64,000 nt of DNA from an uncultured Flavobacteriaceae bacterium (GTDB lineage: Bacteria > Bacteroidota > Bacteroidia > Flavobacteriales > Flavobacteriaceae), in assembly GCA_947494205.1 (NCBI GenBank), contig CANLUH010000004.1, forward strand, positions 152,773 through 216,772. The letters are read 5' to 3'. Made by a program: the position numbers and the translations under genes. How positions within the stretch are numbered: the first letter of the stretch is position 1; the number at the start of each line of letters is the position of its first letter. The notes under the pieces are model-generated. The model had not been told where the DNA came from. It saw nothing but the letters and a program-made list of their open reading frames with translations, and ran no database searches. This document shows, in pieces, positions 1 to 64,000 of the stretch.

Positions 1-1
1 C

Positions 2-826
2 ATGGCCATTAAAGCCGCTAAAGATTTATTACGTAAAAGCGGCACAAACCCTGAAGACATAGAACTAGTAATAGTTTCTACTGCAACTCCAGACATGAAA
101 GCAGCCACTACTGCTGCATATACTGCAACTCAAATAGGAGCAACAAATGCTTTTTCTTTCGATTTAGAAGCAGCCTGTTCAAGTTTCCTATTTGGCATGG
201 CCACTGCCGCCAGATACATAGAATCTGGAAAATACAAAAAAGTACTATTAATAGGAGCAGATAAAAATTCTTCTATGATTAATCCAAAAGATAGAGCAAC
301 ATGCATTATTTTTGGAGACGGTGCAGGAGCAGTTCTATTTGAACCTAATGAAGAACAATTAGGTTTACAAGATGAGTATTTAAGAAGTGATGGTATTGGT
401 AGAGAATTTCTACAAGCCAAAGTGGGAGGCTCATCGTACCCAATGACAGCAGAAGCATTAGCTAACGAAGAACATTACGTTTTTCAAGATGGAAGAACAG
501 TATTTAAAAATGCTGTATCTAATATGGCAGATGTTGCCGTTAAAATTTTAGAACGTAACAATTTAACAAAAGAAGACATTGCATGGTTAGTAGCTCACCA
601 AGCAAACAAACGAATTATAGATGCTACAGCAAATCGTATAGAATTAGATCATAAAAAAGTAATGATGAATATTCATAAATATGGTAACACCACATCGGCA
701 ACGTTACCGTTACTTTTAAGTGATTACGAATCGCAACTAAAAAAAGGAGACAATTTAATATTTGCTGCTTTTGGAGGCGGATTCACATGGGGATCAATTT
801 ATTTAAAATGGGCTTATAACTCATAA
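2..826 (+). CDS. fabH: 3-oxoacyl-ACP synthase III (FabH), N-terminally truncated by window edge
   Basis: Translation shows the KAS III core (AACSSF active-site Cys region, HQANKRI and NTTSAT motifs, C-terminal GGGFTWGS). It is followed by accB-accC, as in the conserved operon. Confidence 0.85.
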   Translation: MAIKAAKDLLRKSGTNPEDIELVIVSTATPDMKAATTAAYTATQIGATNAFSFDLEAACSSFLFGMATAARYIESGKYKKVLLIGADKNSSMINPKDRATCIIFGDGAGAVLFEPNEEQLGLQDEYLRSDGIGREFLQAKVGGSSYPMTAEALANEEHYVFQDGRTVFKNAVSNMADVAVKILERNNLTKEDIAWLVAHQANKRIIDATANRIELDHKKVMMNIHKYGNTTSATLPLLLSDYESQLKKGDNLIFAAFGGGFTWGSIYLKWAYNS

Positions 827-862
827 TAAACCAACTAAACTAAAATTTAATACATTTTAATT

Positions 863-1345
863 ATGGATTTAAAAGACATTCAAAACTTAATCAAATTTGT
901 AGCTAAGTCTGGTGCTAGTGAAGTTAAACTAGAAACAGAAGATGTTAAAATCACTATAAAAACAGGTTCAGATACCGAAACAACTATTGTACAGCAAATG
1001 CCAATGGCAGCTCAAATGCCACAAATGGCAATGCCTACGCAACCAGTAGCTCCAGCTACGCCAGCTGTACCGGCAGAAAAAGCGGCTCCGGCTGAAGATT
1101 CTAAATATATTACTGTAAAATCTCCAATAATTGGTACTTTTTACAGAAAACCATCTCCAGACAAGCCTTTATTTGTTGAAGTTGGGCAAACTATAGCAGA
1201 AGGTGATGTATTATGTATTATAGAAGCTATGAAGTTATTTAACGAAATAGAATCTGAAGTTTCAGGTAAAGTTGTTAAAATATTAGTGGACGATGCTTCT
1301 CCTGTAGAATTTGATCAACCATTATTTTTAGTAGATCCATCTTAA
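863..1345 (+). CDS. accB: biotin carboxyl carrier protein of acetyl-CoA carboxylase
   Basis: Pro/Ala-rich linker and C-terminal biotinyl domain with the EAMKLFNEIE biotinylation motif. Sits directly upstream of accC. Confidence 0.9.
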   Translation: MDLKDIQNLIKFVAKSGASEVKLETEDVKITIKTGSDTETTIVQQMPMAAQMPQMAMPTQPVAPATPAVPAEKAAPAEDSKYITVKSPIIGTFYRKPSPDKPLFVEVGQTIAEGDVLCIIEAMKLFNEIESEVSGKVVKILVDDASPVEFDQPLFLVDPS

Positions 1346-1424
1346 TTTGAAGTTTAAAGTTTTAAGTTTTAAGCATAGTAATGCATAAACGAATAAACCT
1401 ATAGACTCTTAAACTCATAAAGAT

Positions 1425-2777
1425 ATGTTTAAAAAAATATTAGTAGCAAACAGAGGTGAAATAGCATTACGTGTTATTAGAACCTGTAAAGAAATGGGCA
1501 TAAAAACGGTAGCTGTATATTCTACAGCAGATGCCGAAAGTCTTCACGTAAAATTTGCTGACGAAGCGGTTTGTATAGGACCAGCGCCAAGTAGCGAATC
1601 TTACTTAAAAATGTCTAATATTATTGCAGCAGCAGAAATTACAAATGCAGATGCAATACACCCGGGATACGGTTTTTTATCTGAAAACGCTAAATTTTCA
1701 CAAATTTGCGATGAACACGAAATCAAATTCATTGGAGCTTCGGCGGAGATGATTGATAGAATGGGAGATAAAGCCAATGCAAAAGCAACAATGAAAGCTG
1801 CTGGAGTACCATGTGTACCAGGAAGTGAAGGTATTATTGAATCGTTTGAAGAATGTGAAAAACTTGCTATTGAAACTGGTTATCCTGTAATGCTTAAAGC
1901 ATCTGCAGGTGGTGGTGGAAAAGGAATGCGTGCTGTTTGGAAACCTGAAGACTTAAAAGATGCTTGGGATTCTGCAAGACAAGAATCTAAAGCGGCCTTT
2001 GGAAACGACGATATGTACATGGAGAAACTTATTGAAGAACCTAGACATATTGAGATTCAAGTGGTAGGAGACTCTAACGGGAAAGCATGTCATTTATCTG
2101 AACGTGATTGCTCTGTACAAAGACGTCACCAAAAATTAACAGAAGAAGTACCTTCTCCGTTCATGACCGATGAGTTAAGAACTAAAATGGGAGAAGCCGC
2201 AGTAAAAGCTGCAGAATATATTAAGTATGAAGGTGCAGGAACTGTAGAGTTCTTGGTAGACAAGCACAGAAACTTCTACTTCATGGAGATGAATACACGT
2301 ATTCAAGTAGAACACCCAATTACAGAGCAAGTAATTGATTTCGATTTAATTCGTGAACAAATATTAGTCGCTGCAGGTGTGCCAATTTCTGGTAAAAACT
2401 ATACACCAAATTTACATTCTATAGAATGTAGAATTAATGCAGAAGATCCTTTCAACGATTTTAGACCTTCACCAGGAAAAATAACAACATTACATGCTCC
2501 AGGTGGTCATGGTGTACGCTTAGATACTCACGTATATGCAGGATACTCTATCCCGCCAAACTACGATTCTATGATTGCGAAGTTAATTACAACAGCGCAA
2601 ACTAGAGAAGAAGCTATTAACAAAATGAAACGAGCTTTAGATGAGTTTGTTATAGAAGGTATAAAAACAACAATCCCGTTCCATAGACAATTAATGGAAC
2701 ATCCAGATTATTTAGCAGGAAACTATACTACTAAATTTATGGAAGATTTTGTTATAGATAGAAACACAGAAGATTAA
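1425..2777 (+). CDS. accC: biotin carboxylase subunit of acetyl-CoA carboxylase
   Basis: 450 aa with an ATP-grasp fold, starting [17 protein letters not shown] and carrying the glycine-rich loop GGGGKGMR. Confidence 0.95.
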
Positions 2778-2782
2778 AATAA

Positions 2783-2813
2783 AAAAGCGAACTCGAATGA
2801 GTTCGCTTTTTTT
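2783..2813 (+). terminator. rho-independent terminator after accC
   Basis: Hairpin aaaaaagcGAACTCgaatGAGTTCgc followed by a T-run. Confidence 0.6.
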
Positions 2814-2845
2814 ATATAATTTCATATCCCAATAAAGAGTGTTTA

Positions 2846-3373
2846 CTACAAACTAAACTGTTCTTCAATTCTTGTAACTACCTGTGGTACTTCGTTTACT
2901 TTAAAATCTAAAACAAAGCGATACATCCCATTATCTATTTTAGAAATTAATAATTTCCCTTCCTTCACAGGGTAATATCCAGTCTGACCTCTACAAAAGC
3001 ATAACCGCCCAAATGAAACTTTAGCTTTAGTTAAATCTATATCTTCTAACTCAAGAGTTTCTATATCATTATCTATTTCCACATAAATCAATTCTCTGTA
3101 ACTACTATCTTGAACATCTGGAATAGGGTTTCTAACATACTCAAACTTCAATAACGTTTTAGTGCTATTTGAAAATTCAGGATAAGTGTCTCCAAACTTA
3201 CTAGCAATTCTAAACGTTTGTTTTTTTATAACTTCAAAAGTACACATGCCGTTTTTTGGACAAATAGACTCTTCCATTGCCTTTTTCTCTACATTATTAC
3301 TTTGGCTCATATTTTTTTGTGAGTTACAAGACAATAGTATTGTAATAAATATCGTATAAATTAATAATTTCAT
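2846..3373 (-). CDS. hypothetical lipoprotein
   Basis: N-terminal signal peptide with an LLSC lipobox. No recognisable catalytic motif. Confidence 0.5.
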   Translation of the reverse strand: MKLLIYTIFITILLSCNSQKNMSQSNNVEKKAMEESICPKNGMCTFEVIKKQTFRIASKFGDTYPEFSNSTKTLLKFEYVRNPIPDVQDSSYRELIYVEIDNDIETLELEDIDLTKAKVSFGRLCFCRGQTGYYPVKEGKLLISKIDNGMYRFVLDFKVNEVPQVVTRIEEQFSL

Positions 3374-3465
3374 ATCACAAATATATACTATTTAACGCTA
3401 TTCCTTTGGAAGTCTGTTATTCACAAAGTATATTTATAGATTAAAAGTTAAAAAAAAGTAATTTT

Positions 3466-6207
3466 ATGAAACAATTTTATTCTAGACTTGTTTTATTCTG
3501 TTTAACGTTCTTCATGTTTTCTGCATTTAGTTTTGCACAAAACGGAAGATCTTTATGGTCTAAGACATCGCAAAATCAATTATCTAAAAAAGCTCAAGTT
3601 TTTAGAAAGACACAGCCTATAAAGGCTAATTATTATCAATTAAATATTGATGGATTACAACAATTATTACAAAATGCACCAGAGAGAAATGCAAATGTAA
3701 ACTCTAATGTTATATTAAGCTTTCCGACTGCAAATGATACTTTTGAAGCTTTTAGAATTACTGAAGCTTCGGTAATGCACCCAGAATTACAAAATAAATA
3801 CCCAAACATTCGTTCTTATGCGGGGCAGAGTATAGATAACCCTGGAAGTTTAATACGATTCTCTATTACGCCTCAAGGTTTACACGCTATGTTTTTAGCA
3901 CCAGGTAAAGGGACAGAATATATAGACCCTTACACTAAAGTAGATAACAACTACATTGTTTATTCTAAGAAAGACCTGCCTGCTATAGATCAGCCATGGG
4001 AATGTGGTGTTATAGATGGAGGTACTGCTATAGATGAAAAAACATTAAGCAATAGCTATCAATTAAGAGATACTGGAGACGGTATGATGCGTGATTTTAG
4101 AACAGCAATTGCTACAACTATAGAATACTCTGAGTTTCATTGGTTAGCTGCTGGCTTAACAGCTGGAGATACAGAAGCTGCTAAAAGAACAGCTGTTATG
4201 GCTGCCATTGTAGTAACAATGACGCGTAATAATTTTCTTTACGAAAGAGATTTTTCTATTACAATGACATTAGTTGCGAATAACGACCTTATTGTTTTTA
4301 TAAACTCAGATAACTTTACTAATACAGATTCTGTTGCTTTAATTGCAGAAAGTCAAGTAGAGATAGATAATGCTATAGGTAATGCTAATTACGACTTAGG
4401 TCACACGTTTAGTACTGGTGGCGGTGGTTTAGCAACACTAAATTCACCATGTAACAATGCTACTAAGGCAAGAGGTATTACTGGATTAGGTTCTCCTGTA
4501 GGAGATGCTTACGATGTTGATTTTGTTGCACATGAGTTAGGACACCAATTTGGTGCTCCACATACTTTTAATGGGAATATGGGGAATTGTGCTGGTAACA
4601 ATAGAGAACCAACAAATGCTTATGAAGTAGGTAGTGGAACAACTATTATGGCTTACGCAGGTATTTGTGGAAGTGATAACGTACAAAGTAATAGTGATGC
4701 TTATTTCCACCAAAAAAGTTTACAAATGATTTGGGATAACGTTAACTCTGGGGTTAGTACTTGTGCTACGCAAACACCTACAGGTAACAGTGCTCCAACA
4801 TCTGAAGCAGGAGCCAATTATACAATTCCAGTATCTACACCTTATAAATTAACAGGATCATCTACAGATCCAGATGGAACAACATTACATACATATACTT
4901 GGGAACAATATGATTTAGGACAAGCAGGTTTACCAACAGATGCAAACCCAGGAGGACCAATGGTTAGATCTTTTGAAGGCACAACAAGCCCTTCAAGATA
5001 CATTCCAAGGCTTCCAGATTTATATGACAGTGCAGGAGGTTCTACTACATGGGAGAAATTAGCTTCTACAGCTAGAGATTTAAACTTTAGATTAACTGTT
5101 AGAGATAACGATGCTAACGGAGGACGCACTGCTGTAGATAATATGACAGCTACAACAGTAGCAGCTGCTGGACCATTTTTAGTAACTTCTCAAGCTGCAG
5201 ATCAATTAGTTTGGACACCTGGTAATACAGAAACAATTACATGGGATGTTGCAGGAACAACAGGAAACGGAGTAGATACTGCTAATGTAAATATTTTATT
5301 ATCTATAGATGAAGGTGTTACATATACTTCTTTAGCATCTAATGTGCCTAATGACGGTTCTCATGATATAACAGTACCAAACGTAGAAGCTCCATTTTGT
5401 AGAATCATGGTAGAAGGTGTAGGAAATATTTTCTTTAACGTAAACGAAAAATTCTTTGCTATAGGTGACTATACATATGTATTACAACCAGAAACATGTA
5501 CAGACTATCCTTTTAACGCAGGTATAGAAGTTGTAGAAAACAGTGGATCTTACACTGGTTATAACCTTAATATTCCAGATTCTAGAACCATTTCTGATTT
5601 AAATATTAATGTTAATATTACAGCAACTGAAAACTCAGATCTTTGGTATGCTGTTAGAGCACCATGGCAACCAGCAGGACTACAACAGTTAGCTTCTGGT
5701 ATTTGTTCAGGAACAGCAGATACAGATATTACTTTCGATGACGAAGGTGTAGCAGTAGACTGTGGAAACACCAATGCTGGTAACAACTATATTCCTCAAA
5801 TTGCCTTATCTTTTGCAGACGGACAAGACCCTCAAGGAACATGGGTATTCTTTTTAACAGATATAACGGTAAATGGCAGTTCGCACACATGGAACTCTAC
5901 AACAATTACTGTTTGTGAGCAAGAAACTATTCCTGTGTTAACAGTAGAACAATTTAACTTAGAAACAACATTCTCTGTATACCCTAACCCAAATAATGGA
6001 GAATTTACTATTAAATTTAGTGGCGCTTCAGGTAATGTAGATTTACAAGTATACGATATTAGAGGTCGTTCTGTATTTAATAAAAACTATACTGAAACAG
6101 GAGATTTTAACCAAAATATAAACTTAGGTAATGTACAATCTGGAATGTATATACTTAATGTAAATGATGGTTCTAAAACCGTAACAAAAAAGATTATTGT
6201 TCAATAA
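3466..6207 (+). CDS. secreted zinc metalloprotease (reprolysin/M12B-like) with T9SS C-terminal sorting domain
   Basis: Signal peptide and an HELGHQFGAPH zinc-binding motif. The C-terminal ~80 aa (YPNPNNGEFTIKF...KKIIVQ) is a typical Por/T9SS CTD. Confidence 0.8.
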   Translation: MKQFYSRLVLFCLTFFMFSAFSFAQNGRSLWSKTSQNQLSKKAQVFRKTQPIKANYYQLNIDGLQQLLQNAPERNANVNSNVILSFPTANDTFEAFRITEASVMHPELQNKYPNIRSYAGQSIDNPGSLIRFSITPQGLHAMFLAPGKGTEYIDPYTKVDNNYIVYSKKDLPAIDQPWECGVIDGGTAIDEKTLSNSYQLRDTGDGMMRDFRTAIATTIEYSEFHWLAAGLTAGDTEAAKRTAVMAAIVVTMTRNNFLYERDFSITMTLVANNDLIVFINSDNFTNTDSVALIAESQVEIDNAIGNANYDLGHTFSTGGGGLATLNSPCNNATKARGITGLGSPVGDAYDVDFVAHELGHQFGAPHTFNGNMGNCAGNNREPTNAYEVGSGTTIMAYAGICGSDNVQSNSDAYFHQKSLQMIWDNVNSGVSTCATQTPTGNSAPTSEAGANYTIPVSTPYKLTGSSTDPDGTTLHTYTWEQYDLGQAGLPTDANPGGPMVRSFEGTTSPSRYIPRLPDLYDSAGGSTTWEKLASTARDLNFRLTVRDNDANGGRTAVDNMTATTVAAAGPFLVTSQAADQLVWTPGNTETITWDVAGTTGNGVDTANVNILLSIDEGVTYTSLASNVPNDGSHDITVPNVEAPFCRIMVEGVGNIFFNVNEKFFAIGDYTYVLQPETCTDYPFNAGIEVVENSGSYTGYNLNIPDSRTISDLNINVNITATENSDLWYAVRAPWQPAGLQQLASGICSGTADTDITFDDEGVAVDCGNTNAGNNYIPQIALSFADGQDPQGTWVFFLTDITVNGSSHTWNSTTITVCEQETIPVLTVEQFNLETTFSVYPNPNNGEFTIKFSGASGNVDLQVYDIRGRSVFNKNYTETGDFNQNINLGNVQSGMYILNVNDGSKTVTKKIIVQ

Positions 6208-6228
6208 TAACAATAAAATTATATAGTA

Positions 6229-6263
6229 CTAAAAACTCCGAAAGTCTATTTTTCGGAGTTTTT
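6229..6263 (+). terminator. rho-independent terminator
   Basis: Hairpin aaaaCTCCGAAAgtctattTTTCGGAG followed by ttttttt. Confidence 0.6.
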
Positions 6264-6332
6264 TTATGCAACAACTTTTTCACTATTTTGCAAGATGTAT
6301 ATTAAAGTTACTTATACCATAAAATAATACTT

Positions 6333-7445
6333 ATGAATCTATCCTACTGGGAAATAAAAAGCTGGTTTACTAATGTAGATTATACAATAGTTGGTAGTGG
6401 TATTGTAGGACTTAATTGTGCCTTACAATTAAAAACACGATTTCCTAAAGCTAATGTTTTAATATTAGAAAAAGGCATGTTGCCCCAAGGTGCTAGCACA
6501 AAAAATGCTGGATTTGCATGCTTTGGTAGTTTAAGTGAGTTGATAGACGATTGTAATAATCATACAACATTAGAAGTATTAGAATTAGTAAAAAAGCGTA
6601 TTAATGGTCTACAATTATTAAGACAAACTTTAGGAGATGAATCTATTGATTATAAAGAACTAGGTGGTTACGAGTTGTTTTTAAAAAAAGATCCTGATTT
6701 TTATGACGATTGCCTTTCTAAGCGACACAGTATAAATACACTTCTAAAACCTATTTTTAATGATACCGTTTTCGACTTAAAAGATAACCAATTCCATTTC
6801 GAAAATATAAAACCACAATACAGTTTTAATAAATTTGAAGGACAGATTGATACTGGAAAAATGATGGAATCCTTACTTTTAAAAGTACAATCTAAGGGCA
6901 TTAAAATTATAAATAATTGTAAGGTTGAAGCATTTTCAGAGGATGCTAACTCTGTTAAAATAAAAACAAAAACATTCGAATTTTCTACATCAAAACTTTT
7001 AATAGCAACTAATGGATTTGCTTCACAATTATTAAACGAATCTGTAAAACCAGCTAGAGCTCAAGTTTTAATAACTAAACCCATTAAAAACCTACATATT
7101 AAAGGCACTTTTCATTTAGACAAAGGTTATTATTATTTTAGAAATATAGATAATAGAATATTATTTGGAGGCGGAAGAAACTTAGACTTTAAAACAGAAG
7201 AAACTACTACATTAGAACAAACAGAACTAATACAAAAATCTCTAGAAACACTATTAAAGAACACTATTTTACCAAATACACCTTTTGAAGTCGATCACCG
7301 TTGGAGTGGTATTATGGGGATTGGGCAACAAAAAAAAGCAATAGTAAAACAGCTTTCTAATAATGTATATTGTGGTGTTCGTTTGGGAGGCATGGGAGTA
7401 GCTATTGGTAGTTTAGTAGGTAAAGAATTGGGAGACATAATATAA
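6333..7445 (+). CDS. FAD-dependent oxidoreductase (DAO family)
   Basis: N-terminal Rossmann dinucleotide motif IVGSGIVGLNCALQL; ~370 aa. Confidence 0.7.
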   Translation: MNLSYWEIKSWFTNVDYTIVGSGIVGLNCALQLKTRFPKANVLILEKGMLPQGASTKNAGFACFGSLSELIDDCNNHTTLEVLELVKKRINGLQLLRQTLGDESIDYKELGGYELFLKKDPDFYDDCLSKRHSINTLLKPIFNDTVFDLKDNQFHFENIKPQYSFNKFEGQIDTGKMMESLLLKVQSKGIKIINNCKVEAFSEDANSVKIKTKTFEFSTSKLLIATNGFASQLLNESVKPARAQVLITKPIKNLHIKGTFHLDKGYYYFRNIDNRILFGGGRNLDFKTEETTTLEQTELIQKSLETLLKNTILPNTPFEVDHRWSGIMGIGQQKKAIVKQLSNNVYCGVRLGGMGVAIGSLVGKELGDII

Positions 7446-7513
7446 TGTATATCTACAACGTACTTTTCACTTACTTTTAGAATTAGTATATTTAAAATCC
7501 CTAAATGTAACTT

Positions 7514-9781
7514 ATGAAAAAATGGTTCCTCGTTTACTGCTTTCTAGTTATAGCGCCCAATACTATACTTGCGCAACATAAAACCGTAAAAACAACAGAA
7601 AAACAACTCAATACTTCTAACGACAGTATTTCTACTAAACTTACAGTATTAGCCTCTAAAGCTTTTAATTTTTACGAGAATGGTAATTATAGCCAATCGT
7701 TTCAAGCTAATTTAGAACTCTTAAAACAAGCACAGGCGGCAAACAATTTATACTACATACACAAAGGATATAGTAATCTTGGATACGATTATTTAATCCA
7801 AAAAGACACCACAAATGCTAAAGATAGTTTTGAAAAATCTAGAGCGTTTGCTGCTAAATCTGACAATAAAAATGCACTTGCCAACACATACATGGATTTA
7901 GGAAATCTATATGTTATGGATAAGTCGCAAATGGCAAAAGCTTATACATATTACGATAAATCTGTTTCAATATTTAAAAACTTTGAAGATGTTACAGGTT
8001 TAGTTGCTGCATATTTTAATATTCTTATAGCGGCAATGAAAGAGAATAACTTAGACAAAGCTGACATCTATATTAAAAAATTAGACACACTACTTGAAAG
8101 GAGCAAAGATTACGATGGTGCTAATTGTAAAATTGCTTTAAATAATATTACAGCCGATTTTTATACCAAAAAGAAAAACTACAAACTATCTAATACGCTT
8201 TTTCAAGACGTAATCACTAAAGGAGAACTTGCTCAATTATCTTCAGAGTTAGAAACAGCTTATTTTAAATATAGCGAAAGTCTTCATGCCCAAGGTAAAT
8301 ACAAAGAAGCTTTTAATGCTCGTAAAAAATATGAAATTTATTATAAGAAAAATGAAGCCGATAGACTTTCAAAAGAAAGCAAAATATTATCCAGTCAATT
8401 TAAAATTTCAGAATACAAAAAGGATTTAAAAAAAGCAGAATTAGAATCTCAACTTCAAAAAGTAAAAGCAGATAATCGCTCTATTCTTAACTTTATTTTA
8501 ATGAGTGTTTCTATCACGCTACTACTTATGTTTATCTATTTGTTTTTTGTTATAAAAAAACGAAAACAACTCTATAAAGCACTTAAAACAAAAAGCAAAG
8601 CTTATTTAAAAGCGAAACAAGAATCCGATAAGTTAGCAAAGGTAAAAAGTAACTTTTTCTCTACAGTAAGTCACGAATTAAGAACACCTCTTTATGGCGT
8701 CATTGGTTTAAGCTCTATTCTTTTAGACGATGATTCATTAAAAGAAGAGCATAAAAAAGATTTAAAATCCTTAAAATTCTCAGCCGATTATTTATTAGCA
8801 CTAATAAATGATGTATTGCTTATAAACAAAATAGATTCTAATAAAGTAGATAACGATAATCGTCCTTTTAATTTAAAAGAGCTTATTAATACGATTATAA
8901 CTTCTTTTGAATTTATGTGCATACAAAACAACAATAAAATTAATATATCTATAGATAATAATATTCCCCAATCTATTCGCGGCAACTCAATAAGCCTCTC
9001 TCAAATACTAATGAATTTAGTGAGCAATGCCTGTAAATTCACAGAAAATGGTACTATAGATTTACAAATAACCTGCAAACCGCCTGTTAACAATACTATA
9101 GCCCTTACTTTTTACATAAAAGACACAGGTTATGGTATCTCTAAAGAAAAACAAAAAACTATTTTCGAAGAATTTAAACAAGGCGATACCGTTAGCGTAA
9201 ATTATCAAGGAACAGGTTTAGGTTTACCAATAGTAAAAAAATTAATACAGCATGCTAAGTCCGAAATACATGTAGAAAGTGAAGTAGGAAAAGGATCTAC
9301 ATTTTATTTTACTTTACTTTTCGATTTAATTACGATACAAAATAACACCTCTATAGTAAAGGATACGCCTCAATTATATGATGCTAAAACATTAGAAGGC
9401 AAACATATTCTTATTGTAGACGATAACCGTATAAACCTAACAGTTACAGAAAAAATTCTATCTAAAAACAATGTAAACTGTACAAAAGCAATTAATGGAG
9501 CTATAGCTGTAGATTTAGTAAAGAAGCATACCTTCGACCTCGTATTAATGGATATTAATATGCCCATTAAAAATGGCTTAGAAGCAACAAAAGAGATAAG
9601 AGAGTTTAATACAGAATTGCCAATTATTGCCCTTACAGCAGTAGAAATAGAAGAAATGCGCCAAAAAATATATCAATCTGGAATGAACGATATTATAATA
9701 AAACCTTATGATATTGTTACATTTAAGCAATCCATCACGAAAAACTTAATTTCGCCAAAAATCAAAGTATCTGTCAATTAA
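7514..9781 (+). CDS. hybrid sensor histidine kinase/response regulator with periplasmic TPR repeats
   Basis: Signal peptide, TPR-like repeats and a TM helix. H-box SHELRTPL, HATPase motifs (DTGYGIS, GTGLGL), and a C-terminal receiver domain (ILIVDDNRINL...LVLMDINMP). Confidence 0.85.
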   Translation: MKKWFLVYCFLVIAPNTILAQHKTVKTTEKQLNTSNDSISTKLTVLASKAFNFYENGNYSQSFQANLELLKQAQAANNLYYIHKGYSNLGYDYLIQKDTTNAKDSFEKSRAFAAKSDNKNALANTYMDLGNLYVMDKSQMAKAYTYYDKSVSIFKNFEDVTGLVAAYFNILIAAMKENNLDKADIYIKKLDTLLERSKDYDGANCKIALNNITADFYTKKKNYKLSNTLFQDVITKGELAQLSSELETAYFKYSESLHAQGKYKEAFNARKKYEIYYKKNEADRLSKESKILSSQFKISEYKKDLKKAELESQLQKVKADNRSILNFILMSVSITLLLMFIYLFFVIKKRKQLYKALKTKSKAYLKAKQESDKLAKVKSNFFSTVSHELRTPLYGVIGLSSILLDDDSLKEEHKKDLKSLKFSADYLLALINDVLLINKIDSNKVDNDNRPFNLKELINTIITSFEFMCIQNNNKINISIDNNIPQSIRGNSISLSQILMNLVSNACKFTENGTIDLQITCKPPVNNTIALTFYIKDTGYGISKEKQKTIFEEFKQGDTVSVNYQGTGLGLPIVKKLIQHAKSEIHVESEVGKGSTFYFTLLFDLITIQNNTSIVKDTPQLYDAKTLEGKHILIVDDNRINLTVTEKILSKNNVNCTKAINGAIAVDLVKKHTFDLVLMDINMPIKNGLEATKEIREFNTELPIIALTAVEIEEMRQKIYQSGMNDIIIKPYDIVTFKQSITKNLISPKIKVSVN

Positions 9782-10459
9782 ATGAAAAAACTATTTCGCT
9801 TTGTCATGAAACTATGCTTTTGGTTAGTTCTTTTCTCTTTTGCTATTGTTTTACTCTTTAAATGGGTTCCTGTACCAGTAACTCCGTTAATGATCATTCA
9901 AAAAACTGAAAGTAATAAAAGGCAACAAAAACATACTTGGGTACCTTTAAAAGCAATATCTAAAAAACTACAGTTAGCTGTTATTTGTAGCGAAGACCAA
10001 TTCTTTTTAAACCATAATGGTTTCGACTTAAAAGCCATTGAAAAAGCTTATGAATACAATAAAAAAGGGAAACGCATTAAAGGCGCCAGTACTATAAGCC
10101 AGCAAACCGCTAAAAATGTATTTTTATGGCCAGAACGCAGTTGGTTACGCAAAGGCTTAGAAACGTATTTTACATTTTTAATAGAACTCACTTGGTCTAA
10201 AGAACGTATTTTGGAAGTCTACCTTAATAGTATAGAAATGGGAAATGGTATTTTTGGTGCAGAGGCAGCAGCACAATATTGGTTTAAAAAACCAGCCTCT
10301 AAATTAACAACATACGAAGCTGCTGCCATTGCCTCTATTTTACCAAAACCAAGACAATATAAAGCTAACCCTGCCACAAATTATATCCAGAAAAGAAAGC
10401 AATGGATTGTAAAACAAATGCAGTATTTTGGCCCTTTAAATTTTGAAACCAAAGAATAA
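9782..10459 (+). CDS. mtgA: monofunctional biosynthetic peptidoglycan transglycosylase
   Basis: N-terminal TM anchor and GT51 motifs (EDQFFLNHNGFD, GASTISQQ). Confidence 0.85.
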   Translation: MKKLFRFVMKLCFWLVLFSFAIVLLFKWVPVPVTPLMIIQKTESNKRQQKHTWVPLKAISKKLQLAVICSEDQFFLNHNGFDLKAIEKAYEYNKKGKRIKGASTISQQTAKNVFLWPERSWLRKGLETYFTFLIELTWSKERILEVYLNSIEMGNGIFGAEAAAQYWFKKPASKLTTYEAAAIASILPKPRQYKANPATNYIQKRKQWIVKQMQYFGPLNFETKE

Positions 10460-10461
10460 AT

Positions 10462-10914
10462 ATGTCTTTAATAAAAGAACAGCTTTTTACGCAATGTTTA
10501 GCATTTATAGACAATCGTTTATTAACGGTTAAAAGCACCATGCAAGAACTACAAGAATCGCTACTTTCTGAAACTAAAAGTAGTGCCGGAGACAAACACG
10601 AAACCGGACGTGCCATGCTTCAATTAGAACGTGAAAAAGCAGGAAATCAATTAGCAGAAATACTAAAAATAAAAGAAAACCTTTCAAAAATTAATACAAA
10701 CAACACTTCAGAAACCATACACTTAGGAAGTGTCGTTTATACAACACAAGCCAATTATTATATTGCTATTAGTGCAGGAATTATTACAATAGACAATATT
10801 AATTTTTACGCCATTTCACCAATTACCCCAATAGCCAAATTATTATTAGCAAAAACAGTTAATGATACCATAACTTTTAGAACTACAACCTTTACAATTA
10901 CTAACGTTATTTAA
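10462..10914 (+). CDS. hypothetical protein
   Basis: 150-aa ORF immediately upstream of the PKS operon. It may belong to that operon, but no motif was recognised. Confidence 0.4.
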   Translation: MSLIKEQLFTQCLAFIDNRLLTVKSTMQELQESLLSETKSSAGDKHETGRAMLQLEREKAGNQLAEILKIKENLSKINTNNTSETIHLGSVVYTTQANYYIAISAGIITIDNINFYAISPITPIAKLLLAKTVNDTITFRTTTFTITNVI

Positions 10915-10970
10915 TTTTCATTTAAGACAGAATCGGCTTACCTTAGTAAAAAAACAGATTTTAGTAGTCA

Positions 10971-12110
10971 TTGAATTTAAATACTCTACATGCAGATGTT
11001 ATAATAGTTGGCGGAGGCTTAGCAGGTTTATCTTGTGCTATTCACTTATCTAAACAAAACACTTCTGTTTTACTCATAGAAAAAAATAACTATCCTAAAC
11101 ATAAGGTTTGTGGTGAATATATAAGTAACGAAGTTCTACCCTATCTTAACTTTTTGGATATTGATGTGTTTAACTTAGGTGCTAAAAAAATCAATACCTT
11201 CGAATTATCTACACAGCAAAACAAATATATAACCGCAACACTACCATTAGGCGGTTTTGGCATTAGTCGTTACTGTCTAGATAATGCAATGGTAGAAAAA
11301 GCTAAAGCGCAACAGGTTGAGATTATACAAGATACTGTTGAAGATATTCGTTTTTTAGATAATACGTTTTCAGTAGGAACAAAAAGTAATGGGACTTTAC
11401 AATCAAAAATTGTTATTGGTGCTTATGGGAAACGCGCTAATTTAGATGTAAAACTAAACCGTCGTTTTATTAAAAATAAGTCGCCGTTTTTAGCAGTAAA
11501 AACACATTTAAAAGGCGAATTCCCTTCAAATACAGTAGCACTTCATAATTTTAAAGGTGGGTATTGTGGTGTTTCGAAAGTAGAAAACAACAACATCAAC
11601 CTGTGCTATATTACGAGTTTTGAAACCTTCAAAAAACATAAAAACATTGAAGACTTTCAAGAAAAAATACTGTTTCAGAATACATTTTTAAAACAAATCA
11701 TTTCTGAAACTGAACCCGTTTTCAAACAACCCTTAACCATTAGTCAAATTTCTTTCGAAACTAAAAACCCTATAGAAAATCATATCATCATGTGTGGTGA
11801 TAGCGCTGGCATGATTCATCCATTATGCGGTAATGGTATGAGTATGGCCATACGAAGTGCACAAATGGCCTCTTTAGCGATTATTGAGTTTCTTAATAGC
11901 GATATTCCTAATAGAAAAAGAATGGAAAAACAGTATCTTAGAGCATGGAACAGTGAATTTAAAACACGTTTAACAACAGGACATATTGTTGCAAAACTAT
12001 TCAGCAAACATAAAATAGCAGAAATTTTAGTATCTGGATTAAAGCGATTTCCTAAACTATTACCATTTATCATAAAACGAACACATGGTAAAACAATGCA
12101 AGTAAAATGA
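10971..12110 (+). CDS. FAD-dependent monooxygenase/oxidoreductase (SrsC-like)
   Basis: GxGxxG motif (IIVGGGLAGLSCA). Its stop overlaps the start of the methyltransferase gene. Confidence 0.7.
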   Translation: MNLNTLHADVIIVGGGLAGLSCAIHLSKQNTSVLLIEKNNYPKHKVCGEYISNEVLPYLNFLDIDVFNLGAKKINTFELSTQQNKYITATLPLGGFGISRYCLDNAMVEKAKAQQVEIIQDTVEDIRFLDNTFSVGTKSNGTLQSKIVIGAYGKRANLDVKLNRRFIKNKSPFLAVKTHLKGEFPSNTVALHNFKGGYCGVSKVENNNINLCYITSFETFKKHKNIEDFQEKILFQNTFLKQIISETEPVFKQPLTISQISFETKNPIENHIIMCGDSAGMIHPLCGNGMSMAIRSAQMASLAIIEFLNSDIPNRKRMEKQYLRAWNSEFKTRLTTGHIVAKLFSKHKIAEILVSGLKRFPKLLPFIIKRTHGKTMQVK

Positions 12111-12817
12111 GCGTATTAGTTAATACAAAATACAGAAGCGAAGAAGAAGAAATTATGGACGATTTGGATTACAATGGTCCAATACTTCATGATGCGTTAG
12201 ATAAACTTGCCAAAATAAACCATTGGTTAGGTGGAAATAAAGTAACTATAAACGGATTAAAAAAAATACTGAAACACCACCCAAAAGATAAACCAGTAAC
12301 CATTATTGATTTAGGTTGCGGAGGTGGTGATATTTTAAGAGACATTGCTAACTTTGGTAAAAAAAACGGTTATCAATTTCAATTAATTGGAATAGATGCC
12401 AATCCTAATACTGTTGAATATGCAAATAAATTATCGCATAATTACGATATTGATTTTAAAGCTATGGATATTTTTTCGGAAGACTTTAAAACACTAGAAT
12501 ACGATGTGGTGATTGCAACATTATTCTTTCATCATTTTAAAGAAGAACAACTGCTTCAATTCTTAAAACCAGTATTAAAAAAAGCCAATTTAGGTGTTGT
12601 TATTAACGATTTACACAGACACCGATTAGCCTATTATCTTTTTAAGTTAATATGCACAACGATTAGTAACAAAACCATTATAGAAGACGGATTAACGTCA
12701 GTTTTAAGAGGTTTTAAACGAAAAGATTTAATACAACTATCCAGACAACTAGATGTAAATTATACCATACAATGGAAATGGGCGTTTCGTTTTTTATGGA
12801 TTTTAAAAAATAATTAA
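12107..12817 (+). CDS. SAM-dependent methyltransferase (SrsB-like)
   Basis: Motif I IIDLGCGGGDIL; overlaps its neighbours at both ends. Confidence 0.75.
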   Translation: MSVLVNTKYRSEEEEIMDDLDYNGPILHDALDKLAKINHWLGGNKVTINGLKKILKHHPKDKPVTIIDLGCGGGDILRDIANFGKKNGYQFQLIGIDANPNTVEYANKLSHNYDIDFKAMDIFSEDFKTLEYDVVIATLFFHHFKEEQLLQFLKPVLKKANLGVVINDLHRHRLAYYLFKLICTTISNKTIIEDGLTSVLRGFKRKDLIQLSRQLDVNYTIQWKWAFRFLWILKNN

Positions 12818-12844
12818 AGTGCCTTAGTACCACTAAAAATAAAT

Positions 12845-13897
12845 ATGAGCGTAAAAATAACAGCAGTAGCAAAACAATTACCGCAATATAGCCGTGAAAC
12901 CAAAGACATTATTCCGTTATTAAAGGTTTGGCTAGAGGGTAAAGAAGAGCGTTTTCAAAGAAAAGTTGTGAAGCTTTTTGAAGGTGCTGGTGTAGACAAA
13001 CGCTATTCTATTATGGATCCTTTGGAGGTATTTACTAAAACATCTTTTGAAGAAAAAAATGACATTTACGCTAGCGAAGTAGTTAAATTAGGAGAACAAT
13101 CGCTTATAAAAGCATTACACAAAGCAAACCTACAACCCACAGACATAGATTATATTATTACGGTAAGCTGTACAGGAATTATGATTCCTTCTATGGATGC
13201 CTACCTTATTAATAATTTAAAAATGAAACAAGACATTGTACGTTTACCCGTTACCGAAATGGGTTGTGCAGCAGGTGTTTCAGGAATTATTTATGCCAAG
13301 AACTTTTTAAAAGCAAACCCCAATAAACGTGCTGCAGTCATTGCTGTAGAAGCGCCAACGGCAACGTTTCAGTTAGACGATTATTCTATGGTAAATATTG
13401 TTAGTGCTGCTATTTTTGGAGATGGTGCTTCTACTGTTATATTGTCTTCTCATGAGAATGAAACAGGACCAAAAATTATAGACGAAGCCATGTATCATTT
13501 CTACGATAAAGAAAACATGATGGGCTTTAAATTAGTGAATACAGGTTTACAAATGATTTTAGATAAGGAAGTACCAGAAACTATTGCGGCACATTTTCCA
13601 AACATAATTCATCCGTTTTTAAAACAAAACGATTTAACTATCGAAGACATTAATCATCTTATATTTCATCCTGGCGGGAAAAAAATAGTACAAACTGTAG
13701 AACAATTATTCGGTGTTTTGGGTAAAAACATAGACGACACCAAAGCCGTTTTAAAATTATACGGTAATATGAGTAGTGCCACTGTTTTGTATGTTTTAGA
13801 GCGTTTTATGGATAAACAATTACCCAAAGGAGACCGCGGCATCATGTTAAGTTTTGGTCCAGGGTTTTCGGCACAACGTATTTTATTAGAATGGTAG
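12845..13897 (+). CDS. type III polyketide synthase (alkylresorcinol/alkylpyrone synthase-like, SrsA-like)
   Basis: Chalcone-synthase-like fold with an active-site Cys in the MGCAAGVSG context. 350 aa, which is distinct from FabH. Confidence 0.8.
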   Translation: MSVKITAVAKQLPQYSRETKDIIPLLKVWLEGKEERFQRKVVKLFEGAGVDKRYSIMDPLEVFTKTSFEEKNDIYASEVVKLGEQSLIKALHKANLQPTDIDYIITVSCTGIMIPSMDAYLINNLKMKQDIVRLPVTEMGCAAGVSGIIYAKNFLKANPNKRAAVIAVEAPTATFQLDDYSMVNIVSAAIFGDGASTVILSSHENETGPKIIDEAMYHFYDKENMMGFKLVNTGLQMILDKEVPETIAAHFPNIIHPFLKQNDLTIEDINHLIFHPGGKKIVQTVEQLFGVLGKNIDDTKAVLKLYGNMSSATVLYVLERFMDKQLPKGDRGIMLSFGPGFSAQRILLEW

Positions 13898-13898
13898 T

Positions 13899-14696
13899 AT
13901 GACACAGGAATTTAAACATAAAAATTATTGGGCATTAATTCTAGGAGGTTCTAGCGGTCTCGGTTTAGCAACGGCAAAAAAACTAGCTAAACACGGTATG
14001 AATATCTGTATTATTTATAGAAACCCAAGACATCAAGAAGATACAATTACTTCAGAGTTTAATAATATTAAAGCAGAAGGTGTTGCATTTAAAGCGTTTA
14101 ATGTTGATGCATTTAAAGCAGAAAAACGACAAACTATCATTTCAGAGTTACAAGATTTTTTTGGTACAGAAGGCAAAATAAGAACGCTGGTACATAGTGT
14201 CGCAAAAGGCAATTTAAAACCTATGATTTCTGAAGACAAACCCATGCTACAAACAGACGATTTTAATTTAACCATAAATGCCATGGCTATTAGTTTGTAC
14301 GATTGGACTAAAGCCCTTTTTGAAGCACAATTATTCGCCAACGATACTCGAATTATAAGTTTTACAAGTGAAGGTAATACTAAAGCTTGGCAAAATTACG
14401 CAGCAGTTTCGGCTGCAAAAGTAACTTTAGAAGCCATTACTAGAAATATCGCTTTAGAATTTGCACCTTTTGGTATTAGAGCCAATTGTATTCAAGCTGG
14501 TGTTACAGACACTGCTTCTTTACGTAAAATTCCTGGAAGCGAACAGCTAAAAGCACATAGTCTAAAACGAAATCCGTTTAAACGATTAACACAACCTGAA
14601 GACGTCGCGAATGCTGTGTATTTACTTTGCAAAGACGAAGCCCGTTGGATTAACGGCTGTGTAATTCCCGTAGATGGAGGCGAACATATTAGCTAA
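13899..14696 (+). CDS. SDR family reductase (enoyl/ketoacyl-ACP reductase-like)
   Basis: Gly-rich NAD(P) motif ILGGSSGLGLA and a YxxxK-type region (YAAVSAAK). Confidence 0.75.
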   Translation: MTQEFKHKNYWALILGGSSGLGLATAKKLAKHGMNICIIYRNPRHQEDTITSEFNNIKAEGVAFKAFNVDAFKAEKRQTIISELQDFFGTEGKIRTLVHSVAKGNLKPMISEDKPMLQTDDFNLTINAMAISLYDWTKALFEAQLFANDTRIISFTSEGNTKAWQNYAAVSAAKVTLEAITRNIALEFAPFGIRANCIQAGVTDTASLRKIPGSEQLKAHSLKRNPFKRLTQPEDVANAVYLLCKDEARWINGCVIPVDGGEHIS

Positions 14697-14702
14697 AAAA
14701 AT

Positions 14703-15158
14703 ATGAACAGTCAAGACATTATAAACCAATTACCCTATACGCCTCCATTTCTATTTGTGGACGGCATTAGCGCCGTTTCTAATGAAGGCATCACAGGACA
14801 TTACACGTTTAAAAAAGACGCTTATTTTTATAAAGGCCATTTTAAAAATAATCCCATGACCCCTGGCGTTATACTTACAGAATGTATGGCGCAAATTGGC
14901 TTGGTTTGTTTAGGTATTTATCTCTTGAAAGATAGTCTTTCGGATGAAAATGCACCACAAATTGCGCTAACGTCAAATACTGTAGATTTCTTTTTACCCG
15001 TATTACCAGAAGAAACGGTGACTGTAGTTTCAGAAAAACAAGTGTTTCGTTTTAATAAATTAAAATGCAGTGTAAAACTCTTTAATGCCAAAAACGAACT
15101 CGTTTGTAGAGGACAAATTTCGGGAATGTTGCATACTAATTCTACAACAATAACATGA
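14703..15158 (+). CDS. FabZ/FabA-like 3-hydroxyacyl-ACP dehydratase (hotdog fold)
   Basis: Motif HFKNNPMTPGVILTECMAQIG matches the FabZ catalytic-His region. Confidence 0.75.
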   Translation: MNSQDIINQLPYTPPFLFVDGISAVSNEGITGHYTFKKDAYFYKGHFKNNPMTPGVILTECMAQIGLVCLGIYLLKDSLSDENAPQIALTSNTVDFFLPVLPEETVTVVSEKQVFRFNKLKCSVKLFNAKNELVCRGQISGMLHTNSTTIT

Positions 15159-16426
15159 AAACAAGAGTCGTTATAACAGGTTTAGGAGTTGTTGCACCAA
15201 ATGGTGTTGGGATTGATGCCTTTACCAAAGCTATTAAACAAGGACAATCTGGGATTACGTACCATCAAAATCTAAAAGACTTAAATTTTTCGTGCTGTAT
15301 TGGTGGTATTCCAACCATTTCTGAAGCTAAAAAATTAGAATACTTAACACCTTTACAATTACGAGGCTTTAATAGCAATGGTATTTTATACGGTTGTATT
15401 GCAGGTATGGACGCTTGGACAAATGCTGGATTATCAATTAATTCTGAAAGCGCGTTAGATTTCGATAGTGGAACTATTTTTGGAGCTGGCACTTCTGGCG
15501 TAGATAAGTTTAGAGAAGCCATTTATAAAATAGACGATAAACAAGTAAAACGTTTAGGTAGCACAGCAGTAGTGCAAACTATGGCAAGTGGTGTTAGTGC
15601 TTTTTTAGGTGGTATTTTAGGTTTAGGGAACCAAGTAACTACAAACTCTTCGGCCTGTACAACTGGAACCGAAGCCATTTTAATGGGTTATGAACGCATT
15701 AAAAACGGACAAGCTAAACGTATGCTTGTTGGTAGTTGTAGCGATGACGGCCCCTACATTTGGGGTGGTTTCGACGCCATGCGTGTTATGGCTTATAAAT
15801 ACAATGATGCACCAGAAGATGGTTCAAGACCATTAAGTGATTCTGCCAACGGATTCGTTCCTGGAAGCGGCGCTGGTGCTTTGGTTTTAGAATCTTTAGA
15901 AAGCGCGCAAGAACGTAACGCGACTATTTATGCCGAAGTATTAGGTGGTACTATTAATTCTGGCGGACAACGTAATGGTGGCACATTGACTGCGCCAAAT
16001 CCAAAAGCGGTACAACGTTGCATTACAGACGCCATAACGCATGCGAATATAACGCCACAAGATATTGATGCCATAAACGGGCATTTAACAGCAACGTCTA
16101 AAGATGCATTAGAAATTGAAAATTGGACAAAAGCCTTACAATTAAATGGAAGTGATTTTCCTTATATTAATACTTTAAAATCGATGACGGGACATTGTTT
16201 AGCTGCCGCAGGAAGTATAGAAAGTGTTGCTACCGTTTTACAACTTAGTAATCAATTTATATTTCCTAATATTAATTGCGATACTGTACACCCTGAGATT
16301 TTAAAATTAATTACTGAAGACCGGATTCCTAAAACACTATTAAAAACCAACATTAATATTATTACAAAAGCAAGTTTTGGTTTTGGAGATGTTAATGGTT
16401 GTGTTATCTTTAAAAAGTATACTTAA
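15155..16426 (+). CDS. beta-ketoacyl-ACP synthase (KAS I/II family)
   Basis: Active-site Cys in NSSACTTGTEAI and the GHxxxAAG motif (MTGHCLAAAG). Confidence 0.85.
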   Translation: MKTRVVITGLGVVAPNGVGIDAFTKAIKQGQSGITYHQNLKDLNFSCCIGGIPTISEAKKLEYLTPLQLRGFNSNGILYGCIAGMDAWTNAGLSINSESALDFDSGTIFGAGTSGVDKFREAIYKIDDKQVKRLGSTAVVQTMASGVSAFLGGILGLGNQVTTNSSACTTGTEAILMGYERIKNGQAKRMLVGSCSDDGPYIWGGFDAMRVMAYKYNDAPEDGSRPLSDSANGFVPGSGAGALVLESLESAQERNATIYAEVLGGTINSGGQRNGGTLTAPNPKAVQRCITDAITHANITPQDIDAINGHLTATSKDALEIENWTKALQLNGSDFPYINTLKSMTGHCLAAAGSIESVATVLQLSNQFIFPNINCDTVHPEILKLITEDRIPKTLLKTNINIITKASFGFGDVNGCVIFKKYT

Positions 16427-16635
16427 CAAAAGAATATTCGACGTCAGTTCGAATGATTCTGAAGCATGAGGAATCGTATCGAGAACTAATTCTGAATAAA
16501 AATCCTTATTCTCGATACAAATTTTACTCATTCTCAATCGTATAAATGCACTCGAATTGACGAATTTTATAATAATGTAAATGAGTTACATAAAAACTAA
16601 CTATAAAAAGATTCCCGCCTACCTGGGAAGTGAGC

Positions 16636-16887
16636 ATGACAACAGAAGCACTAATTACTAAATTAAAAACCATCGTTAAGCCTTATATTCAAGATGAAGC
16701 AGCGTTTAACAATCTTACCGAAGAGACCGATTTTATTAACGATTTAAAAATAAATTCTGCCAACTTAGTAGATGTAGTTTTGGACATTGAAGATGAATTT
16801 GATATTAGACTTGAAAACGACGATATGGAAAAAATGCTAAATGTAAAAGCAGCCATGGACATTGTTAACGAAAAATTGAAAGGGTAA
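16636..16887 (+). CDS. acyl carrier protein
   Basis: 84-aa acidic protein with a DLKINSANLVDVV phosphopantetheine-attachment Ser context. The track ORF starts at GTG 16630; the ATG at 16636 is more likely the start. Confidence 0.75.
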   Translation: MTTEALITKLKTIVKPYIQDEAAFNNLTEETDFINDLKINSANLVDVVLDIEDEFDIRLENDDMEKMLNVKAAMDIVNEKLKG

Positions 16888-17468
16888 TGATTGGTAATGA
16901 CATTGTCGATTTAAAACAAGCTGCTAAAGATTCTAATTGGCAACGCCCGCGTTTTTTAGATAAAGTGTTTACCAAACACGAACAACATTATATTAATACG
17001 TCTCAACAAAAACATGAAATGGTTTGGCTATTATGGAGCATGAAAGAGGCTGCTTATAAAATTCATGTACAGCAATTTGGAACGCGTTTTTTTAATCCTA
17101 AAAAATTGAATTGCACACTAAATTCTGATACTACAGGCATAGTTTCGATTGACAATCTCAGTTATAAAACTAAATCTATAATTACTGAAGACTATATTTA
17201 TACAACTGCAACTTCTGAAGATGTAAACACAATAACAAGTACTTGTTTTGAAATTGAGACCACTGATTATAAAATGCAATCAAAAACACTTAAATCTCGA
17301 TTTTTACAAGATTTTGCTAAAACCAATGCTATAGCTTTAAACAATTTATCTTTAACTAAAAGTGAAATTGGAATACCTCAACTATTTAAAGACAATATTA
17401 AAGTTGACTTGTCTTTATCGTTTACGCATCATGGAATGTTTTGTGGGTATGGGTATTGTAAACGATAA
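16887..17468 (+). CDS. 4'-phosphopantetheinyl transferase
   Basis: PPTase motifs GNDIVD and WSMKEAAYK. The start overlaps the ACP stop. Confidence 0.7.
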   Translation: MIGNDIVDLKQAAKDSNWQRPRFLDKVFTKHEQHYINTSQQKHEMVWLLWSMKEAAYKIHVQQFGTRFFNPKKLNCTLNSDTTGIVSIDNLSYKTKSIITEDYIYTTATSEDVNTITSTCFEIETTDYKMQSKTLKSRFLQDFAKTNAIALNNLSLTKSEIGIPQLFKDNIKVDLSLSFTHHGMFCGYGYCKR

Positions 17469-17503
17469 AATCATTGTACGATAGTTTTGTCGTACAATAC
17501 GTC

Positions 17504-18220
17504 TTATTCTGCAAATACAATAGTTGTATCTTCTAGTTTATGTTCAATAATATACCTTGCCAAATTACACCAAATGGTTACACGGTCTAAAATCCAAGCA
17601 TCTGAAGTTATGACGACAGCTTCACTTTCGGCTAAATAGTTGTCGGGATTATTTTCTAAAATAATGTCCCAATTATAGTTTTCTTGCTCTGCTAATTCTC
17701 GTAGTTTAGTTTTTAATCGTCCACTATTAGACACTGGTTTGTCTAAAACCCAAAGTACACTTTTCACCTCAGCTTGTTTTAAAACGGCCCCAATTAGTAA
17801 TAACGCTTGCTCTGTTTGTTGTACACGTTTATACGTGCCATAAACACTAGATAAATCGCGATAACAATGATCTAATCCTTTAAATATATACCCTTGAGAT
17901 AAGGCACTTTCTAAAATAATAATGAGATTAAAACCATCGATAATAATATCTTTACCTTTTAAAGCTTCTAGAGTAATACAAGTAGATACACGTTGTTCTA
18001 TTTGTTCTTTTGAAGCACTCATACCTTGCAGAGCTTGTTGCTGTCTTACATTAAGTCGGTATCTGTTTCCTACTAATTGTACAGATGATTTTTGAGCATA
18101 ACCTCTAGATAGCAAGTAACACATATCTGTTACAGCCTCTTTAAGTTTTTCTTGCATTTTTAGAGTCCCAAACAATAAATCGTCTCTCCCCTCTTTTCCT
18201 CTATTTTTTAGGTTGCTCAT
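17504..18220 (-). CDS. hypothetical protein
   Basis: 238-aa ORF with no recognised motif. It borders the island's left edge. Confidence 0.4.
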   Translation of the reverse strand: MSNLKNRGKEGRDDLLFGTLKMQEKLKEAVTDMCYLLSRGYAQKSSVQLVGNRYRLNVRQQQALQGMSASKEQIEQRVSTCITLEALKGKDIIIDGFNLIIILESALSQGYIFKGLDHCYRDLSSVYGTYKRVQQTEQALLLIGAVLKQAEVKSVLWVLDKPVSNSGRLKTKLRELAEQENYNWDIILENNPDNYLAESEAVVITSDAWILDRVTIWCNLARYIIEHKLEDTTIVFAE

Positions 18221-18326
18221 TCTATTTATATTCTTTGAAAGACTGTTTTGTTTTTAATTGGGTTTCGCCTTTAGCCTGTCTTGAGCGGAGTCGAAAGGCT
18301 CAACCTGACATAATTAATACTTAAAA

Positions 18327-18378
18327 TAAAGTAAGCGAGATTCGAACCCGCATCTCCTGCGTGACAGGCAGGTGTTTT
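18327..18378 (-). pseudogene. 3'-terminal fragment (~50 nt: anticodon stem through acceptor 3' strand) of tRNA-Asp(GTC); direct repeat of the intact gene at 19021-19092
   Basis: aaagtaagcgagaYtcgaacccgcatctcctgcgtgacaggcaggtgtttt is identical, bar one nucleotide, to the 3' half of the downstream tRNA-Asp. The upstream D-arm/acceptor 5' side is diverged and does not fold. Confidence 0.55.
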
Positions 18379-18517
18379 CCGATTATTATTAGTGCTTTCT
18401 TTGTTTTTATATACCCAATCATTCAAAGTTCGAGCTTTATTTATGAATGCTTATTAAAAGATGAAATCAGTTCTTTATTTTTCTTATCCAATAATAAAAT
18501 ACATTTCTAGACCTTTT

Positions 18518-18895
18518 TTATTTTTTCATAATTTGCTCAACATATCTTTTATGGTTTTCATATCCATTCTTCTTTGGATTTTTCAAATCTATCATACTTC
18601 CTAATCCTGTATCGAAAATTTGCCAATCATGAAGTTTTGCAAGTTCAATCAATTCAAACAACCCATTTTCACCATATAAACTCAGCATCATATTACTTAC
18701 TGGCTCATTACTAATAAAAAAGTCAATCGAGAAGTCTTTTCCTTTTATCTCTCGATGATTCTCATCTTCAATAATATCACTAAATGAACTTTCAAGAATT
18801 CCTGTAAAATCAATCGATTCAAGTTTACCTTCGTCCAATTCTTCAATTGATTTAATAATCTCCTTTGACTTAAATATTACAATATCCCAGCTCAT
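18518..18895 (-). CDS. hypothetical protein
   Basis: 125-aa acidic ORF lying between the tRNA-Asp fragment and the intact tRNA-Asp. Confidence 0.35.
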   Translation of the reverse strand: MSWDIVIFKSKEIIKSIEELDEGKLESIDFTGILESSFSDIIEDENHREIKGKDFSIDFFISNEPVSNMMLSLYGENGLFELIELAKLHDWQIFDTGLGSMIDLKNPKKNGYENHKRYVEQIMKK

Positions 18896-19020
18896 ATTTT
18901 ATTTAGTTAATTTTTTCAACAATCTAATATTTCAAATATAGTAAATCGTTGAGATTATGTATTACTGATATAATCCATTTTAAGTATTCTTTTCGATAGA
19001 AGAATTATTGTAAAGTAAGC

Positions 19021-19092
19021 GAGACTCGAACCCGCATCTCCTGCGTGACAGGCAGGTGTTTTTCCAGTTAAACTATTACTTTCTTTATTTGA
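19021..19092 (-). tRNA. tRNA-Asp(GTC)
   Basis: Manual cloverleaf: acceptor AAAGTAA/TTACTTT, D-stem GTTT/AAAC, anticodon arm CCTGC-CTGTCAC-GCAGG, T-arm GCGGG-TTCGAGT-CTCGC. Confidence 0.7.
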
Positions 19093-19102
19093 TGAAGTAG
19101 GC

Positions 19103-19175
19103 GAGATTCGAACTCGCAACCTCCTACCTGGCAGGCAGGCGCTCTTCCCATTGAGCTACTACTTCTTGTATTATT
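19103..19175 (-). tRNA. tRNA-Gly(GCC)
   Basis: Acceptor GAAGTAG/CTACTTC, D-arm GCTC-AATGGGAA-GAGC, anticodon loop CTGCCAG, T-arm GCGAG-TTCGAAT-CTCGC. Confidence 0.7.
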
Positions 19176-19180
19176 ATTAG

Positions 19181-19250
19181 GAAAGTACATTGGACTCGAA
19201 CCAATATTTCGGGTATGAGACCGACGATTTCCAGTTATCTTAGTACTTTC
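19181..19250 (-). tRNA. tRNA-like element with CAT-containing anticodon-like loop (degenerate; possible Met-like pseudogene)
   Basis: Perfect 7-8 bp acceptor (GAAAGTA/TACTTTC) and a good T-arm (ATTGG-TTCGAGT-CCAAT). The D-arm and anticodon stem do not pair canonically. Confidence 0.3.
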
Positions 19251-19402
19251 TTTTTGGGGAATGAGCAGGATTACTCACGCCATTTTATTTTTGTTAATAG
19301 GTGTTCATGAATACTTCGTATTTGAACCCGCATATACAACTTGGCTAGTTGTCGTTTTCCATATTTTAACCACCATTCCCATTTATATCATTAAAAAAAG
19401 TA

Positions 19403-19475
19403 AAGCGCATGTGAGGCTCGAACTCACGACCCTTAGGTTGTCTGCCTAATGCTCTTCCAACTGAGCTAACACGCT
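19403..19475 (-). tRNA. tRNA-Val(GAC)-like with A at position 33
   Basis: Acceptor with two G-U pairs, D-arm GCTC-AGTTGGAA-GAGC, anticodon arm TTAGG-CAGACAA-CCTAA, T-arm GTGAG-TTCGAGC-CTCAC. The track ORF 19261-19449 is an artefact overlapping this and other elements. Confidence 0.5.
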
Positions 19476-19485
19476 TTACAGTATT

Positions 19486-20853
19486 TTACCACGGACTTAC
19501 TTTATAATCTTTTAATAACGTTCCTACTAATATAGCATTTCCATTTAAGGCCTCTATAATTGGATACAATATTCTTGCTGCTCCATCTACTGAATCTAAA
19601 GGCGGAATATAGCCTTCTTCAAATTGTTTTTTACGCAATGCTTCTTTTGCTCCAGTAGAGATCCAACCCACATCTACTGCGTACATATAAATGTTATCTT
19701 TTTTATAATCTGTTCCAGACGTTTTTGTTAGCATATTTAATGCGGCTTTTGTCATATTAGTATGCGGATGAAAAATCGTTTTATTACTATAGTTAAAAAT
19801 ACCTTCAGAAGAGGTCACATTAATAATAAAACGTTGATTAAATTCTGAATTCTTAAACAATGGAGTCAATTCTTTAATCATAAAATAAGGCGATATTTGA
19901 TTAATTAAATTCACTTCTAACAACTCGTACATAGACACTTCTTCTAGCGTAGAATTCCAACTTGTTTTGGTACGTTCATCTACGGGTTGCCCAAATCTAT
20001 TCATTTCGAAATCTTTATTTTCTGATGTATCTGCTAAGAGTTTCACATCTTCTATAACTGCTGTTTCATTTGGAATTAAATGTGTTTCTCCAGTATATGA
20101 TTCTACTAACTTCTGCTCTTTTTTTACTATTGGCAAGTAATAATTATCATCGTATTTTATTGTTTGTGCTGCATTATTTATAAGAATATCTAAAGTGCTG
20201 TACTTCGATTTGTAATAAGAAATAAAGTGTTCTACTGCTTTTAAATTACGTAAATCTAATCCGTAAATAGTAAGCCTATCTTTCCATAAGTTATAATCGC
20301 TTTCTTTTTTAAAACCTTCTAATGCTAGAGCTGGAAAACGTGTGGTTAACATAACATTTGCATCGGCTCGTAATAATTTTAAAGCGGTTGCAAATCCTAC
20401 TTTTACGCGACCTCCAGTAATAATAACATTTCTATTTTTTAAATCTACTGTTTTAAAACGTTGGTTGTAATTAAATTCTGCGCAGTCTGGACATAAACGG
20501 TTATAGAAAAAATGTAACTTATTGAAATCGGTACCACAACAATAACATCCTTTTGATTTATTTAATAGTTTATAAGTAGTATCCTCCTTGTTATCATCTG
20601 CATATAGCGTTTTATTTCCCAATGCATTTTTTGAAATTACAGTACTTTTTATTGTTACTATATCTTCGGCTTTTACTTTAGTAAAAGCTTCTTTTGTTTT
20701 ATATTTTTTTGCTGTTTTATAAACCTTGGTTATTAATCCTGATAGTAGTGGGTTATCGGGATTATTAAATGGGTCTTTTTTAAGTTCGTTTAAAACCTTA
20801 ATACAGTGTTCCCATTCTTCTTGAGTGTAATTATATGATTCGAATGTATTCAT
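19486..20853 (-). CDS. Zn-ribbon-fused SDR-like oxidoreductase
   Basis: N-terminal CxxC...CxxC (CYCCG...CPDC) followed by a Rossmann motif ITGGRVKVGFATALKLL and NNAAQ. Catalytic residues are atypical. Confidence 0.55.
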   Translation of the reverse strand: MNTFESYNYTQEEWEHCIKVLNELKKDPFNNPDNPLLSGLITKVYKTAKKYKTKEAFTKVKAEDIVTIKSTVISKNALGNKTLYADDNKEDTTYKLLNKSKGCYCCGTDFNKLHFFYNRLCPDCAEFNYNQRFKTVDLKNRNVIITGGRVKVGFATALKLLRADANVMLTTRFPALALEGFKKESDYNLWKDRLTIYGLDLRNLKAVEHFISYYKSKYSTLDILINNAAQTIKYDDNYYLPIVKKEQKLVESYTGETHLIPNETAVIEDVKLLADTSENKDFEMNRFGQPVDERTKTSWNSTLEEVSMYELLEVNLINQISPYFMIKELTPLFKNSEFNQRFIINVTSSEGIFNYSNKTIFHPHTNMTKAALNMLTKTSGTDYKKDNIYMYAVDVGWISTGAKEALRKKQFEEGYIPPLDSVDGAARILYPIIEALNGNAILVGTLLKDYKVSPW

Positions 20854-20861
20854 CTTTACTA

Positions 20862-30208: not shown

Positions 30209-31237
30209 CTAATTGAATTCGTTAGAATAGGCTTTTTCGAATGCTGGACGGATGTATTTCCAGATAATTTTATCGTAGTTTTTTTTGTTTTTTATAGCAA
30301 ATAAAACTGCTGGATAGGTACAGGTTTTAAAATAACCCGCCGTCTCTCTATCTGTACTTAATTCTTTATATTCTGTCTTCGAAATAGTTTCAATAGTTTT
30401 AAATTGTTCTCTTAATTGTGTTTCTACTTTTTTTACCCATGTAAAAAATTCGTCTGGGACATCTTCAATCCACTGGGTTAATTCTCCTTCTTCCTTTAAT
30501 GTTTCCCATATGGTTAAAGATGATATTTGTGTTACAATTCTATGTAAATCTATATAATCTTCGAATTTAATTTTTACTCTAAATCCGTTTTCATATTGAA
30601 TAACAAATCCTTCTTTATTTTTCCAGTTTAATGCTTTTAATGCTCTTAAACTATTATAATGGTAGATTTCTGGTAATGGGAATCCTATATTTTTAAGAGC
30701 TTCTGCTTTACCTGTTTTAGTATCTACAATAGCAATTAATACTAAAGCTTCTTCCGTACCATAATCTACTATAATTCTGTTTTCTGGGTAAATAATTTCG
30801 AACACATAGGTTTTACTTTTATCTAAGTTTGTAATTACTGAAGCATATTTACTTTGTAACAAATGGTTTGCTTTTTTAGCTTGCTTACTTGTAAACGAGC
30901 CTCTTGTAGCAATATATGGTTTGTTTTCTAACCAATATAAAATACCTAGTGAACCATCCATTTTTTCGAATACTTTAAACGATTCGTTTGGCAAAGCACC
31001 ATAACCCACTTCTTCTACATTAAAAAATTTAGGAATAGAGTGTGCTACAACAGTATAGTTTTCGTCTAAAATTAAACCTCTACATTGTAACGTTTCCTTA
31101 GTCCAATATTGCTCGTACTGCGTTGCTTGCGTGTAGTTATAAATCCACAGATTTGCTTCTGGATGTTTACATTTATGAATGTATCCTTTAGCGATTGCGT
31201 CTTCTAATTTTTCGATGTTTAATACTGTAGGTTTCAT
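30209..31237 (-). CDS. RNA ligase, Rnl1-like (ATP-dependent tRNA repair ligase)
   Basis: Covalent nucleotidyltransferase motif I KMDGSL (T4 Rnl1 has KEDGSL); ~340 aa. Sits in an operon with Pnkp. Confidence 0.75.
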   Translation of the reverse strand: MKPTVLNIEKLEDAIAKGYIHKCKHPEANLWIYNYTQATQYEQYWTKETLQCRGLILDENYTVVAHSIPKFFNVEEVGYGALPNESFKVFEKMDGSLGILYWLENKPYIATRGSFTSKQAKKANHLLQSKYASVITNLDKSKTYVFEIIYPENRIIVDYGTEEALVLIAIVDTKTGKAEALKNIGFPLPEIYHYNSLRALKALNWKNKEGFVIQYENGFRVKIKFEDYIDLHRIVTQISSLTIWETLKEEGELTQWIEDVPDEFFTWVKKVETQLREQFKTIETISKTEYKELSTDRETAGYFKTCTYPAVLFAIKNKKNYDKIIWKYIRPAFEKAYSNEFN

Positions 31238-31450
31238 TTTATTATTAATTACAGTACAAATATGAAATGAGATTACGCAATAGTTTTGCGTAGTTTAATT
31301 TTTTATGTTTTAGAGTAGAAAATAGTTGCAATTACAAATAGAACATGAATCTGCGTAAGCGATTGCAGCGGCATCCTTTTGCTTTTTCTGCAAAAGATAT
31401 AGCGAAAAGCGCGACCCAAACCTTTTTCTGGTTTGGGTTACGCCATAATA

Positions 31451-32551
31451 TTACTTATTTACAGAGAAAATATCTTTTAATTGTTCTATAACATTACCGT
31501 TGCCCGATACTGTAATTTCCCCAATTTTATCTGCAATCTTCTCTACATATTCCATTTCTTTTAACTTAAACAACATGGTATTGTCTTCCATTAATTTAGC
31601 GGTATTTAACAAGCTTCTTGTAGAGGCTGTTTCCTCACGTCTTGTTACTACATTGGCTTGCGCTTTTTTATGTGCTATTAATACTTGGTTCATGATCTCT
31701 TTCATATCACCTGGTAAAATAACATCTCTAATACCTGTATGCAATACGGTAACACCTAGCTTGTTTGCTTGTGTTTTTACGTCTTGTAAAACAGCATTTG
31801 CAATGGTTTCTTTTTGCTCTAGCAATTCATCTAGAGTATAAGCACCAACAAAGGCTCTTAAAGCTAATTGTAGTGTAATGTACAATTGTTTTTCGTAGTC
31901 TTTATTATGCATTAAAGCGGTTTCTATATTCGCTACTTTATATTGTGCGTAAAAGTTTATACGAACGGTTGCTTTATCTTTTGTTAATAATTCTTGACCT
32001 GAAACTTCCAATTGTAATTGACGTAAATCGGCTTTAGCTATTTTAATGGTTTTATCGTTTCTCCAGAAATGATATGTACCATGATCTAAGGTTTTAGCAT
32101 ATTTATCGTTTACTATCATAATCGCTTTTTCGTATGCTGCGACTTCGAACGTACGGATGTATTGACGTAAGGCTGCATTATTATATAAAGCCACATCTAT
32201 GGTTTCTGGAATGTTAATATTTGTAAAATCTACGGTTATAAATTTATAATCTATTAGACTATTCCAGTAGGCATGACGTCCTGCTGTTAATACGTGTTTA
32301 AAGTTATTGTTGCTATATACCAAAACAATCTCGTTATCTTGAATATCTACAACAGTTAACAATTGTGCCAAAGCCTCATCTTGTAGTAAGATCTCCAGAG
32401 CTTTTGGCGCATTAAATGCCGCGGTTAAACTATACGTCATTACGCTTTCGTTAAACCATAACCAATGTTTGCCTTCTGTAATTACGCGTACGTAATTACC
32501 TTTTTTAAACACCAAGCCTACATTACCTGCATGAATTCTTACTTGTTTCAT
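31451..32551 (-). CDS. SPFH/band-7 (stomatin/prohibitin-like) domain protein
   Basis: C-terminal half shows an SPFH-like pattern (LALRAFVGAYTLDELL...VLHTGIRDVILPG). Confidence 0.75.
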   Translation of the reverse strand: MKQVRIHAGNVGLVFKKGNYVRVITEGKHWLWFNESVMTYSLTAAFNAPKALEILLQDEALAQLLTVVDIQDNEIVLVYSNNNFKHVLTAGRHAYWNSLIDYKFITVDFTNINIPETIDVALYNNAALRQYIRTFEVAAYEKAIMIVNDKYAKTLDHGTYHFWRNDKTIKIAKADLRQLQLEVSGQELLTKDKATVRINFYAQYKVANIETALMHNKDYEKQLYITLQLALRAFVGAYTLDELLEQKETIANAVLQDVKTQANKLGVTVLHTGIRDVILPGDMKEIMNQVLIAHKKAQANVVTRREETASTRSLLNTAKLMEDNTMLFKLKEMEYVEKIADKIGEITVSGNGNVIEQLKDIFSVNK

Positions 32552-32599
32552 TTCTTCTAATTTTTATTCTGAATTACTCCCAGAATTATTAAACATTTA

Positions 32600-34560
32600 T
32601 AATAGAATTCCTTTTACTTGGAATGGCTATTCTTTTAGTAAAAACAAATTGAAAGCAAACCATCTTTAAGGCTACGGAAATACAAGCGTTTTAGAGTATT
32701 CTACAAATCGTTTTTATTAACGTTTTATTAGTAGACCTTGTAGTTCTTCAAGATATTTCTAACAATAGGCTTTCTAAAAAGGAGATGCAAAACGGCTTTA
32801 AATACTTCTGTATTTCAAGGTGCCTTCTAGATTGTAAAAACAACGTGTTGCTTTTACCTGTTTACCTTCTCTTTGTTTTTGTTTTGCCATTTAACGTGTG
32901 GCTCACAGTGGTGGTCGATTTTTAAAAGAGACCTTCTTTGTGAAAAGGCGGGTTTTTAATCCGCATCCTACATTAACAGTGTAGTGCTCTACCGCTGAGC
33001 TATATGACCTTTACAGTTGTCATAACAGGAATCGAACCTGTGCTTGTCTATTGTTCTAACCTGACTGAACTATCTCAAATGAATTGAGAGTGGGAATCGA
33101 ACCCACGACCTATAGAGTGATGATTATTTTTTGGATAAACAATCGAAACCTTCAAGTCTAGTTGAACATAAATACCTAATACCTATTGGCAAGATTTTAT
33201 ACAATAGTGTTATACAGAAACACCCAACAAGACCAGCTTGATATTTTTATAATTCCCGCTTTCGGGGAATCTTATTCTAATAAATTTGTACCTCTTGCCG
33301 GATTCGAACCGGCACTTTCAGATAATTCTGAACAGATAGGCTCTAAATGCGCTTCCCTACTCTACATCTTGTGTATTTCGGTGCTTCTGCAAAACCTAGT
33401 CATTGGCGGGCGCGCCACCAACCACATAATCCTATCACTCCATGGCTACGAATCAAAATCTTTTTCCACAGCTCTTCCCTTTAAGCTAAAGAGGTATATA
33501 TTTTAAAAAACGCTTTGAGAATACTTACGTTTGTAGATGAGCTTTCCTAGTATTATAGCTTGTGCTTTCTCTAGTTTTCCACGTTATTCTAATTGCTTAG
33601 AGAATCACGTACTCACCCGATGCCTTATTACATTACAACTGTTCGGCAACTTAGACTTAGCTTGCATAGTGGTTTTATACCACGCTTTGCAATTACAAGG
33701 GTTGGCTCCCTCACTATTAATAGGCGTCCTCTTTACGAGGCGGCCTACTAGAATGTTCACCGCACAGTAAAGGCTTGCGACCTTTACCGCCCCATATATT
33801 ACAATGGGTTTAGGCAACTACTAACTGCTGTAACGCTCGAAGTCTTTTGCGTTTGCTCACCAATTGAGCCATATCAAATTATGGTTTAGATACTAGGAAT
33901 CGAACCTAGAAATAAAGTTTTGACCTAGGAAAAGGGCTTCGAAAATGGCTTCGTAGATTTTAGCCTACAAAATACCAACCTTTTCCTTGTGTGTTTCCCA
34001 ACACACCGTATTTTAAGTTACCGAATCGTTTCCCACCGGGTAACTTTAATACTGCAACACGCTCCGTTAGACTGGATAATCTATACGTAACCCATTACTA
34101 CAACTTTTCCTATTAGTGTCTCCACCTCAAGCCTATATAAAAGTCGGCTATAAATCCTTATTTACGCCAGCGGTTGCCCCTTGTAAATAGTTATTTATGT
34201 TAGTTGCTTGCTTACGTGTACTATAATCTAAATGACTATAGTCTCCATTTGCAGTGTCTGCAAATAGATTTATCCTTGTTACCAAGTTTATCTATGGACG
34301 ATAAGCCGCCCCATCATTTATAATAAATGATGATTTTTTTCTAATAGAAGCTATCAAAAAAGTATTAAAAAAAGCGTCATTCTAAATTCATTTCAGAATC
34401 CCATTAAATTGACTTACAATTGTTATGAGAAACCGAATCAAGTTCGGTTTGACGAAAATTTGCCTTTTAAGACAGTTTCATTTTATTTCAATGATCGTTT
34501 TATTAAACTTAGATAGCTTCTTTTTAAGGGCCTTCTAAATAATTACTCTGCAAATATTTC
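32600..34560. other. ~2-kb ORF-free, highly structured region containing tRNA halves/fragments (candidate large ncRNA or decayed tRNA array)
   Basis: Only short mutually overlapping ORFs. Several perfect T-arm hairpins (ACAGG-TTCGATT-CCTGT; GTGGG-TTCGATT-CCCAC; GCCGG-TTCGAAT-CCGGC) and a tRNA-Asn-like 5' half (GGTCATATAGCTCAGCGGTAGAGCACTACACTGTTAATGTAG) without matching partners. Confidence 0.35.
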
Positions 34561-34598
34561 ACAGTATTACGCAGTGTTTTTGCGTAGTAAAATTTATT

Positions 34599-36431
34599 TT
34601 AATTAAAAAGCTTTAAAAAACTATCTTTTTCTAGATTCTCTAAAGAAAAATCAAAATCTGCTTCATCTTTATAATCTGTAAGTTCGGCTCCTAAAGTTCT
34701 TACCAATGTATTAAATGATAATGGTTCGTTCCATTGTTGGTATAATGCTTTGGTGGCTACATTAGATATTTCTGAATTACCAGATACTCTAGTATGTCCT
34801 GCTCCAAAATTTAACAATACAAAACATTGTTTATTCTTTTTAGGAATCAACATTCCTAAAATGGTTTGCTGCTGTACAGATTCGCACTTAATATCTGCAA
34901 AAAGATTATTTGGATTCAGCATGTAATCCCTAGAAACTTTATCACCTTTTCCTATAATAATCTTGTAACTACAATCTGCAGCTCCAGAGTATACATTGTT
35001 TTGAACCAAAGTAGGTACATTTAAACCTTTATTAGCATACAAATACTCAACAGCTCCTTTTGGTGCCGATGTAATATCTCCAGAATACATTAAGTTACCA
35101 TCTTGCTGGTTATAGGTACTGTTCCAACCTACTTTACCAGCTATATTTAACCCTGATAAATCCAAATCATGGGCGCCCCAAGCATTCTCCCAATAGATAC
35201 CGACTGCTAATTTTTTTCCATAAAAACATGTTCCGGTAGGAATGTTACCTACATACATTTTCTCTGATGTTGGCAATGCATATGTAATATCCTCAGGAAA
35301 AAACAATCGTTTACCTGATAAATCGAAACGCTGTTTTAAATAATTAATTAAAAACTGATAATTTTCCTTAAATACAGTATTTTCTAAAATCACCTTTTTA
35401 TGCTTACCTGCTTTGTTTCTCTTTAAAAGATTAAAAAGCATATTATTCCTACTTGCAGCAGAAACCCCATCTGACTTTACCCAAGATTTTCCATTTCTAA
35501 TTCTATATAAAAAGGCATCTTGCCCCTGTTTTCTAGTATAGCAAGCTGATAAAGCTTTAAATAAAGCAAATGGTGTTGCATTATCTAACCAATGCACATC
35601 TTTATCTGTTAGAAAGGCATTAGTTACATCATTTAACGGATTTGAAACTAATGGTTTATGATGCGTTTTCGATAACTTACTGATTTTATTAATCGTTTTT
35701 GGCGCTTTATTTTTAAAGGCTAAAAACAAAGGCTTGAATCTGTTAAAAATTTCTGCCAATTTTTCTAAACCAAATTGCTTAAATGCTTGTGTTGGATTAT
35801 AAGAACTTTCCTTAATCAATGCTATTAATGCATCGTTTTTAATTAGCAAAGTCGTGTCTGTTGCTCTGTAAATAATATACCTAAAAAATTCAACTGCATT
35901 TTCTGGATAAATATTATAGTATTCCGCTAACTTAATAATCGCTTCTTTGTTTCTTATATTCTCTTTACCAGTAAAGGTATAGTTTAACTCATCTACTAAA
36001 ACTGTAATCAAATTATCTATAGTTTCTTCTTTAAGTGCCATACCGGATTGCAACATCGATAAACATTTCTGTCTCATTTCATCTACAGAATAGCCTTTAA
36101 TTACTTTATAAACTAGTTTTACATTTGGAACATTAAGCACTTCTTCTGGAATATAAATTGCTTCTTGAAAATCACTTCCATAAGTAGACATATAATGGTT
36201 AATCTGTTCTACATATAACTCATATTTTGAGCTATTTTTAACCTTAGCCCACGACTTATGAAAGGTTTTGTTTAAATCATTACCATTTAATGTTTCCTTT
36301 TTTAAGAAATCGATAATTCTATCTTTAGCCCAAAGTGCATTAGGCGCGATAATGAATCCATCTTCTGAGATGTATGGTTTTTCGTTTGATGTTTTCGCTA
36401 TAACTGCGTTAAATAATTTTAATGTATTCAT
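34599..36431 (-). CDS. large hypothetical protein (610 aa)
   Basis: Single long ORF with no P-loop or other motif recognised. Centrally placed between the ncRNA-like region and a tRNA-like cluster. Confidence 0.5.
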   Translation of the reverse strand: MNTLKLFNAVIAKTSNEKPYISEDGFIIAPNALWAKDRIIDFLKKETLNGNDLNKTFHKSWAKVKNSSKYELYVEQINHYMSTYGSDFQEAIYIPEEVLNVPNVKLVYKVIKGYSVDEMRQKCLSMLQSGMALKEETIDNLITVLVDELNYTFTGKENIRNKEAIIKLAEYYNIYPENAVEFFRYIIYRATDTTLLIKNDALIALIKESSYNPTQAFKQFGLEKLAEIFNRFKPLFLAFKNKAPKTINKISKLSKTHHKPLVSNPLNDVTNAFLTDKDVHWLDNATPFALFKALSACYTRKQGQDAFLYRIRNGKSWVKSDGVSAASRNNMLFNLLKRNKAGKHKKVILENTVFKENYQFLINYLKQRFDLSGKRLFFPEDITYALPTSEKMYVGNIPTGTCFYGKKLAVGIYWENAWGAHDLDLSGLNIAGKVGWNSTYNQQDGNLMYSGDITSAPKGAVEYLYANKGLNVPTLVQNNVYSGAADCSYKIIIGKGDKVSRDYMLNPNNLFADIKCESVQQQTILGMLIPKKNKQCFVLLNFGAGHTRVSGNSEISNVATKALYQQWNEPLSFNTLVRTLGAELTDYKDEADFDFSLENLEKDSFLKLFN

Positions 36432-36731
36432 TATTGTATTATTTTAAATAAGTGAGGTGTATGGTTTTGATTATCTGTCAATAAAATAGGAACACCTTTT
36501 ACCCATTATTTTTTTTAGACGAAGAGTAAATATCAGAATCCAAATCTGATGTCTAAATGACATCTATAGGAACTCTTTTTGTCTTTTAAGACGAAACGTA
36601 AAATAAACCACATACCCTTTCGGGTACTGGAATCGAACCAGTATATAGGAACGTTTTGTGTCTTTTACTAACGGAAAGTAATTTCTATTGTGAATGGTTA
36701 TAGGAACTTTCTATGTCAGTAATTTTTATTG

Positions 36732-36844
36732 TAGTCCAGGTGGGATTCGAACCCACGACCCGCGGATTATGAATCTATACAGGAACTTTTATTTGTCGAA
36801 AGCGAAAAGTAATTTCGCTGCTCTAACCTCTGAGCTACTGGACT
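36732..36844 (-). tRNA. tRNA-like element (Val-TAC-like arm) with ~45-nt insertion between anticodon arm and T-arm
   Basis: Acceptor AGTCCAG/CTGGACT, D-arm GCTC-AGAGGTTA-GAGC, hairpin GCGAA-ATTACTT-TTCGC, then the insertion, then T-arm GTGGG-TTCGAAT-CCCAC. Three degenerate partial copies (repeat unit containing TATAGGAAC) lie at 36566-36735. Confidence 0.35.
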
Positions 36845-37013
36845 ATTTTAATATTTTAAAGAACTTTTATTAAACTCCACCAGAATCATCTTCTAGCGGA
36901 GTCCTATTTTTAAAGTCTGATTTCAAAAAAGACTTTTAATTACTCTGCAAATATTTCACTCAATTACGCATTGATTTTGCGTAGTTCAAAAACATTTGAA
37001 AAATTGTTATTAT

Positions 37014-37499
37014 TTATACTACTTTATCGGCACAAGATGAGCTTGCAAATGCATACGGTTTCGCTTTAAAAACAAAACCCATTCCTAAAATGTAGCCCAT
37101 AGCATCTTTAAGTGCTACGTTAGATTCAAACTTTGGATCTGTATTAATATCCGCGTGTACCTCTAAATCAACATTATGTTTATCTAAAATATTACAGATA
37201 GCGTATGCTTCTTCTACAGACATTGTTACCTCTTTAAGCATACGTTCTTTAATACCTATTTGTTTAGTGCCTTTATAATTTCTCATAAACATAAAACCTC
37301 CTTTACCTTCACGTAATACCACAATAACTGTTGCGTATTCGATATGCGATTTATAGGCTTGTGAATCTGAACCCACACAAATTTTTAATCTATAGCCTGC
37401 CTTTTTCTCTTTTACAATAGCATTTTCAATAATCTCCGTAATGGGCTGATCAAAGACTTTACCGCTAAAGTTTCTCCATTTTTGTTGTGTAACTTTCAT
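37014..37499 (-). CDS. RNase H-like DUF458/YkuK-family protein
   Basis: 161 aa; the ICVGSDSQ...HADIN pattern is reminiscent of the YkuK family. Assignment is from memory and weak. Confidence 0.45.
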   Translation of the reverse strand: MKVTQQKWRNFSGKVFDQPITEIIENAIVKEKKAGYRLKICVGSDSQAYKSHIEYATVIVVLREGKGGFMFMRNYKGTKQIGIKERMLKEVTMSVEEAYAICNILDKHNVDLEVHADINTDPKFESNVALKDAMGYILGMGFVFKAKPYAFASSSCADKVV

Positions 37500-37571
37500 A
37501 AGTTCCCATTTTTAGTTAAATATTAATTTTGTGGAACAAACTGAATGAGCTCGTTCATTTTTATTTTAAAA

Positions 37572-37645
37572 TTGAAATATCAGGATTCGAACCTGAATCT
37601 TTCGCCGTATCAAAGCGAAGCTCTAACCAATTAAGCTATATCTCA
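37572..37645 (-). tRNA. tRNA-Ile(GAT)
   Basis: Acceptor TGAGATA/TATTTCA (one G-U), D-arm GCTT-AATTGGTTA-GAGC, anticodon arm TCGCT-TTGATAC-GGCGA, T-arm TCAGG-TTCGAAT-CCTGA. Confidence 0.65.
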
Positions 37646-37919
37646 ATTTATTTTGAGGAACATACTGAGATTAACTCGTTCCTTTATATTTTATTAAAAC
37701 TATACTCGTGAATGCACAGCATTTCGAACCCGTATCTTCTGGCTTAACTCAATAAATTCTATTTTTTAAATAGGATTCGTTGAATTCGCAAACTCATTTC
37801 AACCAGACGCATAGATCTACTTTGCTATTGCTCCTTTTTAGATGAATTAGAAATTATAAGTCAGTTTACCTCATTCACAACGAGGTGTTTTATCTAATAA
37901 ACCAAAATCATCATTTTTG

Positions 37920-37992
37920 TTGTGATAGAAAGAGTTGAACTTTCATCTACTCACGTATCAGGTGAGCGCTTTATCGATTAAGCTATATCACA
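37920..37992 (-). tRNA. tRNA-Ile(GAT), second copy
   Basis: Acceptor TGTGATA/TATCACA, D-stem GCTT/AAGC, anticodon arm CTCAC-CTGATAC-GTGAG, T-arm GAAAG-TTCAACT-CTTTC. Confidence 0.6.
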
Positions 37993-38179
37993 ATTTTGTT
38001 AACCTGATAGGATTAGTTCGCTTCATTTTTATTCTTTTAAAGCTGTGCTCATGAATACTAAAGTATTACGAACCTATACCTCAAGAGTCAAATGCTTTGC
38101 ATTCACGAATACCTATTTAAAAAACAGAAACGAATGAGCTAAAGTCTTGAATGCTACCATTACACTACAAGTTAGTTTG

Positions 38180-38252
38180 TAAGCTTAACAGGATTCGAAC
38201 CCGTATCACTAGATTCGTATTCTAGCATGTTATCCAATTACACTATAAGCTT
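38180..38252 (-). tRNA. tRNA-Arg(ACG)
   Basis: Acceptor AAGCTTA/TAAGCTT, D-stem GTGT/ACAT, anticodon arm CTAGA-ATACGAA-TCTAG, T-arm ACGGG-TTCGAAT-CCTGT. Confidence 0.65.
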
Positions 38253-38274
38253 ATTAATAATCCTTCAGGATTAG

Positions 38275-38348
38275 TTGAGATGCCAGGAATCGAACCTGAA
38301 CCCTTCGCCTTATGAGAGCGATGCTCTACCAGATTAAGCTACATCTCA
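38275..38348 (-). tRNA. tRNA-Met(CAT) (elongator or lysidine-Ile type)
   Basis: Acceptor TGAGATG/CATCTCA, D-arm GCTT-AATCTGGTA-GAGC, anticodon arm TCGCT-CTCATAA-GGCGA, T-arm TCAGG-TTCGATT-CCTGG. Confidence 0.65.
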
Positions 38349-38353
38349 ATTTG

Positions 38354-38426
38354 TTGAGGCAATAGGGATCGAACCTATGACTTTCACGATGTAAGCGTGA
38401 CACTCTTACCACTGAGTTATGCCTCA
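38354..38426 (-). tRNA. tRNA-Val(TAC)
   Basis: Acceptor TGAGGCA/TGCCTCA, D-arm ACTC-AGTGGTAA-GAGT, anticodon arm TCACG-CTTACAT-CGTGA, T-arm ATAGG-TTCGATC-CCTAT. Confidence 0.7.
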
Positions 38427-38436
38427 TTTTAATTTG

Positions 38437-38508
38437 TACTCCGTAAGGGAATCGAACCCTTATTTTCTGCTAGAAAGGCAGACGTCCTAACCGTTAGACG
38501 AACGGAGC
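38437..38508 (-). tRNA. tRNA-Glu(TTC)
   Basis: Acceptor GCTCCGT/ACGGAGT, D-arm GTCT-AACGGTTA-GGAC, anticodon arm TCTGC-CTTTCTA-GCAGA, T-arm AAGGG-TTCGATT-CCCTT. Confidence 0.7.
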
Positions 38509-38513
38509 TTTTG

Positions 38514-38585
38514 TCTAAGGGACAGGATTCGAACCTGTAACCTCCCGCGTCCAAGGCGGGTAAACAACCATTGTTATTCCCCTAA
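38514..38585 (-). tRNA. tRNA-Pro(TGG)
   Basis: Acceptor TTAGGGG/CCCTTAG (two G-U), anticodon arm CCCGC-CTTGGAC-GCGGG (perfect), T-arm ACAGG-TTCGAAT-CCTGT. Confidence 0.6.
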
Positions 38586-38594
38586 TTTTTTTTG

Positions 38595-38666
38595 CGGTTC
38601 ATACGAGAATCGAACTCGTATCTCTCGAGAGACAGTCGAGAAGGATAACCATTACCCCAATGAACC
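38595..38666 (-). tRNA. tRNA, anticodon ambiguous (GTC Asp-like or TGT Thr-like depending on stem register)
   Basis: Acceptor GGTTCAT/ATGAACC, T-arm ACGAG-TTCGATT-CTCGT. The anticodon region TCTCGACTGTCTCTCGAGA admits two registers. Confidence 0.5.
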
Positions 38667-38801
38667 AATTTTGTACATCTACCAAGATTCGAACTCGAAA
38701 CTATAGATTGGAAATGCTTTGCATTCACGAATACCAATTTAAAATTATAGAGTAGTGAGCTAAGTCTACTATGTTACCAATTACACTATAGATGCTTATT
38801 G

Positions 38802-38883
38802 TGGGAATGATAGGATTCGAACCTATTAAGCCTTGGCACCAGTTTTACAGACTGGCTCAACTCACCATCGTTGACGCATTCCC
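38802..38883 (-). tRNA. tRNA-Tyr(GTA)
   Basis: Acceptor GGGAATG/CATTCCC, D-stem TCAA/TTGA, anticodon arm CCAGT-CTGTAAA-ACTGG, 12-nt variable arm, T-arm ATAGG-TTCGAAT-CCTAT. Confidence 0.7.
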
Positions 38884-38894
38884 TTTTATTTTTG

Positions 38895-38967
38895 AGACAA
38901 GGATGAGAGTCGAACTCATAAAATTTAGTTTTGCAGACTAATGCCTTAACCATTCAGCCACCTTGTC
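38895..38967 (-). tRNA. tRNA-Cys(GCA)
   Basis: Acceptor GACAAGG/CCTTGTC, anticodon arm TTAGT-CTGCAAA-ACTAA, T-arm ATGAG-TTCGACT-CTCAT. Confidence 0.65.
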
Positions 38968-38973
38968 ATTTAG

Positions 38974-39045
38974 CGATACCGAAGGGATTCGAACCCTTAA
39001 CCTGATGGTTAACAACCAACTGCTCTGCCATTGAGCTACGATATC
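38974..39045 (-). tRNA. tRNA-Asn(GTT)
   Basis: Acceptor GATATCG/CGGTATC (one G-U), D-arm GCTC-AATGGCA-GAGC, anticodon loop TTGTTAA, T-arm AAGGG-TTCGAAT-CCCTT. Confidence 0.65.
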
Positions 39046-39050
39046 ATGTT

Positions 39051-39180
39051 TTGGAGTTACGAAGACTTACACTCCGTTTTGCAAATTGCAAATGAGCTTG
39101 CGAATTCAACGAAACTTATTTATCAAAATAAATTTCAGTGAGTTAAACCCGTTGTTTTAGCCAGTTAAACTATAACCCCA
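39051..39180 (-). ncRNA. tRNA-like element whose acceptor strands (GGGGTTA / TAACTCC) are ~115 nt apart; possible intron- or insertion-containing tRNA
   Basis: 5' side has acceptor plus a perfect D-arm GTTT-AACTGGCTA-AAAC. The 3' side has CGGAG-TGTAAGT-CTTCG plus a complementary acceptor strand. The intervening segment contains the palindrome TTGCAAATTTGCAA. Confidence 0.25.
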
Positions 39181-39188
39181 TAGTATTG

Positions 39189-39275
39189 CGGAGGACAAAG
39201 GAATCGAACCTTCACCGCCATATGGCGGACTTGTTTAGCAGACAAGCGCAACGAACCAACATTTGCCTATCCTCC
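39189..39275 (-). tRNA. tRNA-Ser(GCT)
   Basis: Acceptor GGAGGAT/GTCCTCC, D-stem GCAA/TTGC, anticodon arm CTTGT-CTGCTAA-ACAAG, long variable hairpin CCGCC-ATAT-GGCGG, T-arm GAAGG-TTCGATT-CCTTT. Confidence 0.7.
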
Positions 39276-39290
39276 ATTTAATTTATTTAG

Positions 39291-39363
39291 TCTGAGAGAC
39301 AGGAGTCGAACCTGCAACCTCTCGCATCCAAAGCGAGTAAACTATCCATCGTTATCCTCTCAG
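39291..39363 (-). tRNA. tRNA-Pro(TGG), second copy
   Basis: Acceptor CTGAGAG/CTCTCAG, anticodon arm CTCGC-TTTGGAT-GCGAG, T-arm GCAGG-TTCGACT-CCTGT. Confidence 0.6.
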
Positions 39364-39509
39364 TTTTGCGGAAGGAGTGGGAGTAGTTCATGTTTTTTCT
39401 ATTTTATTAAATAGGTATTCATGAATACTTTGTATTTCGAATCCACACGAGTCATTAACTCCGAACAGTTTTCAAGACTGTGGCCACCTCCTATTGCCCT
39501 TCCGTTTTG

Positions 39510-39582
39510 TTGACGCGGTGAGGATCGAACTCACGACCTCGGCATTAAAAGTACCTTGCTCTACCAACTAAGCTACACGTCA
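39510..39582 (-). tRNA. tRNA-Lys(TTT)
   Basis: Acceptor TGACGTG/CGCGTCA, D-arm GCTT-AGTTGGTA-GAGC, anticodon loop CTTTTAA (stem 4/5 paired), T-arm GTGAG-TTCGATC-CTCAC. Confidence 0.6.
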
Positions 39583-39809
39583 ATTTTTCTATATTTCTAT
39601 TTCAATGAACACCATAAAAAAAGCACCTCTTGTAACGGAAGGTGCTTTTTTTAAATCTATGTATACATCAACTCATGTATACACAACCTTCCTAGTATAT
39701 TTTATAAATCTTTCATCACAACTAAATGTTGCAACTGGTCTCGGCGAGCGAAACCAAAGATTTTGTTTAATTATATGTTGTAAATAATTCCTCATTATTG
39801 TTTTGTTAT

Positions 39810-40085
39810 TTTGATGGTGCAAATATGAAACGCTTTTTTGAATTACACAAGAAAAATTTAAATTTAATTAACTGATTATCAATTATTTATATTGTTTTTA
39901 GACACTATAATCCCTGTCCGTTTTTTAACGGATAATCAACATTTTTACAATAGCCTGTCTCACAATTGTTTTGCTGTTTCAAATTCTTATTTTACTGTTT
40001 TTAGTTTTTCAAATTCACTTAAAAATAATTTCAAAAAAAACGCCCAACTTTTAGGTTGGACGCTTTATGTTCTACTTTTAATTAT
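39810..40085. promoter_or_regulatory. conserved ~260-bp intergenic cassette (copy 2 of 3)
   Basis: Shares ggtgcaaatatgaaacgcttttttgaattacacaag...ccctgtccg...cctgtctcacaattg...aaaaaacgcccaacttttaggttggacgc with the copies at 23510 and 48495. Heads the large minus-strand tRNA array. Confidence 0.5.
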
Positions 40086-40220
40086 GGGTTAAATCATAAT
40101 TTATTTTTTTAAATAGGTATAAAACATCCTCTTAAGAAATTCAGTGCGATGACTGCTCTTCTATAATCATATTCACTAAAGCGCGATATGGGTTGTTTAT
40201 GTATTTGTTGTTTTCTCATC

Positions 40221-40520
40221 TTAATAATTCAAATGTTCTAAAACTTGTTCTATTCTTTTTTTAAATACTTCTTTATTTTCACATTGATTAAATAATCCAC
40301 TGGAAATATTTTTATGTGTTGACTTATTGATTTCTTTTACTAACTCTTCCAAATTATTTTTTATATCCAATTCATTATAATTTGTAATAATTTTCAGAAT
40401 ATTCTCTTCATCTAAAGCAAAAGCATCTATTCCACAACACTCAACTAAACAATGAATTTCTAAATCTTTCCAAAACTCTTCATTTTTTTCTAACAAAAAA
40501 TCTATTTCGAAATTTCCCAT
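40221..40520 (-). CDS. hypothetical protein
   Basis: 99-aa ORF downstream of two copies of the TACGCA-N8-TGCGTA operator-like motif (40546-40570 and 40716-40740). Confidence 0.35.
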   Translation of the reverse strand: MGNFEIDFLLEKNEEFWKDLEIHCLVECCGIDAFALDEENILKIITNYNELDIKNNLEELVKEINKSTHKNISSGLFNQCENKEVFKKRIEQVLEHLNY

Positions 40521-40769
40521 TCAACTATTTATTATTGACTCTACAAATATTCAGCTCTAATGCGCATTGTTTTTACGTAGTCAATTATTTTATTACAAAT
40601 GCTTTTAAAAACTCTGCCAGAATACAATTTCCGACAGAGCGTTTCTTAATTACTAAAAAATCAATTAATAGCACTAGTAACTAATTATTAATTACAGTGC
40701 AAATATTTAATAGTATTACGCAATGTTTTTACGTAGTAAATATTTTTATTAAAATTAATTATAGATTAT

Positions 40770-41822
40770 CTATAAGTTCTCTCTATTAGGGATTTCCTCT
40801 AAACTTAGCTCGAGAGCTAAGTTGATTATTTTCCTTGGTGTATATAACGTTTTTTCCAAATCACTTATTTGTAAGTTTTTCGAATTTGCTTTATAAAGAA
40901 AGCTACTGTAGCTTAATTTGGATATGCTTCTACCAAATTCATCTTTATATTTTTCTTTTAACTTTAAAGTAATTTCTTCTAATCGATTTTTTAATACTAC
41001 AATAGTCTTTAATAACTGATCAAGCCAGTTTTCAATCTCTTTCAAGAAATTCTTGACTTCAATTTCATTTTTATAGCTTAATTTTTTAATCTCATTACGA
41101 ATATGTTCAATCTTCATACCTTCCCAGTTTTTTGCTTTTAACACTGGTATTTGCCACTTTGACTGTGCTGCTTTCCAATAATCTGTTTTCACTTTTACTT
41201 GATGTATTTTAAATCCTGGAAGTTCAATAATAGTTAGATGTCCGCCATGACATGCTCCTGTATCTATACCATAAGTATTATTCTTAATTTTTGGAGTATC
41301 ACCAACGACATGATGCCCATAGATTATAGGTTTTGTTCCTTTGTAATAGTCTGACCAATATTTACCTTCTTCATATTTAGTTTCAAGATGCCTACTTCCA
41401 GAAGTTGTTCCAGCCAAAACTTCTTTCTTTTGCTCACTTAATATTTTGTCATGCTCAAAAAAAGCATGAACTATTATAGCGTCATTTGTTTCATAATAAT
41501 AAGGAAGTGTTTCTAACCATTCTTTAAATTCTTTATATTCATCAGCAAATTGAACTTTTACTATCTCTTGAGAATAACTTAAAACACCTCTTAAATGTTT
41601 TCTCTCATGATTACCCATTAACACTATTGCATTATCTCGTTTTTTAAAATAGTTATATAGTTCTAATGATTTGTTTCCTCTGTCTACAAGATCTCCGAGT
41701 GAAATTATTAAATCACTTTCGGTTATTCCTATTTGATTCGATAGTTCTATAAACTCATCATAGCATCCATGTAAATCTCCTACTATGTATGTTTTCTTCA
41801 TTTTTTTGGGTTTTAGACACAC
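40770..41822 (-). CDS. PPP-family (lambda-phosphatase-like) Ser/Thr or nucleic-acid phosphoesterase with C-terminal extension
   Basis: GDLHGCYDEF, GDLVDRGNKS and GNHE metallophosphatase motifs, plus a ~130-aa coiled-coil-like tail. Confidence 0.75.
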   Translation of the reverse strand: MCLKPKKMKKTYIVGDLHGCYDEFIELSNQIGITESDLIISLGDLVDRGNKSLELYNYFKKRDNAIVLMGNHERKHLRGVLSYSQEIVKVQFADEYKEFKEWLETLPYYYETNDAIIVHAFFEHDKILSEQKKEVLAGTTSGSRHLETKYEEGKYWSDYYKGTKPIIYGHHVVGDTPKIKNNTYGIDTGACHGGHLTIIELPGFKIHQVKVKTDYWKAAQSKWQIPVLKAKNWEGMKIEHIRNEIKKLSYKNEIEVKNFLKEIENWLDQLLKTIVVLKNRLEEITLKLKEKYKDEFGRSISKLSYSSFLYKANSKNLQISDLEKTLYTPRKIINLALELSLEEIPNRENL

Positions 41823-41861
41823 ATTAAGAGCTATTATAATTACTCTTAATGTGTAGTCATT

Positions 41862-42431
41862 CTATTTTCTTTTTTCAAATGGGGGCTCCCATTTTTTCAA
41901 TTTCATGATGGCTTTTACTTCAGCATAGGATAACGGATAAAAGTCATGACAGTCTACGCCTACATCGAATGCATTCATGGTTTCATCGTCTTGTAAGCTT
42001 CCGTGCGAGTGTCCGTATAAATGCCATGTTCCTCGAAAACTGGATCGCCAAACACGCATAGCGTAGTGTAACAATATAATTTTCTGTTTACCATTTGGTG
42101 CTTCTTCATCGGCAACATTTAATTCGAAATAGTCTTTTGTCCATTCAAATCGATTAGTATTAGACATCGCTGCGCCTTCGTGATTACCTTTTATTAAATA
42201 GATTTTACCATTTAATTGCTCTAAAATACCTTTCATTCTATCGGCTTTGCACAAGCCTAAATCTCCCAAATGATAGACCTTATCATTTTTACCAATTTTA
42301 CTGTTCCATCGTTTTATAAGTTCTTGATCCATTTCTTCTACTGTATTAAATGGACGGTTAGAGAACTTTATAATATTTTCGTGACCAAAGTGATGGTCTG
42401 ATGTAAAATATACATCTGTTGCATACTTCAT
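41862..42431 (-). CDS. calcineurin-like metallophosphoesterase
   Basis: DHHFGHE, GDLG and GNHE motifs; 189 aa. Confidence 0.7.
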   Translation of the reverse strand: MKYATDVYFTSDHHFGHENIIKFSNRPFNTVEEMDQELIKRWNSKIGKNDKVYHLGDLGLCKADRMKGILEQLNGKIYLIKGNHEGAAMSNTNRFEWTKDYFELNVADEEAPNGKQKIILLHYAMRVWRSSFRGTWHLYGHSHGSLQDDETMNAFDVGVDCHDFYPLSYAEVKAIMKLKKWEPPFEKRK

Positions 42432-42665
42432 TGTATTTATATTTTTTAATGTGATTGTCTAAAAACTATGCAACTCATTCATAATATGATTCTTTTTGAA
42501 TTCTCGTTTTGAATTACTCACTCTAATGTTTGCCTATATTATTGGTTTTAAATAAGCTTCGCTATTTTCTTAAAACCTTCCGATTTTTTCATTCTGAAAA
42601 AACCACCTTCCTTCAAATGAAGGAAGGAATAAACATCTGAATTTATTTTAAACAATCTCTATTGA

Positions 42666-43199
42666 TTATTTTTTCTTTTTACTCTTCTTATTCTTCGCTT
42701 TTGTTTTCTTCTTACTTGGTTTCATTTTACTCTTTATTCTGCTTATTTCAATATCAATATAGCTAATAAAAGAATCGTTATAACCAAATTGTTTAGCTGT
42801 CTTAAAGGCTTTTATAGCGTTTTTATACTGTTGTTTTATTTCAAACAATTGTCCTTGCTTATCCCAAATACAGCCTTTATCTATTCCTTTTACAGTTAAT
42901 GCAAAATCGATTAGTTTTTGTGCTTCATTAAAATCGTCATTCCACAATAATGTTTGTATATACTTATAATATACTTTTTGAAAATCCATTTTATTAGCTA
43001 ATGCTTCTGCATAATATATTTTTGCTTGTTCGTAATCTCCTAATTGCTCTGCTTGTATTTGCCCCATTAAATATAAAGCATATACATTTTCAGATTCGTA
43101 TGACAAAGCGTAGTTTAAATTTTCTACAGCTTCTTCTAACTCGTATGGATAAGCATCTATAGCTTTAAGCACGTAATTATTTAATAAACTTGTTTCCAT
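42666..43199 (-). CDS. TPR-repeat protein with lysine-rich C-terminus
   Basis: TPR-like Y/A/L periodicity and a C-terminal KKKTKAKNKKSKKKK stretch. Confidence 0.55.
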   Translation of the reverse strand: METSLLNNYVLKAIDAYPYELEEAVENLNYALSYESENVYALYLMGQIQAEQLGDYEQAKIYYAEALANKMDFQKVYYKYIQTLLWNDDFNEAQKLIDFALTVKGIDKGCIWDKQGQLFEIKQQYKNAIKAFKTAKQFGYNDSFISYIDIEISRIKSKMKPSKKKTKAKNKKSKKKK

Positions 43200-43296
43200 C
43201 GTTTTAAGTTTTTAAGATTAAAAGTAAGCGTGTCTCGATACACTTTTTATTCGTTTCTCTTAGAAAAACCACTCGACATGACGTACTTTTAAACTA

Positions 43297-43989
43297 TTAT
43301 TTTAATTCATTACGCAGGTCATTTTTTAATGTACTGCGTTGTTTTTTATAAGTTTTCACAACTTTGTTTTTCTTAAAATCGGATCCTTTAAAAACCTGTA
43401 TTGGGTTACCTCGTTCTAATTTTAAATGGTTTTCCCATTGATTTTTAATACTAGATTTAAGTGCTTTAAGTTGTAACTCGTTTACTTTTTCTTGTAAACG
43501 TATTCTTGCTATTTTTTTATTTTGATGTTGTGAGCGGCTATCCATTACTAACACTTGCGTATTAGTTGGTTTATGGATAGCCCTAATAGCGGAGCTCACT
43601 TTATTTACATGTTGCCCTCCTGGCCCTGAACTTCTTGTAGCTTGATAGTTAATATCTTTTTCATGTATCTGAAATTGTTGTTTTTGTTCAATTTCGTATA
43701 GCCCAACAAACCAGTTTTTACGTTTATGTTTTGGCCTAAATGTTGAAACTCCTATCCATTGTATTGTGCCTTTCCATTGATTTAAAAATGTACTTAGATC
43801 TTTTCCTTCCAACTGAATCGTGACAGATTGTAATGTCATGTTTTCAATTCCTTTTTCTCTTTGTAATATTTTATAATCTATAGTATTGCTTTTTACGGCG
43901 TCTAAAAATTTCTTTAATACTTGTGCTACAACCCAGCAACATTCTGCTGGACCTCGACCAGAGGTTATTTGTACTATTTTTGTTTCCAA
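43297..43989 (-). CDS. prfH: peptide chain release factor H-like (PrfH), GGQ-domain protein
   Basis: SSGPGGQHVNKVSSAIRAIHKPTNT...RSQHQNK matches the class-I RF catalytic domain. At 230 aa it lacks RF domain 1, as PrfH does. Located two genes from rtcB. Confidence 0.8.
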   Translation of the reverse strand: METKIVQITSGRGPAECCWVVAQVLKKFLDAVKSNTIDYKILQREKGIENMTLQSVTIQLEGKDLSTFLNQWKGTIQWIGVSTFRPKHKRKNWFVGLYEIEQKQQFQIHEKDINYQATRSSGPGGQHVNKVSSAIRAIHKPTNTQVLVMDSRSQHQNKKIARIRLQEKVNELQLKALKSSIKNQWENHLKLERGNPIQVFKGSDFKKNKVVKTYKKQRSTLKNDLRNELK

Positions 43990-43993
43990 TGTT

Positions 43994-44548
43994 TTATGTT
44001 TTTTCTAAAGGATTTTTAGAAAGTAATACATTACCTACTGGACTTTTACCTTTTTCAATGAGTTGTAACGCGGCTTTTACTGCCCAACATTTATCGCTAG
44101 AATGAATGTTAGAGTAATAGCTTAATAGTGTTTTAGGCTCTACTATTTTCCAGCCGTTTACTTCTATAGCTTCTACAGTAGCCGATTCGAAAAAGTCTAT
44201 AGTTACTCTTATTTGTTTTCCAGAGCTTAACCAATCAATCTTTTCGTAACGTCTAAAATTCTCATTACTTGGCATGTGATCGTATCTTGTCCACACTTTT
44301 TTAAAGCCTTCTTGTGCTAATATTACCATAACTTCTGCAACGTCTTTTGGACGCACAAAAATGTCTATATCCTTATGATCATGTGCATGTTTATATTCTG
44401 TATGGTCTTCTGGTGACATAAAATGCCATGCCCAACCTCCAGAGATTATAATCCATGATTTTAATTTATTTAAAATGTCCAAACCTTGTTCTATTCTATA
44501 GTTTGGCCATTGTTCTCCGTATCTTTTTATGTTATGATTTGCTCCCAT
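43994..44548 (-). CDS. hypothetical protein, possible minimal nucleotidyltransferase
   Basis: The ISGGWAW...HKDIDIFVRP pattern loosely resembles a GS/DxD NTase core. Assignment is weak. Confidence 0.35.
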   Translation of the reverse strand: MGANHNIKRYGEQWPNYRIEQGLDILNKLKSWIIISGGWAWHFMSPEDHTEYKHAHDHKDIDIFVRPKDVAEVMVILAQEGFKKVWTRYDHMPSNENFRRYEKIDWLSSGKQIRVTIDFFESATVEAIEVNGWKIVEPKTLLSYYSNIHSSDKCWAVKAALQLIEKGKSPVGNVLLSKNPLEKT

Positions 44549-44677
44549 TTTTTTTAGTCTTTAGCTATTAGCGTTAATTGAAATTCTACATTGCGTTAGG
44601 GATTGAGGCATTTGTTGAAGCTCCTCGCAGAGAGCGACTGCCAAAAGCCCGACCCTTGTGGTAACGCCAAAAACTTA

Positions 44678-46069
44678 TTACCTATCCATTCTCACAATTT
44701 TTGGCGTAAACTTACCTACAACCTCTACCAATTCTAATTGATTTTGCATGACTTTTTCTATGTTTTTATAAGCCATTGGTGCTTCGTCTATTCCGCCACC
44801 TATTAATGAGACTTCATGTTTTTGTAATTCTTTTTTAACTGCACTTTGCGTTAACTTCATTTTACATTGTCGTCTAGACAATAATCGTCCAGCGCCGTGC
44901 GATGCCGATTGTAAACTGTCCTTATTTCCTAATCCTCTTACTATAAATCCTGGCGCTGTCATAGACCCTGGGATAATACCTAATTCTCCTTTTTTGGCTG
45001 GTGTTGCTCCTTTTCTATGTACTATACATTCTTCACCATTTACCTCTTGTTTCCAAGCAAAATTGTGATGATTTTCTATTTTAGCAATTGGTCTTTCTCC
45101 TAATAGTTTTGCTATTCTTTTATGAATATCATCATGGCAAGCTTGCGCATAATCTCCAGCTAAATTCATGGCCAACCAATATTCTTGTCCGTCGTGCGTA
45201 TTTAAATCTAACCATGCTAAATGCTGTACATGTTTTGGCAACGGACATTGTTTTGTTGCTAAATAGGTATAGTGTTTTGCGATGTTAGCACCTAATCCTC
45301 GTGATCCACTGTGCGATAAAACGCCTAGATATTCTCCTATTGGTAAATCCCATTCGTTGTTTACATCTAGAATACTTACTTCTCCAAATTCTACAAAATG
45401 GTTTCCTCCTCCAGAGGTTCCTAATTGCTTATAGGCTTTATCTTTTAAGCGTTTTACTAACGGAATGGTTTTAAATTCGTCACGCTCAAAAACTGGGCTA
45501 TCATGTTTTATTTTATGCGTTTCGTACATTCCAAATTTGGTATGTTCGGATAAAATATTTTCCAATTGATGCTTTTTCCCCTTTAAGTAAGAAGCTTTTA
45601 CTGGATAAATGGTTAAACACATTCTGCACCCAATATCTACACCTACCCCATAAGGTATTACTGCATTTTTTGTGGCTAATACACCACCAATTGGTAAGCC
45701 ATAACCTACATGTGCATCTGGCATTAAAGCCCCTGCAACAGAAATTGGCAATTTTAAAGCATCGTATAATTGGTATTTTGCCTGCTCTTCAATTTCGTTT
45801 TCGCCATAAATATGGAATGGTGCTCTGTGAGTGTTTAACTTTTGTTTTGTTACATGTACAGGATCTAACAGACTTTCTGCTATTTTCCCCCAAACGCCAT
45901 CACCTTTATAGTGTTCTGGATTTAATAATACCTTTTTTGCTTCTGTTAATATTTTTTCTTTTTTTACTCGTTTCTGATAACGATTAATCTGACCTAAAGT
46001 CACATTAATACTATTGTTCTTTGGAAAGCCTAATTTTATTAAGTCTTTTCCGCTTAATTTTTTTCCCAT
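44678..46069 (-). CDS. rtcB: RNA 3'-phosphate/5'-OH ligase RtcB
   Basis: 463 aa with the C-terminal SASHGAGRLLSRRQ signature and an internal conserved His-rich region typical of RtcB. Confidence 0.9.
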   Translation of the reverse strand: MGKKLSGKDLIKLGFPKNNSINVTLGQINRYQKRVKKEKILTEAKKVLLNPEHYKGDGVWGKIAESLLDPVHVTKQKLNTHRAPFHIYGENEIEEQAKYQLYDALKLPISVAGALMPDAHVGYGLPIGGVLATKNAVIPYGVGVDIGCRMCLTIYPVKASYLKGKKHQLENILSEHTKFGMYETHKIKHDSPVFERDEFKTIPLVKRLKDKAYKQLGTSGGGNHFVEFGEVSILDVNNEWDLPIGEYLGVLSHSGSRGLGANIAKHYTYLATKQCPLPKHVQHLAWLDLNTHDGQEYWLAMNLAGDYAQACHDDIHKRIAKLLGERPIAKIENHHNFAWKQEVNGEECIVHRKGATPAKKGELGIIPGSMTAPGFIVRGLGNKDSLQSASHGAGRLLSRRQCKMKLTQSAVKKELQKHEVSLIGGGIDEAPMAYKNIEKVMQNQLELVEVVGKFTPKIVRMDR

Positions 46070-46114
46070 TGTTTTTCGTTTTAAGAAAAGGTGCTTTTTA
46101 TTTACCTTCTCTTT

Positions 46115-47497
46115 TTAATACATTGACATTCTTAAAATTAAATACGCAATCCAGAAGATTACTTTTAAAATTAACACCAAATTATAATCACCAGCTTCGT
46201 TTCCAGACATCTGTCTTCTTTCTATTAATCTGGCATGTGCAGTTCTTTCTTGATTTTGGGGCTGATATGGTCTTTCATACCCCATTTCTCTTTTGCGTCT
46301 AACTTGCGAATTACTAATCCAAAGGTTTATTAACTCGACAGATTTACTATCAATTTCTTGATTGCATTTTGCCTTAGCTTGAACAATTTCAAAACTTGGC
46401 AATTCTATTTCAACAGTTGCTAGTCGTTTCATTGGTTCGCCTTCAACTTCTCGCCTTAAAGAAAAAATGGAACACCTACCTTCATCACAATCTTCAGCAT
46501 ATTCAGAAACACAGTGCTGCATTTCATTACCTTCATCATATAAATCCCCTGAATTTAAAAGCTCTTCTGTTTTATAAACAACAGTTTTGCCTTCCACATT
46601 TTCTTCAATCCGTAAATGTTTAATCCCTGAAGATTTCCACGAAAAAACGTCTCCTTTTTCTTTTAAATAAACATTACGATGCCATTCTTGAGTTTGATTT
46701 AACAAAACGTCTAATGTTCTATTTTTAATTGAATAGGATTGATTTTCACGGTATTTATATGCTAAATAATCGACTACTTCATTTAGTTCATTAGTATTTA
46801 AATTTTCTTCTTTTGAAAAAAACTGAACTACCGATGTCCAAAAATCTTCCTGAGCTTCTCGAAATATTGATAATCTTGAAAAAGCTATTATTTTCGCTGT
46901 TTTTGTTGAAGCTCCAAAACCTAATGCCTGCGCATAACGTAAAGCAGCATTTACAGACATAATACATGTTATATTTCTAAATTCATGCGCCATTTTAACT
47001 GTTAGGTTTATTGGCATATTAGGCAAACTTTTTACACTTTTTCCTTTTCCTAATTGAATATACCAAAGCATCTGTTTTTTATTATTTATAAAAAATGATT
47101 GCTCTAAAAACTTTGGCGTTTCATAGAGTGCAAAACAGTACTTAATTATCGAACTTAGTAGCTCTGCTTCCTCTATTGAATCCTTTCTCCAGCCTTCGAT
47201 ATCCCTTTTAATTCTATCTCCAAAACCACTGATATTGTGTAAAACTTCAACATTATTATAATTTCTTAATAAAGCATAACATTTTTGATTATATAACTGA
47301 ATCAAAAGCTTTTTAAAAACATCTCTTTTCCATATGTGTCTTTTCTTACTCGTTTTAGAGAAAAATTCTCTTAGCATTGATTCTATTGTCCCTTTATAAC
47401 GGGTTGGTTGATTTTTTTCGTTATATATTCTTTCAACTAATTTTACATAACTACCTTTTTCTATATTCTTGTTTTTTATTTCCCAATTTGTTTTCAT
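46115..47497 (-). CDS. hypothetical protein (460 aa; possible PcfJ-like/zincin-like EMQHC motif)
   Basis: Long ORF with a C-terminal GNEMQHCVSEYAEDC motif. No secure family assignment. Confidence 0.4.
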   Translation of the reverse strand: MKTNWEIKNKNIEKGSYVKLVERIYNEKNQPTRYKGTIESMLREFFSKTSKKRHIWKRDVFKKLLIQLYNQKCYALLRNYNNVEVLHNISGFGDRIKRDIEGWRKDSIEEAELLSSIIKYCFALYETPKFLEQSFFINNKKQMLWYIQLGKGKSVKSLPNMPINLTVKMAHEFRNITCIMSVNAALRYAQALGFGASTKTAKIIAFSRLSIFREAQEDFWTSVVQFFSKEENLNTNELNEVVDYLAYKYRENQSYSIKNRTLDVLLNQTQEWHRNVYLKEKGDVFSWKSSGIKHLRIEENVEGKTVVYKTEELLNSGDLYDEGNEMQHCVSEYAEDCDEGRCSIFSLRREVEGEPMKRLATVEIELPSFEIVQAKAKCNQEIDSKSVELINLWISNSQVRRKREMGYERPYQPQNQERTAHARLIERRQMSGNEAGDYNLVLILKVIFWIAYLILRMSMY

Positions 47498-48494
47498 TTT
47501 AAAGTTCGCTACTAAAGGTTATTGCCCATGTAAAACCACTTAAAATCTTAACACATAGTATGAATTTATATGTGTATGAAATTATTTTCTAATTTGACTT
47601 TTGCTACGTAATGAAAAAGTATTGTTTTAATTAATAATTATTTTGAACTTGTGTATTATATATAAGCTCAAGAAAACTTTATTTATAAGCTTCTTTTTGG
47701 AATATTAATATAGCATCGTGTTTTTATTTTATGCTTTCTTTCATAAACTGAAATAGAATGCATAACCGTTTTACACCATTACTTAGCTTATTATACTATT
47801 TTTACTTAGCACATAAATAGCCCTATAGATAAGACTCTTAGGAATTTGACGTAGCTAGTTTTTATTTGGTTACCCTCAAAATTTCTCTTTACCTGCTTAA
47901 TAAACGTCGGACTTCCTTTTGTCTTTATTTTTTATGTTTTCTGGTTTCTTTAGACGTTTTAATAATTGTTTGCCTGTTTAGATGATTCCAGTATCACTCC
48001 CGATGTGGAATCGGTATTTAGATTGTATGTAAGTGTTTCATTTTTAAATTTTGTGTTGTGAATTGCATTTTGAATCGTGTCGACTACGACCAAACTACCA
48101 TTCTGGTTGTGTTGTTTCATACCAATTACAACTTAAATCGAGCTAAATAAAACGCCCTTTTTTCCTTTATTTATTATTAAAAAAAGAAACCGTAACTATG
48201 GCTATGATTTATTTTTTATAATTCAACTAAAGAAAAAAATCATCATTTTATTTTAATCTCTTTTTAAATTATAATTGGTATAACTGTTTGGATGTTTTTT
48301 AGCAGACTTGCTAATGACTGAAAACAAAAAACCCGAAACAGTTTTTAAATTGCTTCGGGTTTTTCATTTATCTATGAAAAGTGGTATTAACTATACGCTC
48401 GAAGCACAACAAAAGGTAGAATTCCTTTTGGATCGGTTTGATTAGATATAAATAAACTCATACTTCGATTTTAGTTAAACTTAATTTTGTTGCT

Positions 48495-48745
48495 TTATTG
48501 CGATGCAAATATGTAATGTATTTTTCAATTACACAAATAAAATATCGATTTTATTTCATTGATAATCAGGTATTTAAAACCAAATAAGACAATATTATCC
48601 CTGTCCGAATAGCTTCAGATTTGTAATCCCTTGGCGATGCGCTATGTAGTTATTTAAGACACAACTTCTAGGCATTCATAGATTTTTAAAATTTTTATAA
48701 AAAAAACGTCCAAATTTAATTATTTGGACGTTTTTTTTTATTTTC
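48495..48745. promoter_or_regulatory. conserved ~260-bp intergenic cassette (copy 3 of 3)
   Basis: cgatgcaaatatgtaatg...ccctgtccg...aaaaaaacgtccaaatttaattatttggacgttttttttt. On the minus strand it faces the ORF-free 47500-48490 stretch. Confidence 0.45.
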
Positions 48746-48931
48746 TAAACTGTATCTATCTATTAAAATGCTTATAATATCGCAGTTTTTCGCCCTGATT
48801 ATGTAATTCAAATAGATTCATACAAGTATTTATTTTAATTTTTTTGTGCTTTTATGCAGTGCAAATATGTGATTTTTATTTTAATTTAAGAAAAAAAGCT
48901 ATGATTTTTATAAAATCATAGCTTTTCATAA

Positions 48932-51001
48932 TTATAATACTACTTGGTTAAAAACCGTTTCTGTTACTTTATTATACCTTAATAAAGTTAAAGATATTGT
49001 TCCTCTACCACTAGTTAAGGTCCTTAAATCGGAGATGTAACCAAATGTTTCTAATAAAGGTACTTGGGCACGTATCTTTCGTTTAGTTCCATCTTCTTTT
49101 ATTTCCATAATAATGCCTCTTTTTTTATTAATGTCTGATGTTACTTTTCCTAAATAATCTTCAGGACATTCAATTTCGGCATTCATTATAGGTTCTAACA
49201 GCATAGGTTTTGTTAAAGTTGCTACTTGTTTAAAACCATGTTTAGCAACAATTTCAAAATCTAATGGGCTAGAATCTTCTGCATGAACCTTTCCGTCTAA
49301 TAAAACCACACGCATCGTTTCTACAGGGTAACCTGCTAATATTCCAGATTGCATAGCTTCTAAAAAGCCTTTTTCAACATTTGGAATAAATTCTTTAGGA
49401 ATGTTTCCACCTTTAATTTCATTTACAAATTCTAATCCCTTTTGTTTTTCTACACTAGGACCCAATGTAAATTTAATTTGGGCGAATTGTCCGTTTCCTC
49501 CATTTTGTTTTTTAAAGACTTCTGTATGTTCTACGGTTGTCTGTAATCGTTCTTTAAAGGATACTTTTGGATTCCCTTTTTGAATGGCTACTCCAAATTC
49601 TGATTTCAACTTTTCTAATCGTACATCTAAATGTAACTCTCCCATACCATGCAAAATGGTTTGCCCTGTTTGCTGATCGAAAGACATTTTTAATGATGGA
49701 TCTTCGTCTAAAATTTTAGCAATAGCTTCTCCAAAATGTTTTTCGTCATCTTTAGATTTTGGTTCCACTGCTATACTTATAACAGGTTCTGACACATCAA
49801 TAGATTCTAGAGTAAATGCATCGTCTAGTTCACACAACGTATCTCCAGTTTTTGCATTTTTTAATCCTATTAATGCTACAATATCTCCTGCTTTAGCTTC
49901 TTTTAGTTCTATAAATTTATCGGCTTGAATTTTTAAAATTCTACTTACTCTATTTTTTTGTTGAGATCTAGAATTTAAAATAGTCTCGCCTACTTTAATA
50001 GCACCAGCATACACTCTAACCATAGCTAAACTTCCTACGTAATTATCTGAAACAACCTTAAATACTAATCCTGTAAATGGTGTACTAACAGAACGTAATC
50101 TACGTTCTTCTTCATTATTTTTATTTACACCTTTTATATACTTAATATCATCCGGCGCTGGTAAGTATTGCGAAATAGCGTTTAATAATGGCTGCACACC
50201 TATATACTTAAACGATGAACCACAAAGCACTGGTACTGCTTGTTGTTTTATTGTAATAGCTCTAATAGCATGCATTAGTTCTGTATTACTAATCGGTTCA
50301 TTTTCCAAATACTTAATCAGTATAGTTTCATCAAAACCAGAAACTGTTTCTATAAGTTGTTCTTTCCATTGCAACAGTAATGGCTTTAAATCTTCAGTGA
50401 CTACTTTCTCTTCCCAAGTATGTCCTAAATCATTCGTATTCCAATACATTGCTTTTTCTGTTATAAGATCAATAATGCCTATAAAATCATCACCTTCTCC
50501 AATAGGAATTTGAAGCACCATTGGTACTGTATTTAATTCTTGTTGAATAGCACTTACAACTTTAAAAAAGTCTGCACCGATTCTATCCATTTTATTAATA
50601 AAACACAATTTTGGAATACCATATTTATTAGACTGACTCCAAACGGTTTCAGATTGCGGCTCTACACCTGATGATGCACAAAATAAAGCTACAACACCAT
50701 CTAATATTCTTAATGAACGTTCTACTTCTATAGCAAAATCTATATGCCCAGGCGTATCTATTATATTAATTTGATGTACCATCTCATTATAACTCCAATC
50801 TGCTGAAATTGCCGATGACGAAATTGTTATGCCTCGTTTTGCTTCTTGAGGATCACTATCGGTTACTGTATTACCATCATCTATATTTCCTGGTTTATGT
50901 ATGGTTCCTGTATAATACAATATACGTTCTGTTGTTGTCGTTTTTCCTGCATCTACATGGGCTATTATTCCTATATTTCTAAGTTGTTTATCTCGTTTCA
51001 T
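48932..51001 (-). CDS. elongation factor G paralog (EF-G-like translational GTPase)
   Basis: 689 aa. G1 motif AHVDAGKTTTTERILYYTG and DTPGHIDF, followed by the full EF-G domain II-V length. Longer than RF3. Confidence 0.85.
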   Translation of the reverse strand: MKRDKQLRNIGIIAHVDAGKTTTTERILYYTGTIHKPGNIDDGNTVTDSDPQEAKRGITISSSAISADWSYNEMVHQINIIDTPGHIDFAIEVERSLRILDGVVALFCASSGVEPQSETVWSQSNKYGIPKLCFINKMDRIGADFFKVVSAIQQELNTVPMVLQIPIGEGDDFIGIIDLITEKAMYWNTNDLGHTWEEKVVTEDLKPLLLQWKEQLIETVSGFDETILIKYLENEPISNTELMHAIRAITIKQQAVPVLCGSSFKYIGVQPLLNAISQYLPAPDDIKYIKGVNKNNEEERRLRSVSTPFTGLVFKVVSDNYVGSLAMVRVYAGAIKVGETILNSRSQQKNRVSRILKIQADKFIELKEAKAGDIVALIGLKNAKTGDTLCELDDAFTLESIDVSEPVISIAVEPKSKDDEKHFGEAIAKILDEDPSLKMSFDQQTGQTILHGMGELHLDVRLEKLKSEFGVAIQKGNPKVSFKERLQTTVEHTEVFKKQNGGNGQFAQIKFTLGPSVEKQKGLEFVNEIKGGNIPKEFIPNVEKGFLEAMQSGILAGYPVETMRVVLLDGKVHAEDSSPLDFEIVAKHGFKQVATLTKPMLLEPIMNAEIECPEDYLGKVTSDINKKRGIIMEIKEDGTKRKIRAQVPLLETFGYISDLRTLTSGRGTISLTLLRYNKVTETVFNQVVL

Positions 51002-51468
51002 TATATATAATTTTTAGTTTACTCCATAAAAAAAGCCTCCCAAAATGAGAGGCTCTTATTAAAGTATTATTAATAGCTTACCTCTTCCACTGTTTAGGGA
51101 ATTTGATTATTGATATTAATTTTAAAGTAAGCTTCATTGTAATTTGTTTGTTTTTTTAATCTATTCTTTTTTTTGAAATAGGTAGAATAAAAAAAGGCTT
51201 CCTAAAAAAGAAAGCCTTAAAATTATATATTAAAGTTTTTCAGTTTAGGACACATTTTCTACTCTACCAAAATACACAGTTCTGATAGCGCCATTGCAAG
51301 CGATGATGTTTCTATTTATCCTAATTGTTTTCATTTTTATTTGACTAATTGAGCTGCAAATATTGGAATTTATTTTTCAATTCTCAAAATTTATTTTTTC
51401 AAGCTCTTAAAATTTGGCTCCATAATACGAAGTATTATATTTTTTTAAATATGCAAGTTTTTTTTCCT

Positions 51469-51999
51469 CTAGTGCGTATTTTTCAAATTAAACGGTTGTA
51501 ATGCTAACTCTAATTTTACTTTTATGTTATCAATTTCTCGAGTTTCTTGAATTATTTTAATCACTTGTTCAGAGTAAAATTTCGCTTCTATTTCTATATT
51601 TCCTACGTAACAAAATCCATCTTCTACATAATCGAAATAATCTTTTAATCTGTATAATTCCCATAGTATTAAATAATCAGTATCGTAATTAAAACCTTGA
51701 GCCAAATAATTTATTATTTTATGGGTTTCTTGGTGTGTTTTAGTACTAGTTATTTTTGAACAAATTTCTTTTATTTCCAGGATTTCTGCATAACTACTAT
51801 CTAAAGAATTCAATACTATACTTTTTAAGTCTGACATCCATGATTTTCCTCTAAAATTGATTGTAATCACATCAAAATACAACAAGTTATTTTCTAGACT
51901 ACCTAAGATTTCTTCTGAAGTATAGAGCCAATTTTCGAATTCTGAAACAGTTATTTTATCTACTAATACATTGAATATTTTAAGTTTAAGTGCCTCCAT
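51469..51999 (-). CDS. hypothetical protein
   Basis: 176 aa with no motif recognised. Terminator hairpin at ~51028-51058 on the minus strand. Confidence 0.35.
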   Translation of the reverse strand: MEALKLKIFNVLVDKITVSEFENWLYTSEEILGSLENNLLYFDVITINFRGKSWMSDLKSIVLNSLDSSYAEILEIKEICSKITSTKTHQETHKIINYLAQGFNYDTDYLILWELYRLKDYFDYVEDGFCYVGNIEIEAKFYSEQVIKIIQETREIDNIKVKLELALQPFNLKNTH

Positions 52000-52100
52000 T
52001 TTTTAATGCTTTTAAACAAAGGTTTTAGATTAATACGCAATCATTTTGCGTATTAATCATTTTAATATAAATTAGATGAAGATTATGGCCATTTTAAACT

Positions 52101-54407
52101 ATGAAAAACATTCTTTTCTGCTTCTTATTTTTAATACTTCCGTTTCAATTTGCAAACGCACAATTAAATGCTTCTGAAAAAGAAATATTGTCTAAAGCAC
52201 TAGTAAAAAGGGTTAATGATTTAAGAAAAAAACTTAGCAAGCATCCTCTTAAAAGAGATACAGATTTAGTAAAAGCAGCACAATTACATTCGGATTACAT
52301 GGTTAAAAAAAACTCTTTAAACCATAACCAAATAGGCACAGAGTTTCCTAAACCGAAAGACCGTATTTTACATTTCAACAAAAGCTTTATTAGTTTTGGA
52401 GAAAATGTTTTATATAGTAAACCTGTACGGTATCCTCTAAACAAAAAAGCACTAAACAAATTAGCTTTCGATATGTTTCGAGCTTGGAAAGCCTCCCCTG
52501 GTCATTATGCAAACATGATTTCGGATGTATTTACTTATGGTGATTTCGCCTTTACACTACACCCAAAATCTAAACGTGTTTTTGCGACTCAAGTTTTTGG
52601 TAAAAAAGGTTACATTATTCCTAATCAATTGTCCTCTAATGCTTTTTCTGTAAAGAAAGGAGACAATACCTGTGCGAGCCTCATAGGAAATAACAGTAAT
52701 ATTATTGTAAATATTGGCAATAGAATTAGTGTTAAAAATGGAGAGGTTATTTATGGCGGCCATAAAATTGAAACCATAAAACGGATTTTAAAAAATGAAA
52801 ATGACGGCATCGCTGTAGATTTAATTGCTAGAGACCAAATGACATGTGGTGAGGACAATATATTAGATGCTTCAGAAATTTACGATGGGGTTATGCTAAA
52901 ACCAATATATAGGGATGCTGTTTTTTCTAATAATATGGCAAAAAACAACAGACGTCTTATTGTTTCCTTAGGTAAAATTCCAGAACATTTAAAGTCTAAA
53001 AAAATAAGTCCTAATATTATTGTTATTAAAGATGGCAAAAAATGTAGCTATACGCAACCTGCATATATTCCTTCTGGTCGGTACGATTTACGTGCCATAG
53101 CGCCTATTATAAATAGACCAAATATTGCTTTAAAAACAGAAGGCGTTAATAGTATTCATCAAATTCATTTTGATTTTGAAACAGGAAAAACAACGCCTAT
53201 AAAAGATCCTATTATAGACTTCAACATTGGTAAATTACATTCTATAGATATTAAAAGTTTTACTTCTGTAGATGGTACTGCATCTGCAAATGCCGTTTTA
53301 CATAAAAAAAGAGCTGAATACATTAATTCCTACTTAACAAGAAACATTAAAACTGAACATGTACCTATTGTTATTGAGGCTAAAGAAAACTGGGATTTAT
53401 GTAATTATCAAATTGAACTTTTGGGCTTAGAAAACACTTATAATTCTCAAAAAGACATTCGTAATTATATTAAAAAAAATGCTTCCGGTACTTGGAAAAA
53501 TGCTTTACAAAAGCAACGCCAATCTAAAGCCATTTTATACCAATATGGTACTTGGGACACATCACATTCAAATTATTTAAACTATAATTTAATGGATGCT
53601 TTGCTTAATAATAATTTTGATTTAGCAAACAAGGCGTTAGCCACAATGTACGATAGCGAGCAGAGTAACCTCTTTTTAAATGAAGAATTCATTATTAATA
53701 AATTATTTGATAAAAAAGAATTGGTACAAAACGTATCTGCTTTATTACTTAAAAACATTGGTTATTACGACTTAGATAATGTCGTCTTTTTTGTTAGAAA
53801 CTGGTTATCGCAACCCGAACTGTTATCTAAAGATGCTCAAAAAAACTTATTGAATTTATATGCTATTACTAGCAGACAATTATTGAGGTATTGGGATACT
53901 AGCATCGAAGATTTCTCGAAAGTTTTACATCCAAAAAAGGTAGAACCTTTATTTGAAAGTTATAAATCTGAAGACACTGTTAATCCTTTGTTTTTAAACT
54001 TTCACATGGCAAGTATAGAATATTATGCGCAAATAAATTACAGTTCTAAAATTGATGAATCTTTCGATTTTATCACCGACTACTTTAGAAGTGTTTCGCT
54101 TACCATTCAAGATGATATTGACTTGGCTTTATTTTTTAATAGCTGGAGTATGTATCACTTAACAAAAGAATCTTTATTACATCGTTATCATGACAAGACA
54201 CTAAACGAAGCAGCTTGTTTTTTATTGCTTCAAACGTATGTAGCAGACAATAGCGACTCTAATCCTGAGATTCTATTCAATTTAAATAAGCTAGCAATTA
54301 AATTTAATAAAACCCGCTGGTGTAAATGGATTAATAAAGACTTTCAGAACCTAAGTAACGAAAGCATAAAAAACCTTTATTGTAAAACTTGTAATACAGA
54401 AAATTAA
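52101..54407 (+). CDS. secreted CAP/SCP-domain protein with large C-terminal region
   Basis: Signal peptide. The N-terminal ~150 aa resemble a CAP (PR-1-like) domain (HSDYMV...HNQ...GENV). The remaining ~600 aa have no recognised motif. Confidence 0.5.
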   Translation: MKNILFCFLFLILPFQFANAQLNASEKEILSKALVKRVNDLRKKLSKHPLKRDTDLVKAAQLHSDYMVKKNSLNHNQIGTEFPKPKDRILHFNKSFISFGENVLYSKPVRYPLNKKALNKLAFDMFRAWKASPGHYANMISDVFTYGDFAFTLHPKSKRVFATQVFGKKGYIIPNQLSSNAFSVKKGDNTCASLIGNNSNIIVNIGNRISVKNGEVIYGGHKIETIKRILKNENDGIAVDLIARDQMTCGEDNILDASEIYDGVMLKPIYRDAVFSNNMAKNNRRLIVSLGKIPEHLKSKKISPNIIVIKDGKKCSYTQPAYIPSGRYDLRAIAPIINRPNIALKTEGVNSIHQIHFDFETGKTTPIKDPIIDFNIGKLHSIDIKSFTSVDGTASANAVLHKKRAEYINSYLTRNIKTEHVPIVIEAKENWDLCNYQIELLGLENTYNSQKDIRNYIKKNASGTWKNALQKQRQSKAILYQYGTWDTSHSNYLNYNLMDALLNNNFDLANKALATMYDSEQSNLFLNEEFIINKLFDKKELVQNVSALLLKNIGYYDLDNVVFFVRNWLSQPELLSKDAQKNLLNLYAITSRQLLRYWDTSIEDFSKVLHPKKVEPLFESYKSEDTVNPLFLNFHMASIEYYAQINYSSKIDESFDFITDYFRSVSLTIQDDIDLALFFNSWSMYHLTKESLLHRYHDKTLNEAACFLLLQTYVADNSDSNPEILFNLNKLAIKFNKTRWCKWINKDFQNLSNESIKNLYCKTCNTEN

Positions 54408-54409
54408 AA

Positions 54410-56131
54410 ATGGCTGTAAATAAAAATGCATTAATTCGCTATAAAACTATAGACAAGTGTCTGCAAAATAACTTTAGACAATGGACACTCGATGATTTAA
54501 TTGAAGCTTGCTCGGATGCTCTTTACGAGTACGAAGGTAAAGACGTAGATGTTAGCAAACGTACGGTGCAACTGGACATACAAATGATGCGTAGTGATAA
54601 GTTAGGTTACAATGCGCCTATTGTAGTTTATAACAGGAAATTTTATAAGTATGAAGATGCTGATTACAGCATTACAAACAGCCCTATTTCTAATCAGGAT
54701 TTAACAAAACTATCGGAAGCCGTTTCTTTTTTAAAGCAGTTTCAAGGGTTTTCTCATTTTGCAGCATTAAGAAGCATGGTTCAAAAGTTAGAAGATCATG
54801 TTTATACACAAAAAACACATGAAAAATCATTAATTGCTTTCGAAAAGAATGACAATTTAAAGGGTCTTGATTTTCTGGATGAGTTGTATCAATTTATTCT
54901 AAAAAAGCAAGCTATAGAATTAACGTATCGTTCGTTTAAAGCGCGTTCTGAAAATACATTTACATTCCATCCGTATTTATTAAAAGAGTTTAGAAACCGA
55001 TGGTTTATTATTGGTAAAAAAACAAAAGCTGAAGGTATTTTAAATTTAGCTTTAGACCGTATTATTAGCATTAAAAAAAGCGAAAAACCATATTTTTTTG
55101 ATGCCTCATTCGACTCCGAAACGTATTACAAAGATGTCATTGGGGTTTCTGTAAGCCCTAAACTACAAACGGAACAGGTTATATTTTATGTTATACATAA
55201 GCATGCGCCTTATGTGGAAACTAAACCATTTCACTATTCGCAACGCGTTATAGATAGAGATAATTACGGTGTTACTTTTGCTTTAGATGTGCAACATAAT
55301 TTTGAATTAGAAAAAGAGATGCTTAGTCTTGGGGAGCATATTAAAGTGATTGCTCCAGAGCGTTTAAAACGTAATATAAAAGACCGTTTATATCACGCTA
55401 TTGACACTTACGAAACGGAGATTACCGAAAGAGGATTAAAAGCCATAGAAAAGCAATTAGAATATAAAGGGTTTACCATTTTAAATCATTTATACACTAA
55501 ACGAGATATTAAAAAACTAAAGGCGAAATTAGATGCTTACATAAAACAAAACAACGAAAAACGTTTTGGTATGCGTGCTGTTTTACAGAAAATACCAGAA
55601 TTAAAAGACATTCTTTTTAATAGAAATTTAAAGAAATTGGTTAAAGCTATAGATAAACATGCTTTTTTAACGAAAGCAATTTATTTTGATAAGCAACCTG
55701 AAGATAATTGGTATGTAACTTGGCATCAAGATATTCCTATTAATGTTACTAATAGAATAGAAACAGATGGTTTTAAATCTTGGACGACTAAGGATGGCGT
55801 TATTGGTGTGCGTCCGCCAGAAGACATTACTAAAAACACATTTTCTATTCGCATTCATTTAGATGATACTACAGATAGTAATGGTGCTTTAAAGGTTATT
55901 AGTGGTTCGCATAAAAAGCGTTTAAATGATGAAGAAATAAAACTAATTTCGGAACATTCTATTCCTTTTATTTGCGAGGTAAATTCTGGTGGTGTACAGG
56001 TTTTAAAACCATTATTATTACATGCGTCTTCTAAATCGAAATCGCAAAAAAGACGCCGTGTTTTACACTTAGAGTTTTCATCTATTGCATTGCCTAATGG
56101 TTTGGAGTATGCTGAAAAAGCAATATTATAA
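54410..56131 (+). CDS. HTH-WYL transcriptional regulator fused to PhyH-like Fe(II)/2-oxoglutarate dioxygenase domain
   Basis: N-terminal wHTH, then a WYL signature (FTFHPYLLKEFRNRWFIIG). C-terminal ~230 aa carry WHQD (HxD) and GSHKK motifs typical of phytanoyl-CoA dioxygenase-family enzymes. Confidence 0.6.
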   Translation: MAVNKNALIRYKTIDKCLQNNFRQWTLDDLIEACSDALYEYEGKDVDVSKRTVQLDIQMMRSDKLGYNAPIVVYNRKFYKYEDADYSITNSPISNQDLTKLSEAVSFLKQFQGFSHFAALRSMVQKLEDHVYTQKTHEKSLIAFEKNDNLKGLDFLDELYQFILKKQAIELTYRSFKARSENTFTFHPYLLKEFRNRWFIIGKKTKAEGILNLALDRIISIKKSEKPYFFDASFDSETYYKDVIGVSVSPKLQTEQVIFYVIHKHAPYVETKPFHYSQRVIDRDNYGVTFALDVQHNFELEKEMLSLGEHIKVIAPERLKRNIKDRLYHAIDTYETEITERGLKAIEKQLEYKGFTILNHLYTKRDIKKLKAKLDAYIKQNNEKRFGMRAVLQKIPELKDILFNRNLKKLVKAIDKHAFLTKAIYFDKQPEDNWYVTWHQDIPINVTNRIETDGFKSWTTKDGVIGVRPPEDITKNTFSIRIHLDDTTDSNGALKVISGSHKKRLNDEEIKLISEHSIPFICEVNSGGVQVLKPLLLHASSKSKSQKRRRVLHLEFSSIALPNGLEYAEKAIL

Positions 56132-56154
56132 ACTATTTAATTATATTTATTAAA

Positions 56155-56955
56155 ATGATACCAGAATATATACTAAACAGAAAAGGCCCTAGAAGTTTAA
56201 AAAACCTTAACCCTGAAGTTATTGACTACCTTAACAAAGGACTTGTTGAAACTAAAAACTTAATGGAATGGCTAGCAACTGATCAATTAGAATTATTAAA
56301 ACTAGTGCTCTCCGAGATTAATAAAAAAGAATGGTATCCAGATTTTGAAACTGCTGTTAATGCACAGAAAAAACCAACGGCAAATAGTAATACAAAAGTT
56401 ATTGGACACACCTTAGGGATGCTTACTAAAGAAGCTACCATTTATAAAACATTAAAAACGCACACTTCCGATTTAGTACGTTGTTGGGCCTGTTGGGCCG
56501 AAAGTATACATCATGATGCGACTTATGATTTATTAAAAACTATGAAACCTTATACAGCAGACACTCATTTTGGTGTTAGGGAGGTTGTTATTTTTGCAAG
56601 TAAAGAACGAATGATTGAAGACCTTGACACGGCAATAAATATCCTCTCTAAGTGGACAACGGACAAAGATGAAAACATACGTCGTTTTGCTGTCGAGTCT
56701 TTACGCCCTGTTGGTGTATGGACAAAAAAAATAATGGCTTTTCAAGAACAGCCCGAAAAAGGATTGTCTTTAATAGTTCCTCTAAAATCGGATACTTCAA
56801 AATATGTTAGAGATTCTGTTGGCAATTGGTTAAATGACGCTAGTAAATCACAACCAGATTGGGTTAAATCTATTTGTAATGAATGGGATATACAATCTCC
56901 AACTAAAGAAACTAAGTATATTATAAAAAAGGGCTTACGTACTATTAATAAATAA
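56155..56955 (+). CDS. DNA alkylation repair protein (AlkD/AlkC-like HEAT-repeat glycosylase), tentative
   Basis: ~266-aa helical-repeat protein. Family assigned from overall pattern and genomic context only. Confidence 0.45.
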   Translation: MIPEYILNRKGPRSLKNLNPEVIDYLNKGLVETKNLMEWLATDQLELLKLVLSEINKKEWYPDFETAVNAQKKPTANSNTKVIGHTLGMLTKEATIYKTLKTHTSDLVRCWACWAESIHHDATYDLLKTMKPYTADTHFGVREVVIFASKERMIEDLDTAINILSKWTTDKDENIRRFAVESLRPVGVWTKKIMAFQEQPEKGLSLIVPLKSDTSKYVRDSVGNWLNDASKSQPDWVKSICNEWDIQSPTKETKYIIKKGLRTINK

Positions 56956-57010
56956 TAGATTTATAATTTATATATAATTTTAAAAATTACTTTCATTAAA
57001 AAGATAATGT

Positions 57011-57307
57011 CTATGACATTGGTAATATTTCTATTACTATTCCATAAACATGTTTTGTCCATCCGTTAATTCTACCGCGATTATTACCTATTAACAACCC
57101 GCGTTTATTGTTTTTGCCTTTTACAAGGTGTGTAAAACAATTACCTCTTACTTTACAATACACAATATCTCCTGTGTCGCAGTCTTCCCATGTAATGGGC
57201 TTAAGCTTTACTGGTTGTTTAGATTTTAGTAATGGCAACATAGAATTACCAGGTTCTTTTGAAATAATGGTTTCCCCATTTTGTAGTTTTTGAATTTTCC
57301 AATTCAT
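57011..57307 (-). CDS. small S24/S26-like peptidase-fold protein
   Basis: GNSMLPLL...GDIV resembles the Ser-protease motif of signal peptidase/LexA/UmuD. Only 98 aa. Confidence 0.45.
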   Translation of the reverse strand: MNWKIQKLQNGETIISKEPGNSMLPLLKSKQPVKLKPITWEDCDTGDIVYCKVRGNCFTHLVKGKNNKRGLLIGNNRGRINGWTKHVYGIVIEILPMS

Positions 57308-57405
57308 AATTTTTAATTTTAAACATTATGTAAGTCATTATTAACTTACATAGCCTTCAAAATTTTTCAAAAGTGTTTCAATGAACTGATACAAAGGTAT
57401 ACAAA

Positions 57406-58317
57406 TTAATTTTTACTTATTAAATACAGTAATGCTTCTTTTTCTATTTCAGAATGGTGCTCAAAAAATATTTTTCCTTCCTCATAAACTCCTTCAATTA
57501 AATAATAGTGTCCTTTAAAATACGATTGCTTCACCGTTACTTTTAAATCTGAGTGTTCTACAACTTGTAATTGATTAGCATAAACAATATAGCCGTTTAT
57601 AATATTAAATTCTTCGAAAAAAGAGGCTACTAAAGGCAATTTAGGTTTTTTATACAACGCTTTGGGAGTGTCTTTCGCTACTATTTTATTATCATCTAAA
57701 ACAATAAGTGTATCGGCGTAACCTAATACATCTTCTTTGTCATGCGTTGCAACAATACAAGCTATATTTTTAGCTTTTAAATAGCTAAATATGTTACGTC
57801 GTAAGGATTGTTTTTTAAAATTATCTATATGACTAAACGGTTCGTCTAACAAAATAATTTCGGGTTGCTTTGCCAATGCTCGTGCTAATGCTACACGCTG
57901 TTTTTGTCCACCACTTAATAGTTTTACTTTAGTTTTTGCGAAAGCTTCAAGTTCTACAACTTCTATTAATTCTGCAACACGTTGTTGTTTTTCTTCAGGA
58001 AAGAAATTAGACATGTATTTGCCTATATTTTCTTCTACAGAAATAAAAGGCATTAAGTCGAATTCTTGGGTTACATACTTCATAAAATCGTAACCAACTA
58101 CCAGATTAAATTTTGGTCCTAATATTTCTTCTGTTTTCCAAAATAATTGCCCTTCGTCTAAATCGTATTCACCGTATAATACATTTAAAAGTGTACTTTT
58201 TCCAGAACCACTTTCTCCTATAATAGCTATGTATTCCCCTGCTTCAACTTGAAAGGAAAGATTATTTAAAACCTTGGTTTTGTCGTAACTAAAGCTAATA
58301 TTATTTACTTGAAGCAT
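57406..58317 (-). CDS. ABC transporter ATP-binding protein
   Basis: Walker A GESGSGKST, signature LSGGQKQR, Walker B ILLDEP. Confidence 0.85.
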   Translation of the reverse strand: MLQVNNISFSYDKTKVLNNLSFQVEAGEYIAIIGESGSGKSTLLNVLYGEYDLDEGQLFWKTEEILGPKFNLVVGYDFMKYVTQEFDLMPFISVEENIGKYMSNFFPEEKQQRVAELIEVVELEAFAKTKVKLLSGGQKQRVALARALAKQPEIILLDEPFSHIDNFKKQSLRRNIFSYLKAKNIACIVATHDKEDVLGYADTLIVLDDNKIVAKDTPKALYKKPKLPLVASFFEEFNIINGYIVYANQLQVVEHSDLKVTVKQSYFKGHYYLIEGVYEEGKIFFEHHSEIEKEALLYLISKN

Positions 58318-58344
58318 ATATTAATTTGAATTACAAAAATAACA

Positions 58345-58378
58345 TAAAAAAAGCCACCTTATGTAAGGTGACTTTCTT
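58345..58378 (-). terminator. rho-independent terminator of the prolyl oligopeptidase gene
   Basis: Minus-strand hairpin aagaaaGTCACCTTAcataAGGTGGC followed by ttttttt. Confidence 0.55.
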
Positions 58379-58398
58379 CATTTTACAATCTCTTTTTA

Positions 58399-60597
58399 TT
58401 AGTCTTTAAACTCGTCTTTCATTTTACTTGGCAGCACATCGAATCCCATATTAAACAATGTGAATCCGTAGATATCTGCATATTGTTCTATAGTTTTACT
58501 TACTGGTGTTCCAGCGCCATGCCCTGCATCTGTTTCTATACGAATAAGTGTTGGGTTAGTTCCCGTTTGCTTGTCTTGTAATTCGGCAGCAAATTTAAAA
58601 CTGTGTGCTGGTACTACACGATCATCATGATCTCCTGTGGTTACCATAGTTGCTGGATATTCTACTCCTGGTTTTACATTATGTACTGGGGAGTAGCCTT
58701 TTAAATAATCGAACATTTCTTTACTTTGCTCCGAAGTACCGTAGTCGTATGCCCAACCTGCACCTGCTGTAAAGGTGTGGTAACGTAACATATCTAAAAC
58801 ACCAACGGCTGGTAATGCTACTTTCATTAAATCTGGTCGTTGCGTCATGGTTGCGCCTACTAATAGCCCTCCGTTAGATCCTCCACGAATTGCTAAATAA
58901 TCTGAAGACGTGTATTTGTTTGCGATTAAATATTCGGCTGCAGCTATAAAATCATCGAATACATTTTGCTTTTTAAGTTGTGTTCCTGCATCGTGCCATT
59001 CTTTTCCGTATTCTCCTCCTCCTCGTAAATTTGGTACAGCATAAATTCCACCTTGCTCCATCCAAACGGCATTTGCGATACTAAATGATGGTGTTAAGCT
59101 AATATTGAATCCGCCATATCCGTATAATATAGTTGGATTTTTACCATTTAATTTTATTCCTTTTTTATGTGTAATAATCATAGGTACTTTTGTACCATCT
59201 TTAGAGTTGTAAAACACTTGCTTACTCTCGTAATCGTCTGAATTAAAATCGATTTTAGATTTTCTGAATAGTTCCGATGCTCCAGTTTTTATATCATATT
59301 TATAAGAGTTACCAGCTGTTACATAGTTTGTAAAAGAATAGTATAATTCTTTTGCTTCTTTTTTAGCTCCAAAACCACTTGCTGTTCCTACTCCTGGTAG
59401 TTTTATTTCTCTAACTAATGTTCCTAAATAATCATACTGTAATACTTTAGAGACTGCATCTACCATATAACTCGCAAAGAAATAACCTCCTCCAGTTGAA
59501 GGGCTTAATACTTGTTTGGTTTCTGGTATAAAATCTACCCAATGTTCTGGTGTAGGATTCGCTGCATCTACAGTTACTACTTTTCTATTTGGTGCATTTA
59601 AGTTTGTTACAATGTATAGTTTACTGCCTTCGTTTTCTATAACATAAGTATCACTATCTGTATGACCAACAATTTCTATCAGTGATGCATTGGCTTTAGT
59701 TAAGTCTTTTATGTATAGTTTATTTCCTGAAGTTGATACTCTTGGAGAAATTAACAGATATCTATTATCCTCGGTTACTGTTGCGTAAATATACCTGTGC
59801 TTTTCTGCTTCGGTTCCTCCATAAATAAGTTCATCTTCTTTTTGTGAGGTTCCTAATTTATGGTAATATACTTTGTGCTGGTCTGTTTTAGCAGATAATT
59901 CACTTCCCTTAGGTTTATCGTAACTTGAATAATAAAAACCTTCGTTTTTATACCAAGACATACCACTAAATTTTATATCTACTAAAGTATCTTCTACAAT
60001 TTCTTTAGTTTCTACATTCATTATTAATATTTTACGCCAATCGCTTCCGCCTTCAGAAATACTATAGGCCAACGTTTTTCCATCTTTAGAAAAACTTGTT
60101 CCACCTAATGAAATGGTTCCATCTTCTTTAAAGGTATTAGGGTCTAAAAATATAGTTGCTGTTTCTGGACTATCTCCTGTTTTATATCTATAAATTACAT
60201 ATTGATTTTGTAACCCATCATTTTTATAGAAATAGGTATAGTCTCCTTCTTTAAAAGGTGAACCTACTTTTTCGTAATTCCATATTTTAGAGAGTCTTTC
60301 TTTTAACTCATCACGGTACGGTATATTATCTAAATAACCATAAGTGGTTTCATTCTGTTTACTTACCCATGCTTCTGTTTCTTTACTTCTATCATCTTCA
60401 AGCCATCTGTAAGGATCTTTTACATCTGTTCCAAAATAGTTGGTTACAGTATCTACTTTTTTTGTTTCTGGATAGGTTACTGCTATTTCTTTTCTTTTCA
60501 TACTTTCTTTCTGCTCTTCTTTACAGGACATAATTACTGAAAGGGTTAATAAGCACAGTGCTACTTTTTTCATAGTTGGTTTTTTTATGAAATTCAT
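58399..60597 (-). CDS. prolyl oligopeptidase family serine peptidase (S9A)
   Basis: Lipoprotein-type signal peptide, beta-propeller N-domain, and a catalytic [10 protein letters not shown] nucleophile elbow with downstream D and H. Confidence 0.85.
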
Positions 60598-60803
60598 ATT
60601 CGTTTTAACTAGAAATGGTTAGTGTTTTCTAATAAGAACAGTATAAAAATAAACAAAAAGCGCTTATATAATTATATAAGTTATTATTTAACATGTTATG
60701 GTCTTATTTTAGAAGCTCATACTATCAAAAAAAAAAAAGCTAAATAATGATTTCATTATTCAGCTTAAACTATAAATAGTATTAAAATATTTGTTTTTCT
60801 GTA

Positions 60804-63800
60804 TTAATTCAAAATTAATTTCTTTGTTATTTTTCCTTTGTTTGTAGAAAGGTTTAAAAAATATATTCCTGGCACATAATTACTAATATCTAATGGATAA
60901 GCATTATTATTAGGTGTTATTTTTATTTGTTCTAAAACTTGCTTACCAGTAATATCATAAACACTTAAATTAAAGTTTTCATTGTTTTTTGTTTTAATAT
61001 TAAATATGCCTTTTGAAGGGTTTGGAAATACTAAAAAACCAGAAAGCTCAAATTCTTCACTATTTAATGTGCTTTGACTTCCTACTACAAAGTTATCTAT
61101 AATGGCGCCTTCTTCACTATTTGGGAAATAGGAATCGTAAACAAATCGTAACATTACGCTCGTTTCACTTGCTAGTAAAGCTAAGCTATGATTATATGAG
61201 GTTAATGTTGTGTCTTGACCTGTCCATTGTGCGCCTACACAATCAGTACAACTAGAATTTCCATTATTATACCAGTTTAAATCTGTTGAAGTTCCTAAAA
61301 CTATCCAGTTAACACCTTGATCTATTGAGTATTCCATATACAAAACATCTCTTTCAAATTGCAAATCGTAAGCTAAATCAAACTGAACTAATGGATCTGT
61401 AATTGTAGTCAAATCGTAACATTCTGATAATAAGTAGGTTTTAACCCTAAAAGGAGGTACTCCACTTAAATTTGTACCATACATTTTATTAGTAGGATTA
61501 GTATTATCATTTAAGTTTGTTCCTGTAGGAATACCTCTTTCCCATACTTGTTCTAATTTATCACCTTCACTGTAGCTTGTTAATTTGTCACCGTCTGTTT
61601 CAAATGTATTTATAACTTCTGGTGTTCCTTGTGTATTATTAACATAAATAAAACTAATTCCTAATTCATTATTTATTGCATGTGCATCGTTTACAGTGTT
61701 AATAGTTGCCGAAAACTGGTGTGCGCCTCTTGTTAATGGTAATTGTGGCAAATTGATTGTTGTTGTCGCTTCAGACACTAGGTTACCTGTCCAAATATAG
61801 TTTAAGTTCGTTCCGTCTATAGTGTAGTCAACCTGTATCTCTGTTATTGTGCTTAATCCGTTATTTTTTACTATAATTTCTGGATTAACAGTAGCATTAC
61901 ATTCTATTATTTCAGTAGTATTAAGTCCTTGAACTTCCACAAATCTTATATCTGTTGGTGCTAATTCTATAGGTAATTCAGACTGCCACATACCTCTACC
62001 ATATGTTGCTGCCGTTATTTTATTATCTACTATATTTATTTCAATATCTCTTACTGGTGAATTTGGTAAGTTGGTGTTAAATAATTCCCAAGTCAATGTA
62101 TCATCATCATACCTGTACACACCTATACTAGTTCCTAAATATAATGGGTTTTTAGAATGTAAATCTTGGTGTTTAATGCTATTTTTTGCTACAGCAGGTA
62201 GGCCATTAGAAATGCTATTAAATGTTAATCCGCCATCTGTAGATTTATAAACAAATCCATTACCTGAGGTGGTAACATATACAATATTACTATCTGAATG
62301 ATTTATTTCTATAGATGTTATGACTTGGTTAGAAGGAATATTTGGCGTAAATGCTGTATGATCTACAGTTGTAAAGCTTACTGCTCTATCTATAGTTTTA
62401 CTTATAGTTCTATTAACACCAACAAACATTATATCGGGGTTTGCTTCATCTACTTCTAAAACGTCTATTGTATCTCCAAAATCTGGAGAAATTGGAGATA
62501 AATAAAATTGGTTAGGGGATGCACGTGTATAAATTTTGGTATATCCAGCATATACTTTACTATCACTACTAACAACTAATGGCGTAACCCAATTACCTGT
62601 TGTAGAAGGAAAAGTCCCTAGGCCATAACGATCTGTCCCGGCAAAATCTACATAGTTTAAGGTTGTTCCATTTTGTTGAAATCCATAGTATATATTAGGG
62701 TTTCCCGGATCTATTGCTGCATCCATTCCATCACCACCATGATAGTGTCTCCATTGGTCACCATATAAGCCAAAACCACCATTATCTTGCAATCCTCCTG
62801 CTAGTCTATTTGATGAGTACTTAGATGTTGCAACACGATAAAACTGGCTTATTTGCATATTTGCTGTTTTGTCTGTAAAACTCAAGCCTTGATCTGTAGA
62901 TGTGTAGAACCCACCATCTGAACCTACTAATAATTCTCCATTAGAAACACCTAAGTAATGAATATCTGCATGTGTGTAAGCTTCATTAGAAACAAAGGCA
63001 TTGCTCATTTTTGTCATTGTTGCTTGTCCAGTATTATCTACTATACCTTTCCATATATTTAGTACACCAGTGTAAAACTCATTTTCATTAGAATCTGAAA
63101 CCGCAAAAGCCATATCAAACCAACTTTGCGGAGATTCAAAAATATCACTTCCACTAGGAGCATAAACAGAGTTAAATGTTCCGCCAGAATCTATAGATCG
63201 ATACACCCCTCCAAATCCGTTAGAACTTGTTGCAACAAAAACATATACCATGTTTGGATTTGCATTAGTAACCCCCATAACTAATCGAGAAGCCCCAGTA
63301 GGCAAGCCCATACTATTAGCGATAAAAGTATCTCCAGAATCTGTTGATTTATATAACGTATTAGAAGACGCCGCATAAAGTGTGGTAGGGTCTTGTGGTT
63401 TAACTTTAAGGTCTCTTATATTAACGCCTTGTGTTCCATTTTGATTTGTCCAATTAACTCCTGAATCTGTAGACTTGAATACACCATTATTTGTAGCTAC
63501 CCATATAGTATTAGAATTATTAGGATGAACATAAATATCATTCATTTTACTCGGGGTATTACCAGCAGTTATACTTAACCCTGTTGCTACCCATGTTACT
63601 CCTGCATCTGAAGATTTCCATACACCTATACTACTGGAGTCACTCCCGTCATCATCACCTGTAGCGATATAAATAGTACCTGGGTTTCCATAATCTATTG
63701 CTATTCCTGAGACTCCTATTTGAGGTAAAAAATCAGTTGTTGTAGACCAGGTCGCACCATTATCTGTTGTTTTCCATATACCTCCTGCTGGAGCTCCTGC

Positions 63801-63959
63801 ATAATACACACCACTATTAACAATATCTTTCACTGCAACATTTATACGGCCTTGACCGCCTGTTGTAATATTTCCATGCCCAATATGAGAGAAAGGACCA
63901 ACTGGTTGCCAATTACTTTCATCGACTAAAGCTGTTTTTTGGGCTATTTTATTTTTCAC
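60804..63959 (-). CDS. BNR/Asp-box repeat (GH74/sortilin-like) secreted protein with T9SS C-terminal sorting domain
   Basis: At least 8 S-x-D-x-G-x-T-W/F Asp-box repeats (TTDNGATW, SSDAGVTW, STDSGVNW, STDSGDTF...). The C-terminal FPNPSKGIFNIK...KKLILN is a T9SS CTD. Confidence 0.75.
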   Translation of the reverse strand: MKNKIAQKTALVDESNWQPVGPFSHIGHGNITTGGQGRINVAVKDIVNSGVYYAGAPAGGIWKTTDNGATWSTTTDFLPQIGVSGIAIDYGNPGTIYIATGDDDGSDSSSIGVWKSSDAGVTWVATGLSITAGNTPSKMNDIYVHPNNSNTIWVATNNGVFKSTDSGVNWTNQNGTQGVNIRDLKVKPQDPTTLYAASSNTLYKSTDSGDTFIANSMGLPTGASRLVMGVTNANPNMVYVFVATSSNGFGGVYRSIDSGGTFNSVYAPSGSDIFESPQSWFDMAFAVSDSNENEFYTGVLNIWKGIVDNTGQATMTKMSNAFVSNEAYTHADIHYLGVSNGELLVGSDGGFYTSTDQGLSFTDKTANMQISQFYRVATSKYSSNRLAGGLQDNGGFGLYGDQWRHYHGGDGMDAAIDPGNPNIYYGFQQNGTTLNYVDFAGTDRYGLGTFPSTTGNWVTPLVVSSDSKVYAGYTKIYTRASPNQFYLSPISPDFGDTIDVLEVDEANPDIMFVGVNRTISKTIDRAVSFTTVDHTAFTPNIPSNQVITSIEINHSDSNIVYVTTSGNGFVYKSTDGGLTFNSISNGLPAVAKNSIKHQDLHSKNPLYLGTSIGVYRYDDDTLTWELFNTNLPNSPVRDIEINIVDNKITAATYGRGMWQSELPIELAPTDIRFVEVQGLNTTEIIECNATVNPEIIVKNNGLSTITEIQVDYTIDGTNLNYIWTGNLVSEATTTINLPQLPLTRGAHQFSATINTVNDAHAINNELGISFIYVNNTQGTPEVINTFETDGDKLTSYSEGDKLEQVWERGIPTGTNLNDNTNPTNKMYGTNLSGVPPFRVKTYLLSECYDLTTITDPLVQFDLAYDLQFERDVLYMEYSIDQGVNWIVLGTSTDLNWYNNGNSSCTDCVGAQWTGQDTTLTSYNHSLALLASETSVMLRFVYDSYFPNSEEGAIIDNFVVGSQSTLNSEEFELSGFLVFPNPSKGIFNIKTKNNENFNLSVYDITGKQVLEQIKITPNNNAYPLDISNYVPGIYFLNLSTNKGKITKKLILN

Positions 63960-64000
63960 TTCTAAATAAGTTTCCCATAACTCGGCTGTTGTTGGGAGTG

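What the first reader, a model, noticed from the sequence alone, without database searches (positions are those of the whole stretch)
10462..17468. srsABC-like phenolic-lipid cluster: FAD monooxygenase, methyltransferase and type III PKS with dedicated FAS enzymes
Eight overlapping or abutting plus-strand genes encode an SrsC-like flavoprotein, an SrsB-like methyltransferase and an SrsA-like type III PKS. These are followed by an SDR, a FabZ-like dehydratase, a KAS, an ACP and a PPTase.

This is the logic for making a fatty-acyl starter and condensing it into an alkylresorcinol or alkylpyrone that is then O-methylated and hydroxylated, giving alkylquinone-type membrane lipids.

The cluster sits right beside the housekeeping fabH-accBC genes, yet carries its own ACP and PPTase.
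Basis: partly seen in the sequence, partly recalled or inferred. Interest (0 to 1): 0.6.

Follow-up and report, generated by a model that had tools for sequence, protein, structure and literature searches.

The report
Flavobacterial phenolic-lipid cluster with private FAS
This is a real, strongly conserved gene cluster of marine Flavobacteriaceae that joins a phenolic-lipid-making enzyme trio (type III polyketide synthase, methyltransferase, flavoprotein) to its own small fatty-acid elongation line. The trio is a known kind of pathway, but this combination has no described product.

Summary
The eight genes are present at the stated coordinates and each belongs to the stated family. They are an FAD oxidoreductase (10971-12110), a class I SAM methyltransferase (12107-12817) and a type III PKS with an intact Cys-His-Asn triad (12845-13897). 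They are followed by an SDR, a FabZ-like dehydratase, a FabF/FabB-like KAS, an ACP and a PPTase, ending at 17468.

- The interval starts with a ninth gene, a Gre-factor-like protein at 10462-10914.
- The "SDR" is a FabL-type enoyl-ACP reductase (Tyr-x6-Lys), not a ketoreductase.
- The methyltransferase is not the membrane ICMT type of SrsB. It is the soluble type named for the hierridin methyltransferase HidA.
- fabH-accBC lie 7.7 kb upstream, not adjacent, although the linkage is conserved in about half of the related genomes.

The PKS is clearly not FabH/DarB-like. The seven core genes are colinear in 72 of 80 loci from about 14 genera. The layout persists in two distant Bacteroidota loci (one of them lacking a detectable PPTase) and partly in a third (PKS 56-62% identical). 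It is absent from three non-Bacteroidota relatives.

Best reading: a private, incomplete FAS-II line builds an acyl-ACP starter for an alkylresorcinol-type lipid, which is then O-methylated and hydroxylated. The product itself is inferred, not shown. I rate it a new variant of a known kind, of moderate interest.

The parts
10462..10914 (+). Gre-factor-like 150-aa protein. It is consistently linked to the cluster in Flavobacteriaceae. Its role is unknown, and a regulatory role is my guess.
   Evidence: The Pfam GreA_GreB C-terminal match is weak: 20.5 bits against a cutoff of 26.9. NCBI records name its relatives '3-oxoacyl-ACP synthase' or 'GreA/GreB family'. The AF2 model (pLDDT 79) shows a helical hairpin (2-40 and 44-75) plus a small beta domain. 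The best full-length fold matches are Gfh1, GreA and GreB, but they are not significant (E 0.08-1). Residues 33-66 are almost entirely invariant, including Asp44-x-x-Glu47 at the hairpin tip. The gene is present in 69 of 80 loci. It lies upstream of the FAD gene in most genera and downstream of the PPTase in Polaribacter and Tenacibaculum. It was not detected in the distant Bacteroidota loci.
10971..12110 (+). FAD-dependent oxidoreductase of the geranylgeranyl-reductase/UbiH-like superfamily. It is the presumed ring hydroxylase.
   Evidence: Pfam hits are DAO, FAD_binding_3 and Lycopene_cycl. NCBIfam hits are the GG-reductase family (108 bits, below the 158.8 cutoff), QhpG, LodB and UbiH. PDB matches are weak only: halogenases, UbiI and archaeal GGR. 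The protein contains a single Trp, so it has no WxWxIP halogenase motif (sequence). The GxGxxG glycines are invariant in all 72 orthologues whose alignment covers them, and Cys47 in 77. The ORF starts with TTG, and most orthologues align from residue 9 onwards.
12107..12817 (+). Class I (Rossmann-fold) SAM-dependent methyltransferase. It is the presumed phenol O-methyltransferase.
   Evidence: Pfam hits are Methyltransf_25, _31, _11 and _12, with no ICMT or PEMT hit. The NCBIfam PRK06202 hit scores 142 bits, below its cutoff. The gene overlaps the FAD gene by 4 bp. It is present in 79 of 80 loci and is duplicated in the distant locus L082.
12845..13897 (+). Type III polyketide synthase, 350 aa.
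   Evidence: It matches Chal_sti_synt_N (73.8 bits) and Chal_sti_synt_C (72 bits). The best solved relatives are Pks11, THNS and CylI. On NCBIfam models it scores 179 bits for DpgA, 85 for FabH and 29 for DarB. Cys141, His275 and Asn308 are invariant in 80 of 80 orthologues, as are Phe228 and Met237. It is 81-88% identical across about 14 genera, which is similar to FabH (75-85%).
13899..14696 (+). FabL-type enoyl-ACP reductase.
   Evidence: The best NCBIfam hit is FabL at 158.5 bits, below the equivalog cutoff of 328. The best PDB hit is B. subtilis FabL, 3oic, at 2.5e-25, with Tyr167-x6-Lys174 aligned to the Tyr-x6-Lys of FabL. There is no Lys at Tyr+4. Both residues are invariant in 54 orthologues. 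The gene is absent from the Polaribacter and Tenacibaculum clusters and from some Winogradskyella clusters. JGI names a >=90%-identical protein of the same cluster 'enoyl-ACP reductase I'.
14703..15158 (+). FabZ-like 3-hydroxyacyl-ACP dehydratase.
   Evidence: It matches the Pfam FabA-like domain. NCBIfam scores are 56 bits for FabZ and 31 for FabA. The PDB alignment to FabZ places His46 and Glu60 in the GHF...PGV...E motif. Both residues are invariant in 76 orthologues. Orthologues in distant loci also hit the ApeI-like Pfam family.
15155..16426 (+). Elongating beta-ketoacyl-ACP synthase, FabF/FabB-like.
   Evidence: It matches ketoacyl-synt N and C domains. The fabF model scores 263 bits, below its cutoff of 494. 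The best PDB hits are the Brucella KAS (3u0f) and FabF. Cys168, His310 and His347 are invariant in 74 orthologues. There is no chain-length-factor partner gene.
16630..16887 (+). Dedicated, divergent acyl carrier protein. The start is GTG at 16630 or ATG at 16636.
   Evidence: It matches Pfam PP-binding at 21 bits. NCBIfam ACP models score 44 bits or less, below their cutoffs. Ser43, in the motif DLKINSA, is invariant in 72 orthologues.
16887..17468 (+). 4'-phosphopantetheinyl transferase, 193 aa.
   Evidence: It matches Pfam ACPS at 56.5 bits. It is the least conserved member of the cluster, with a median identity of 41%. An ACPS-family gene follows the ACP in the distant locus L085 as well.
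17473..17498 (.). Hairpin between the convergent PPTase and DUF434 genes. It is the probable 3' end of the operon.
   Evidence: The terminator-like scan finds it on both strands, with an 11-bp stem.
6333..7445 (+). DAO-family FAD oxidoreductase. It is a conserved upstream neighbour, and whether it belongs to the pathway is uncertain.
   Evidence: It matches Pfam DAO at 129 bits. It is present upstream on the same strand in 58 of 80 loci, and it sits immediately upstream of the FAD gene in Polaribacter. No orthologue was detected in the distant Bacteroidota loci.
2..2777 (+). Housekeeping fabH (5'-truncated by the window edge), accB and accC. They are linked to the cluster but not adjacent to it.
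   Evidence: NCBIfam scores are above the cutoffs for FabH, BCCP and AccC. accC lies within 10 kb upstream of the cluster in 38 of 80 loci.

Best explanation
This is an operon for a long-chain phenolic lipid.

Step 1, inferred: the PPTase converts the dedicated ACP to its holo form.

Step 2, inferred: the KAS, FabZ-like dehydratase and FabL-type enoyl reductase run elongation cycles on that ACP. They must borrow the ketoreductase (FabG), the malonyl transferase (FabD) and a primer from housekeeping fatty-acid synthesis. This creates a private pool of acyl-ACP that is kept apart from phospholipid synthesis.

Step 3, enzyme family shown but substrate and product inferred: the type III PKS takes this acyl chain as its starter. 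It adds about three malonyl-CoA units and cyclises the chain, most likely by aldol condensation, to a 5-alkylresorcinol.

Step 4, inferred by analogy with the Srs, Pkq and Hid systems: the soluble SAM methyltransferase O-methylates the ring. The flavoprotein then hydroxylates it, giving a methoxy-alkyl-hydroquinone/quinone or a hierridin-like dimethoxy-alkylphenol that stays in the membrane.

The Gre-factor-like gene and the upstream DAO gene travel with the cluster in Flavobacteriaceae, but their roles are open.
For: - Family assignments and intact catalytic residues for all eight proteins. These residues are invariant in every orthologue aligned at those positions (54-80 per gene).
- The PKS groups with type III PKSs and not with FabH/DarB. 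The nearest non-Bacteroidota cluster representative (44% identity) is from a Planctomycetota MAG. Type III PKSs of cultured Planctomycetota are experimentally alkylresorcinol synthases in an MT-oxidoreductase-PKS operon (PMC10896814); how close the MAG enzyme is to those tested was not checked.
- The FAD-MT-PKS-(ER)-DH-KAS-ACP-PPT set is colinear in 72 of 80 loci from about 14 genera.
- In distant Bacteroidota (PKS 56-62% identical), L085 keeps all eight genes, L082 keeps them up to the ACP with no PPTase detected, and L083 keeps them only up to the dehydratase. Planctomycetota, Bdellovibrionales and candidate-phylum relatives have the PKS with FAD, MT or YceI genes but no FAS genes.
- Direct hand-over of acyl chains from a FAS ACP to type III PKSs has a precedent in Azotobacter ArsA with ArsB and ArsC (PMC6274091). 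HidC is also proposed to use an acyl-ACP starter (PMC8086630).
- An aromatic residue (Phe228, with Met237 nine residues on) sits where I place ArsB Trp281 and ArsC Met293. This is the wall that favours resorcinol formation.
Against: - No chemistry has been done. No product is known for any Bacteroidota cluster of this type, and none was found in the literature searched.
- The FAS set lacks a ketoreductase, an acyltransferase and a primer, so its autonomy is assumed.
- The enoyl reductase is absent from about a third of the clusters. In one distant lineage (L083) only ER and DH follow the PKS.
- The flavoprotein scores best on a reductase family (GG-reductase) and below every curated cutoff, so 'hydroxylase' is an analogy.
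- The Phe228 = ArsB Trp281 mapping rests on my reading of the alignments and could not be checked against an ArsC sequence.
- Pks11, the best solved relative, is deposited in the PDB as an 'alpha-pyrone synthesis polyketide synthase-like' protein.
Confidence: 0.6

Rival explanations
1. The pathway architecture is the same, but the PKS cyclises by lactonisation. The product would be an alkyl-alpha-pyrone methyl ether, as made by Bacillus BpsA/BpsB, rather than a resorcinol-derived quinone.
For: [quoted passage not shown] Closely related enzymes such as ArsB and ArsC differ in cyclisation through a single residue (PMC6274091). JGI labels relatives 'alkylresorcinol/alkylpyrone synthase'.
Against: The position I align with ArsB Trp281 / ArsC Gly284 is an invariant Phe here, and Phe or Tyr in all nine related cluster representatives. 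It is not the small residue linked to pyrone formation. A ring-hydroxylating flavoprotein fits a resorcinol-to-quinone route better. Characterised type III PKSs of cultured Planctomycetota, the phylum of one of the nearest relatives, make alkylresorcinols.
Confidence: 0.15
2. The ER-DH-KAS-ACP-PPTase genes form a separate lipid pathway, for example for a special unsaturated or elongated fatty acid. They would only be syntenic with the FAD-MT-PKS trio.
For: - The trio exists without any FAS genes in other phyla.
- The spacer before the ACP varies up to 1.5 kb.
- One distant lineage keeps only ER and DH.
- The whole region also sits near fabH-accBC in many genomes, so FAS genes may cluster here for other reasons.
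Against: In every one of the 72 loci that hold all seven core genes, the two halves are contiguous, co-oriented and in the same order. In two Bacteroidota lineages whose PKS is only 56-62% identical they also lie next to each other in the same order, with one opposite-strand gene between them in L082. Several junctions overlap or abut (1-bp gap PKS to ER, 4-bp overlap DH/KAS), which suggests co-translation. None of the complete loci has one half without the other.
Confidence: 0.12
3. The cluster is a flexirubin, dialkylresorcinol or aryl-polyene type pathway, in which the 'PKS' is a DarB/FabH-like KAS III.
For: Flexirubin-type pigments are typical of this phylum (PMC6836626). Dehydratase orthologues in distant loci hit the ApeI-like Pfam family.
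Against: The PKS scores 29 bits on the DarB model (cutoff 550) and 23 bits on the StlD/DarB model (cutoff 450). It exceeds the thresholds of both chalcone/stilbene synthase domains. Every PDB hit among the 60 listed is a type III PKS. None of the nine proteins gives a DarA hit. There is a single KAS with no chain-length-factor partner, and most clusters contain an enoyl reductase, which argues against a polyene chain.
Confidence: 0.02

Closest known systems
hidABC (hierridin, Cyanobium) and the Planctomycetota MT-oxidoreductase-type III PKS operon
   Same: Both are trios of a SAM methyltransferase, an FAD oxidoreductase and a type III PKS in one operon, with the PKS gene last. One of the nearest non-Bacteroidota PKS relatives is from a Planctomycetota MAG (44% identity). 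Type III PKSs of cultured Planctomycetota have been shown to make alkylresorcinols (PMC10896814, PMC6836626).
   Different: The gene order here is FAD-MT-PKS. Five FAS-type genes (ER, DH, KAS, ACP, PPTase) are attached, and neither of those systems has them. I made no direct sequence comparison with HidA, HidB or HidC.
srsABC (Streptomyces griseus) and pkqABC (Mycobacterium smegmatis polyketide quinone)
   Same: The logic is the same: a type III PKS makes an alkylresorcinol, which is O-methylated and then hydroxylated to an alkylquinone. All the genes sit in one operon (PMC9927152, PMC10896814).
   Different: SrsB-type methyltransferases are membrane ICMT-family proteins (PMC6669644), whereas this one is a soluble class I enzyme. 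The gene order is reversed. Starters there come from acyl-CoA or general FAS, with no dedicated ACP, KAS, DH, ER or PPTase.
Azotobacter vinelandii arsABCD phenolic-lipid cluster
   Same: A dedicated fatty-acid synthase is encoded next to type III PKSs. It hands its ACP-bound long acyl chain directly to them (PMC6274091, PMC3098273).
   Different: ArsA and ArsD are large type I multidomain synthases, whereas here the enzymes are discrete type II proteins and the set is incomplete. The ars cluster has two PKSs and no methyltransferase or flavoprotein.
Mycobacterial FAS-II (KasA/B, HadABC, InhA, AcpM)
   Same: It is a discrete elongation system with its own ACP that extends products of primary fatty-acid synthesis for a specialised lipid (from my general knowledge).
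   Different: It is not linked to a type III PKS. It includes its own ketoreductase (MabA). No orthology is implied: the AcpM model scores 34 bits against a cutoff of 146.

Membership tests
Type III polyketide synthase (chalcone/stilbene synthase superfamily) | Chal_sti_synt N- and C-terminal domains scoring above the Pfam gathering thresholds | tested here: met
   Scores are 73.8 and 72.0 bits against a cutoff of 27.
Type III polyketide synthase (chalcone/stilbene synthase superfamily) | Cys-His-Asn catalytic triad | tested here: met
   Cys141 aligns with the catalytic Cys of Pks11 (the C-to-S mutant entry 4jat differs at this position). His275 is in FHPGG and Asn308 in GNMSSA. All three are invariant in 80 of 80 orthologues.
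Type III polyketide synthase (chalcone/stilbene synthase superfamily) | Closer to type III PKSs than to FabH/DarB KAS III enzymes | tested here: met
   NCBIfam scores are 179 bits for DpgA, 85 for FabH and 29 for DarB. The 60 best PDB hits listed are all type III PKSs.
srsABC operon (S. griseus alkylresorcinol/alkylquinone) | SrsB-type methyltransferase of the isoprenylcysteine carboxyl methyltransferase (ICMT) family | tested here: not met
   The methyltransferase hits only class I families (Methyltransf_25, _31, _11, _12) and has no ICMT or PEMT hit. SrsB orthologues are described as ICMT-family proteins in PMC6669644.
srsABC operon (S. griseus alkylresorcinol/alkylquinone) | SrsC-type flavoprotein that hydroxylates the methylated resorcinol | tested here: inconclusive
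   The protein is an FAD-binding oxidoreductase. All curated models score below their cutoffs: GG-reductase 108 of 158.8, QhpG, LodB and UbiH. No SrsC sequence was available for direct comparison.
srsABC operon (S. griseus alkylresorcinol/alkylquinone) | The product is an alkylresorcinol-derived methoxy-alkylquinone | not testable with these tools
   This needs LC-MS of a producer or of a heterologous host.
hidABC / Planctomycetota type (methyltransferase + FAD oxidoreductase + type III PKS) | Three-gene operon of a SAM-dependent methyltransferase, an FAD oxidoreductase and a terminal type III PKS | tested here: met
   The three genes overlap or abut. The same trio occurs in the Planctomycetota locus L081 and in Bacteroidota loci. 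The operon is described in PMC10896814 and PMC6836626.
hidABC / Planctomycetota type (methyltransferase + FAD oxidoreductase + type III PKS) | PKS in the same clade as HidC and the characterised Planctomycetota alkylresorcinol synthases | tested here: inconclusive
   It is 44% identical to a Planctomycetota MAG PKS.
Azotobacter ars-type 'FAS feeds type III PKS' system | Dedicated FAS genes next to the PKS and co-inherited with it | tested here: met
   The set is colinear in 72 of 80 loci and is retained fully (L085), without a detectable PPTase (L082) or only as ER and DH (L083) in the Bacteroidota loci with 56-62% PKS identity.
Azotobacter ars-type 'FAS feeds type III PKS' system | Type I multidomain FAS (ArsA/ArsD) | tested here: not met
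   All the enzymes are discrete single-domain proteins of 83-423 aa.
Azotobacter ars-type 'FAS feeds type III PKS' system | Direct acyl transfer from the ACP to the PKS cysteine | not testable with these tools
   This needs an in vitro transfer assay.
Flexirubin / dialkylresorcinol (DarA/DarB) | DarB-type ketosynthase together with DarA | tested here: not met
   The DarB model scores 29 of 550 bits and the StlD/DarB model 23 of 450. None of the nine proteins hits DarA.
FabL-type enoyl-ACP reductase | Tyr-x6-Lys catalytic motif instead of the classical SDR Tyr-x3-Lys | tested here: met
   Tyr167 and Lys174 align to the FabL (3oic) pair. There is no Lys at Tyr+4. Both are invariant in 54 orthologues.
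FabL-type enoyl-ACP reductase | Score above the curated FabL equivalog cutoff | tested here: not met
   The score is 158.5 bits against a cutoff of 328. It is the best-scoring family but not an equivalog.
Gre factor family (GreA/GreB/Gfh1), for the ORF at 10462-10914 | N-terminal coiled-coil hairpin with an acidic tip, plus a C-terminal GreA/GreB domain | tested here: inconclusive
   The Pfam C-terminal domain scores 20.5 bits, below the 26.9 cutoff. The AF2 model has the right architecture. Gfh1, GreA and GreB are the top full-length fold hits, but only at E 0.08-1. An invariant Asp44-x-x-Glu47 lies at the hairpin tip.

The most novel reading that the evidence does not exclude
The product may not be an occasional secondary metabolite. 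It may instead be a near-core membrane redox lipid of aerobic marine Bacteroidota: a polyketide quinone or hierridin-like phenol made on a private FAS-II line. It would supplement menaquinone, the only quinone class reported for the group, in the way PkQ does in mycobacteria. The Gre-like factor would be its dedicated transcriptional control.

The hint is conservation. The PKS is 81-88% identical across about 14 genera, which is as conserved as housekeeping FabH (75-85%) and well above its neighbouring genes. The cluster also keeps a conserved position beside fabH-accBC.
Probability: 0.12. Interest if true: 0.7.

Novelty: new variant of a known kind. Interest (0 to 1): 0.45.

Why it matters
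Type III PKS clusters are repeatedly flagged by antiSMASH in marine Flavobacteriaceae. One survey counts about 0.4 per genome in the marine clade (PMC7440613). Another says they match no known cluster in MIBiG (PMC9860996). No product or function has been reported for them in the literature I could search.

This analysis shows that the Bacteroidota version is a distinct, deeply conserved architecture. It combines the widespread oxidoreductase-methyltransferase-PKS trio with a discrete, incomplete type II elongation module that has its own ACP and PPTase. That is a type II counterpart of the Azotobacter arrangement, in which a type I FAS feeds a type III PKS.

If confirmed, it would give a tractable system for studying how a type III PKS is fed from a dedicated ACP. 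It would also add a new lipid class to the membranes of an abundant group of ocean polysaccharide degraders. The unusually strong conservation of the PKS suggests a physiological role, in the envelope or in redox chemistry, rather than a niche antibiotic.

Tried and rejected
1. Looking up the exact PKS protein to name the source contig gave nothing on record. The organism is therefore placed only as Flavobacteriaceae near Lacinutrix and Psychroserpens, from identities.
2. A metagenome scan with the 61%-identical representative P0258 gave no confirmed locus.
3. I tried to verify the Phe228 = ArsB Trp281 / ArsC Gly284 mapping by searching the PDB with an 83-aa fragment. The result was swamped by spurious TALE-repeat hits and ArsC did not appear. 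The mapping stays an inference.
4. The sigma-70 promoter scan was uninformative: 59 sites against 56.8 expected. The Bacteroidetes -7 motif TAnnTTTG was not found in the three intergenic spacers. No promoter is assigned.
5. I tested whether the 203-bp KAS-ACP spacer is a repeat or mobile element. There are no other copies in the window or in the 80 loci, and the spacer length varies widely among orthologues.
6. The halogenase reading of the flavoprotein, prompted by weak PDB hits, was rejected. The protein has one Trp and no WxWxIP motif.
7. The NCBI name '3-oxoacyl-ACP synthase' for the 150-aa ORF was rejected. It has no thiolase-fold hit and a Gre-like architecture.
8. The Rfam search found no riboswitch or other RNA family in 5000-24000 apart from tRNAs.
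9. A structure prediction for the flavoprotein was not attempted.

Full report
**What is in the sequence**

The window has about 31% G+C and encodes a T9SS-sorted protease. Its proteins are most similar to those of Lacinutrix, Psychroserpens and related marine Flavobacteriaceae.

Between 10462 and 17468 there are nine plus-strand ORFs, not eight.

| Gene | Coordinates |
|---|---|
| FAD oxidoreductase (TTG start) | 10971-12110 |
| Methyltransferase | 12107-12817 |
| Type III PKS | 12845-13897 |
| SDR | 13899-14696 |
| FabZ-like dehydratase | 14703-15158 |
| KAS | 15155-16426 |
| ACP | 16630/16636-16887 |
| PPTase | 16887-17468 |

A hairpin at 17473-17498 sits between the PPTase and a convergent DUF434/DUF5616 gene. 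Minus-strand ORFs inside the cluster are short (79-102 aa) and lie wholly within the plus-strand genes. Rfam finds no RNA element in the cluster.

**Family assignments**

- **PKS.** It passes both chalcone/stilbene-synthase Pfam domains. Its best solved relatives are M. tuberculosis Pks11 (2e-53), THNS and CylI. On NCBIfam models it scores 179 bits for DpgA, 85 for FabH and 29 for DarB. Cys141, His275 and Asn308 are present.
- **KAS.** It is FabF/FabB-like, with Cys168, His310 and His347.
- **Dehydratase.** It has the FabZ His46/Glu60 motif.
- **ACP.** It is divergent but keeps Ser43.
- **PPTase.** It has an ACPS domain.
- **'SDR'.** It is not a ketoreductase type. Its best family and best solved relative are both FabL enoyl-ACP reductase, and Tyr167-x6-Lys174 aligns with the FabL catalytic pair. 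There is no Lys at Tyr+4. It scores below the FabL equivalog cutoff, so I call it FabL-type rather than FabL.
- **Flavoprotein.** It lies in the GG-reductase/UbiH/QhpG neighbourhood and scores below every curated cutoff. Weak halogenase hits are not backed by a WxWxIP motif.
- **Methyltransferase.** It is a class I Rossmann enzyme.

**Is the grouping real?**

A scan of one genome per species returned 80 loci with PKS identity of 81-88%. They come from Psychroserpens, Lacinutrix, Formosa, Olleya, Algicola, Subsaximicrobium, Aquaticitalea, Gelidibacter, Polaribacter, Tenacibaculum, Winogradskyella, Muricauda/Flagellimonas, Algibacter and Hyunsoonleella.

- In 72 of the 80 loci, FAD, MT, PKS, DH, KAS, ACP and PPTase are all present, colinear and on one strand. 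The other eight loci lack at least one core gene; most sit on short or truncated contigs.
- The enoyl reductase is present in 48 of the 72. It is missing in Polaribacter, Tenacibaculum and some Winogradskyella.
- Every catalytic residue listed above is invariant.
- Median identities to the window are PKS 83%, ER 81%, KAS 76%, ACP 75%, DH 70%, FAD 64%, MT 63% and PPTase 41%.
- For scale, housekeeping AccC is 89-95% and FabH 75-85% identical in the same loci. The PKS is therefore conserved like a housekeeping enzyme.

**Depth of the association**

In a search of representatives clustered at 50% identity, the nearest full-length representative is 61% identical. The next are 46% or less, so the clade is isolated.

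I then took the 44% representative, which comes from a Planctomycetota MAG, as a query and looked up gene contexts.

| Locus | Source | PKS identity to window | Layout |
|---|---|---|---|
| L085 | unnamed 4.76-Mb contig (Bacteroidota inferred from a SusC-type TonB-receptor neighbour) | 56% | FAD-MT-PKS-ER-DH-KAS-ACP-PPTase |
| L082 | Bacteroidota MAG | 62% | FAD-MT-MT-PKS-(one gene on the other strand)-ER-DH-KAS-ACP; no PPTase detected |
| L083 | Schleiferiaceae | 57% | FAD-MT-PKS-ER-DH only |
| L081 | Planctomycetota | 44% | PKS with YceI, FAD and MT genes; no FAS genes |
| L084 | Bacteroidota-unrelated Bdellovibrionales | 52% | PKS with FAD and YceI genes; no FAS genes |
| L086 | candidate-phylum bacterium | 49% | PKS with an ICMT-type methyltransferase; no FAS genes |

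In this small sample the FAS add-on is specific to Bacteroidota and is co-inherited with the trio. That is the main argument that the two halves work together.

**Mechanism**

*Shown:* the enzyme families, the intact active sites, and the conserved operon-like organisation.

*Inferred:* the PPTase activates the private ACP. KAS, DH and ER, with borrowed FabG, FabD and a primer, elongate an acyl chain on it. The type III PKS uses that acyl-ACP as starter. The methyltransferase and the flavoprotein then tailor the ring.

Precedents exist for these steps.
- Acyl chains pass directly from the ArsA FAS ACP to ArsB and ArsC in Azotobacter (PMC6274091).
- HidC is proposed to use an acyl-ACP starter (PMC8086630).
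- The resorcinol, O-methylation and hydroxylation sequence is that of Srs, Pkq and Hid (PMC9927152, PMC6836626, PMC10896814).

On resorcinol versus pyrone: the review states that ArsB Trp281 (ArsC Gly284) decides the type of cyclisation and acts through Met293, nine residues downstream. By my alignment through Pks11 and CHS, the equivalent positions here are Phe228 and Met237. Both are invariant in 80 orthologues, and the first is Phe or Tyr in nine distant representatives. This favours resorcinol, but I could not verify the mapping.

**Comparison with known systems**

The trio is a known module. However, SrsB-type methyltransferases are ICMT-family membrane proteins (PMC6669644), and this one is not. 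By enzyme type the cluster is therefore closer to the hidABC/Planctomycetota kind than to srsABC.

The FAS add-on resembles the Azotobacter ars idea, but it uses discrete and incomplete type II parts.

I found no paper that characterises a Bacteroidota cluster of this type. Surveys only list it as 'T3PKS' (PMC7440613) or say it matches nothing in MIBiG (PMC9860996). The library does not hold most subscription-journal papers, so this absence is not proof.

**Neighbours**

fabH (partial), accB and accC are at 2-2777. They are separated from the cluster by six genes:
- a 175-aa ORF on the minus strand
- a T9SS metalloprotease
- a DAO oxidoreductase
- a hybrid histidine kinase, found in none of the 80 loci
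- a monofunctional transglycosylase
- the Gre-like gene

In Psychroserpens and others the order is fabH-accB-accC-DAO-(transglycosylase)-Gre-like-FAD and so on. accC lies within 10 kb upstream in 38 of 80 loci.

The DAO gene (58 of 80 loci) and the Gre-like gene (69 of 80) stay with the cluster even where fabH-accBC do not. In Polaribacter and Tenacibaculum the Gre-like gene has moved to just downstream of the PPTase.

The Gre-like protein has an almost entirely invariant stretch at residues 33-66, with Asp44-x-x-Glu47 at the tip of a predicted helical hairpin. This recalls the acidic tip of GreA; that comparison is from my own knowledge. Its fold matches to Gfh1, GreA and GreB are not significant.

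**Verdict**

This is a new variant of a known kind, of moderate interest. The strongest open point is what the molecule is and why its synthase is conserved like a housekeeping gene.

Noticed in passing
window 18327-47497 (minus strand): A dense RNA-repair and tRNA island lies just downstream of the cluster. It holds about 22 tRNA genes in arrays (18327-18395, 19010-19476, 22867-23275, 37571-39582). Between them are an Rnl2-type RNA ligase (21831-22829), two RlaP nucleotidyltransferases (23942-25012, 25994-26740), a PNKP kinase-phosphatase (29307-30188), a T4 Rnl1-type ligase (30209-31237), RtcB (44678-46069) and a PcfJ-like protein (46115-47497). GC skew changes sign at about 18 kb. None of this is syntenic with the PKS cluster in related genomes, so it looks like a mobile or prophage-like tRNA-repair cargo.
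   Followed up: partly
window 19180-19249 (minus strand): ARAGORN calls a tRNA here with an odd two-base anticodon ('ca') and an undetermined identity. Rfam did not report a tRNA at this position at its gathering score.
   Followed up: no
window 7514-9781 (plus strand): A hybrid histidine kinase/response regulator with TPR repeats is inserted between the DAO gene and the transglycosylase gene. It has no counterpart at this position in any of the 80 related loci, so it is a lineage-specific insertion into an otherwise conserved gene string.
   Followed up: partly
window 10462-10914 and relatives P0144, P0153, P0175 and others: Public records name this Gre-factor-like 150-aa protein family '3-oxoacyl-ACP synthase'. 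That is almost certainly a propagated misannotation. The protein has no thiolase-fold signal, a coiled-coil plus small beta-domain architecture, and a weak match to the GreA/GreB C-terminal domain.
   Followed up: yes
window 19486-20853 (minus strand): An unusual 455-aa SDR. Its Rossmann domain is split into two matched stretches (about residues 142-231 and 301-408) behind a 140-aa N-terminal extension. The neighbouring 231-aa ORF (20862-21557) has no family hit. The pair recurs next to the cluster in only one related locus, L016.
   Followed up: no
P0257 (from the 50%-cluster search): A 4818-aa protein with 12 separate type III PKS-like stretches (27% identity) has the highest summed score in the search. 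A giant multi-copy type III PKS is odd, and it may be a eukaryotic protein or a gene-calling artefact.
   Followed up: no
L053 (contig labelled uncultured Acidimicrobiia MAG): This contig carries a Polaribacter-like copy of the whole cluster (PKS 83% identical, Gre-like gene downstream of the PPTase). It is most likely a mis-binned Flavobacteriaceae contig rather than a transfer to Actinomycetota.
   Followed up: no
L081 and L084 (Planctomycetota and Bdellovibrionales loci): In the non-Bacteroidota relatives, a YceI-family gene sits inside the PKS-FAD(-MT) cluster. YceI proteins are lipid- or polyisoprenoid-binding. This echoes the 'lipid/isoprenoid-binding protein' noted in a Planctomycetota-related operon in PMC10896814, and suggests a carrier for the phenolic lipid. 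No YceI gene is present in the window cluster.
   Followed up: no

What the first reader, a model, noticed from the sequence alone, without database searches (positions are those of the whole stretch)
18240..48930. ~30-kb minus-strand island combining tRNA gene arrays with a full RNA-repair toolkit
The island holds at least 20 foldable tRNAs plus many degenerate tRNA-like elements. It co-localises these with Rnl2, Rnl1, a T4-type PNKP, RtcB, PrfH, several pol-beta NTases, a DEDDh exonuclease, two metallophosphatases, an RNase H-like protein and an SPFH protein.

Nearly everything is on one strand and punctuated by shared promoter cassettes. T4-like phages use tRNA genes together with Rnl1 and Pnk to defeat host anticodon nucleases; here that logic appears greatly expanded.

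No integrase, capsid or terminase is visible, so this may be a chromosomal or cryptic-element tRNA-supply-plus-RNA-repair counter-tRNase system. It could equally be the anti-defence arm of a large prophage extending beyond what can be recognised in this window. Either reading is unusual for Bacteroidota.
Basis: partly seen in the sequence, partly recalled or inferred. Interest (0 to 1): 0.9.

Follow-up and report, generated by a model that had tools for sequence, protein, structure and literature searches.

The report
Expanded tRNA-supply and RNA-repair regulon locus
This is an unusually large version of a chromosomal "broken-RNA response" locus found across marine Flavobacteriaceae: spare tRNA genes, RNA ligases and end-repair enzymes, two structured non-coding RNAs (one a relative of the mysterious giant GOLLD RNA) and a shared control site in the promoters.

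Summary
There are 21 tRNA genes and at least 10 tRNA-like remnants, all on the minus strand. They sit with Rnl2, Rnl1, a T4-type PNKP, RtcB-PrfH, several Pol-beta nucleotidyltransferases, a DEDDh exonuclease, two metallophosphatases, an RNase H-like protein and an SPFH protein. Two classes of repeated promoter cassette punctuate them.

This is not a prophage arm and it is not unusual for Bacteroidota. The SPFH marker gene has at least 518 relatives in species-representative genomes; the 80 best loci fetched are all Flavobacteriaceae or unclassified Bacteroidota. Sister genera carry 8.5-12 kb versions between the same flanking genes. Here the locus has grown to about 37 kb (17.5-56.1 kb).

- A roughly 840-nt GOLLD-like RNA (Rfam E = 4e-36, just under the curated cut-off).
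- A roughly 330-nt covariation-supported RNA made of two circularly permuted tRNA mimics. It lies upstream of SPFH in 79 of 82 loci.
- A palindromic site, TACGCA-N7-TGCGTA, in seven promoters.
- A WYL-domain regulator gene whose own upstream region carries that site in relatives.

The closest studied analogues are the Anabaena TrcR regulon and the Salmonella rsr-yrlBA-rtcBA operon. I rate it a new variant of a known kind. The GOLLD link is the most interesting part.

The parts
17504..18220 (-). DUF434 + DUF5616 protein, the last gene of the locus
   Evidence: Pfam E = 4e-54 and 6e-20. The same gene closes the locus next to ACPS in L001, L010 and L083.
18327..18395 (-). Degenerate tRNA-like element
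   Evidence: Rfam tRNA 34.9 bits. 82% identical to the tRNA-Asp region at 19000-19090 (family D10).
19010..19476 (-). tRNA cluster: Asp, Gly, an odd CAU-like tRNA with a 6-nt loop, Val
   Evidence: A tRNA cluster (Val/Asp-type) next to the u231-SDR455 module recurs in L072, L076, L082 and L083.
19486..21557 (-). SDR-family protein (455 aa, with a 140-aa unknown N-terminal part) and an unknown 231-aa protein
   Evidence: adh_short E = 2e-18; PHROG FabG-like. The pair is conserved in L060, L082 and L083.
21645..21710 (-). Type-1 promoter cassette carrying the palindromic site (21678-21696)
21831..22829 (-). Rnl2-type RNA ligase
   Evidence: PF09414 E = 1e-23 and PF18043 E = 6e-19.
22867..23275 (-). 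tRNA cluster: His, Gln, Leu
23496..23624 (-). Type-2 (tRNA-array) promoter cassette with the upstream GGACAGGG..TGTYT element
23942..26740 (-). Three nucleotidyltransferases: RlaP-N (356 aa), a Pol-beta-like protein (331 aa, GDLDI motif) and RlaP (248 aa)
   Evidence: PF10127 E = 3e-28 and 8e-71. phrog_24943 E = 3e-27. Faint Pol-beta palm hit. Motif seen.
26908..27471 (-). DEDDh 3'-5' exonuclease
   Evidence: RNase_T E = 5e-17. Conserved in 7 loci.
27516..29294 (-). Two unknown proteins (350 and 221 aa), with no relative in the fetched loci
   Evidence: No hit in Pfam, NCBIfam or PADLOC for either; the 350-aa protein also has no PDB sequence hit. 0 of 82 loci.
29307..31237 (-). T4-type PNKP (kinase + HAD phosphatase) and an Rnl1-type ligase
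   Evidence: In relatives this slot after SPFH holds an RtcB.
31241..31306 (-). Type-1 promoter cassette (palindromic site 31274-31292)
31451..32551 (-). SPFH/slipin protein, the marker gene of the locus family
   Evidence: Band_7 E = 4e-30. Relatives are 63-96% identical across Flavobacteriaceae.
32940..33275 (-). Roughly 330-nt structured RNA: a conserved 5' domain plus two circularly permuted tRNA-like units (YrlA-like)
   Evidence: Found in 79 of 82 loci. 68 predicted pairs, 49 with compensatory changes. Weak Rfam YrlA and tRNA hits.
33285..33496 (-). tRNA-like element: acceptor strands and a T-arm around an insertion of about 130 nt
   Evidence: Read directly from the sequence; T-arm seen (family D13). 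Not tested further.
33510..34350 (-). GOLLD-like large RNA (about 840 nt) with an embedded tRNA-like piece
   Evidence: RF02032 136.1 bits against a gathering score of 150, E = 4e-36, model positions 1-416 all matched. The 5' domain is conserved in 10 loci. 237 predicted pairs, 78 compensatory.
34535..34600 (-). Type-1 promoter cassette in front of the GOLLD-like RNA, the tRNA-mimic RNA and SPFH (palindromic site 34568-34586)
34599..36431 (-). Unknown, strongly conserved 610-aa protein
   Evidence: More than 2000 homologues, 65-95% identical among those listed, including Chryseobacterium. It sits next to RtcB and a WYL gene in L084. No fold assignment.
36480..36844 (-). tRNA-like (UAC) element with a 44-nt variable arm, then a leader with five AAAGTTCCTATA-type repeats
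36932..36997 (-). Type-1 promoter cassette (palindromic site 36965-36983)
37014..37499 (-). RNase H-like protein (PF04308)
   Evidence: E = 7e-34. Sits just after the tRNA array in 8 loci.
37571..39582 (-). 14-gene tRNA array: Lys Pro Ser Asn Cys Tyr Asp Pro Glu Val Met Arg Ile Ile
   Evidence: The order is shared with arrays of other genera. The tRNA-Pro and tRNA-Met copies are distinct from non-array copies.
39799..39927 (-). Type-2 (tRNA-array) promoter cassette
40221..40749 (-). DUF6331 protein, preceded by two tandem type-1 cassettes (palindromic sites 40561 and 40717)
40770..42431 (-). Two metallophosphoesterases (350 and 189 aa)
42666..46069 (-). RtcB, Pol-beta nucleotidyltransferase, PrfH and TPR protein: a ribosome rescue and repair module
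   Evidence: The same four-gene accretion is described in PMC6514570. TPR is in 52, RtcB in 41 and PrfH in 23 of 82 loci.
46115..47497 (-). Protein with a PcfJ-like domain
   Evidence: PF14284 E = 5e-15. Also present in L029 and L065.
48325..48908 (-). Two short units, each a type-2 promoter followed by an intrinsic terminator (candidate small RNAs)
   Evidence: Reading of the sequence only.
48932..51370 (-). Extra EF-G gene with a leader peptide and two terminators
   Evidence: Linked to the locus only in this genome.
51469..52052 (-). Unknown 176-aa protein with the seventh palindromic site (52034-52052) in its promoter
   Evidence: The site followed by this gene recurs in L006, L007, L009, L011 and L016.
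52101..56131 (+). CAP-domain protein and a WYL-WCX-PhyH protein, the candidate regulator, transcribed away from the seventh site
   Evidence: In 15 of 24 loci the site lies 39-118 bp upstream of the WYL gene.

Best explanation
The region is a chromosomal response locus for damage to the translation apparatus, inherited within Flavobacteriaceae and enlarged in this genome by added modules.

Proposed working:
1. A WYL-domain DNA-binding protein recognises the palindrome TACGCA-N7-TGCGTA. In seven promoters this palindrome sits where the -33 element should be.
2. By analogy with RtcR in Salmonella and TrcR in Anabaena, RNA breakage or stalled translation switches these promoters on.
3. The induced products mend broken tRNA and rRNA. 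PNKP and the metallophosphatases heal ends. The DEDDh exonuclease and the RlaP/Pol-beta transferases trim and rebuild 3' ends. Rnl1, Rnl2 and RtcB seal. PrfH with RtcB frees and repairs ribosomes cut in 16S rRNA.
4. Extra tRNAs come from arrays with their own canonical promoters. They replace cleaved tRNAs or soak up the nuclease.
5. The SPFH protein probably works with its double tRNA-mimic RNA as a scaffold or decoy.
6. The GOLLD-like RNA is made from the same regulated promoter.

Shown here: the gene and RNA content, the conservation of the locus, the RNA structures, the palindromic site and its position, and the separate lineage of the array tRNAs.

Inferred: the regulator-site pairing, the inducing signal, every enzymatic step in vivo, and the roles of SPFH, the tRNA-mimic RNA and the GOLLD-like RNA.
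For: Content:
- Domain assignments and tRNAs.

Conservation:
- The SPFH marker has at least 518 relatives; the 80 loci fetched are all Flavobacteriaceae or unclassified Bacteroidota.
- The tRNA-mimic RNA is in 79 of 82 loci. The three without it have SPFH within about 500 nt of the contig start.
- Within 10 kb of SPFH: TPR in 52, RtcB in 41, PrfH in 23 and the WYL gene in 24 loci; at least 5 tRNAs in 45.
- Everything is co-directional.
- Olleya, Lacinutrix, Psychroserpens and Winogradskyella have the same flanks, with loci of 8.5-12 kb against about 37 kb here.

Regulation:
- 7 copies of the palindromic site against 0.03 expected.
- Exact matches in 39 of 82 loci.
- The site lies 39-118 bp upstream of the WYL gene in 15 of 24 loci.
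- The same site precedes RtcB, RlaP and Ro60 genes in Chryseobacterium.
- The WYL-WCX part resembles PafBC and PADLOC WYL models.

tRNAs as an extra lineage:
- The window's tRNA-Pro(UGG) genes are 67% identical to non-array copies. Those non-array copies are 97% identical to each other across genera.
- The same window genes are 82% identical to array copies elsewhere.

Not phage:
- No SPFH relative in viral contigs.

Experimental analogues:
- The Anabaena TrcR regulon holds a tRNA array, rtcB, a slipin and rimK. It is induced by translational stress.
- The Salmonella rsr-yrlBA-rtcBA operon is induced by tRNA halves.
- PrfH-RtcB2 repairs ribosomes cut by colicin E3 (abstract of PMC13166195).
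Against: - No expression or binding data exist for any Flavobacteriaceae member, so induction and the regulator-site pairing are inference.
- Pfam did not detect a helix-turn-helix in the first 157 residues of the WYL protein.
- Activator and repressor modes cannot be told apart.
- In this window the tRNA arrays lack the palindromic site, so they may not be co-regulated.
- The rest of the genome is unseen, so 'supernumerary' rests on two isoacceptors and on presence/absence among relatives.
- Seven proteins have no assignable function.
- The source of the RNA damage (phage defence, competitor toxins, own toxins, antibiotics) is unknown.
Confidence: 0.72

Rival explanations
1. The tRNAs and tRNA-like RNAs are mainly decoys, not spare parts. 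The arrays, the double tRNA mimic and the GOLLD-like RNA would soak up or mislead anticodon nucleases, and the ligases would only clear up afterwards.
For: - There are many degenerate or altered tRNA-like elements: a 6-nt loop, long insertions and permuted units.
- A sponge role was proposed for the Anabaena array tRNAs.
- A nuclease-inhibitor role was proposed for YrlA.
Against: - Most array tRNAs score as canonical tRNAs at 55-69 bits, and 16 amino acids are covered.
- The breadth of ligation and end-healing enzymes argues for true repair.
- The two roles do not exclude each other.
Confidence: 0.15
2. A recently acquired mobile island: tRNA L-arrays spread by horizontal transfer, and here one landed together with its repair genes.
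For: - L-arrays are reported to spread horizontally.
- Arrays and the GOLLD-like RNA are patchy among genera.
- Rnl1, the 350-aa and the 221-aa proteins are absent from all 82 fetched loci, and PNKP is in only two.
- PNKP is 40-44% identical to phage enzymes.
- A PcfJ-like domain is present.
Against: - The backbone is at the same chromosomal site in several genera.
- SPFH identity falls smoothly with taxonomic distance.
- No integrase, relaxase or flanking direct repeats were found.
- G+C content is uniform with the flanks.
- Horizontal gain of single modules into an old locus fits better than one island.
Confidence: 0.1
3. The anti-defence arm of a prophage or phage remnant.
For: - T4-like logic: tRNAs with Rnl1 and PNKP.
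- GOLLD RNAs are known from phages and prophages.
- A few PHROG hits.
Against: - No structural, lysis or integration genes.
- No SPFH relative in 2.9 million viral contigs.
- No blastn match of the GOLLD-like region in 50,697 phage records.
- The chromosomal position is conserved.
Confidence: 0.03

Closest known systems
Anabaena sp. PCC 7120 translational-stress regulon under TrcR: trn L-array, rtcB, alr0739-alr0740 (slipin), rimK, rsgA (PMC8421152, PMC10272220)
   Same: - Extra tRNA array, RtcB and a slipin/SPFH protein under one DNA-binding regulator.
- The regulator's site overlaps the core promoter of each unit.
- RimK is also present in the Psychroserpens version of this locus.
   Different: - There the genes are scattered over the chromosome and a megaplasmid. 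Here they are one contiguous co-directional block.
- The regulator is a ribbon-helix-helix protein binding direct repeats at the -10 element. Here it is a WYL-domain candidate with a palindrome at the -33 position.
- No ATP-dependent ligases, PNKP, PrfH or GOLLD were reported there.
Salmonella rsr-yrlB-yrlA-rtcB-rtcA operon with RtcR (PMC7790460)
   Same: - tRNA-mimic non-coding RNAs are encoded in the same operon as RtcB and a scaffold protein.
- The operon is induced by damaged tRNA.
- In Chryseobacterium the same palindromic site precedes a Ro60 gene.
   Different: - The scaffold here is SPFH, not Ro60.
- The RNA scores 35 bits against the YrlA gathering score of 69, and it has two permuted tRNA units plus a distinct 5' domain.
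- There is no sigma-54/CARF activator and no RtcA.
RNA-repair operon 'syntax' of Burroughs and Aravind, NAR 2016. The paper is not in the library. It is cited from memory and through PMC7824862 and PMC6514570.
   Same: - Ligase + RlaP transferase + kinase/phosphatase + scaffold.
- From my recollection of the abstract, it reports an SPFH/Band-7 scaffold paired with a tRNA-like RNA.
- The accretion of RtcB-PrfH with a TPR protein and a Pol-beta transferase matches the description in PMC6514570.
   Different: - Several such systems are stacked in one locus, together with tRNA arrays.
- A GOLLD-like RNA, a defined palindromic site and a WYL regulator are present. I could not check whether that paper mentions any of these.
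GOLLD RNA (Rfam RF02032) in phages, prophages and Mycobacterium tRNA arrays (PMC12286853, PMC6582537)
   Same: - About 840 nt.
- The conserved 3' half matches the whole model.
- It lies beside tRNA genes and carries an internal tRNA-like piece.
   Different: - The score is below Rfam's gathering cut-off.
- The host is Flavobacteriaceae, in a chromosomal, non-phage setting.
- It is driven by a promoter shared with RNA-repair genes, and it lies directly upstream of the SPFH unit or of the 610-aa protein.
Phage T4 tRNA restoration (Rnl1 + Pnk, with phage tRNA genes)
   Same: An adjacent Rnl1 and a bifunctional kinase-phosphatase PNKP, plus tRNA genes.
   Different: - Cellular rather than viral.
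- This pair is only one of at least three ligation routes.
- It seems to have replaced the RtcB that relatives carry in that slot.

Membership tests
RtcB-PrfH ribosome rescue/repair module | RtcB ligase gene next to a prfH gene | tested here: met
   RtcB PF01139 E = 7e-82. PrfH TIGR03072 scores 223 bits against a cut-off of 167. The two genes are 689 nt apart with one gene between them.
RtcB-PrfH ribosome rescue/repair module | Accessory TPR protein and Pol-beta nucleotidyltransferase, as described in PMC6514570 | tested here: met
   TPR at 42666-43199. The transferase at 43994-44548 gives only weak hits, but its position matches the description.
RtcB-PrfH ribosome rescue/repair module | Repair of cleaved 16S rRNA and release of the stalled peptide | not testable with these tools
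   Needs biochemistry.
T4-type Rnl1 + PNKP pathway | Rnl1-family ligase next to a bifunctional 5'-kinase/3'-phosphatase | tested here: met
   PF09511 E = 2e-14. AAA_33 + HAD_PNKP E = 2e-51. Full-length 40-44% identity to phage PNKPs.
T4-type Rnl1 + PNKP pathway | Phage genome context | tested here: not met
   Chromosomal flanks and no phage genes.
Long tRNA arrays (L-arrays, PMC8421152) | Many closely spaced co-directional tRNA genes | tested here: met
   14 genes in 2.0 kb, plus clusters of 4 and 3.
Long tRNA arrays (L-arrays, PMC8421152) | Supernumerary copies, distinct from housekeeping tRNAs and patchy among relatives | tested here: met
   The Pro and Met comparison. 18 of 82 loci have no tRNA and 45 have at least 5. 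Only two isoacceptors were tested, and the rest of the genome is unseen.
Long tRNA arrays (L-arrays, PMC8421152) | Silent, and induced by translational stress | not testable with these tools
   Needs expression data.
GOLLD RNA (RF02032) | Covariance-model score at or above Rfam's gathering cut-off | tested here: not met
   136.1 bits against 150 here, and 124.9 in Olleya. But E = 4e-36 and 1e-32, with all 416 model positions matched.
GOLLD RNA (RF02032) | RNA of about 800 nt or more with a conserved 3' half, next to or containing tRNA | tested here: met
   About 840 nt conserved in 11 genomes, with 78 compensatory pairs. An internal T-arm/D-arm piece is present.
GOLLD RNA (RF02032) | Assembly into a 14-mer nanocage | not testable with these tools
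   Needs cryo-EM.
Y RNA-like YrlA / Ro60 particle | YrlA model match at the gathering score | tested here: not met
   35.3 bits against 69.
Y RNA-like YrlA / Ro60 particle | Circularly permuted tRNA-like module (T-arm, acceptor hairpin, D-arm) | tested here: met
   Two such units, supported by covariation.
Y RNA-like YrlA / Ro60 particle | Ro60/TROVE protein partner encoded nearby | tested here: not met
   No TROVE hit among the window ORFs scanned. SPFH occupies the adjacent position.
WYL-domain transcription factor regulon (PafBC-like) | WYL and WCX domains | tested here: met
   PF13280 E = 2e-11 and PF25583 E = 2e-7. PADLOC WYL E = 1e-22. Weak PafBC match.
WYL-domain transcription factor regulon (PafBC-like) | N-terminal DNA-binding helix-turn-helix | tested here: inconclusive
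   No Pfam hit in residues 1-157.
WYL-domain transcription factor regulon (PafBC-like) | Recognition site in its own upstream region and in target promoters | tested here: met
   15 of 24 loci have the palindrome 39-118 bp upstream of the WYL gene. There are 7 target sites in the window. Binding itself is untested.
Prophage / integrative element | Integrase, capsid, terminase or relaxase genes; attachment repeats | tested here: not met

The most novel reading that the evidence does not exclude
The GOLLD-like RNA is a working part of a cellular RNA-damage response. It is transcribed from the same WYL-controlled promoter as the SPFH protein and its tRNA-mimic RNA. It would act as a cage or platform that holds tRNAs, tRNA halves or ribosomes during repair. 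Phage and mycobacterial GOLLD RNAs would then be mobile copies of this cellular device.
Probability: 0.3. Interest if true: 0.85.

Novelty: new variant of a known kind. Interest (0 to 1): 0.62.

Why it matters
Three things would follow if this reading holds.

1. GOLLD has had no known function since 2009, even though its cage structure is now solved. Here a close relative sits in a defined, probably inducible operon of culturable marine bacteria, next to RNA ligases and an SPFH protein. That gives direct experiments: induce, delete, pull down.

2. The locus offers a natural series, from 8.5 kb to 37 kb at one chromosomal site. The series shows how RNA-repair modules are swapped: RtcB against Rnl1 + PNKP, and AlkB/RimK/R2K against other sets.

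3. It points to a WYL-domain regulator for RNA repair in Flavobacteriales. This would be a third solution beside RtcR and TrcR.

Tried and rejected
- Exact look-up of the window's SPFH protein in assemblies found nothing. The source genome was placed only near Pontimicrobium sp. MEBiC01747.
- The 331-aa and 350-aa proteins have no PDB sequence hit. BLASTP of the 331-aa protein against the two RlaP proteins found nothing significant.
- A relaxed Pfam scan of the small and unknown ORFs and of the WYL N-terminus gave only noise.
- The sigma-70 promoter scan found fewer sites than in shuffled sequence, and that consensus does not fit Bacteroidota.
- The viral-contig scan and phage blastn were negative.
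- Burroughs and Aravind 2016 and Morgado 2020 could not be read.
- Literature searches for GOLLD with 'RNA repair' or with RtcB returned no paper. One search was too broad to be useful.
- I considered that the GOLLD hit might be caused by its embedded tRNA-like piece. I rejected this because conserved blocks align over the whole model.

Full report
**1. What is there**

ARAGORN finds 21 tRNA genes, all on the minus strand. They form three clusters:
- 19010-19476, four genes.
- 22867-23275, three genes.
- 37571-39582, fourteen genes.

Rfam confirms them and adds weaker tRNA-like hits at 18327, 32948, 33017, 36732 and 37841. The repeat search shows further T-arm-like remnants.

- Rnl2 and Rnl1.
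- A kinase + HAD PNKP. It is 40-44% identical over its full length to phage PNKPs.
- RtcB and PrfH, the latter above its curated cut-off.
- Two RlaP nucleotidyltransferases.
- A DEDDh exonuclease and two metallophosphatases.
- An RNase H-like protein (PF04308) and an SPFH protein.

A third transferase is likely at 24993-25988. It has a GDLDI motif, a PHROG hit at E = 3e-27 and a faint Pol-beta palm hit. A fourth lies beside PrfH. Seven ORFs remain without any assignment. No phage or integration gene was found.

**2. Promoter cassettes**

The repeats fall into two classes.

Type 1 is ACTACGCAAAAACAATGCGTAAT, then about 9 nt, then AAATATTTGCA. This is a 6-bp inverted repeat (TACGCA-N7-TGCGTA) placed where a Bacteroidota -33 element would lie, followed by a -7-like box. 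That reading rests on my knowledge of the TTTG / TAnnTTTG consensus. The pattern occurs 7 times on the minus strand, against 0.03 expected. Its copies stand in front of:
- the 231-aa gene,
- Rnl1-PNKP,
- the GOLLD-like RNA and SPFH unit,
- a tRNA-like element followed by the 610-aa gene,
- DUF6331 (two copies),
- the 176-aa gene at 52034.

Type 2 has a normal TTG / TAcATATTTG pair and an upstream GGACAGGG..TGTCT element. It precedes the two larger tRNA clusters and two short terminator-ended units at 48.3-48.9 kb.

**3. The ORF-free 2 kb (32552-34598)**

A permissive Rfam scan gave a full-length match to GOLLD at 33510-33987. It scores 136.1 bits against a curated cut-off of 150, with E = 4e-36. 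The conserved sequence blocks align along the whole model, so the embedded tRNA-like piece does not explain the hit.

A further 360 nt upstream is conserved in ten other genomes. The whole RNA of about 840 nt gives 237 predicted pairs in 11 sequences, 78 of them with compensatory changes.

Between it and the SPFH start lies a second RNA of about 330 nt. It is present in 79 of 82 related loci. The three exceptions have SPFH within about 500 nt of the contig start. In 49 sequences, 49 of 68 predicted pairs show compensatory changes.

This RNA consists of a conserved 5' domain, a hairpin and two circularly permuted tRNA-like units (T-arm, acceptor hairpin, D-arm). The second unit has a complete anticodon arm. 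Rfam sees it only as weak YrlA and tRNA hits.

**4. Relatives**

SPFH homologues are 63-96% identical across Flavobacteriaceae. A scan of species-representative genomes found at least 518, and 80 loci were fetched.

Maps of these loci show a recurring co-directional order:
- [RtcB, transferase, PrfH, TPR]
- [tRNA array]
- (RNase H-like protein)
- (palindromic site)
- (GOLLD-like RNA)
- tRNA-mimic RNA
- SPFH
- (palindromic site)
- a second RtcB type, and so on.

45 loci have at least 5 tRNAs and the largest has 26. The arrays share an order: K S S N C Y W D P E .. L L R Q H F.

A full-length GOLLD-like RNA occurs in 11 of these loci. A twelfth (L003) is cut by the contig end, and there is one more in Psychroserpens L083, where it precedes the 610-aa gene and no SPFH gene or tRNA-mimic RNA lies within 10 kb.

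Olleya sp. YS, Lacinutrix, Psychroserpens sp. SPM9 and a Winogradskyella MAG have the locus between the same flanks as the window: the ACPS/KAS genes on one side and the WYL gene on the other. Their loci are only 8.5-12 kb, against about 37 kb here. An uncultured Psychroserpens (L083) ends at the same DUF434-ACPS flank, but carries AlkB-like, RimK and R2K ATP-grasp genes in place of Rnl1/PNKP.

In Olleya the slot after SPFH holds an RtcB. Here it holds Rnl1-PNKP plus two proteins with no relative in any fetched locus. This is a ligase displacement.

The SPFH gene has no relative in viral contigs.

**5. Are the tRNAs extra?**

Non-array tRNA-Pro(UGG) genes of two genera are 97% identical to each other. 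The window's two copies are 67% identical to those, but 82% (up to 92%) identical to array copies elsewhere. tRNA-Met behaves the same way.

Arrays are present or absent among genera that share the locus. This fits the L-array concept. The rest of the genome was not available, so the conclusion is partial.

**6. Regulator**

A WYL-WCX protein gene lies within 10 kb of SPFH in 24 loci. In 15 of them an exact palindromic site sits 39-118 bp upstream of its start, between it and a divergent repair operon.

In the window the seventh site lies between the 176-aa gene and the divergent CAP-WYL pair.

In Chryseobacterium the same site precedes RtcB followed by the 610-aa gene, RlaP-R2K-RlaP, and a Ro60 gene. 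In C. oncorhynchi a WYL gene is read divergently from the RtcB unit.

The WYL-WCX part weakly matches PafBC. PafBC-type activation at promoters lacking a -35 element is known to me from the literature. Because the palindrome replaces the -33 element here, activation is as likely as repression. No helix-turn-helix was detected. The pairing of protein and site is inference.

**7. Mechanism and comparison**

The best-studied analogues are these:
- The Anabaena TrcR regulon holds a tRNA array, rtcB, a slipin and rimK. It is induced by translational stress.
- The Salmonella rsr-yrlBA-rtcBA operon is induced by tRNA halves.
- PrfH-RtcB with TPR and a transferase is a described accretion.
- RlaP and the ligase/kinase/phosphatase 'syntax' come from Burroughs and Aravind 2016, which I could not read.

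I therefore read the region as a conserved response locus for damage to tRNA and rRNA, enlarged here by added modules. It is a new variant of a known kind.

The least expected element is the GOLLD-like RNA under a repair-regulon promoter in a non-phage setting. No paper in the library links GOLLD with RNA repair or with RtcB. Its link with tRNA arrays is already known.

**8. Limits**

- There are no expression data.
- Seven proteins are unassigned, and the structure model of the 610-aa protein gave no usable fold match.
- The comparative sample is the best 80 of at least 518 loci, all fetched through SPFH. Linkage frequencies are therefore conditional on SPFH being present.

Noticed in passing
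window 48932-51370 (-); L085 7600-8000; L086 7600-8000: The EF-G gene is an extra copy. It is only 55-68% identical to its best hits in other genera. It stands alone, outside the str operon, in Kordia and Chryseobacterium. It has a conserved leader peptide (..NGAIRTVYFG..) followed by two intrinsic terminators, which looks like control by ribosome stalling. It is linked to the repair locus only in this genome.
   Followed up: partly
L086 15825-17435 (Chryseobacterium lactis): The same TACGCA-N7-TGCGTA site lies about 75 bp upstream of a Ro60/TROVE gene. The Ro60 system may therefore belong to the same regulon in Weeksellaceae.
   Followed up: partly
window 31345-31420 (+): A Flavo-1 RNA motif (53.6 bits, above its cut-off) lies between the SPFH stop and the next promoter cassette. 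A homologous element sits at the same spot in about 10 loci and also elsewhere, so it may be a dispersed hairpin or terminator element.
   Followed up: partly
window 36480-36844 (-): There are five AAAGTTCCTATA-type repeats at spacings of 57-81 nt in the leader of the 610-aa gene. The first lies inside the 44-nt variable arm of a tRNA-like (UAC) element. Their function is unknown.
   Followed up: partly
window 48325-48908 (-) and 47959-48120 (-): Two short units each have a tRNA-array-type promoter and end in an intrinsic terminator (about 140 and 170 nt). They are candidate small RNAs. A 53-aa ORF follows.
   Followed up: no
window 19180-19249 (-): A tRNA with a CAU-type anticodon sits in a 6-nt loop (CTCATA).
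   Followed up: partly
window 23597, 39900, 48587 (-); L038 7563, L049 6226, L077 5128: A GGACAGGG-N-TGTCT element lies about 70 nt upstream of the tRNA-array promoters. The same element is found 400-500 nt upstream of the first tRNA of arrays in three other genera. It is possibly a second regulatory site.
   Followed up: partly
L083 5325-8553 and 11901-12695 (uncultured Psychroserpens): At the same chromosomal site this relative carries an AlkB-like 2OG oxygenase, a RimK and two R2K ATP-grasp genes among the repair genes. This suggests repair of base damage and peptide tagging as alternative modules.
   Followed up: no
window 1-17468 (+): The left flank is a fatty-acid or polyketide-like biosynthetic cluster (KAS and ACPS in the window; FabA/ApeP-like and SDR genes in the matching Olleya flank). 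It is conserved next to the locus in several genera and appears unrelated to the finding.
   Followed up: no

What the first reader, a model, noticed from the sequence alone, without database searches (positions are those of the whole stretch)
18327..19092. Direct repeat of the 3' half of tRNA-Asp flanking a ~600-bp insert: possible att-site scar at the island's left edge
A ~50-nt segment, from the anticodon stem through the acceptor 3' strand, is duplicated almost perfectly at 18327-18378 and within the intact tRNA-Asp at 19021-19092. Only the 125-aa ORF lies between the two copies.

Site-specific integration into tRNA 3' ends produces exactly this kind of partial duplication. That suggests the island, or a decayed sub-element, entered via tRNA-Asp. 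The neighbouring tRNA-Gly is only 10 nt away.
Basis: seen in the sequence. Interest (0 to 1): 0.6.

Follow-up and report, generated by a model that had tools for sequence, protein, structure and literature searches.

The report
tRNA-Asp duplication brackets one inserted gene
A 0.6-kb piece of DNA carrying one small, widely travelling gene has been inserted right after a tRNA-Asp gene inside a bacterial tRNA-array/RNA-repair island, leaving a crippled second copy of the tRNA on its far side; this is a real but ordinary insertion scar, not the edge of the island.

Summary
The repeat is real. Window 18327-18378 matches 19011-19062 at 51/52 on the minus strand, inside an intact tRNA-Asp(GUC) at 19011-19082.

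It is larger than reported. The repeated unit is 80 nt (18327-18406 vs 19011-19090), made of an 8-nt leader plus the whole tRNA. In the downstream copy, tRNA positions 5-20 are scrambled, so that copy is a pseudogene.

Six related Flavobacteriaceae contigs carry one tRNA-Asp with the same flanks and no insert. Deleting window 18327-19010 (684 nt) restores 94% identity to L033 with no gap at the junction. So this is a genuine insertion polymorphism.

The cargo is a 125-aa gene of unknown function, with about 600 homologues in Bacteroidota. Elsewhere it sits in unrelated contexts and never next to a tRNA.

The scar is internal to the island. The DUF434/DUF5616 gene to its left is a conserved island member. 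The island's junction with the chromosome is shared by relatives. No integrase was found in the window.

Most likely mechanism: single-crossover integration of a small circle carrying a tRNA-Asp-like segment. Local duplication followed by a separate insertion is the main rival.

Seen in passing: tRNA genes interrupted by intron-like insertions, switching anticodon loops, and a GOLLD RNA.

The parts
19011..19082 (-). Intact island-borne tRNA-Asp(GUC), upstream copy. It is preceded by the leader AAATAAAG at 19083-19090.
   Evidence: ARAGORN. Rfam tRNA 67.1 bits. 71/72 identical to the single tRNA-Asp of L033.
18407..19010 (-). Window-specific insert of about 604 nt, absent from all six relatives. 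It begins immediately after the discriminator base of tRNA-Asp.
   Evidence: blastn colinearity breaks at 19011 and 18402 relative to L033. Deleting 18327-19010 gives 94.3% identity to L033 over 370 columns with no gap at the junction. The flanks of ORF125 inside the insert match nothing in any fetched locus.
18518..18895 (-). ORF125, the only gene in the insert. It is an intact, conserved 125-aa protein of unknown function and behaves as mobile cargo.
   Evidence: 594 homologues at E<=1e-3; the 120 best listed are 65-82% identical, from Bacteroidota and Balneolaceae. No Pfam, NCBIfam or PADLOC family. AlphaFold2 pLDDT 86 with no PDB fold match at E<=0.001. Elsewhere it sits next to Imm63, on small Rep3/relaxase contigs, or beside a tyrosine recombinase.
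18327..18406 (-). Downstream copy (pseudo-tRNA-Asp) with its leader. Segments: 18395-18406 is the leader plus tRNA positions 1-4 (11/12 identical); 18379-18394 is the scrambled patch at tRNA positions 5-20 (7/16, random level); 18327-18378 is tRNA positions 21-72 (51/52).
   Evidence: Rfam 34.9 bits. Not called by ARAGORN.
18221..18326 (-). Ancestral downstream flank of tRNA-Asp, now following the pseudo-copy. It runs up to the start of the DUF434/DUF5616 gene.
   Evidence: Matches L033:7898-8000 directly downstream of its single tRNA-Asp.
17504..18220 (-). DUF434/DUF5616 gene, the conserved last gene of the island on this side. The true left boundary is the convergent hairpin at 17472-17499.
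   Evidence: Pfam PF04256 + PF18481. 747 homologues. Same position next to the PPTase or backbone genes in L034, L009, L010, L035 and L058. Terminator-like hairpin.
19093..19165 (-). Neighbouring tRNA-Gly(GCC), 10 nt upstream of tRNA-Asp. It is part of the ancestral mini-cluster and is not involved in the event.
   Evidence: Orthologous body present in all relatives.

Best explanation
Window 18327-19090 is an insertion scar inside a chromosomal tRNA-array/RNA-repair island.

What is there: a segment of about 604 bp carrying one intact, horizontally mobile 125-aa gene lies immediately 3' of an island tRNA-Asp(GUC) gene. The whole tRNA plus 8 nt of leader (80 nt) is repeated on the far side of the insert. 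The upstream copy is intact. The downstream copy keeps positions 21-72 (51/52) and the leader, but positions 5-20 are unrelated sequence, so it is a dead gene.

Proposed mechanism: a small circular DNA carried ORF125 next to a tRNA-Asp-like segment with a degenerate 5' part and a near-identical 3' 52 nt. It integrated by a single (Campbell-type) crossover within those 52 nt. The crossover was made either by a tyrosine integrase acting in trans or by homologous recombination. This one event explains three things:
- the intact gene keeps the chromosomal upstream flank;
- the defective copy inherits the chromosomal downstream flank;
- the foreign DNA starts and ends exactly at the repeat boundaries.

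Shown: the insertion polymorphism, the extent and mosaic pattern of the repeat, the pseudogene status, the mobility of the cargo, and the internal position in the island.

Inferred: the circular intermediate, the crossover, the enzyme, and that the event was a gain.
For: - Six relatives with 81-86% identical DUF434 proteins carry a single tRNA-Asp with identical upstream (tRNA + ATAAAGAAAG) and downstream (TTTTAAGTATTAATTAT...) flanks, and no ORF125.
- The foreign DNA abuts the repeat units at both ends; the sequence beyond them is at random identity, 8/40 and 12/40. That is expected if the duplication was made by the insertion itself.
- The mismatch mosaic is 9/16 in the patch vs 2/64 elsewhere (p = 2e-6). 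This fits a hybrid of two different parental tRNA-like segments, not uniform decay.
- ORF125 is found in unrelated contexts, including small Rep3/relaxase contigs and beside a tyrosine recombinase, with DNA homology limited to the ORF +-20 nt. Its best non-self match is 82%, which is consistent with horizontal transfer.
- There is a second case in this island family. In L007, a 47-nt direct repeat starts in the T loop of tRNA-His and brackets a 2.5-kb two-gene insert.
Against: - No integrase or other recombinase in the window.
- No donor or circular form was found. Pattern scans of metagenome and viral contigs returned nothing.
- None of 27 ORF125-homologue loci carries a tRNA-Asp-like segment.
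- The leader plus the first 4 nt of the tRNA are conserved in the pseudo-copy, while the next 16 nt are scrambled. A classical attP arm would not be expected to look like that.
- 52 nt is short for RecA-dependent recombination.
- A 12-nt inverted copy of the ancestral flank lies inside the insert (18977-18988 vs 18316-18327). The model does not explain it.
Confidence: 0.55

Rival explanations
1. Two separate events. First, a local tandem duplication of the [leader + tRNA-Asp] unit, part of the birth-and-death turnover of this tRNA mini-cluster. Later, ORF125 was inserted between the two copies. The 5' part of the redundant copy then decayed, or was overwritten by short-tract gene conversion from a paralogue.
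For: - The repeat covers the whole gene plus its leader.
- The cluster clearly evolves by unit duplication and decay. The 'odd' tRNA at 19180-19249 shares the same leader and D-arm.
- L007 has duplicated Leu tRNAs.
- The patch in the pseudo-copy is weakly closer to the 'odd' paralogue than to random sequence (P = 0.015).
Against: - No relative shows the intermediate state of tandem Asp copies without ORF125.
- The foreign DNA would have had to land exactly at the duplication junction.
- Uniform decay is rejected (p = 2e-6), so a third event is needed to explain the patch.
Confidence: 0.25
2. A single replication-based template-switching or break-repair event (MMBIR-like) at the tRNA gene. The repair copied foreign DNA and then re-copied the tRNA, producing duplication, insertion and small scrambled or inverted pieces together.
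For: It would account for the complex details: the same-length 16-nt scrambled patch and the 12-nt inverted copy of the ancestral flank, 22 nt into the insert (roughly p = 0.003 by my own estimate).
Against: - No template for the patch or for the ORF125 flanks was found.
- The inverted 12-mer is AT-rich and was noticed post hoc.
- Such events are rarely documented with foreign DNA in bacteria (my own knowledge).
Confidence: 0.1
3. The arrangement is ancestral, and the relatives lost ORF125 by recombination between the two direct repeats.
For: Direct repeats of 52-80 nt flanking 0.6 kb are deletion-prone, and a crossover in the 52-nt block would leave one intact tRNA. The window, L033, L034 and L035 are about equidistant from each other.
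Against: This needs at least 3-5 independent, precise losses. More distant loci (L009, L013, L015, L018) also lack ORF125. No ORF125 homologue above 82% identity exists in 5.8 billion proteins.
Confidence: 0.07
4. One reading: the repeat is the attL/attR remnant of the whole tRNA/RNA-repair island, marking its left edge.
For: Only the general geometry of a tRNA plus a displaced copy.
Against: - A conserved island gene lies to the left of the repeat.
- The flank left of the pseudo-copy is the ancestral flank.
- The island-chromosome junction is shared by several species.
- There is no matching repeat elsewhere in the window and no integrase.
Confidence: 0.03

Closest known systems
Genomic-island / prophage integration scars in tRNA genes (regenerated tRNA plus displaced 3' fragment; Islander database, PMC4383910; sublocation classes of Williams 2002, cited from my own knowledge)
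   Same: An intact tRNA, then foreign DNA, then a displaced copy in direct orientation. The near-perfect identity block runs from just before the anticodon stem to the 3' end. Empty sites exist in relatives.
   Different: - The insert is only about 0.6 kb with one gene and no integrase.
- Similarity resumes in the leader and the first 4 nt of the tRNA, so the repeat is the whole gene with an internal scrambled patch.
- The target is a tRNA inside an accessory tRNA array, not a housekeeping tRNA.
Integrase-less att-flanked remnants (cis-mobilizable elements, CIMEs, of streptococcal ICE families; cited from my own knowledge)
   Same: A small cargo segment bounded by att-like direct repeats without its own recombination module. 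It could be mobilised in trans.
   Different: No cognate ICE or integrase was identified. The phylum is Bacteroidota. No conserved att core is shared with other ORF125 loci.
Partial or non-canonical tRNA genes that score as tRNAs (van der Gulik et al. 2023, PMC9897764)
   Same: A tRNA fragment left by integration of a genetic element still passes a covariance-model threshold (Rfam 34.9 bits vs 29).
   Different: Those examples are mostly archaeal and linked to identifiable integrated elements or CRISPR activity.
Long tRNA arrays (L-arrays) with RNA-processing neighbours, containing some pseudogenes (Santamaria-Gomez et al. 2021, PMC8421152)
   Same: The host structure here has 21 called tRNAs plus pseudo- and interrupted tRNAs, next to RtcB, PNKP, Rnl1/Rnl2, RlaP, a PrfH-like protein and an EF-G paralogue.
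   Different: That work does not describe tRNA-bracketed gene insertions. Here the array is chromosomal and syntenic across several Flavobacteriaceae.

Membership tests
Integrase-mediated tRNA att scar (Islander-type island) | Regenerated intact tRNA and a displaced 3' fragment in direct orientation, bracketing foreign DNA | tested here: met
   19011-19082 is intact; 18327-18378 matches at 51/52; same strand; insert in between.
Integrase-mediated tRNA att scar (Islander-type island) | Uninterrupted (empty) target site in related genomes | tested here: met
   L033, L034, L035/36, L058/59 and L061.
Integrase-mediated tRNA att scar (Islander-type island) | Tyrosine (or serine) integrase gene inside the element, usually next to the tRNA | tested here: not met
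   The insert holds only ORF125, which has no recombinase domain. No integrase Pfam hit in the larger ORFs of the window that were scanned. The genome outside the window is not testable.
Integrase-mediated tRNA att scar (Islander-type island) | Identity block with a sharp 5' boundary inside the tRNA, with element-specific sequence upstream of it | tested here: inconclusive
   There is a sharp drop at tRNA position 20/21, but 11/12 identity resumes in the leader plus positions 1-4.
Integrase-mediated tRNA att scar (Islander-type island) | The repeat marks the end of the island in question | tested here: not met
   A conserved island gene and the ancestral flank lie to the left, and the island junction is shared by relatives.
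Simple tandem tRNA gene duplicate / pseudogene | Whole-gene unit duplicated, including its flank or leader | tested here: met
   An 80-nt unit in register.
Simple tandem tRNA gene duplicate / pseudogene | Copies adjacent, and divergence spread evenly as expected for neutral decay | tested here: not met
   604 nt of foreign DNA lies between the copies. Mismatches are clustered at 9/16 vs 2/64.
L-array type tRNA island with RNA-repair neighbourhood (host structure) | Long array of tRNA genes of many isotypes, with neighbours enriched in RNA processing and translation genes | tested here: met
   21 tRNAs. Rnl2, RlaP x2, an RNase T-like exonuclease, PNKP, Rnl1, RtcB, an RF-1 domain (PrfH-like) protein and an EF-G paralogue. 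The definition is from PMC8421152.

The most novel reading that the evidence does not exclude
Insertion of small integrase-less cargo at the 3' ends of array-borne tRNA genes, with duplication of tRNA sequence, may be a recurrent way these Flavobacteriaceae tRNA/RNA-repair islands gain genes. There are two instances: tRNA-Asp here and tRNA-His in L007. That would imply either an unidentified trans-acting tRNA-targeting recombinase or circle capture driven by tRNA homology. A more speculative variant is that the retained anticodon-arm/T-arm half of the pseudo-tRNA is kept as a decoy substrate for anticodon nucleases.
Probability: 0.2. Interest if true: 0.5.

Novelty: new member of a known kind. 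Interest (0 to 1): 0.3.

Why it matters
By itself this documents how one small mobile gene entered an accessory tRNA array, with clean before-and-after sequences. It corrects the idea that the repeat marks the island boundary. It is also a caution for annotation, because the pseudo-copy passes the Rfam tRNA threshold.

The more valuable outcome is the context it exposed. This is a chromosomal, syntenic island combining a tRNA array, a GOLLD RNA and an RNA-repair gene set. Its tRNA genes show anticodon-loop switching between close relatives. Several also carry sharp intron-like insertions with perfectly conserved exons. Those deserve their own follow-up.

Tried and rejected
- Exact look-up of ORF125 and the DUF434 protein in assemblies: not on record. 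Cluster look-up gave no accession or organism name.
- Pattern scans for the island-specific tRNA-Asp 3' part in metagenome and viral contigs, and for the scrambled patch in viral contigs: 0 hits.
- BLAST of the insert's non-coding flanks and of the patch against all fetched loci and the window: only chance-level matches.
- ORF125 function:
  - no Pfam, NCBIfam or PADLOC family;
  - PDB sequence profile gives only weak ACP noise;
  - the Foldseek PDB top hit is SirA at E = 0.02, TM 0.53, not convincing;
  - the afdb50 library was unavailable;
  - no tblastn hit in PLSDB plasmids.
- Association of ORF125 with tRNAs elsewhere: rejected. No tRNA or tRNA-Asp unit in 27 loci.
- L035 'Asp(ATC)-Asp(GTC)' as a tandem Asp duplication: rejected. 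The ATC gene is the orthologue of the window's tRNA-Gly body.
- Chance repeat: rejected.
- Patch as an inversion of the original 16 nt: rejected by inspection.
- Sigma-70 promoter scan: not above shuffles. The terminator-like hits are just tRNA arms.

Full report
**Observation.** ARAGORN finds 21 tRNA genes in the window, all on the minus strand. They include tRNA-Asp(GTC) at 19010-19082 and tRNA-Gly(GCC) at 19093-19165. Rfam agrees on the tRNA-Asp, placing it at 19011-19082 with 67.1 bits.

The reported repeat is real. A 33-mer from it occurs exactly twice in the window, against none in 100 shuffles. Self-BLAST gives 18327-18378 vs 19011-19062, 52 nt at 98.1%. The rest of the description holds: one 125-aa ORF between the copies and tRNA-Gly 10 nt away.

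**The repeat is a whole-gene unit.** Taken in register, 18327-18406 and 19011-19090 form an ungapped 80-nt unit matching at 69/80. The unit is an 8-nt leader plus the 72-nt tRNA. Nine of the 11 mismatches fall in tRNA positions 5-20. There the identity is 7/16, the level of random 16-mers from this island (Fisher p = 2e-6).

The 12-mer AAAYAAAGAAAG covers the leader and the first four tRNA bases. It occurs only twice in the 64-kb window, both times at these positions (0.22 expected). So the similarity upstream of the patch is not chance. Beyond the unit, similarity drops to random on both sides: 8/40 and 12/40.

The downstream copy scores 34.9 bits on the Rfam tRNA model (gathering score 29). 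ARAGORN does not call it. It folds into the anticodon and T hairpins only. It is a pseudogene.

**Relatives and the empty site.** A genome scan with the adjacent DUF434/DUF5616 protein returned 26 Bacteroidota loci. A protein search followed by contig look-ups gave closer relatives.

- L033 is 98% identical to the window over the Rnl2 region and 86-90% identical around the site.
- In L033, window 21708..19011 aligns to 5177-7897, and window 18402..17586 aligns to 7822-8644. Both window copies therefore map onto one L033 tRNA-Asp, at 7826-7897.
- The sequence upstream of the intact copy is the L033 upstream flank. The sequence downstream of the pseudo-copy is the L033 downstream flank.
- Deleting window 18327-19010 (684 nt) gives 94.3% identity to L033 over 370 columns, with no gap at the junction.
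- L034, L035/L036, L058/L059 and L061 likewise have a single tRNA-Asp directly upstream of DUF434, with no ORF125.
- The DUF434 proteins of the window, L033, L034 and L035 are 81-86% identical to one another, roughly equidistant.
- More distant loci (L009, L013, L015, L018) also lack ORF125.

A gain in the window lineage is therefore the parsimonious reading.

**The cargo.** ORF125 (18518-18895, minus strand) is intact. It has 594 homologues at E<=1e-3; the 120 best listed are 65-82% identical. The best non-self match is 82%, from a Balneolaceae genome. It matches no Pfam, NCBIfam or PADLOC family. A confident AlphaFold2 model (pLDDT 86) has no convincing PDB fold match.

Its homologues sit in unrelated contexts:
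- overlapping an Imm63 gene in Algoriphagus;
- on small contigs of about 7 kb encoding Rep3 and a relaxase;
- near a tyrosine recombinase in Balneolaceae;
- within runs of small hypothetical genes.

DNA similarity to those loci stops about 20 nt outside the ORF. None of 27 such loci (150 kb) holds a tRNA or a tRNA-Asp-like segment. ORF125 thus behaves as a promiscuous single-gene cargo with no general link to tRNAs.

**Position in the island.**
- From 17504 to about 51 kb, nearly all genes are on the minus strand. They encode DUF434/DUF5616, an SDR with an N-terminal extension, Rnl2, two RlaP nucleotidyltransferases, an RNase T-like exonuclease, PNKP, Rnl1, metallophosphatases, an RF-1 domain (PrfH-like) protein, RtcB and an EF-G paralogue, together with the tRNA arrays.
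- This matches the 'L-array' type of tRNA island, whose neighbourhoods are enriched in RNA-processing genes (PMC8421152).
- The DUF434/DUF5616 gene lies to the left of the pseudo-tRNA and is a conserved member of such islands.
- A convergent hairpin at 17472-17499 separates it from the PPTase gene of a flexirubin-type cluster.
- The same junction, or one with the same backbone genes, is present in L034, L009, L010, L035 and L058.
- No integrase or transposase domain was found in the ORFs of at least 90 aa that were scanned.

The scar is therefore internal to an old, syntenic island. It is not the island's att site.

**Mechanism.** The foreign DNA begins exactly after the discriminator base of the intact copy. 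It ends exactly at the leader of the pseudo-copy. That is what a single-crossover integration of a circle carrying a tRNA-Asp-like segment would produce. The intact copy keeps the chromosomal 5' side. The pseudo-copy combines the incoming 5' part (leader, then the scrambled patch) with the chromosomal 3' part and flank.

The clustered mismatches fit a hybrid of two parental segments better than they fit decay. Whether an integrase acting in trans or homologous recombination within the 52-nt block made the crossover cannot be decided here. I give this coupled-integration model about 0.55.

The main rival (0.25) is a tandem duplication of the unit followed by a separate insertion at the junction. 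It is helped by clear evidence that this mini-cluster evolves by unit duplication. The patch is also weakly closer to a paralogue's D-arm than to random sequence (P = 0.015). It is weakened because no intermediate state is seen and because it needs three events.

A template-switching repair event (0.1) would explain a 12-nt inverted copy of the ancestral flank inside the insert. Ancestral presence with repeated loss (0.07) and an island-edge att site (0.03) are unlikely.

A second example supports insertion at array tRNAs as a recurring process. In L007, a 47-nt direct repeat starts in the T loop of tRNA-His, extends 26 nt past the gene, and brackets a 2.5-kb insert with two genes of unknown function.

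**Comparison with known systems.** The structure works like the regenerated-target/displaced-fragment signature of islands integrated in tRNA genes (PMC4383910). The pseudo-copy is the kind of fragment that covariance models mis-score as a tRNA (PMC9897764). Membership in the integrase-mediated class is not established. The integrase feature was tested and not met within the window. The sharp-boundary feature is inconclusive. The island-edge feature is not met. I file this as a new member of a known kind: a small integrase-less islet at a tRNA gene.

**Things seen on the way, not part of the finding.**

1. Anticodon switching. The tRNA body next to tRNA-Asp is nearly identical in close relatives but carries different anticodon loops: GCC in the window, a 9-nt loop read as TCA in L033, GCA in L034 and ATC in L035. 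Homologous bodies carry ACC and CTC in L013 and L018.

2. Interrupted tRNA genes. The 'gaps' in the arrays hold tRNA genes interrupted by sharp insertions of 46-52 nt.
   - tRNA-Leu(UAA) at 23021-23205 has one insertion after the D stem and one between TTCGAA and TCC of the T loop. Its exons match the uninterrupted genes of L034, L007 and L010.
   - L007 has both an intact copy and a D-interrupted copy with identical exons. The 20-nt palindrome in the D insertion shows two compensatory pair changes between L007 and the window.
   - tRNA-Ser(UGA) at 39364-39508 has a T-loop insertion, while the genes in L010, L007 and L002 are uninterrupted.
   - The Gly-like gene at 19250-19401 also has a T-loop insertion. 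It is uninterrupted in L034 and L061, and interrupted in L033 with the T stem still paired.
   - The T-loop insertions share a hairpin with one compensatory change. The motif also occurs in the opposite orientation in other tRNA-like genes.
   - The island encodes RtcB, Rnl1, Rnl2, PNKP and PIN-like/RNase H-like proteins. Splicing is therefore a testable possibility, but dead genes hit by a small mobile element are not excluded.
   - Two literature searches found no description of this.

3. GOLLD RNA. An ORF-free 2-kb stretch contains a GOLLD RNA match at 33510-33987 (136 bits, gathering score 150, E = 2.7e-37). A weak YrlA-like hit lies beside it.

Noticed in passing
window 23021-23205(-), 39364-39508(-), 19250-19401(-); also 37647-37918, 37993-38178, 38667-38800, 39046-39187, 36732-36844; L033:3625-3810 and 7506-7656; L007:17756-17874: tRNA genes interrupted by sharp insertions of 46-52 nt, while their exons match uninterrupted orthologues.
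- Leu(UAA) has two insertions, one after the D stem and one between TTCGAA and TCC of the T loop (about position 59/60).
- Ser(UGA) and a Gly-like tRNA each have a T-loop insertion.
- The D insertion holds a 20-nt palindrome with two compensatory changes between L007 and the window.
- The T-loop insertions share a hairpin (AATAC/GTATT vs AATGC/GCATT).
- The island encodes RtcB, Rnl1, Rnl2 and PNKP.

These could be protein-spliced bacterial tRNA introns, or a small mobile element killing tRNA genes. Two literature searches found no description.
   Followed up: partly
window 19093-19165(-); L033:7741-7815; L034:6789-6867; L035:741-814; L013:9170-9244; L018:9134-9207: The same tRNA body (GAAGTAGTAGCTCAA...CTACTTCA, anticodon stem CCTGC/GCAGG) carries different anticodon loops in close relatives: GCC, a 9-nt loop read as TCA, GCA and ATC. 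Homologous bodies carry ACC and CTC in more distant loci. Anticodon-loop switching on a conserved body in the mini-cluster between the SDR and DUF434 genes.
   Followed up: partly
window 33510-33987(-), with 33023-33132(-) and 32948-33079(-): GOLLD RNA match (RF02032) at 136.1 bits, just under the gathering score of 150, E = 2.7e-37, covering the full model. It lies in an ORF-free 2-kb stretch of the island. Beside it are a weak YrlA/Y-RNA-like hit (35.3 bits) and tRNA-like fragments.
   Followed up: no
L007:18010-18056 and 20558-20604 (Aureisphaera galaxeae): A 47-nt perfect direct repeat starts at the T loop of the last array tRNA (His, 17957-18030) and extends 26 nt past it. It brackets a 2.5-kb insert with two ORFs (344 and 481 aa, no Pfam). 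This is a second, more classical att-like scar in the same island family.
   Followed up: partly
window 18977-18988(+) vs 18316-18327(+): A 12-nt inverted repeat (ATTTTAAGTATT / AATACTTAAAAT). The first 12 nt of the ancestral flank downstream of tRNA-Asp recur in inverted orientation 22 nt into the insert. Unexplained, and possibly chance in AT-rich DNA.
   Followed up: no
window 19180-19249(-); L033:7657-7726; L061:53-122: A conserved 'odd' tRNA-like gene with a non-standard anticodon loop; ARAGORN reports anticodon 'ca'. It shares its leader and D-arm with tRNA-Asp and is identical in three relatives.
   Followed up: no
window 19486-21557(-) with 17504-18220(-); L009, L013, L015, L018, L019, L033, L034: A conserved module: orf231 (no family), then a 455-aa SDR with a Cys-rich N-terminal extension, then a small variable tRNA cluster, then a variable slot, then DUF434/DUF5616. 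The slot holds different genes in different genomes: ORF125 here, a gene of about 205 aa, an R2K ATP-grasp gene, or DUF6794.
   Followed up: partly
window 21831-23287 vs 17586-21708: Mosaic divergence from L033. The Rnl2/tRNA segment is 98% identical, while the adjacent island DNA is 86-90% identical. This suggests recent recombination between lineages within the island.
   Followed up: no
window 43297-46069(-), 48932-51001(-), 31345-31420(+): The island also carries an RF-1 domain (PrfH-like) gene with RtcB nearby, separated by one 184-aa ORF. The PrfH/RtcB pair is known as a ribosome rescue and repair module (PMC9304027). There is also a full-length EF-G paralogue and a Flavo-1 RNA motif.
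   Followed up: no
window 19011-19082(-): The island tRNA-Asp, with its AT-rich acceptor stem, is about 82% identical to tRNA-Asp genes of Citrobacter Moogle-like phages and about 74% identical to that of Aeromonas phage 65. This suggests a phage-type origin for the array tRNAs.
   Followed up: no

What the first reader, a model, noticed from the sequence alone, without database searches (positions are those of the whole stretch)
32600..34560. 2-kb ORF-free structured stretch downstream of a conserved promoter cassette: candidate large ncRNA
No credible ORF is present; the track ORFs here are short and mutually overlapping. GC-rich helical segments (ggcggcctac...gtaaaggcttgcgacctttaccgcc) and multiple perfect hairpins are embedded in AT-rich DNA.

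The region starts just downstream, on the minus strand, of the promoter/operator motif at 34549-34595. Large ornate RNAs (GOLLD/ROOL class) are characteristically found beside tRNA clusters in phage-like regions. A second ORF-free stretch (47500-48490) sits downstream of cassette copy 3.
Basis: inference. Interest (0 to 1): 0.55.

Follow-up and report, generated by a model that had tools for sequence, protein, structure and literature searches.

The report
GOLLD RNA gene with tRNA mimics
The gene-free stretch encodes a GOLLD RNA, a giant bacterial RNA known to assemble into hollow cages but of unknown function, here carrying a tRNA look-alike inside it and sitting in a chromosomal island of tRNA and RNA-repair genes.

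Summary
Window 32600-34560 has no ORF over 106 aa, is richer in G+C than its flanks, and starts just downstream (minus strand) of a repeated promoter-like cassette.

Minus strand 34314-33505 (about 810 nt) is a GOLLD RNA.
- Rfam RF02032 matches end to end: 136 bits, E 8e-36, just under the gathering score of 150.
- The upstream half is homologous and collinear with the 5' domains of canonical GOLLDs.
- Helices covary: 95.6% of cells are paired against about 42% in slid controls.
- Orthologues at 78-83% identity occur in Winogradskyella, and a more distant one in a Saprospiraceae MAG. All six genome-derived ones score 128-131 bits.

It is not one 2-kb RNA. The remaining ~1 kb holds a tRNA-like RNA with a ~120-nt insertion, a conserved ~95-nt structured element, and two circularly permuted tRNA-like modules (T arm, closed acceptor hairpin, D arm). 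This is the topology of the YrlA tRNA-like domain.

A third such module sits inside the GOLLD inter-domain linker, which faces the cage interior in solved structures.

The surroundings are a chromosomal island of tRNA arrays and RNA-repair genes (Pnkp, Rnl1, Rnl2-like, RlaP, RtcB-PrfH).

Verdict: known RNA class, new clade-level variant. Function remains inferred.

The parts
34548..34594 (-). Promoter/operator-like cassette. It holds the palindrome ACGCA-N7-TGCGT followed by ATATTTGCAG. It is the presumed start of the GOLLD transcription unit.
   Evidence: One of six copies in the window, each read on the minus strand; five lie 4-220 nt upstream of a called minus-strand gene. An 87%-identical copy lies about 207 nt upstream of the orthologous GOLLD in metagenome contig L156. 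Promoter function is inferred, not shown.
34315..34547 (-). A+T-rich leader with hairpins at about 34450-34430 and 34332-34312. The second hairpin abuts the GOLLD 5' end.
   Evidence: Sequence read. It is not conserved at BLAST level in the relatives. Every Winogradskyella orthologue nevertheless has a hairpin directly 5' of GGGGCGG (alignment A1).
33505..34314 (-). GOLLD RNA, whole gene (about 810 nt).
   Evidence: The Rfam match covers 33987-33510. Homology to 5' domains of canonical GOLLDs reaches confidently to about 34312. The 5' end of the cryo-EM construct env-38 aligns at about 34314. The block conserved in Winogradskyella is 34345-33496. Covariation is shown.
33988..34314 (-). GOLLD 5' domain, including the conserved motif UUGAGGUGGAGACACUAAUAGGAAAAG at 34130-34104.
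   Evidence: nhmmer gives E 7e-8 to L036, ending exactly where Rfam's GOLLD match begins there. The motif retrieved 30 GOLLD loci from IMG/VR and 6 from genomes.
33926..33987 (-). Long hairpin that closes the 5' domain (Rfam model positions 1-62).
   Evidence: cmscan alignment. Helices 14 and 15 of A2 are 96-99% paired, with 12 pairs changed on both sides.
33854..33909 (-). Module i: circularly permuted tRNA-like module inside the GOLLD linker. Its order is T arm CUAGG-UUCGAUU-CCUAG, strand UAUCUAA, loop ACCAUAA, strand UUUGAUA, UG, then D arm GCUC-AAUUGGU-GAGC.
   Evidence: 51 bits with model R1. It is present in all eight Winogradskyella-type GOLLDs, though L150 has lost the T arm. The closed acceptor helix covaries, for example UAAAAGA/UCUUUUA in L157 and UCCU/AGGA in L154.
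33510..33853 (-). GOLLD 3' domain. It contains GCAAAAGACUUCG, the CGCAAG-loop hairpin, GUGGAAAA, AUAAU and GUAUUCUCA. A long-range helix joins 33835-33827 to 33639-33631.
   Evidence: cmscan alignment. The long-range helix is 9/9 paired in all nine Bacteroidota sequences, with compensatory changes. A clade-specific insertion and deletion are visible in A2.
33505..33510 (-). U6 tract directly after the last GOLLD helix; a possible terminator.
   Evidence: A U-rich tract follows the last helix in all eight Winogradskyella-type GOLLDs and in the Saprospiraceae one. It is absent from the IMG/VR GOLLDs (alignments A1 and A2). Termination is inferred.
33289..33495 (-). tRNA-like RNA in normal strand order. 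It has a 7-bp acceptor (ACCUCUU/AAGAGGU), a D arm and a T arm (GCCGG-UUCGAAU-CCGGC). About 120 nt of structured insert plus a short tetraloop hairpin replace the anticodon arm.
   Evidence: Fold with z = -2.0. It is present in L155 and, with a different and compensating acceptor (GGAAGUA/UACUUCC), in L156. It is absent from L150, L152, L153 and L154. ARAGORN calls neither a tRNA nor a tmRNA here.
33150..33242 (-). Conserved structured element of about 95 nt (outer stem plus two hairpins). No known family.
   Evidence: Conserved in all seven Winogradskyella-type loci that reach this far. The outer stem covaries: CUGG/CUAG in the window against CAAG/CUUG in L156. No Rfam family matches it.
33047..33116 (-). 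Module ii: permuted tRNA-like module. UCUAU pairs with AUAGA as an anticodon-stem equivalent. Then come AGGUC, T arm GUGGG-UUCGAUU-CCCAC, closed acceptor UCUCAAU/UUUGAGA, UA, and D arm GUUC...GAAC.
   Evidence: Rfam YrlA 35.3 bits (gathering score 69), E 2e-5 in the region. The orthologues score 35.6-39.1 bits. R1 gives 66 bits. The acceptor is CUUCCCC/GGGGAAG in L152, L153 and L155, fully compensatory.
32948..33046 (-). Module iii: permuted tRNA-like module. It has T arm ACAGG-UUCGAUU-CCUGU, closed acceptor UAUGACA/GGUCAUA, UA, a D arm, a complete anticodon arm (loop CUGUUAA, anticodon GUU), and then a hairpin without a T-loop.
   Evidence: Rfam tRNA 34.8 bits over model positions 8-63 only, so no acceptor of its own. 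R1 gives 56 bits. The orthologues have CAAAGUC-ACCA.../GACUUUG, CAAAGCC-ACCA.../GGCUUUG and CAAAUCC-ACCA.../GGAUUUG. Their anticodon loops differ: GUU, CAU, UUU.

Best explanation
Identity. Minus strand 34314-33505 encodes a GOLLD RNA. It belongs to a Bacteroidota subclade (Winogradskyella-type, with a relative in a Saprospiraceae MAG) that falls just under Rfam's gathering score.

Transcript ends (inferred). It is probably transcribed from the repeated promoter/operator cassette at 34594-34548 and ends at a U tract after its last helix.

Fold and assembly (inferred from homology). Solved GOLLD structures (env-38, and the S. agalactiae 3' domain) show two separate domains, assembly into a hollow homo-oligomeric all-RNA cage, and an inter-domain linker pointing into the lumen. 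This RNA is expected to behave the same way.

The clade-specific feature. The linker is not a spacer or an ordinary tRNA. It is a circularly permuted tRNA-like module: a T arm, then a closed 7-bp acceptor hairpin whose loop often starts ACCA, then a D arm. This is the same topology as the tRNA-like domain of YrlA Y RNAs.

The rest of the 'ORF-free 2 kb' is separate, modular RNA:
- an optional tRNA-like RNA with a ~120-nt insert;
- a conserved ~95-nt structured element;
- two more permuted tRNA-like modules.

Likely role (inferred, not shown). The surrounding 34-kb island holds tRNA arrays and genes for RNA repair and translation rescue. The most likely role is therefore a cage that holds or presents tRNA-shaped RNA to enzymes that cut, repair or modify tRNA.

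The confidence given (0.85) applies to the identification as a GOLLD RNA with embedded and neighbouring permuted tRNA-like modules. The functional role is a much weaker inference.
For: GOLLD identity
- RF02032 matches 33987-33510(-) over model positions 1-416: 136.1 bits, E 2.7e-37 in the region and 7.6e-36 in the window.
- The 5' half gives nhmmer hits (E 7e-8 to 2e-3) in seven IMG/VR loci. In the six that were scanned, each hit lies immediately 5' of a 289-305-bit Rfam GOLLD match.
- The 5' end of env-38 aligns at about 34314.

Structure
- A consensus structure was computed from 21 other GOLLDs without the window. The window sequence forms 123 of the 184 pairs it can be scored on, 47 of them by changes on both sides. 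Shifted controls give 65-80 and 16-26.
- On 24 sequences, 100 pairs are 95.6% paired, against 41-44% when slid. 63 pairs change on both sides. The covariation score is 0.576 against about 0.1, and 0 of 500 shuffles reach it.
- The long-range helix is 9/9 paired, with covariation, in nine Bacteroidota sequences.

Orthologues
- Five Winogradskyella genomes and two metagenome contigs are 78-83% identical over 34345-33496. The same SPFH gene lies downstream where the contig reaches far enough, in six of the seven.
- The six genome-derived ones score 127.7-131.1 bits.

Permuted modules
- 18 instances pair on average about 6.2 of 7 positions between the strand after a T arm and the strand before the next D arm. 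20 ordinary adjacent tRNA pairs give 2.75, with a maximum of 5.
- All 7 pairs of the closed acceptor helix change on both sides. 96.1% of cells in the module structure are paired, against 28-48% when slid.
- Rfam YrlA gives 35-39 bits.

Context and literature
- Island genes.
- Cage structure and the lumen-facing linker that can hold tRNAs: PMC12286853 and PMC12990946.
- YrlA topology, and RNase P cleavage of a YrlA with a 7-bp acceptor: bioRxiv 10.1101/312249.
Against: - The Rfam score is below the curated gathering score (136 against 150).
- A sequence-only HMM of canonical 3' domains barely sees the window (6.8 bits).
- The clade lacks one canonical 3'-domain hairpin and carries a ~60-nt insertion. 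Cage formation and stoichiometry therefore cannot be assumed to match env-38.
- I could not map the published inter-chain kissing loops onto this sequence.
- There are no expression data. The promoter, the terminator and processing are all inferred.
- The structure used was derived from the same alignment it was scored on.
- The module alignment A5 left out a few instances whose register is shifted, and its acceptor loops were trimmed.
- No Ro60/Rsr gene was found among the ORFs scanned, so the YrlA analogy concerns shape only.
- Model R1 separates the modules (51-66 bits in the window) from ordinary tRNA-tRNA junctions (40 bits or less) only moderately, and the window modules were in its training set.
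Confidence: 0.85

Rival explanations
1. The whole stretch is only a decayed remnant of a tRNA array (pseudo-tRNAs), without function of its own.
For: The region contains T-arm fragments and tRNA pieces. Rfam tRNA scores are 17.9-34.8 bits, some lacking an acceptor or an anticodon arm. It lies in an island full of tRNA arrays. One element (33495-33289) is present or absent among the relatives.
Against: About 810 nt is a full-length GOLLD with E about 1e-36 and covarying helices. The tRNA-derived modules are conserved across 6-8 genomes, with compensatory changes that keep the closed acceptor hairpins. Neutral decay would not do this. The non-tRNA 95-nt element is also conserved and covaries.
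Confidence: 0.03
2. The full ~2 kb (34540-32600) is one giant RNA, larger than any GOLLD, in which the downstream tRNA-like parts are integral domains.
For: No canonical strong terminator lies between GOLLD and the SPFH gene; only + strand matches were found. The order GOLLD, 95-nt element, module ii, module iii, SPFH is conserved.
Against: A conserved U tract follows the last GOLLD helix. A 207-nt element is inserted or absent exactly at that junction in different genomes. Canonical GOLLDs end at the same helix. L157 shows no detectable similarity to the window's downstream block. These points indicate separable modules that may be co-transcribed and then processed.
Confidence: 0.08
3. The permuted modules are working genes for two-piece or re-joined tRNAs. 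RNase P and 3' trimming would open the closed acceptor (7 bp, often followed by ACCA). This would give aminoacylatable split tRNAs or, with the island's RtcB ligase, re-ligated tRNAs. For the linker module it would cut GOLLD into two non-covalently held halves.
For: The acceptors are 7 bp, and ACCA follows directly in many copies, whereas the island's ordinary tRNA genes do not encode CCA. Module iii has a complete anticodon arm. M. smegmatis YrlA with a 7-bp acceptor is cleaved by RNase P and receives CCA (bioRxiv 10.1101/312249). RtcB, Pnkp, Rnl1 and an Rnl2-like ligase are encoded nearby.
Against: The anticodon of module iii differs among close orthologues (GUU, CAU, UUU; one copy has an irregular loop), which is unlike a decoding tRNA. 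Modules i (in three genomes) and ii lack an anticodon loop. No bulge-helix-bulge motif or splicing endonuclease was identified. Nothing here tests processing.
Confidence: 0.12
4. The stretch encodes small proteins rather than RNA.
For: Mechanical ORFs of 41-106 aa exist. A 30-codon ORF can be read at 32889-32797(-).
Against: The ORFs overlap on both strands and cross RNA helices that covary. The start of the 30-codon ORF is not conserved in L156. Conservation follows base pairing, not codons.
Confidence: 0.02

Closest known systems
GOLLD RNA (Rfam RF02032; env-38 cryo-EM structure PDB 9MEE, PMC12286853)
   Same: Length of about 800 nt. Two-domain layout with a linker. Conserved 3'-domain motifs and helices, including the long-range helix. 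The start of the 5' domain (GGCGGcUUAnCGUC...AGAUAA) and the GAGGUGG...AGGAAAAG motif. Position beside tRNA genes.
   Different: Scores 136 bits, under the gathering score of 150. One canonical 3'-domain hairpin is missing, and a ~60-nt clade-specific insertion is present. A U tract follows the 3' end. The linker holds a permuted tRNA-like module. The gene is chromosomal in Flavobacteriaceae rather than in a recognisable phage, and the clade-specific pattern has no hit in IMG/VR.
GOLLD in Mycobacterium/Mycolicibacterium tRNA arrays, with tRNA-Phe embedded in J13/15 (Morgado et al. 2020, as cited in PMC12990946)
   Same: GOLLD lies inside a chromosomal or island tRNA array, with a tRNA-type element in the same linker. 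In five Winogradskyella loci a tRNA-Phe gene (anticodon GAA in four, AAA in one) is the last ARAGORN-called tRNA before GOLLD. The Saprospiraceae relative has a normal-order tRNA in the linker.
   Different: Here the embedded element is circularly permuted. Its acceptor is closed by a loop, and in the window it has no anticodon arm, so it cannot simply be released as a tRNA.
YrlA (Y RNA-like A, Rfam RF02553): tRNA-like domain
   Same: Same order of parts: anticodon-stem equivalent, T arm, closed acceptor stem-loop, D arm. The T-loop and D-loop are canonical. Module ii matches the Rfam model at 35 bits, and its orthologues at 36-39 bits.
   Different: The score is far below the gathering score (69). 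There is no long terminal stem of the kind that binds Ro60, and the outer stem in the cmscan alignment is mostly unpaired. No rsr/Ro60 gene was found among the ORFs scanned. The modules occur in tandem, and one lies inside a GOLLD.
Circularly permuted tRNA genes (Cyanidioschyzon merolae, some green algae, Thermofilum pendens; PMC3978253, PMC3218864)
   Same: The 3' half (T arm, acceptor 3' strand, sometimes ACCA) lies upstream of the 5' half (acceptor 5' strand, D arm, anticodon arm), joined by a short loop.
   Different: Those are processed through a bulge-helix-bulge motif by a splicing endonuclease that is unknown in bacteria. No such motif or enzyme was found here. The anticodons are not conserved among orthologues.
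Two-piece (permuted) tmRNA
   Same: Permuted order: T arm and acceptor 3' end come before the acceptor 5' end. A related phage-like contig has a tmRNA in the equivalent slot (L002 and L003, 52 bits).
   Different: ARAGORN finds no tmRNA. Rfam tmRNA gives 20 bits against a gathering score of 47. There is no G3:U70 and no tag reading frame.
ROOL RNA
   Same: Another large cage-forming RNA found near tRNA islands (PMC12286853).
   Different: No ROOL match in the region, even at E<=10.

Membership tests
GOLLD RNA (RF02032) | Statistically significant match to the family covariance model over its full length | tested here: met
   Model positions 1-416 of 416, 136.1 bits, E 2.7e-37 (2.3-kb scan) and 7.6e-36 (64-kb scan).
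GOLLD RNA (RF02032) | Score at or above Rfam's curated gathering score (150 bits). This is an operational cut-off, not a biological feature. | tested here: not met
   136.1 bits. The gathering-threshold scan lists no GOLLD. All six genome-derived orthologues score 127.7-131.1 bits. The shortfall is explained by a deleted hairpin (model positions ~300-323), largely deleted model positions ~252-271, and large insertions.
GOLLD RNA (RF02032) | Large size (about 800 nt) with a variable 5' domain, a linker and a conserved 3' domain | tested here: met
   34314-33505 is 810 nt. 5' domain 34314-33926, linker 33925-33854, 3' domain 33853-33510.
GOLLD RNA (RF02032) | 5' region homologous to the 5' domains of accepted GOLLDs | tested here: met
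   nhmmer E 7e-8 to L036, collinear and ending where that locus's 305-bit Rfam match starts. Six more loci also hit. A shared 27-nt motif is present.
GOLLD RNA (RF02032) | Helices supported by covariation, including the long-range (pseudoknot-annotated) helix of the 3' domain | tested here: met
   95.6% paired, and 63 of 100 pairs changed on both sides; 9/9 pairs in nine sequences, with ACAG/CUGU, GUAG/CUAC and GCAG/CUGC variants.
GOLLD RNA (RF02032) | Genomic association with tRNA genes or tRNA arrays (often phage or prophage) | tested here: met
   21 or more tRNAs in the island. tRNA arrays lie directly upstream of the orthologues. No phage structural genes were seen among the ORFs scanned.
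GOLLD RNA (RF02032) | Self-assembly into a homo-oligomeric RNA cage | not testable with these tools
   Known for env-38 (14-mer) and for the S. agalactiae 3' domain (8-, 10- and 12-mers) (PMC12286853, PMC12990946). The inter-chain loops could not be mapped here.
YrlA / bacterial Y RNA (RF02553) | tRNA-like domain in the order T arm, closed acceptor stem-loop, D arm, closed by an anticodon-stem equivalent | tested here: met
   Module ii at 33116-33047: UCUAU/AUAGA, AGGUC, T arm, UCUCAAU/UUUGAGA, UA, D arm.
YrlA / bacterial Y RNA (RF02553) | Score at or above the gathering score (69 bits) | tested here: not met
   35.3 bits in the window and 35.6-39.1 bits in the orthologues.
YrlA / bacterial Y RNA (RF02553) | Long stem formed by the 5' and 3' ends that carries the Ro60-binding site | tested here: not met
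   The outer stem positions in the cmscan alignment are mostly non-pairing (v marks). The 3' side runs straight into the T arm of module iii.
YrlA / bacterial Y RNA (RF02553) | Encoded next to rsr (Ro60, TROVE domain) | tested here: not met
   No TROVE match in the 39 window ORFs scanned with Pfam, ten of them also with NCBIfam. The 610-aa neighbour has no family or PDB match. Not all 52 ORFs were scanned.
Circularly permuted tRNA genes | 3' half upstream of the 5' half of the same tRNA, with complementary acceptor strands | tested here: met
   Control with ordinary neighbouring tRNAs.
Circularly permuted tRNA genes | Bulge-helix-bulge motif at the termini, and processing to a mature continuous tRNA | not tested
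   No systematic BHB search was run, and no splicing endonuclease was recognised among the ORFs scanned. Maturation needs RNA data.
tmRNA | tRNA-Ala-like acceptor with a tag reading frame; detection by ARAGORN or Rfam | tested here: not met
   No ARAGORN tmRNA. RF00023 gives 20.4 bits against a gathering score of 47.

The most novel reading that the evidence does not exclude
In this Bacteroidota clade, each GOLLD chain carries a closed-acceptor tRNA mimic of the YrlA type in the linker that points into the cage lumen. More such mimics, with fast-changing anticodon loops (GUU, CAU, UUU), are made from the same locus.

Together with the neighbouring Pnkp, Rnl1, Rnl2-like, RlaP and RtcB-PrfH genes, this would make the locus a system that answers attacks on tRNA. 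The cage and the mimics would act as decoys, sponges or scaffolds for tRNA-cutting or tRNA-repairing enzymes.

A sharper version: RNase P opens the 7-bp acceptor hairpins. This would cut GOLLD into two non-covalently held halves and produce two-piece, CCA-ended tRNA-like RNAs.

Either version would give GOLLD its first mechanistic link to a cellular pathway. It would also show permuted tRNA-like genes being processed in bacteria outside the Ro60/Y RNA system.
Probability: 0.15. Interest if true: 0.85.

Novelty: new variant of a known kind. Interest (0 to 1): 0.5.

Why it matters
GOLLD has been known since 2009 and is now known to form huge all-RNA cages, yet nobody knows what it does.

What this locus adds:
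- It shows a clade that Rfam's gathering threshold misses. All seven GOLLD copies scanned here (the window and six genome orthologues) score 128-136 bits against a gathering score of 150.
- The clade is chromosomal and occurs in named Winogradskyella strains, for example W. aquimaris KCTC 23502 and W. marincola YYF002.
- GOLLD sits inside a dense island of tRNA arrays, RNA-repair genes and ribosome-rescue genes.
- The lumen-facing linker carries a circularly permuted tRNA mimic instead of a tRNA.

This yields concrete hypotheses that can be tested. Does RNase P cut the linker? Does the cage bind tRNA enzymes? Does deleting GOLLD change survival after tRNA damage?

It also gives an argument for rebuilding the Rfam seed so that this clade is annotated.

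If nothing beyond the identification holds, the result is still useful. A 2-kb 'empty' region is explained by a known RNA class plus tRNA-derived modules.

Tried and rejected
- INPHARED phages. The 2-kb region (distant mode) and the surrounding 24 kb (near mode) gave nothing except a 71-nt hit, presumably a tRNA.
- Synteny through neighbouring proteins. The 610-aa protein has three IMG/VR relatives. None has a GOLLD after it. L001 has ordinary genes there, and L002 and L003 have a tmRNA. The SPFH protein has no IMG/VR relative.
- A loose GOLLD pattern (GCAAAAGWCTTCG...CTAA) returned 120 loci, mostly chance matches. Only 16 hold a GOLLD that a sequence HMM can detect.
- That HMM, built from canonical 3' domains, scores the window at only 6.8 bits. 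Sequence-only search of the 3' domain fails; the covariance model and the 5' domain were needed.
- mafft-qinsi was unavailable because MXSCARNA is missing, so L-INS-i alignments were used. Variable regions are probably misaligned, which lowers the pair counts and causes the apparent mispairing of IMG/VR sequences.
- Mapping the published inter-chain kissing loops was abandoned. The env-38 sequence recovered from the supplement has 816 letters instead of 833, and my alignment script also corrupted the FASTA.
- tmRNA, tRNA intron and long-variable-arm readings of 33495-33289 were considered. It has no tag frame, no G3:U70 and no ARAGORN call, and it is too short for a group I intron. It is left as a 'tRNA-like RNA with insert'.
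- Aligning the insertion-bearing tRNA at 36844-36732 with similar-length hits in L002, L150 and L152 was uninformative.
- A sigma-54 reading of the cassette was rejected by eye. TTGCA is present, but there is no GG at -24.
- Model R1 of the permuted module does not cleanly exclude ordinary tRNA-tRNA junctions, which score up to 40 bits. Its best hit in IMG/VR, L052, proved to be two normal-order tRNA-like genes.
- The exact-protein look-up of the SPFH gene found no source contig.
- The Morgado 2020 paper is not held in the library.


Full report
**1. The observation**

Between the genes at 31451-32551(-) and 34599-36431(-), the ORFs lying inside the region are 41-106 aa. They overlap one another on both strands. 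G+C rises to 0.37-0.43 across 32800-34000, against 0.28-0.34 around it.

It belongs to a family of six 66-nt copies. Read on the minus strand, each contains the palindrome ACGCA-N7-TGCGT followed by ATATTTGCAG. Five copies lie 4-220 nt upstream of a called minus-strand gene.

**2. What the core is**

At Rfam's gathering thresholds the window shows only tRNAs and one Flavo-1 RNA. At an E-value threshold, the GOLLD model RF02032 matches 33987-33510 on the minus strand over all 416 model positions. The score is 136.1 bits against a gathering score of 150. The E-value is 2.7e-37 in the region scan and 7.6e-36 in the whole-window scan. ROOL, HEARO, OLE, RNase P and group I/II introns do not match, even at E<=10.

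The Rfam model covers only the last hairpin of the 5' domain, the linker and the 3' domain. I therefore searched with the 560 nt upstream of the match. It gives nhmmer hits (E 7e-8 to 2e-3) in seven IMG/VR contigs. In the six that I scanned, each hit lies immediately 5' of an Rfam GOLLD match of 289-305 bits. In L036 the homology ends at position 5055 and the Rfam match starts at 5056.

The confidently aligned part starts at GGGGCGGCUUAUCGUCCAUAGAUAA (34312). The 5' end of the cryo-EM construct env-38 (GGAUGGCCGCUAUGGUCGUCAAAUAAAU; PMC12286853, supplementary table) aligns there too. The gene is therefore 34314-33505, about 810 nt. This is the usual size for a GOLLD.

**3. Comparative support**

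A 27-nt motif of the 5' domain (UUGAGGUGGnGACACnAAnAGGAAAAG, window 34130-34104) retrieved 30 GOLLD loci from IMG/VR. They are about 48% identical to the window.

The same motif retrieved six loci from species-representative genomes. Five are Winogradskyella and one is a Saprospiraceae MAG. A clade-specific pattern found two further metagenome contigs and nothing in IMG/VR.

The Winogradskyella-type sequences are 78-83% identical to window 34345-33496. The same SPFH gene lies downstream where the contig reaches far enough, in six of the seven. All six genome loci score 127.7-131.1 bits with RF02032, again below the gathering score.

*Independent structure test.* I computed an RNAalifold consensus from 21 other GOLLDs, leaving the window out. 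The window sequence forms 123 canonical pairs out of the 184 it can be scored on, 47 of them through changes on both sides. With the partner shifted by 1-3 columns the figures are 65-80 and 16-26.

*Test on 24 sequences (A2).* 100 predicted pairs are 95.6% paired, against 41-44% when slid and 77.7% when shuffled. 63 pairs change on both sides. The covariation score is 0.576 against about 0.1. The caveat is that this structure was derived from the same alignment.

*Long-range helix.* The helix that Rfam annotates as a pseudoknot (33835-33827 with 33639-33631) is 9/9 paired in all nine Bacteroidota sequences. The variants ACAG/CUGU, GUAG/CUAC, GCAG/CUGC and GCAA/UUGC occur.

It is not met.

**4. 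Why the score is under the Rfam threshold**

In the cmscan alignment and in A2, the clade lacks the canonical hairpin gUGgUuggccUAAccaAcCG. Model positions ~252-271 are largely deleted, and there is a ~60-nt insertion at about 33745-33690. The linker is also longer.

A sequence-only HMM of canonical 3' domains sees the window at only 6.8 bits. The gathering score is an operational cut-off. Homology over both domains and the E-value justify calling this a GOLLD, but a divergent clade of it.

**5. The linker holds a permuted tRNA-like module**

In canonical GOLLDs of A2 the linker is an unstructured stretch of about 60 nt. In the Saprospiraceae relative it holds a normal-order tRNA, as described for some GOLLDs (PMC12286853; PMC12990946, which cites tRNA-Phe in J13/15).

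In the window and the seven Winogradskyella-type sequences the order is different:
- T arm (CUAGG-UUCGAUU-CCUAG);
- a 7-nt strand (UAUCUAA);
- a loop that often begins ACCA;
- the complementary 7-nt strand (UUUGAUA);
- two bases (UG or UA);
- D arm (GCUC-AAUUGGU-GAGC);
- in five genomes, an anticodon-like arm.

The closed acceptor helix covaries: UAUCUGA/UUGGAUA, UCCU/AGGA, UAAAAGA/UCUUUUA, UAUCUCC/GGGGAUA. This is the topology of the tRNA-like domain of YrlA Y RNAs, described as resembling circularly permuted tRNAs with closed acceptor stems (bioRxiv 10.1101/312249).

**6. The 3' kilobase**

Downstream of GOLLD's U tract (33510-33505, conserved in the clade) the region holds four elements.

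(a) *33495-33289.* A tRNA-like RNA in normal order, with a 7-bp acceptor, a D arm and a T arm. About 120 nt of structured insert plus a tetraloop hairpin replace the anticodon arm. It is present in L155 and, with a compensating acceptor (GGAAGUA/UACUUCC), in L156. It is absent from four genomes.

(b) *33242-33150.* A structured element of about 95 nt, conserved in all seven loci that reach it, with a covarying outer stem. It has no Rfam family.

(c) *Module ii, 33116-33047.* A complete permuted tRNA-like body: UCUAU/AUAGA closing stem, AGGUC, T arm, closed acceptor, UA, D arm. It matches Rfam YrlA at 35.3 bits, and its orthologues at 35.6-39.1 bits. All are under the gathering score of 69.

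(d) *Module iii, 33046-32948.* The same layout with a full anticodon arm. Its anticodon differs among orthologues: GUU, CAU, UUU, and one copy has an irregular loop.

*Control.* The strand after a T stem and the strand before the next D arm pair at about 6.2 of 7 positions in 18 module instances. In 20 ordinary adjacent tRNA pairs of the window the mean is 2.75 and the maximum is 5, while each ordinary tRNA pairs 7/7 with itself.

On 16 aligned instances, 96.1% of cells in the module structure are paired, against 28-48% when slid. All 7 pairs of the closed acceptor helix change on both sides. For this alignment the loops were trimmed, and a few instances with a shifted register were left out.

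The ordinary tRNA genes of the island do not encode CCA, whereas many module loops begin ACCA.

A covariance model of the module (R1) scores the three window copies at 51-66 bits and ordinary tRNA junctions at 40 bits or less. It detects an untrained linker module in L154 at 51 bits. It finds nothing convincing in 1.4 Mb of IMG/VR contigs.

**7. Context**

The window is a Bacteroidota chromosome. Its flanks hold T9SS-sorted proteins, biotin carboxylase and a prolyl oligopeptidase. An island of about 34 kb (17.5-51 kb) is read entirely on the minus strand. It holds:
- tRNA arrays;
- an Rnl2-like ligase and two RlaP nucleotidyltransferases;
- an RNase T-like exonuclease;
- Pnkp and Rnl1;
- an SPFH protein;
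- GOLLD;
- a 610-aa protein with no family match;
- two metallophosphoesterases;
- PrfH (TIGR03072, 223 bits) next to RtcB;
- an EF-G paralogue.

No phage structural genes and no Ro60/TROVE protein were found among the ORFs scanned. In the relatives, GOLLD follows a tRNA array directly. In five of them a tRNA-Phe gene is the last tRNA called before it. In the window and in L156, the promoter cassette stands there instead.

**8. How it most likely works**

*Shown.* It is a GOLLD homologue with a conserved, covarying fold. It carries a conserved tRNA-shaped module in the linker, and further modules lie downstream.

*Inferred from solved homologues.* It has two separately folded domains, assembles into a hollow all-RNA cage, and its linker lies in the lumen (PMC12286853, PMC12990946).

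*Inferred from sequence alone.* Transcription starts at the cassette and ends at the U tract.

*Hypothesis.* The cage holds or presents tRNA-shaped RNA to enzymes of the surrounding island that damage, repair or modify tRNA. The 7-bp acceptor hairpins followed by ACCA may be opened by RNase P, as reported for M. smegmatis YrlA.

*Rivals.* A neutral tRNA-array remnant, a single 2-kb RNA, genuine split tRNA genes and small proteins are weighed in the rival section. The first and the last are effectively excluded by the conservation pattern.

**9. Novelty**

GOLLD next to tRNA arrays is known, and Flavobacteriia hits already appear in a published GOLLD alignment. Four things appear new within the literature I could search:
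- a coherent Bacteroidota clade that lies below the Rfam threshold;
- its altered 3' domain;
- a YrlA-type permuted tRNA mimic in the lumen-facing linker, with tandem mimics downstream;
- the placement inside an RNA-repair island in named Winogradskyella strains.

I rate it a new variant of a known kind, of moderate interest. Its value is that it turns the open question of GOLLD function into specific experiments.

**10. The second ORF-free stretch (47500-48490)**

It has no Rfam match and only ORFs of 53 aa or less. It folds with z = -5.9 and contains a terminator-like hairpin about 130-165 nt downstream of a second type of promoter-like repeat. It is not a GOLLD or ROOL and remains unexplained.

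Noticed in passing
window 36732-36844 (-): A tRNA (CAU anticodon loop UUCAUAA, acceptor AGUCCAG/CUGGACU) with an insertion of about 42 nt between the D arm and the anticodon loop. Rfam tRNA 52 bits over 113 nt, MFE z = -4.5; ARAGORN does not call it. It sits about 90 nt downstream of a copy of the promoter cassette. Rfam tRNA matches of 113 nt (L002, L003) and 127 nt (L150) occur in other loci. The nature of the insertion (intron or extra arm) is unresolved.
   Followed up: partly
window 43297-46069 (-): PrfH (release factor H, TIGR03072 at 223 bits), a 184-aa protein without any family match, and RtcB lie side by side. This resembles the RtcB-PrfH pairing. It belongs to an island that also holds Pnkp, Rnl1, an Rnl2-like ligase, two RlaP proteins, an RNase T-like exonuclease and two metallophosphoesterases.
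   Followed up: partly
window 47500-48490 (-), also 48493-48556 and 48849-48912: The second ORF-free stretch is A+T-rich (G+C 0.25-0.28) and has no Rfam match. It folds with z = -5.9 and has a strong terminator-like hairpin at about 48364-48328(-), some 130-165 nt downstream of a promoter-like repeat. It could hold a short sRNA or a long leader of the PcfJ-like gene.
   Followed up: partly
window 23504-23567, 39807-39870, 48493-48556, 48849-48912: A second repeat family (minus strand: ...CATTACATATTTGCACC...). It shares the ATATTTGCA core with the first cassette but lacks the ACGCA/TGCGT palindrome. Two copies precede the two main tRNA clusters.
   Followed up: partly
window 31345-31420 (+): A Flavo-1 RNA (RF01705, 53.6 bits, above the gathering score of 42). 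It lies on the opposite strand, in the gap between the Rnl1 and SPFH genes.
   Followed up: no
window 48932-51001 (-): A full-length EF-G paralogue (all five EF-G domains) is encoded at the edge of the island, next to the tRNA and RNA-repair genes.
   Followed up: no
window 19180-19249 (-) and 18327-18395 (-): Odd tRNA calls in the first tRNA cluster. ARAGORN reports a 'tRNA-???' with a two-base anticodon, and Rfam reports a weak tRNA (34.9 bits). These may be further degenerate or mimic tRNAs.
   Followed up: no
L151 1867-2726 (-), Saprospiraceae MAG JBGCFD010000125.1: A GOLLD (129.6 bits) lies in the middle of a 25-tRNA array. A normal-order tRNA sits inside its linker (Rfam 54 bits). ARAGORN cannot read its anticodon loop (CUUUAAA region) and reports 'tRNA-???'.
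   Followed up: partly
L150, L152, L153, L154, L155 (Winogradskyella loci): In all five genomes the last ARAGORN-called tRNA before GOLLD is tRNA-Phe (GAA; AAA in L155). GOLLD starts roughly 90-155 nt after it. Published work places a tRNA-Phe inside the linker of Mycolicibacterium GOLLD.
   Followed up: partly
L002 3530-3806 and L003 4444-4720: In two IMG/VR contigs that encode a 55%-identical relative of the window's 610-aa protein, the slot after that gene holds a tmRNA (52 bits, above the gathering score of 47) instead of a GOLLD. Structured tRNA-like sequence lies upstream of it.
   Followed up: partly
L052 595-790: In a phage contig, a canonical-type GOLLD is followed by a long-variable-arm tRNA. 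Next comes a tRNA-like gene with an acceptor, a D arm and a T arm but no anticodon arm (ACGUGCA...UGCACGU).
   Followed up: no
window 34599-36431 (-): The 610-aa protein directly upstream of the GOLLD promoter has no match in Pfam, PHROGs, NCBIfam or PDB sequences. It has relatives in three IMG/VR contigs that also carry tRNAs.
   Followed up: partly
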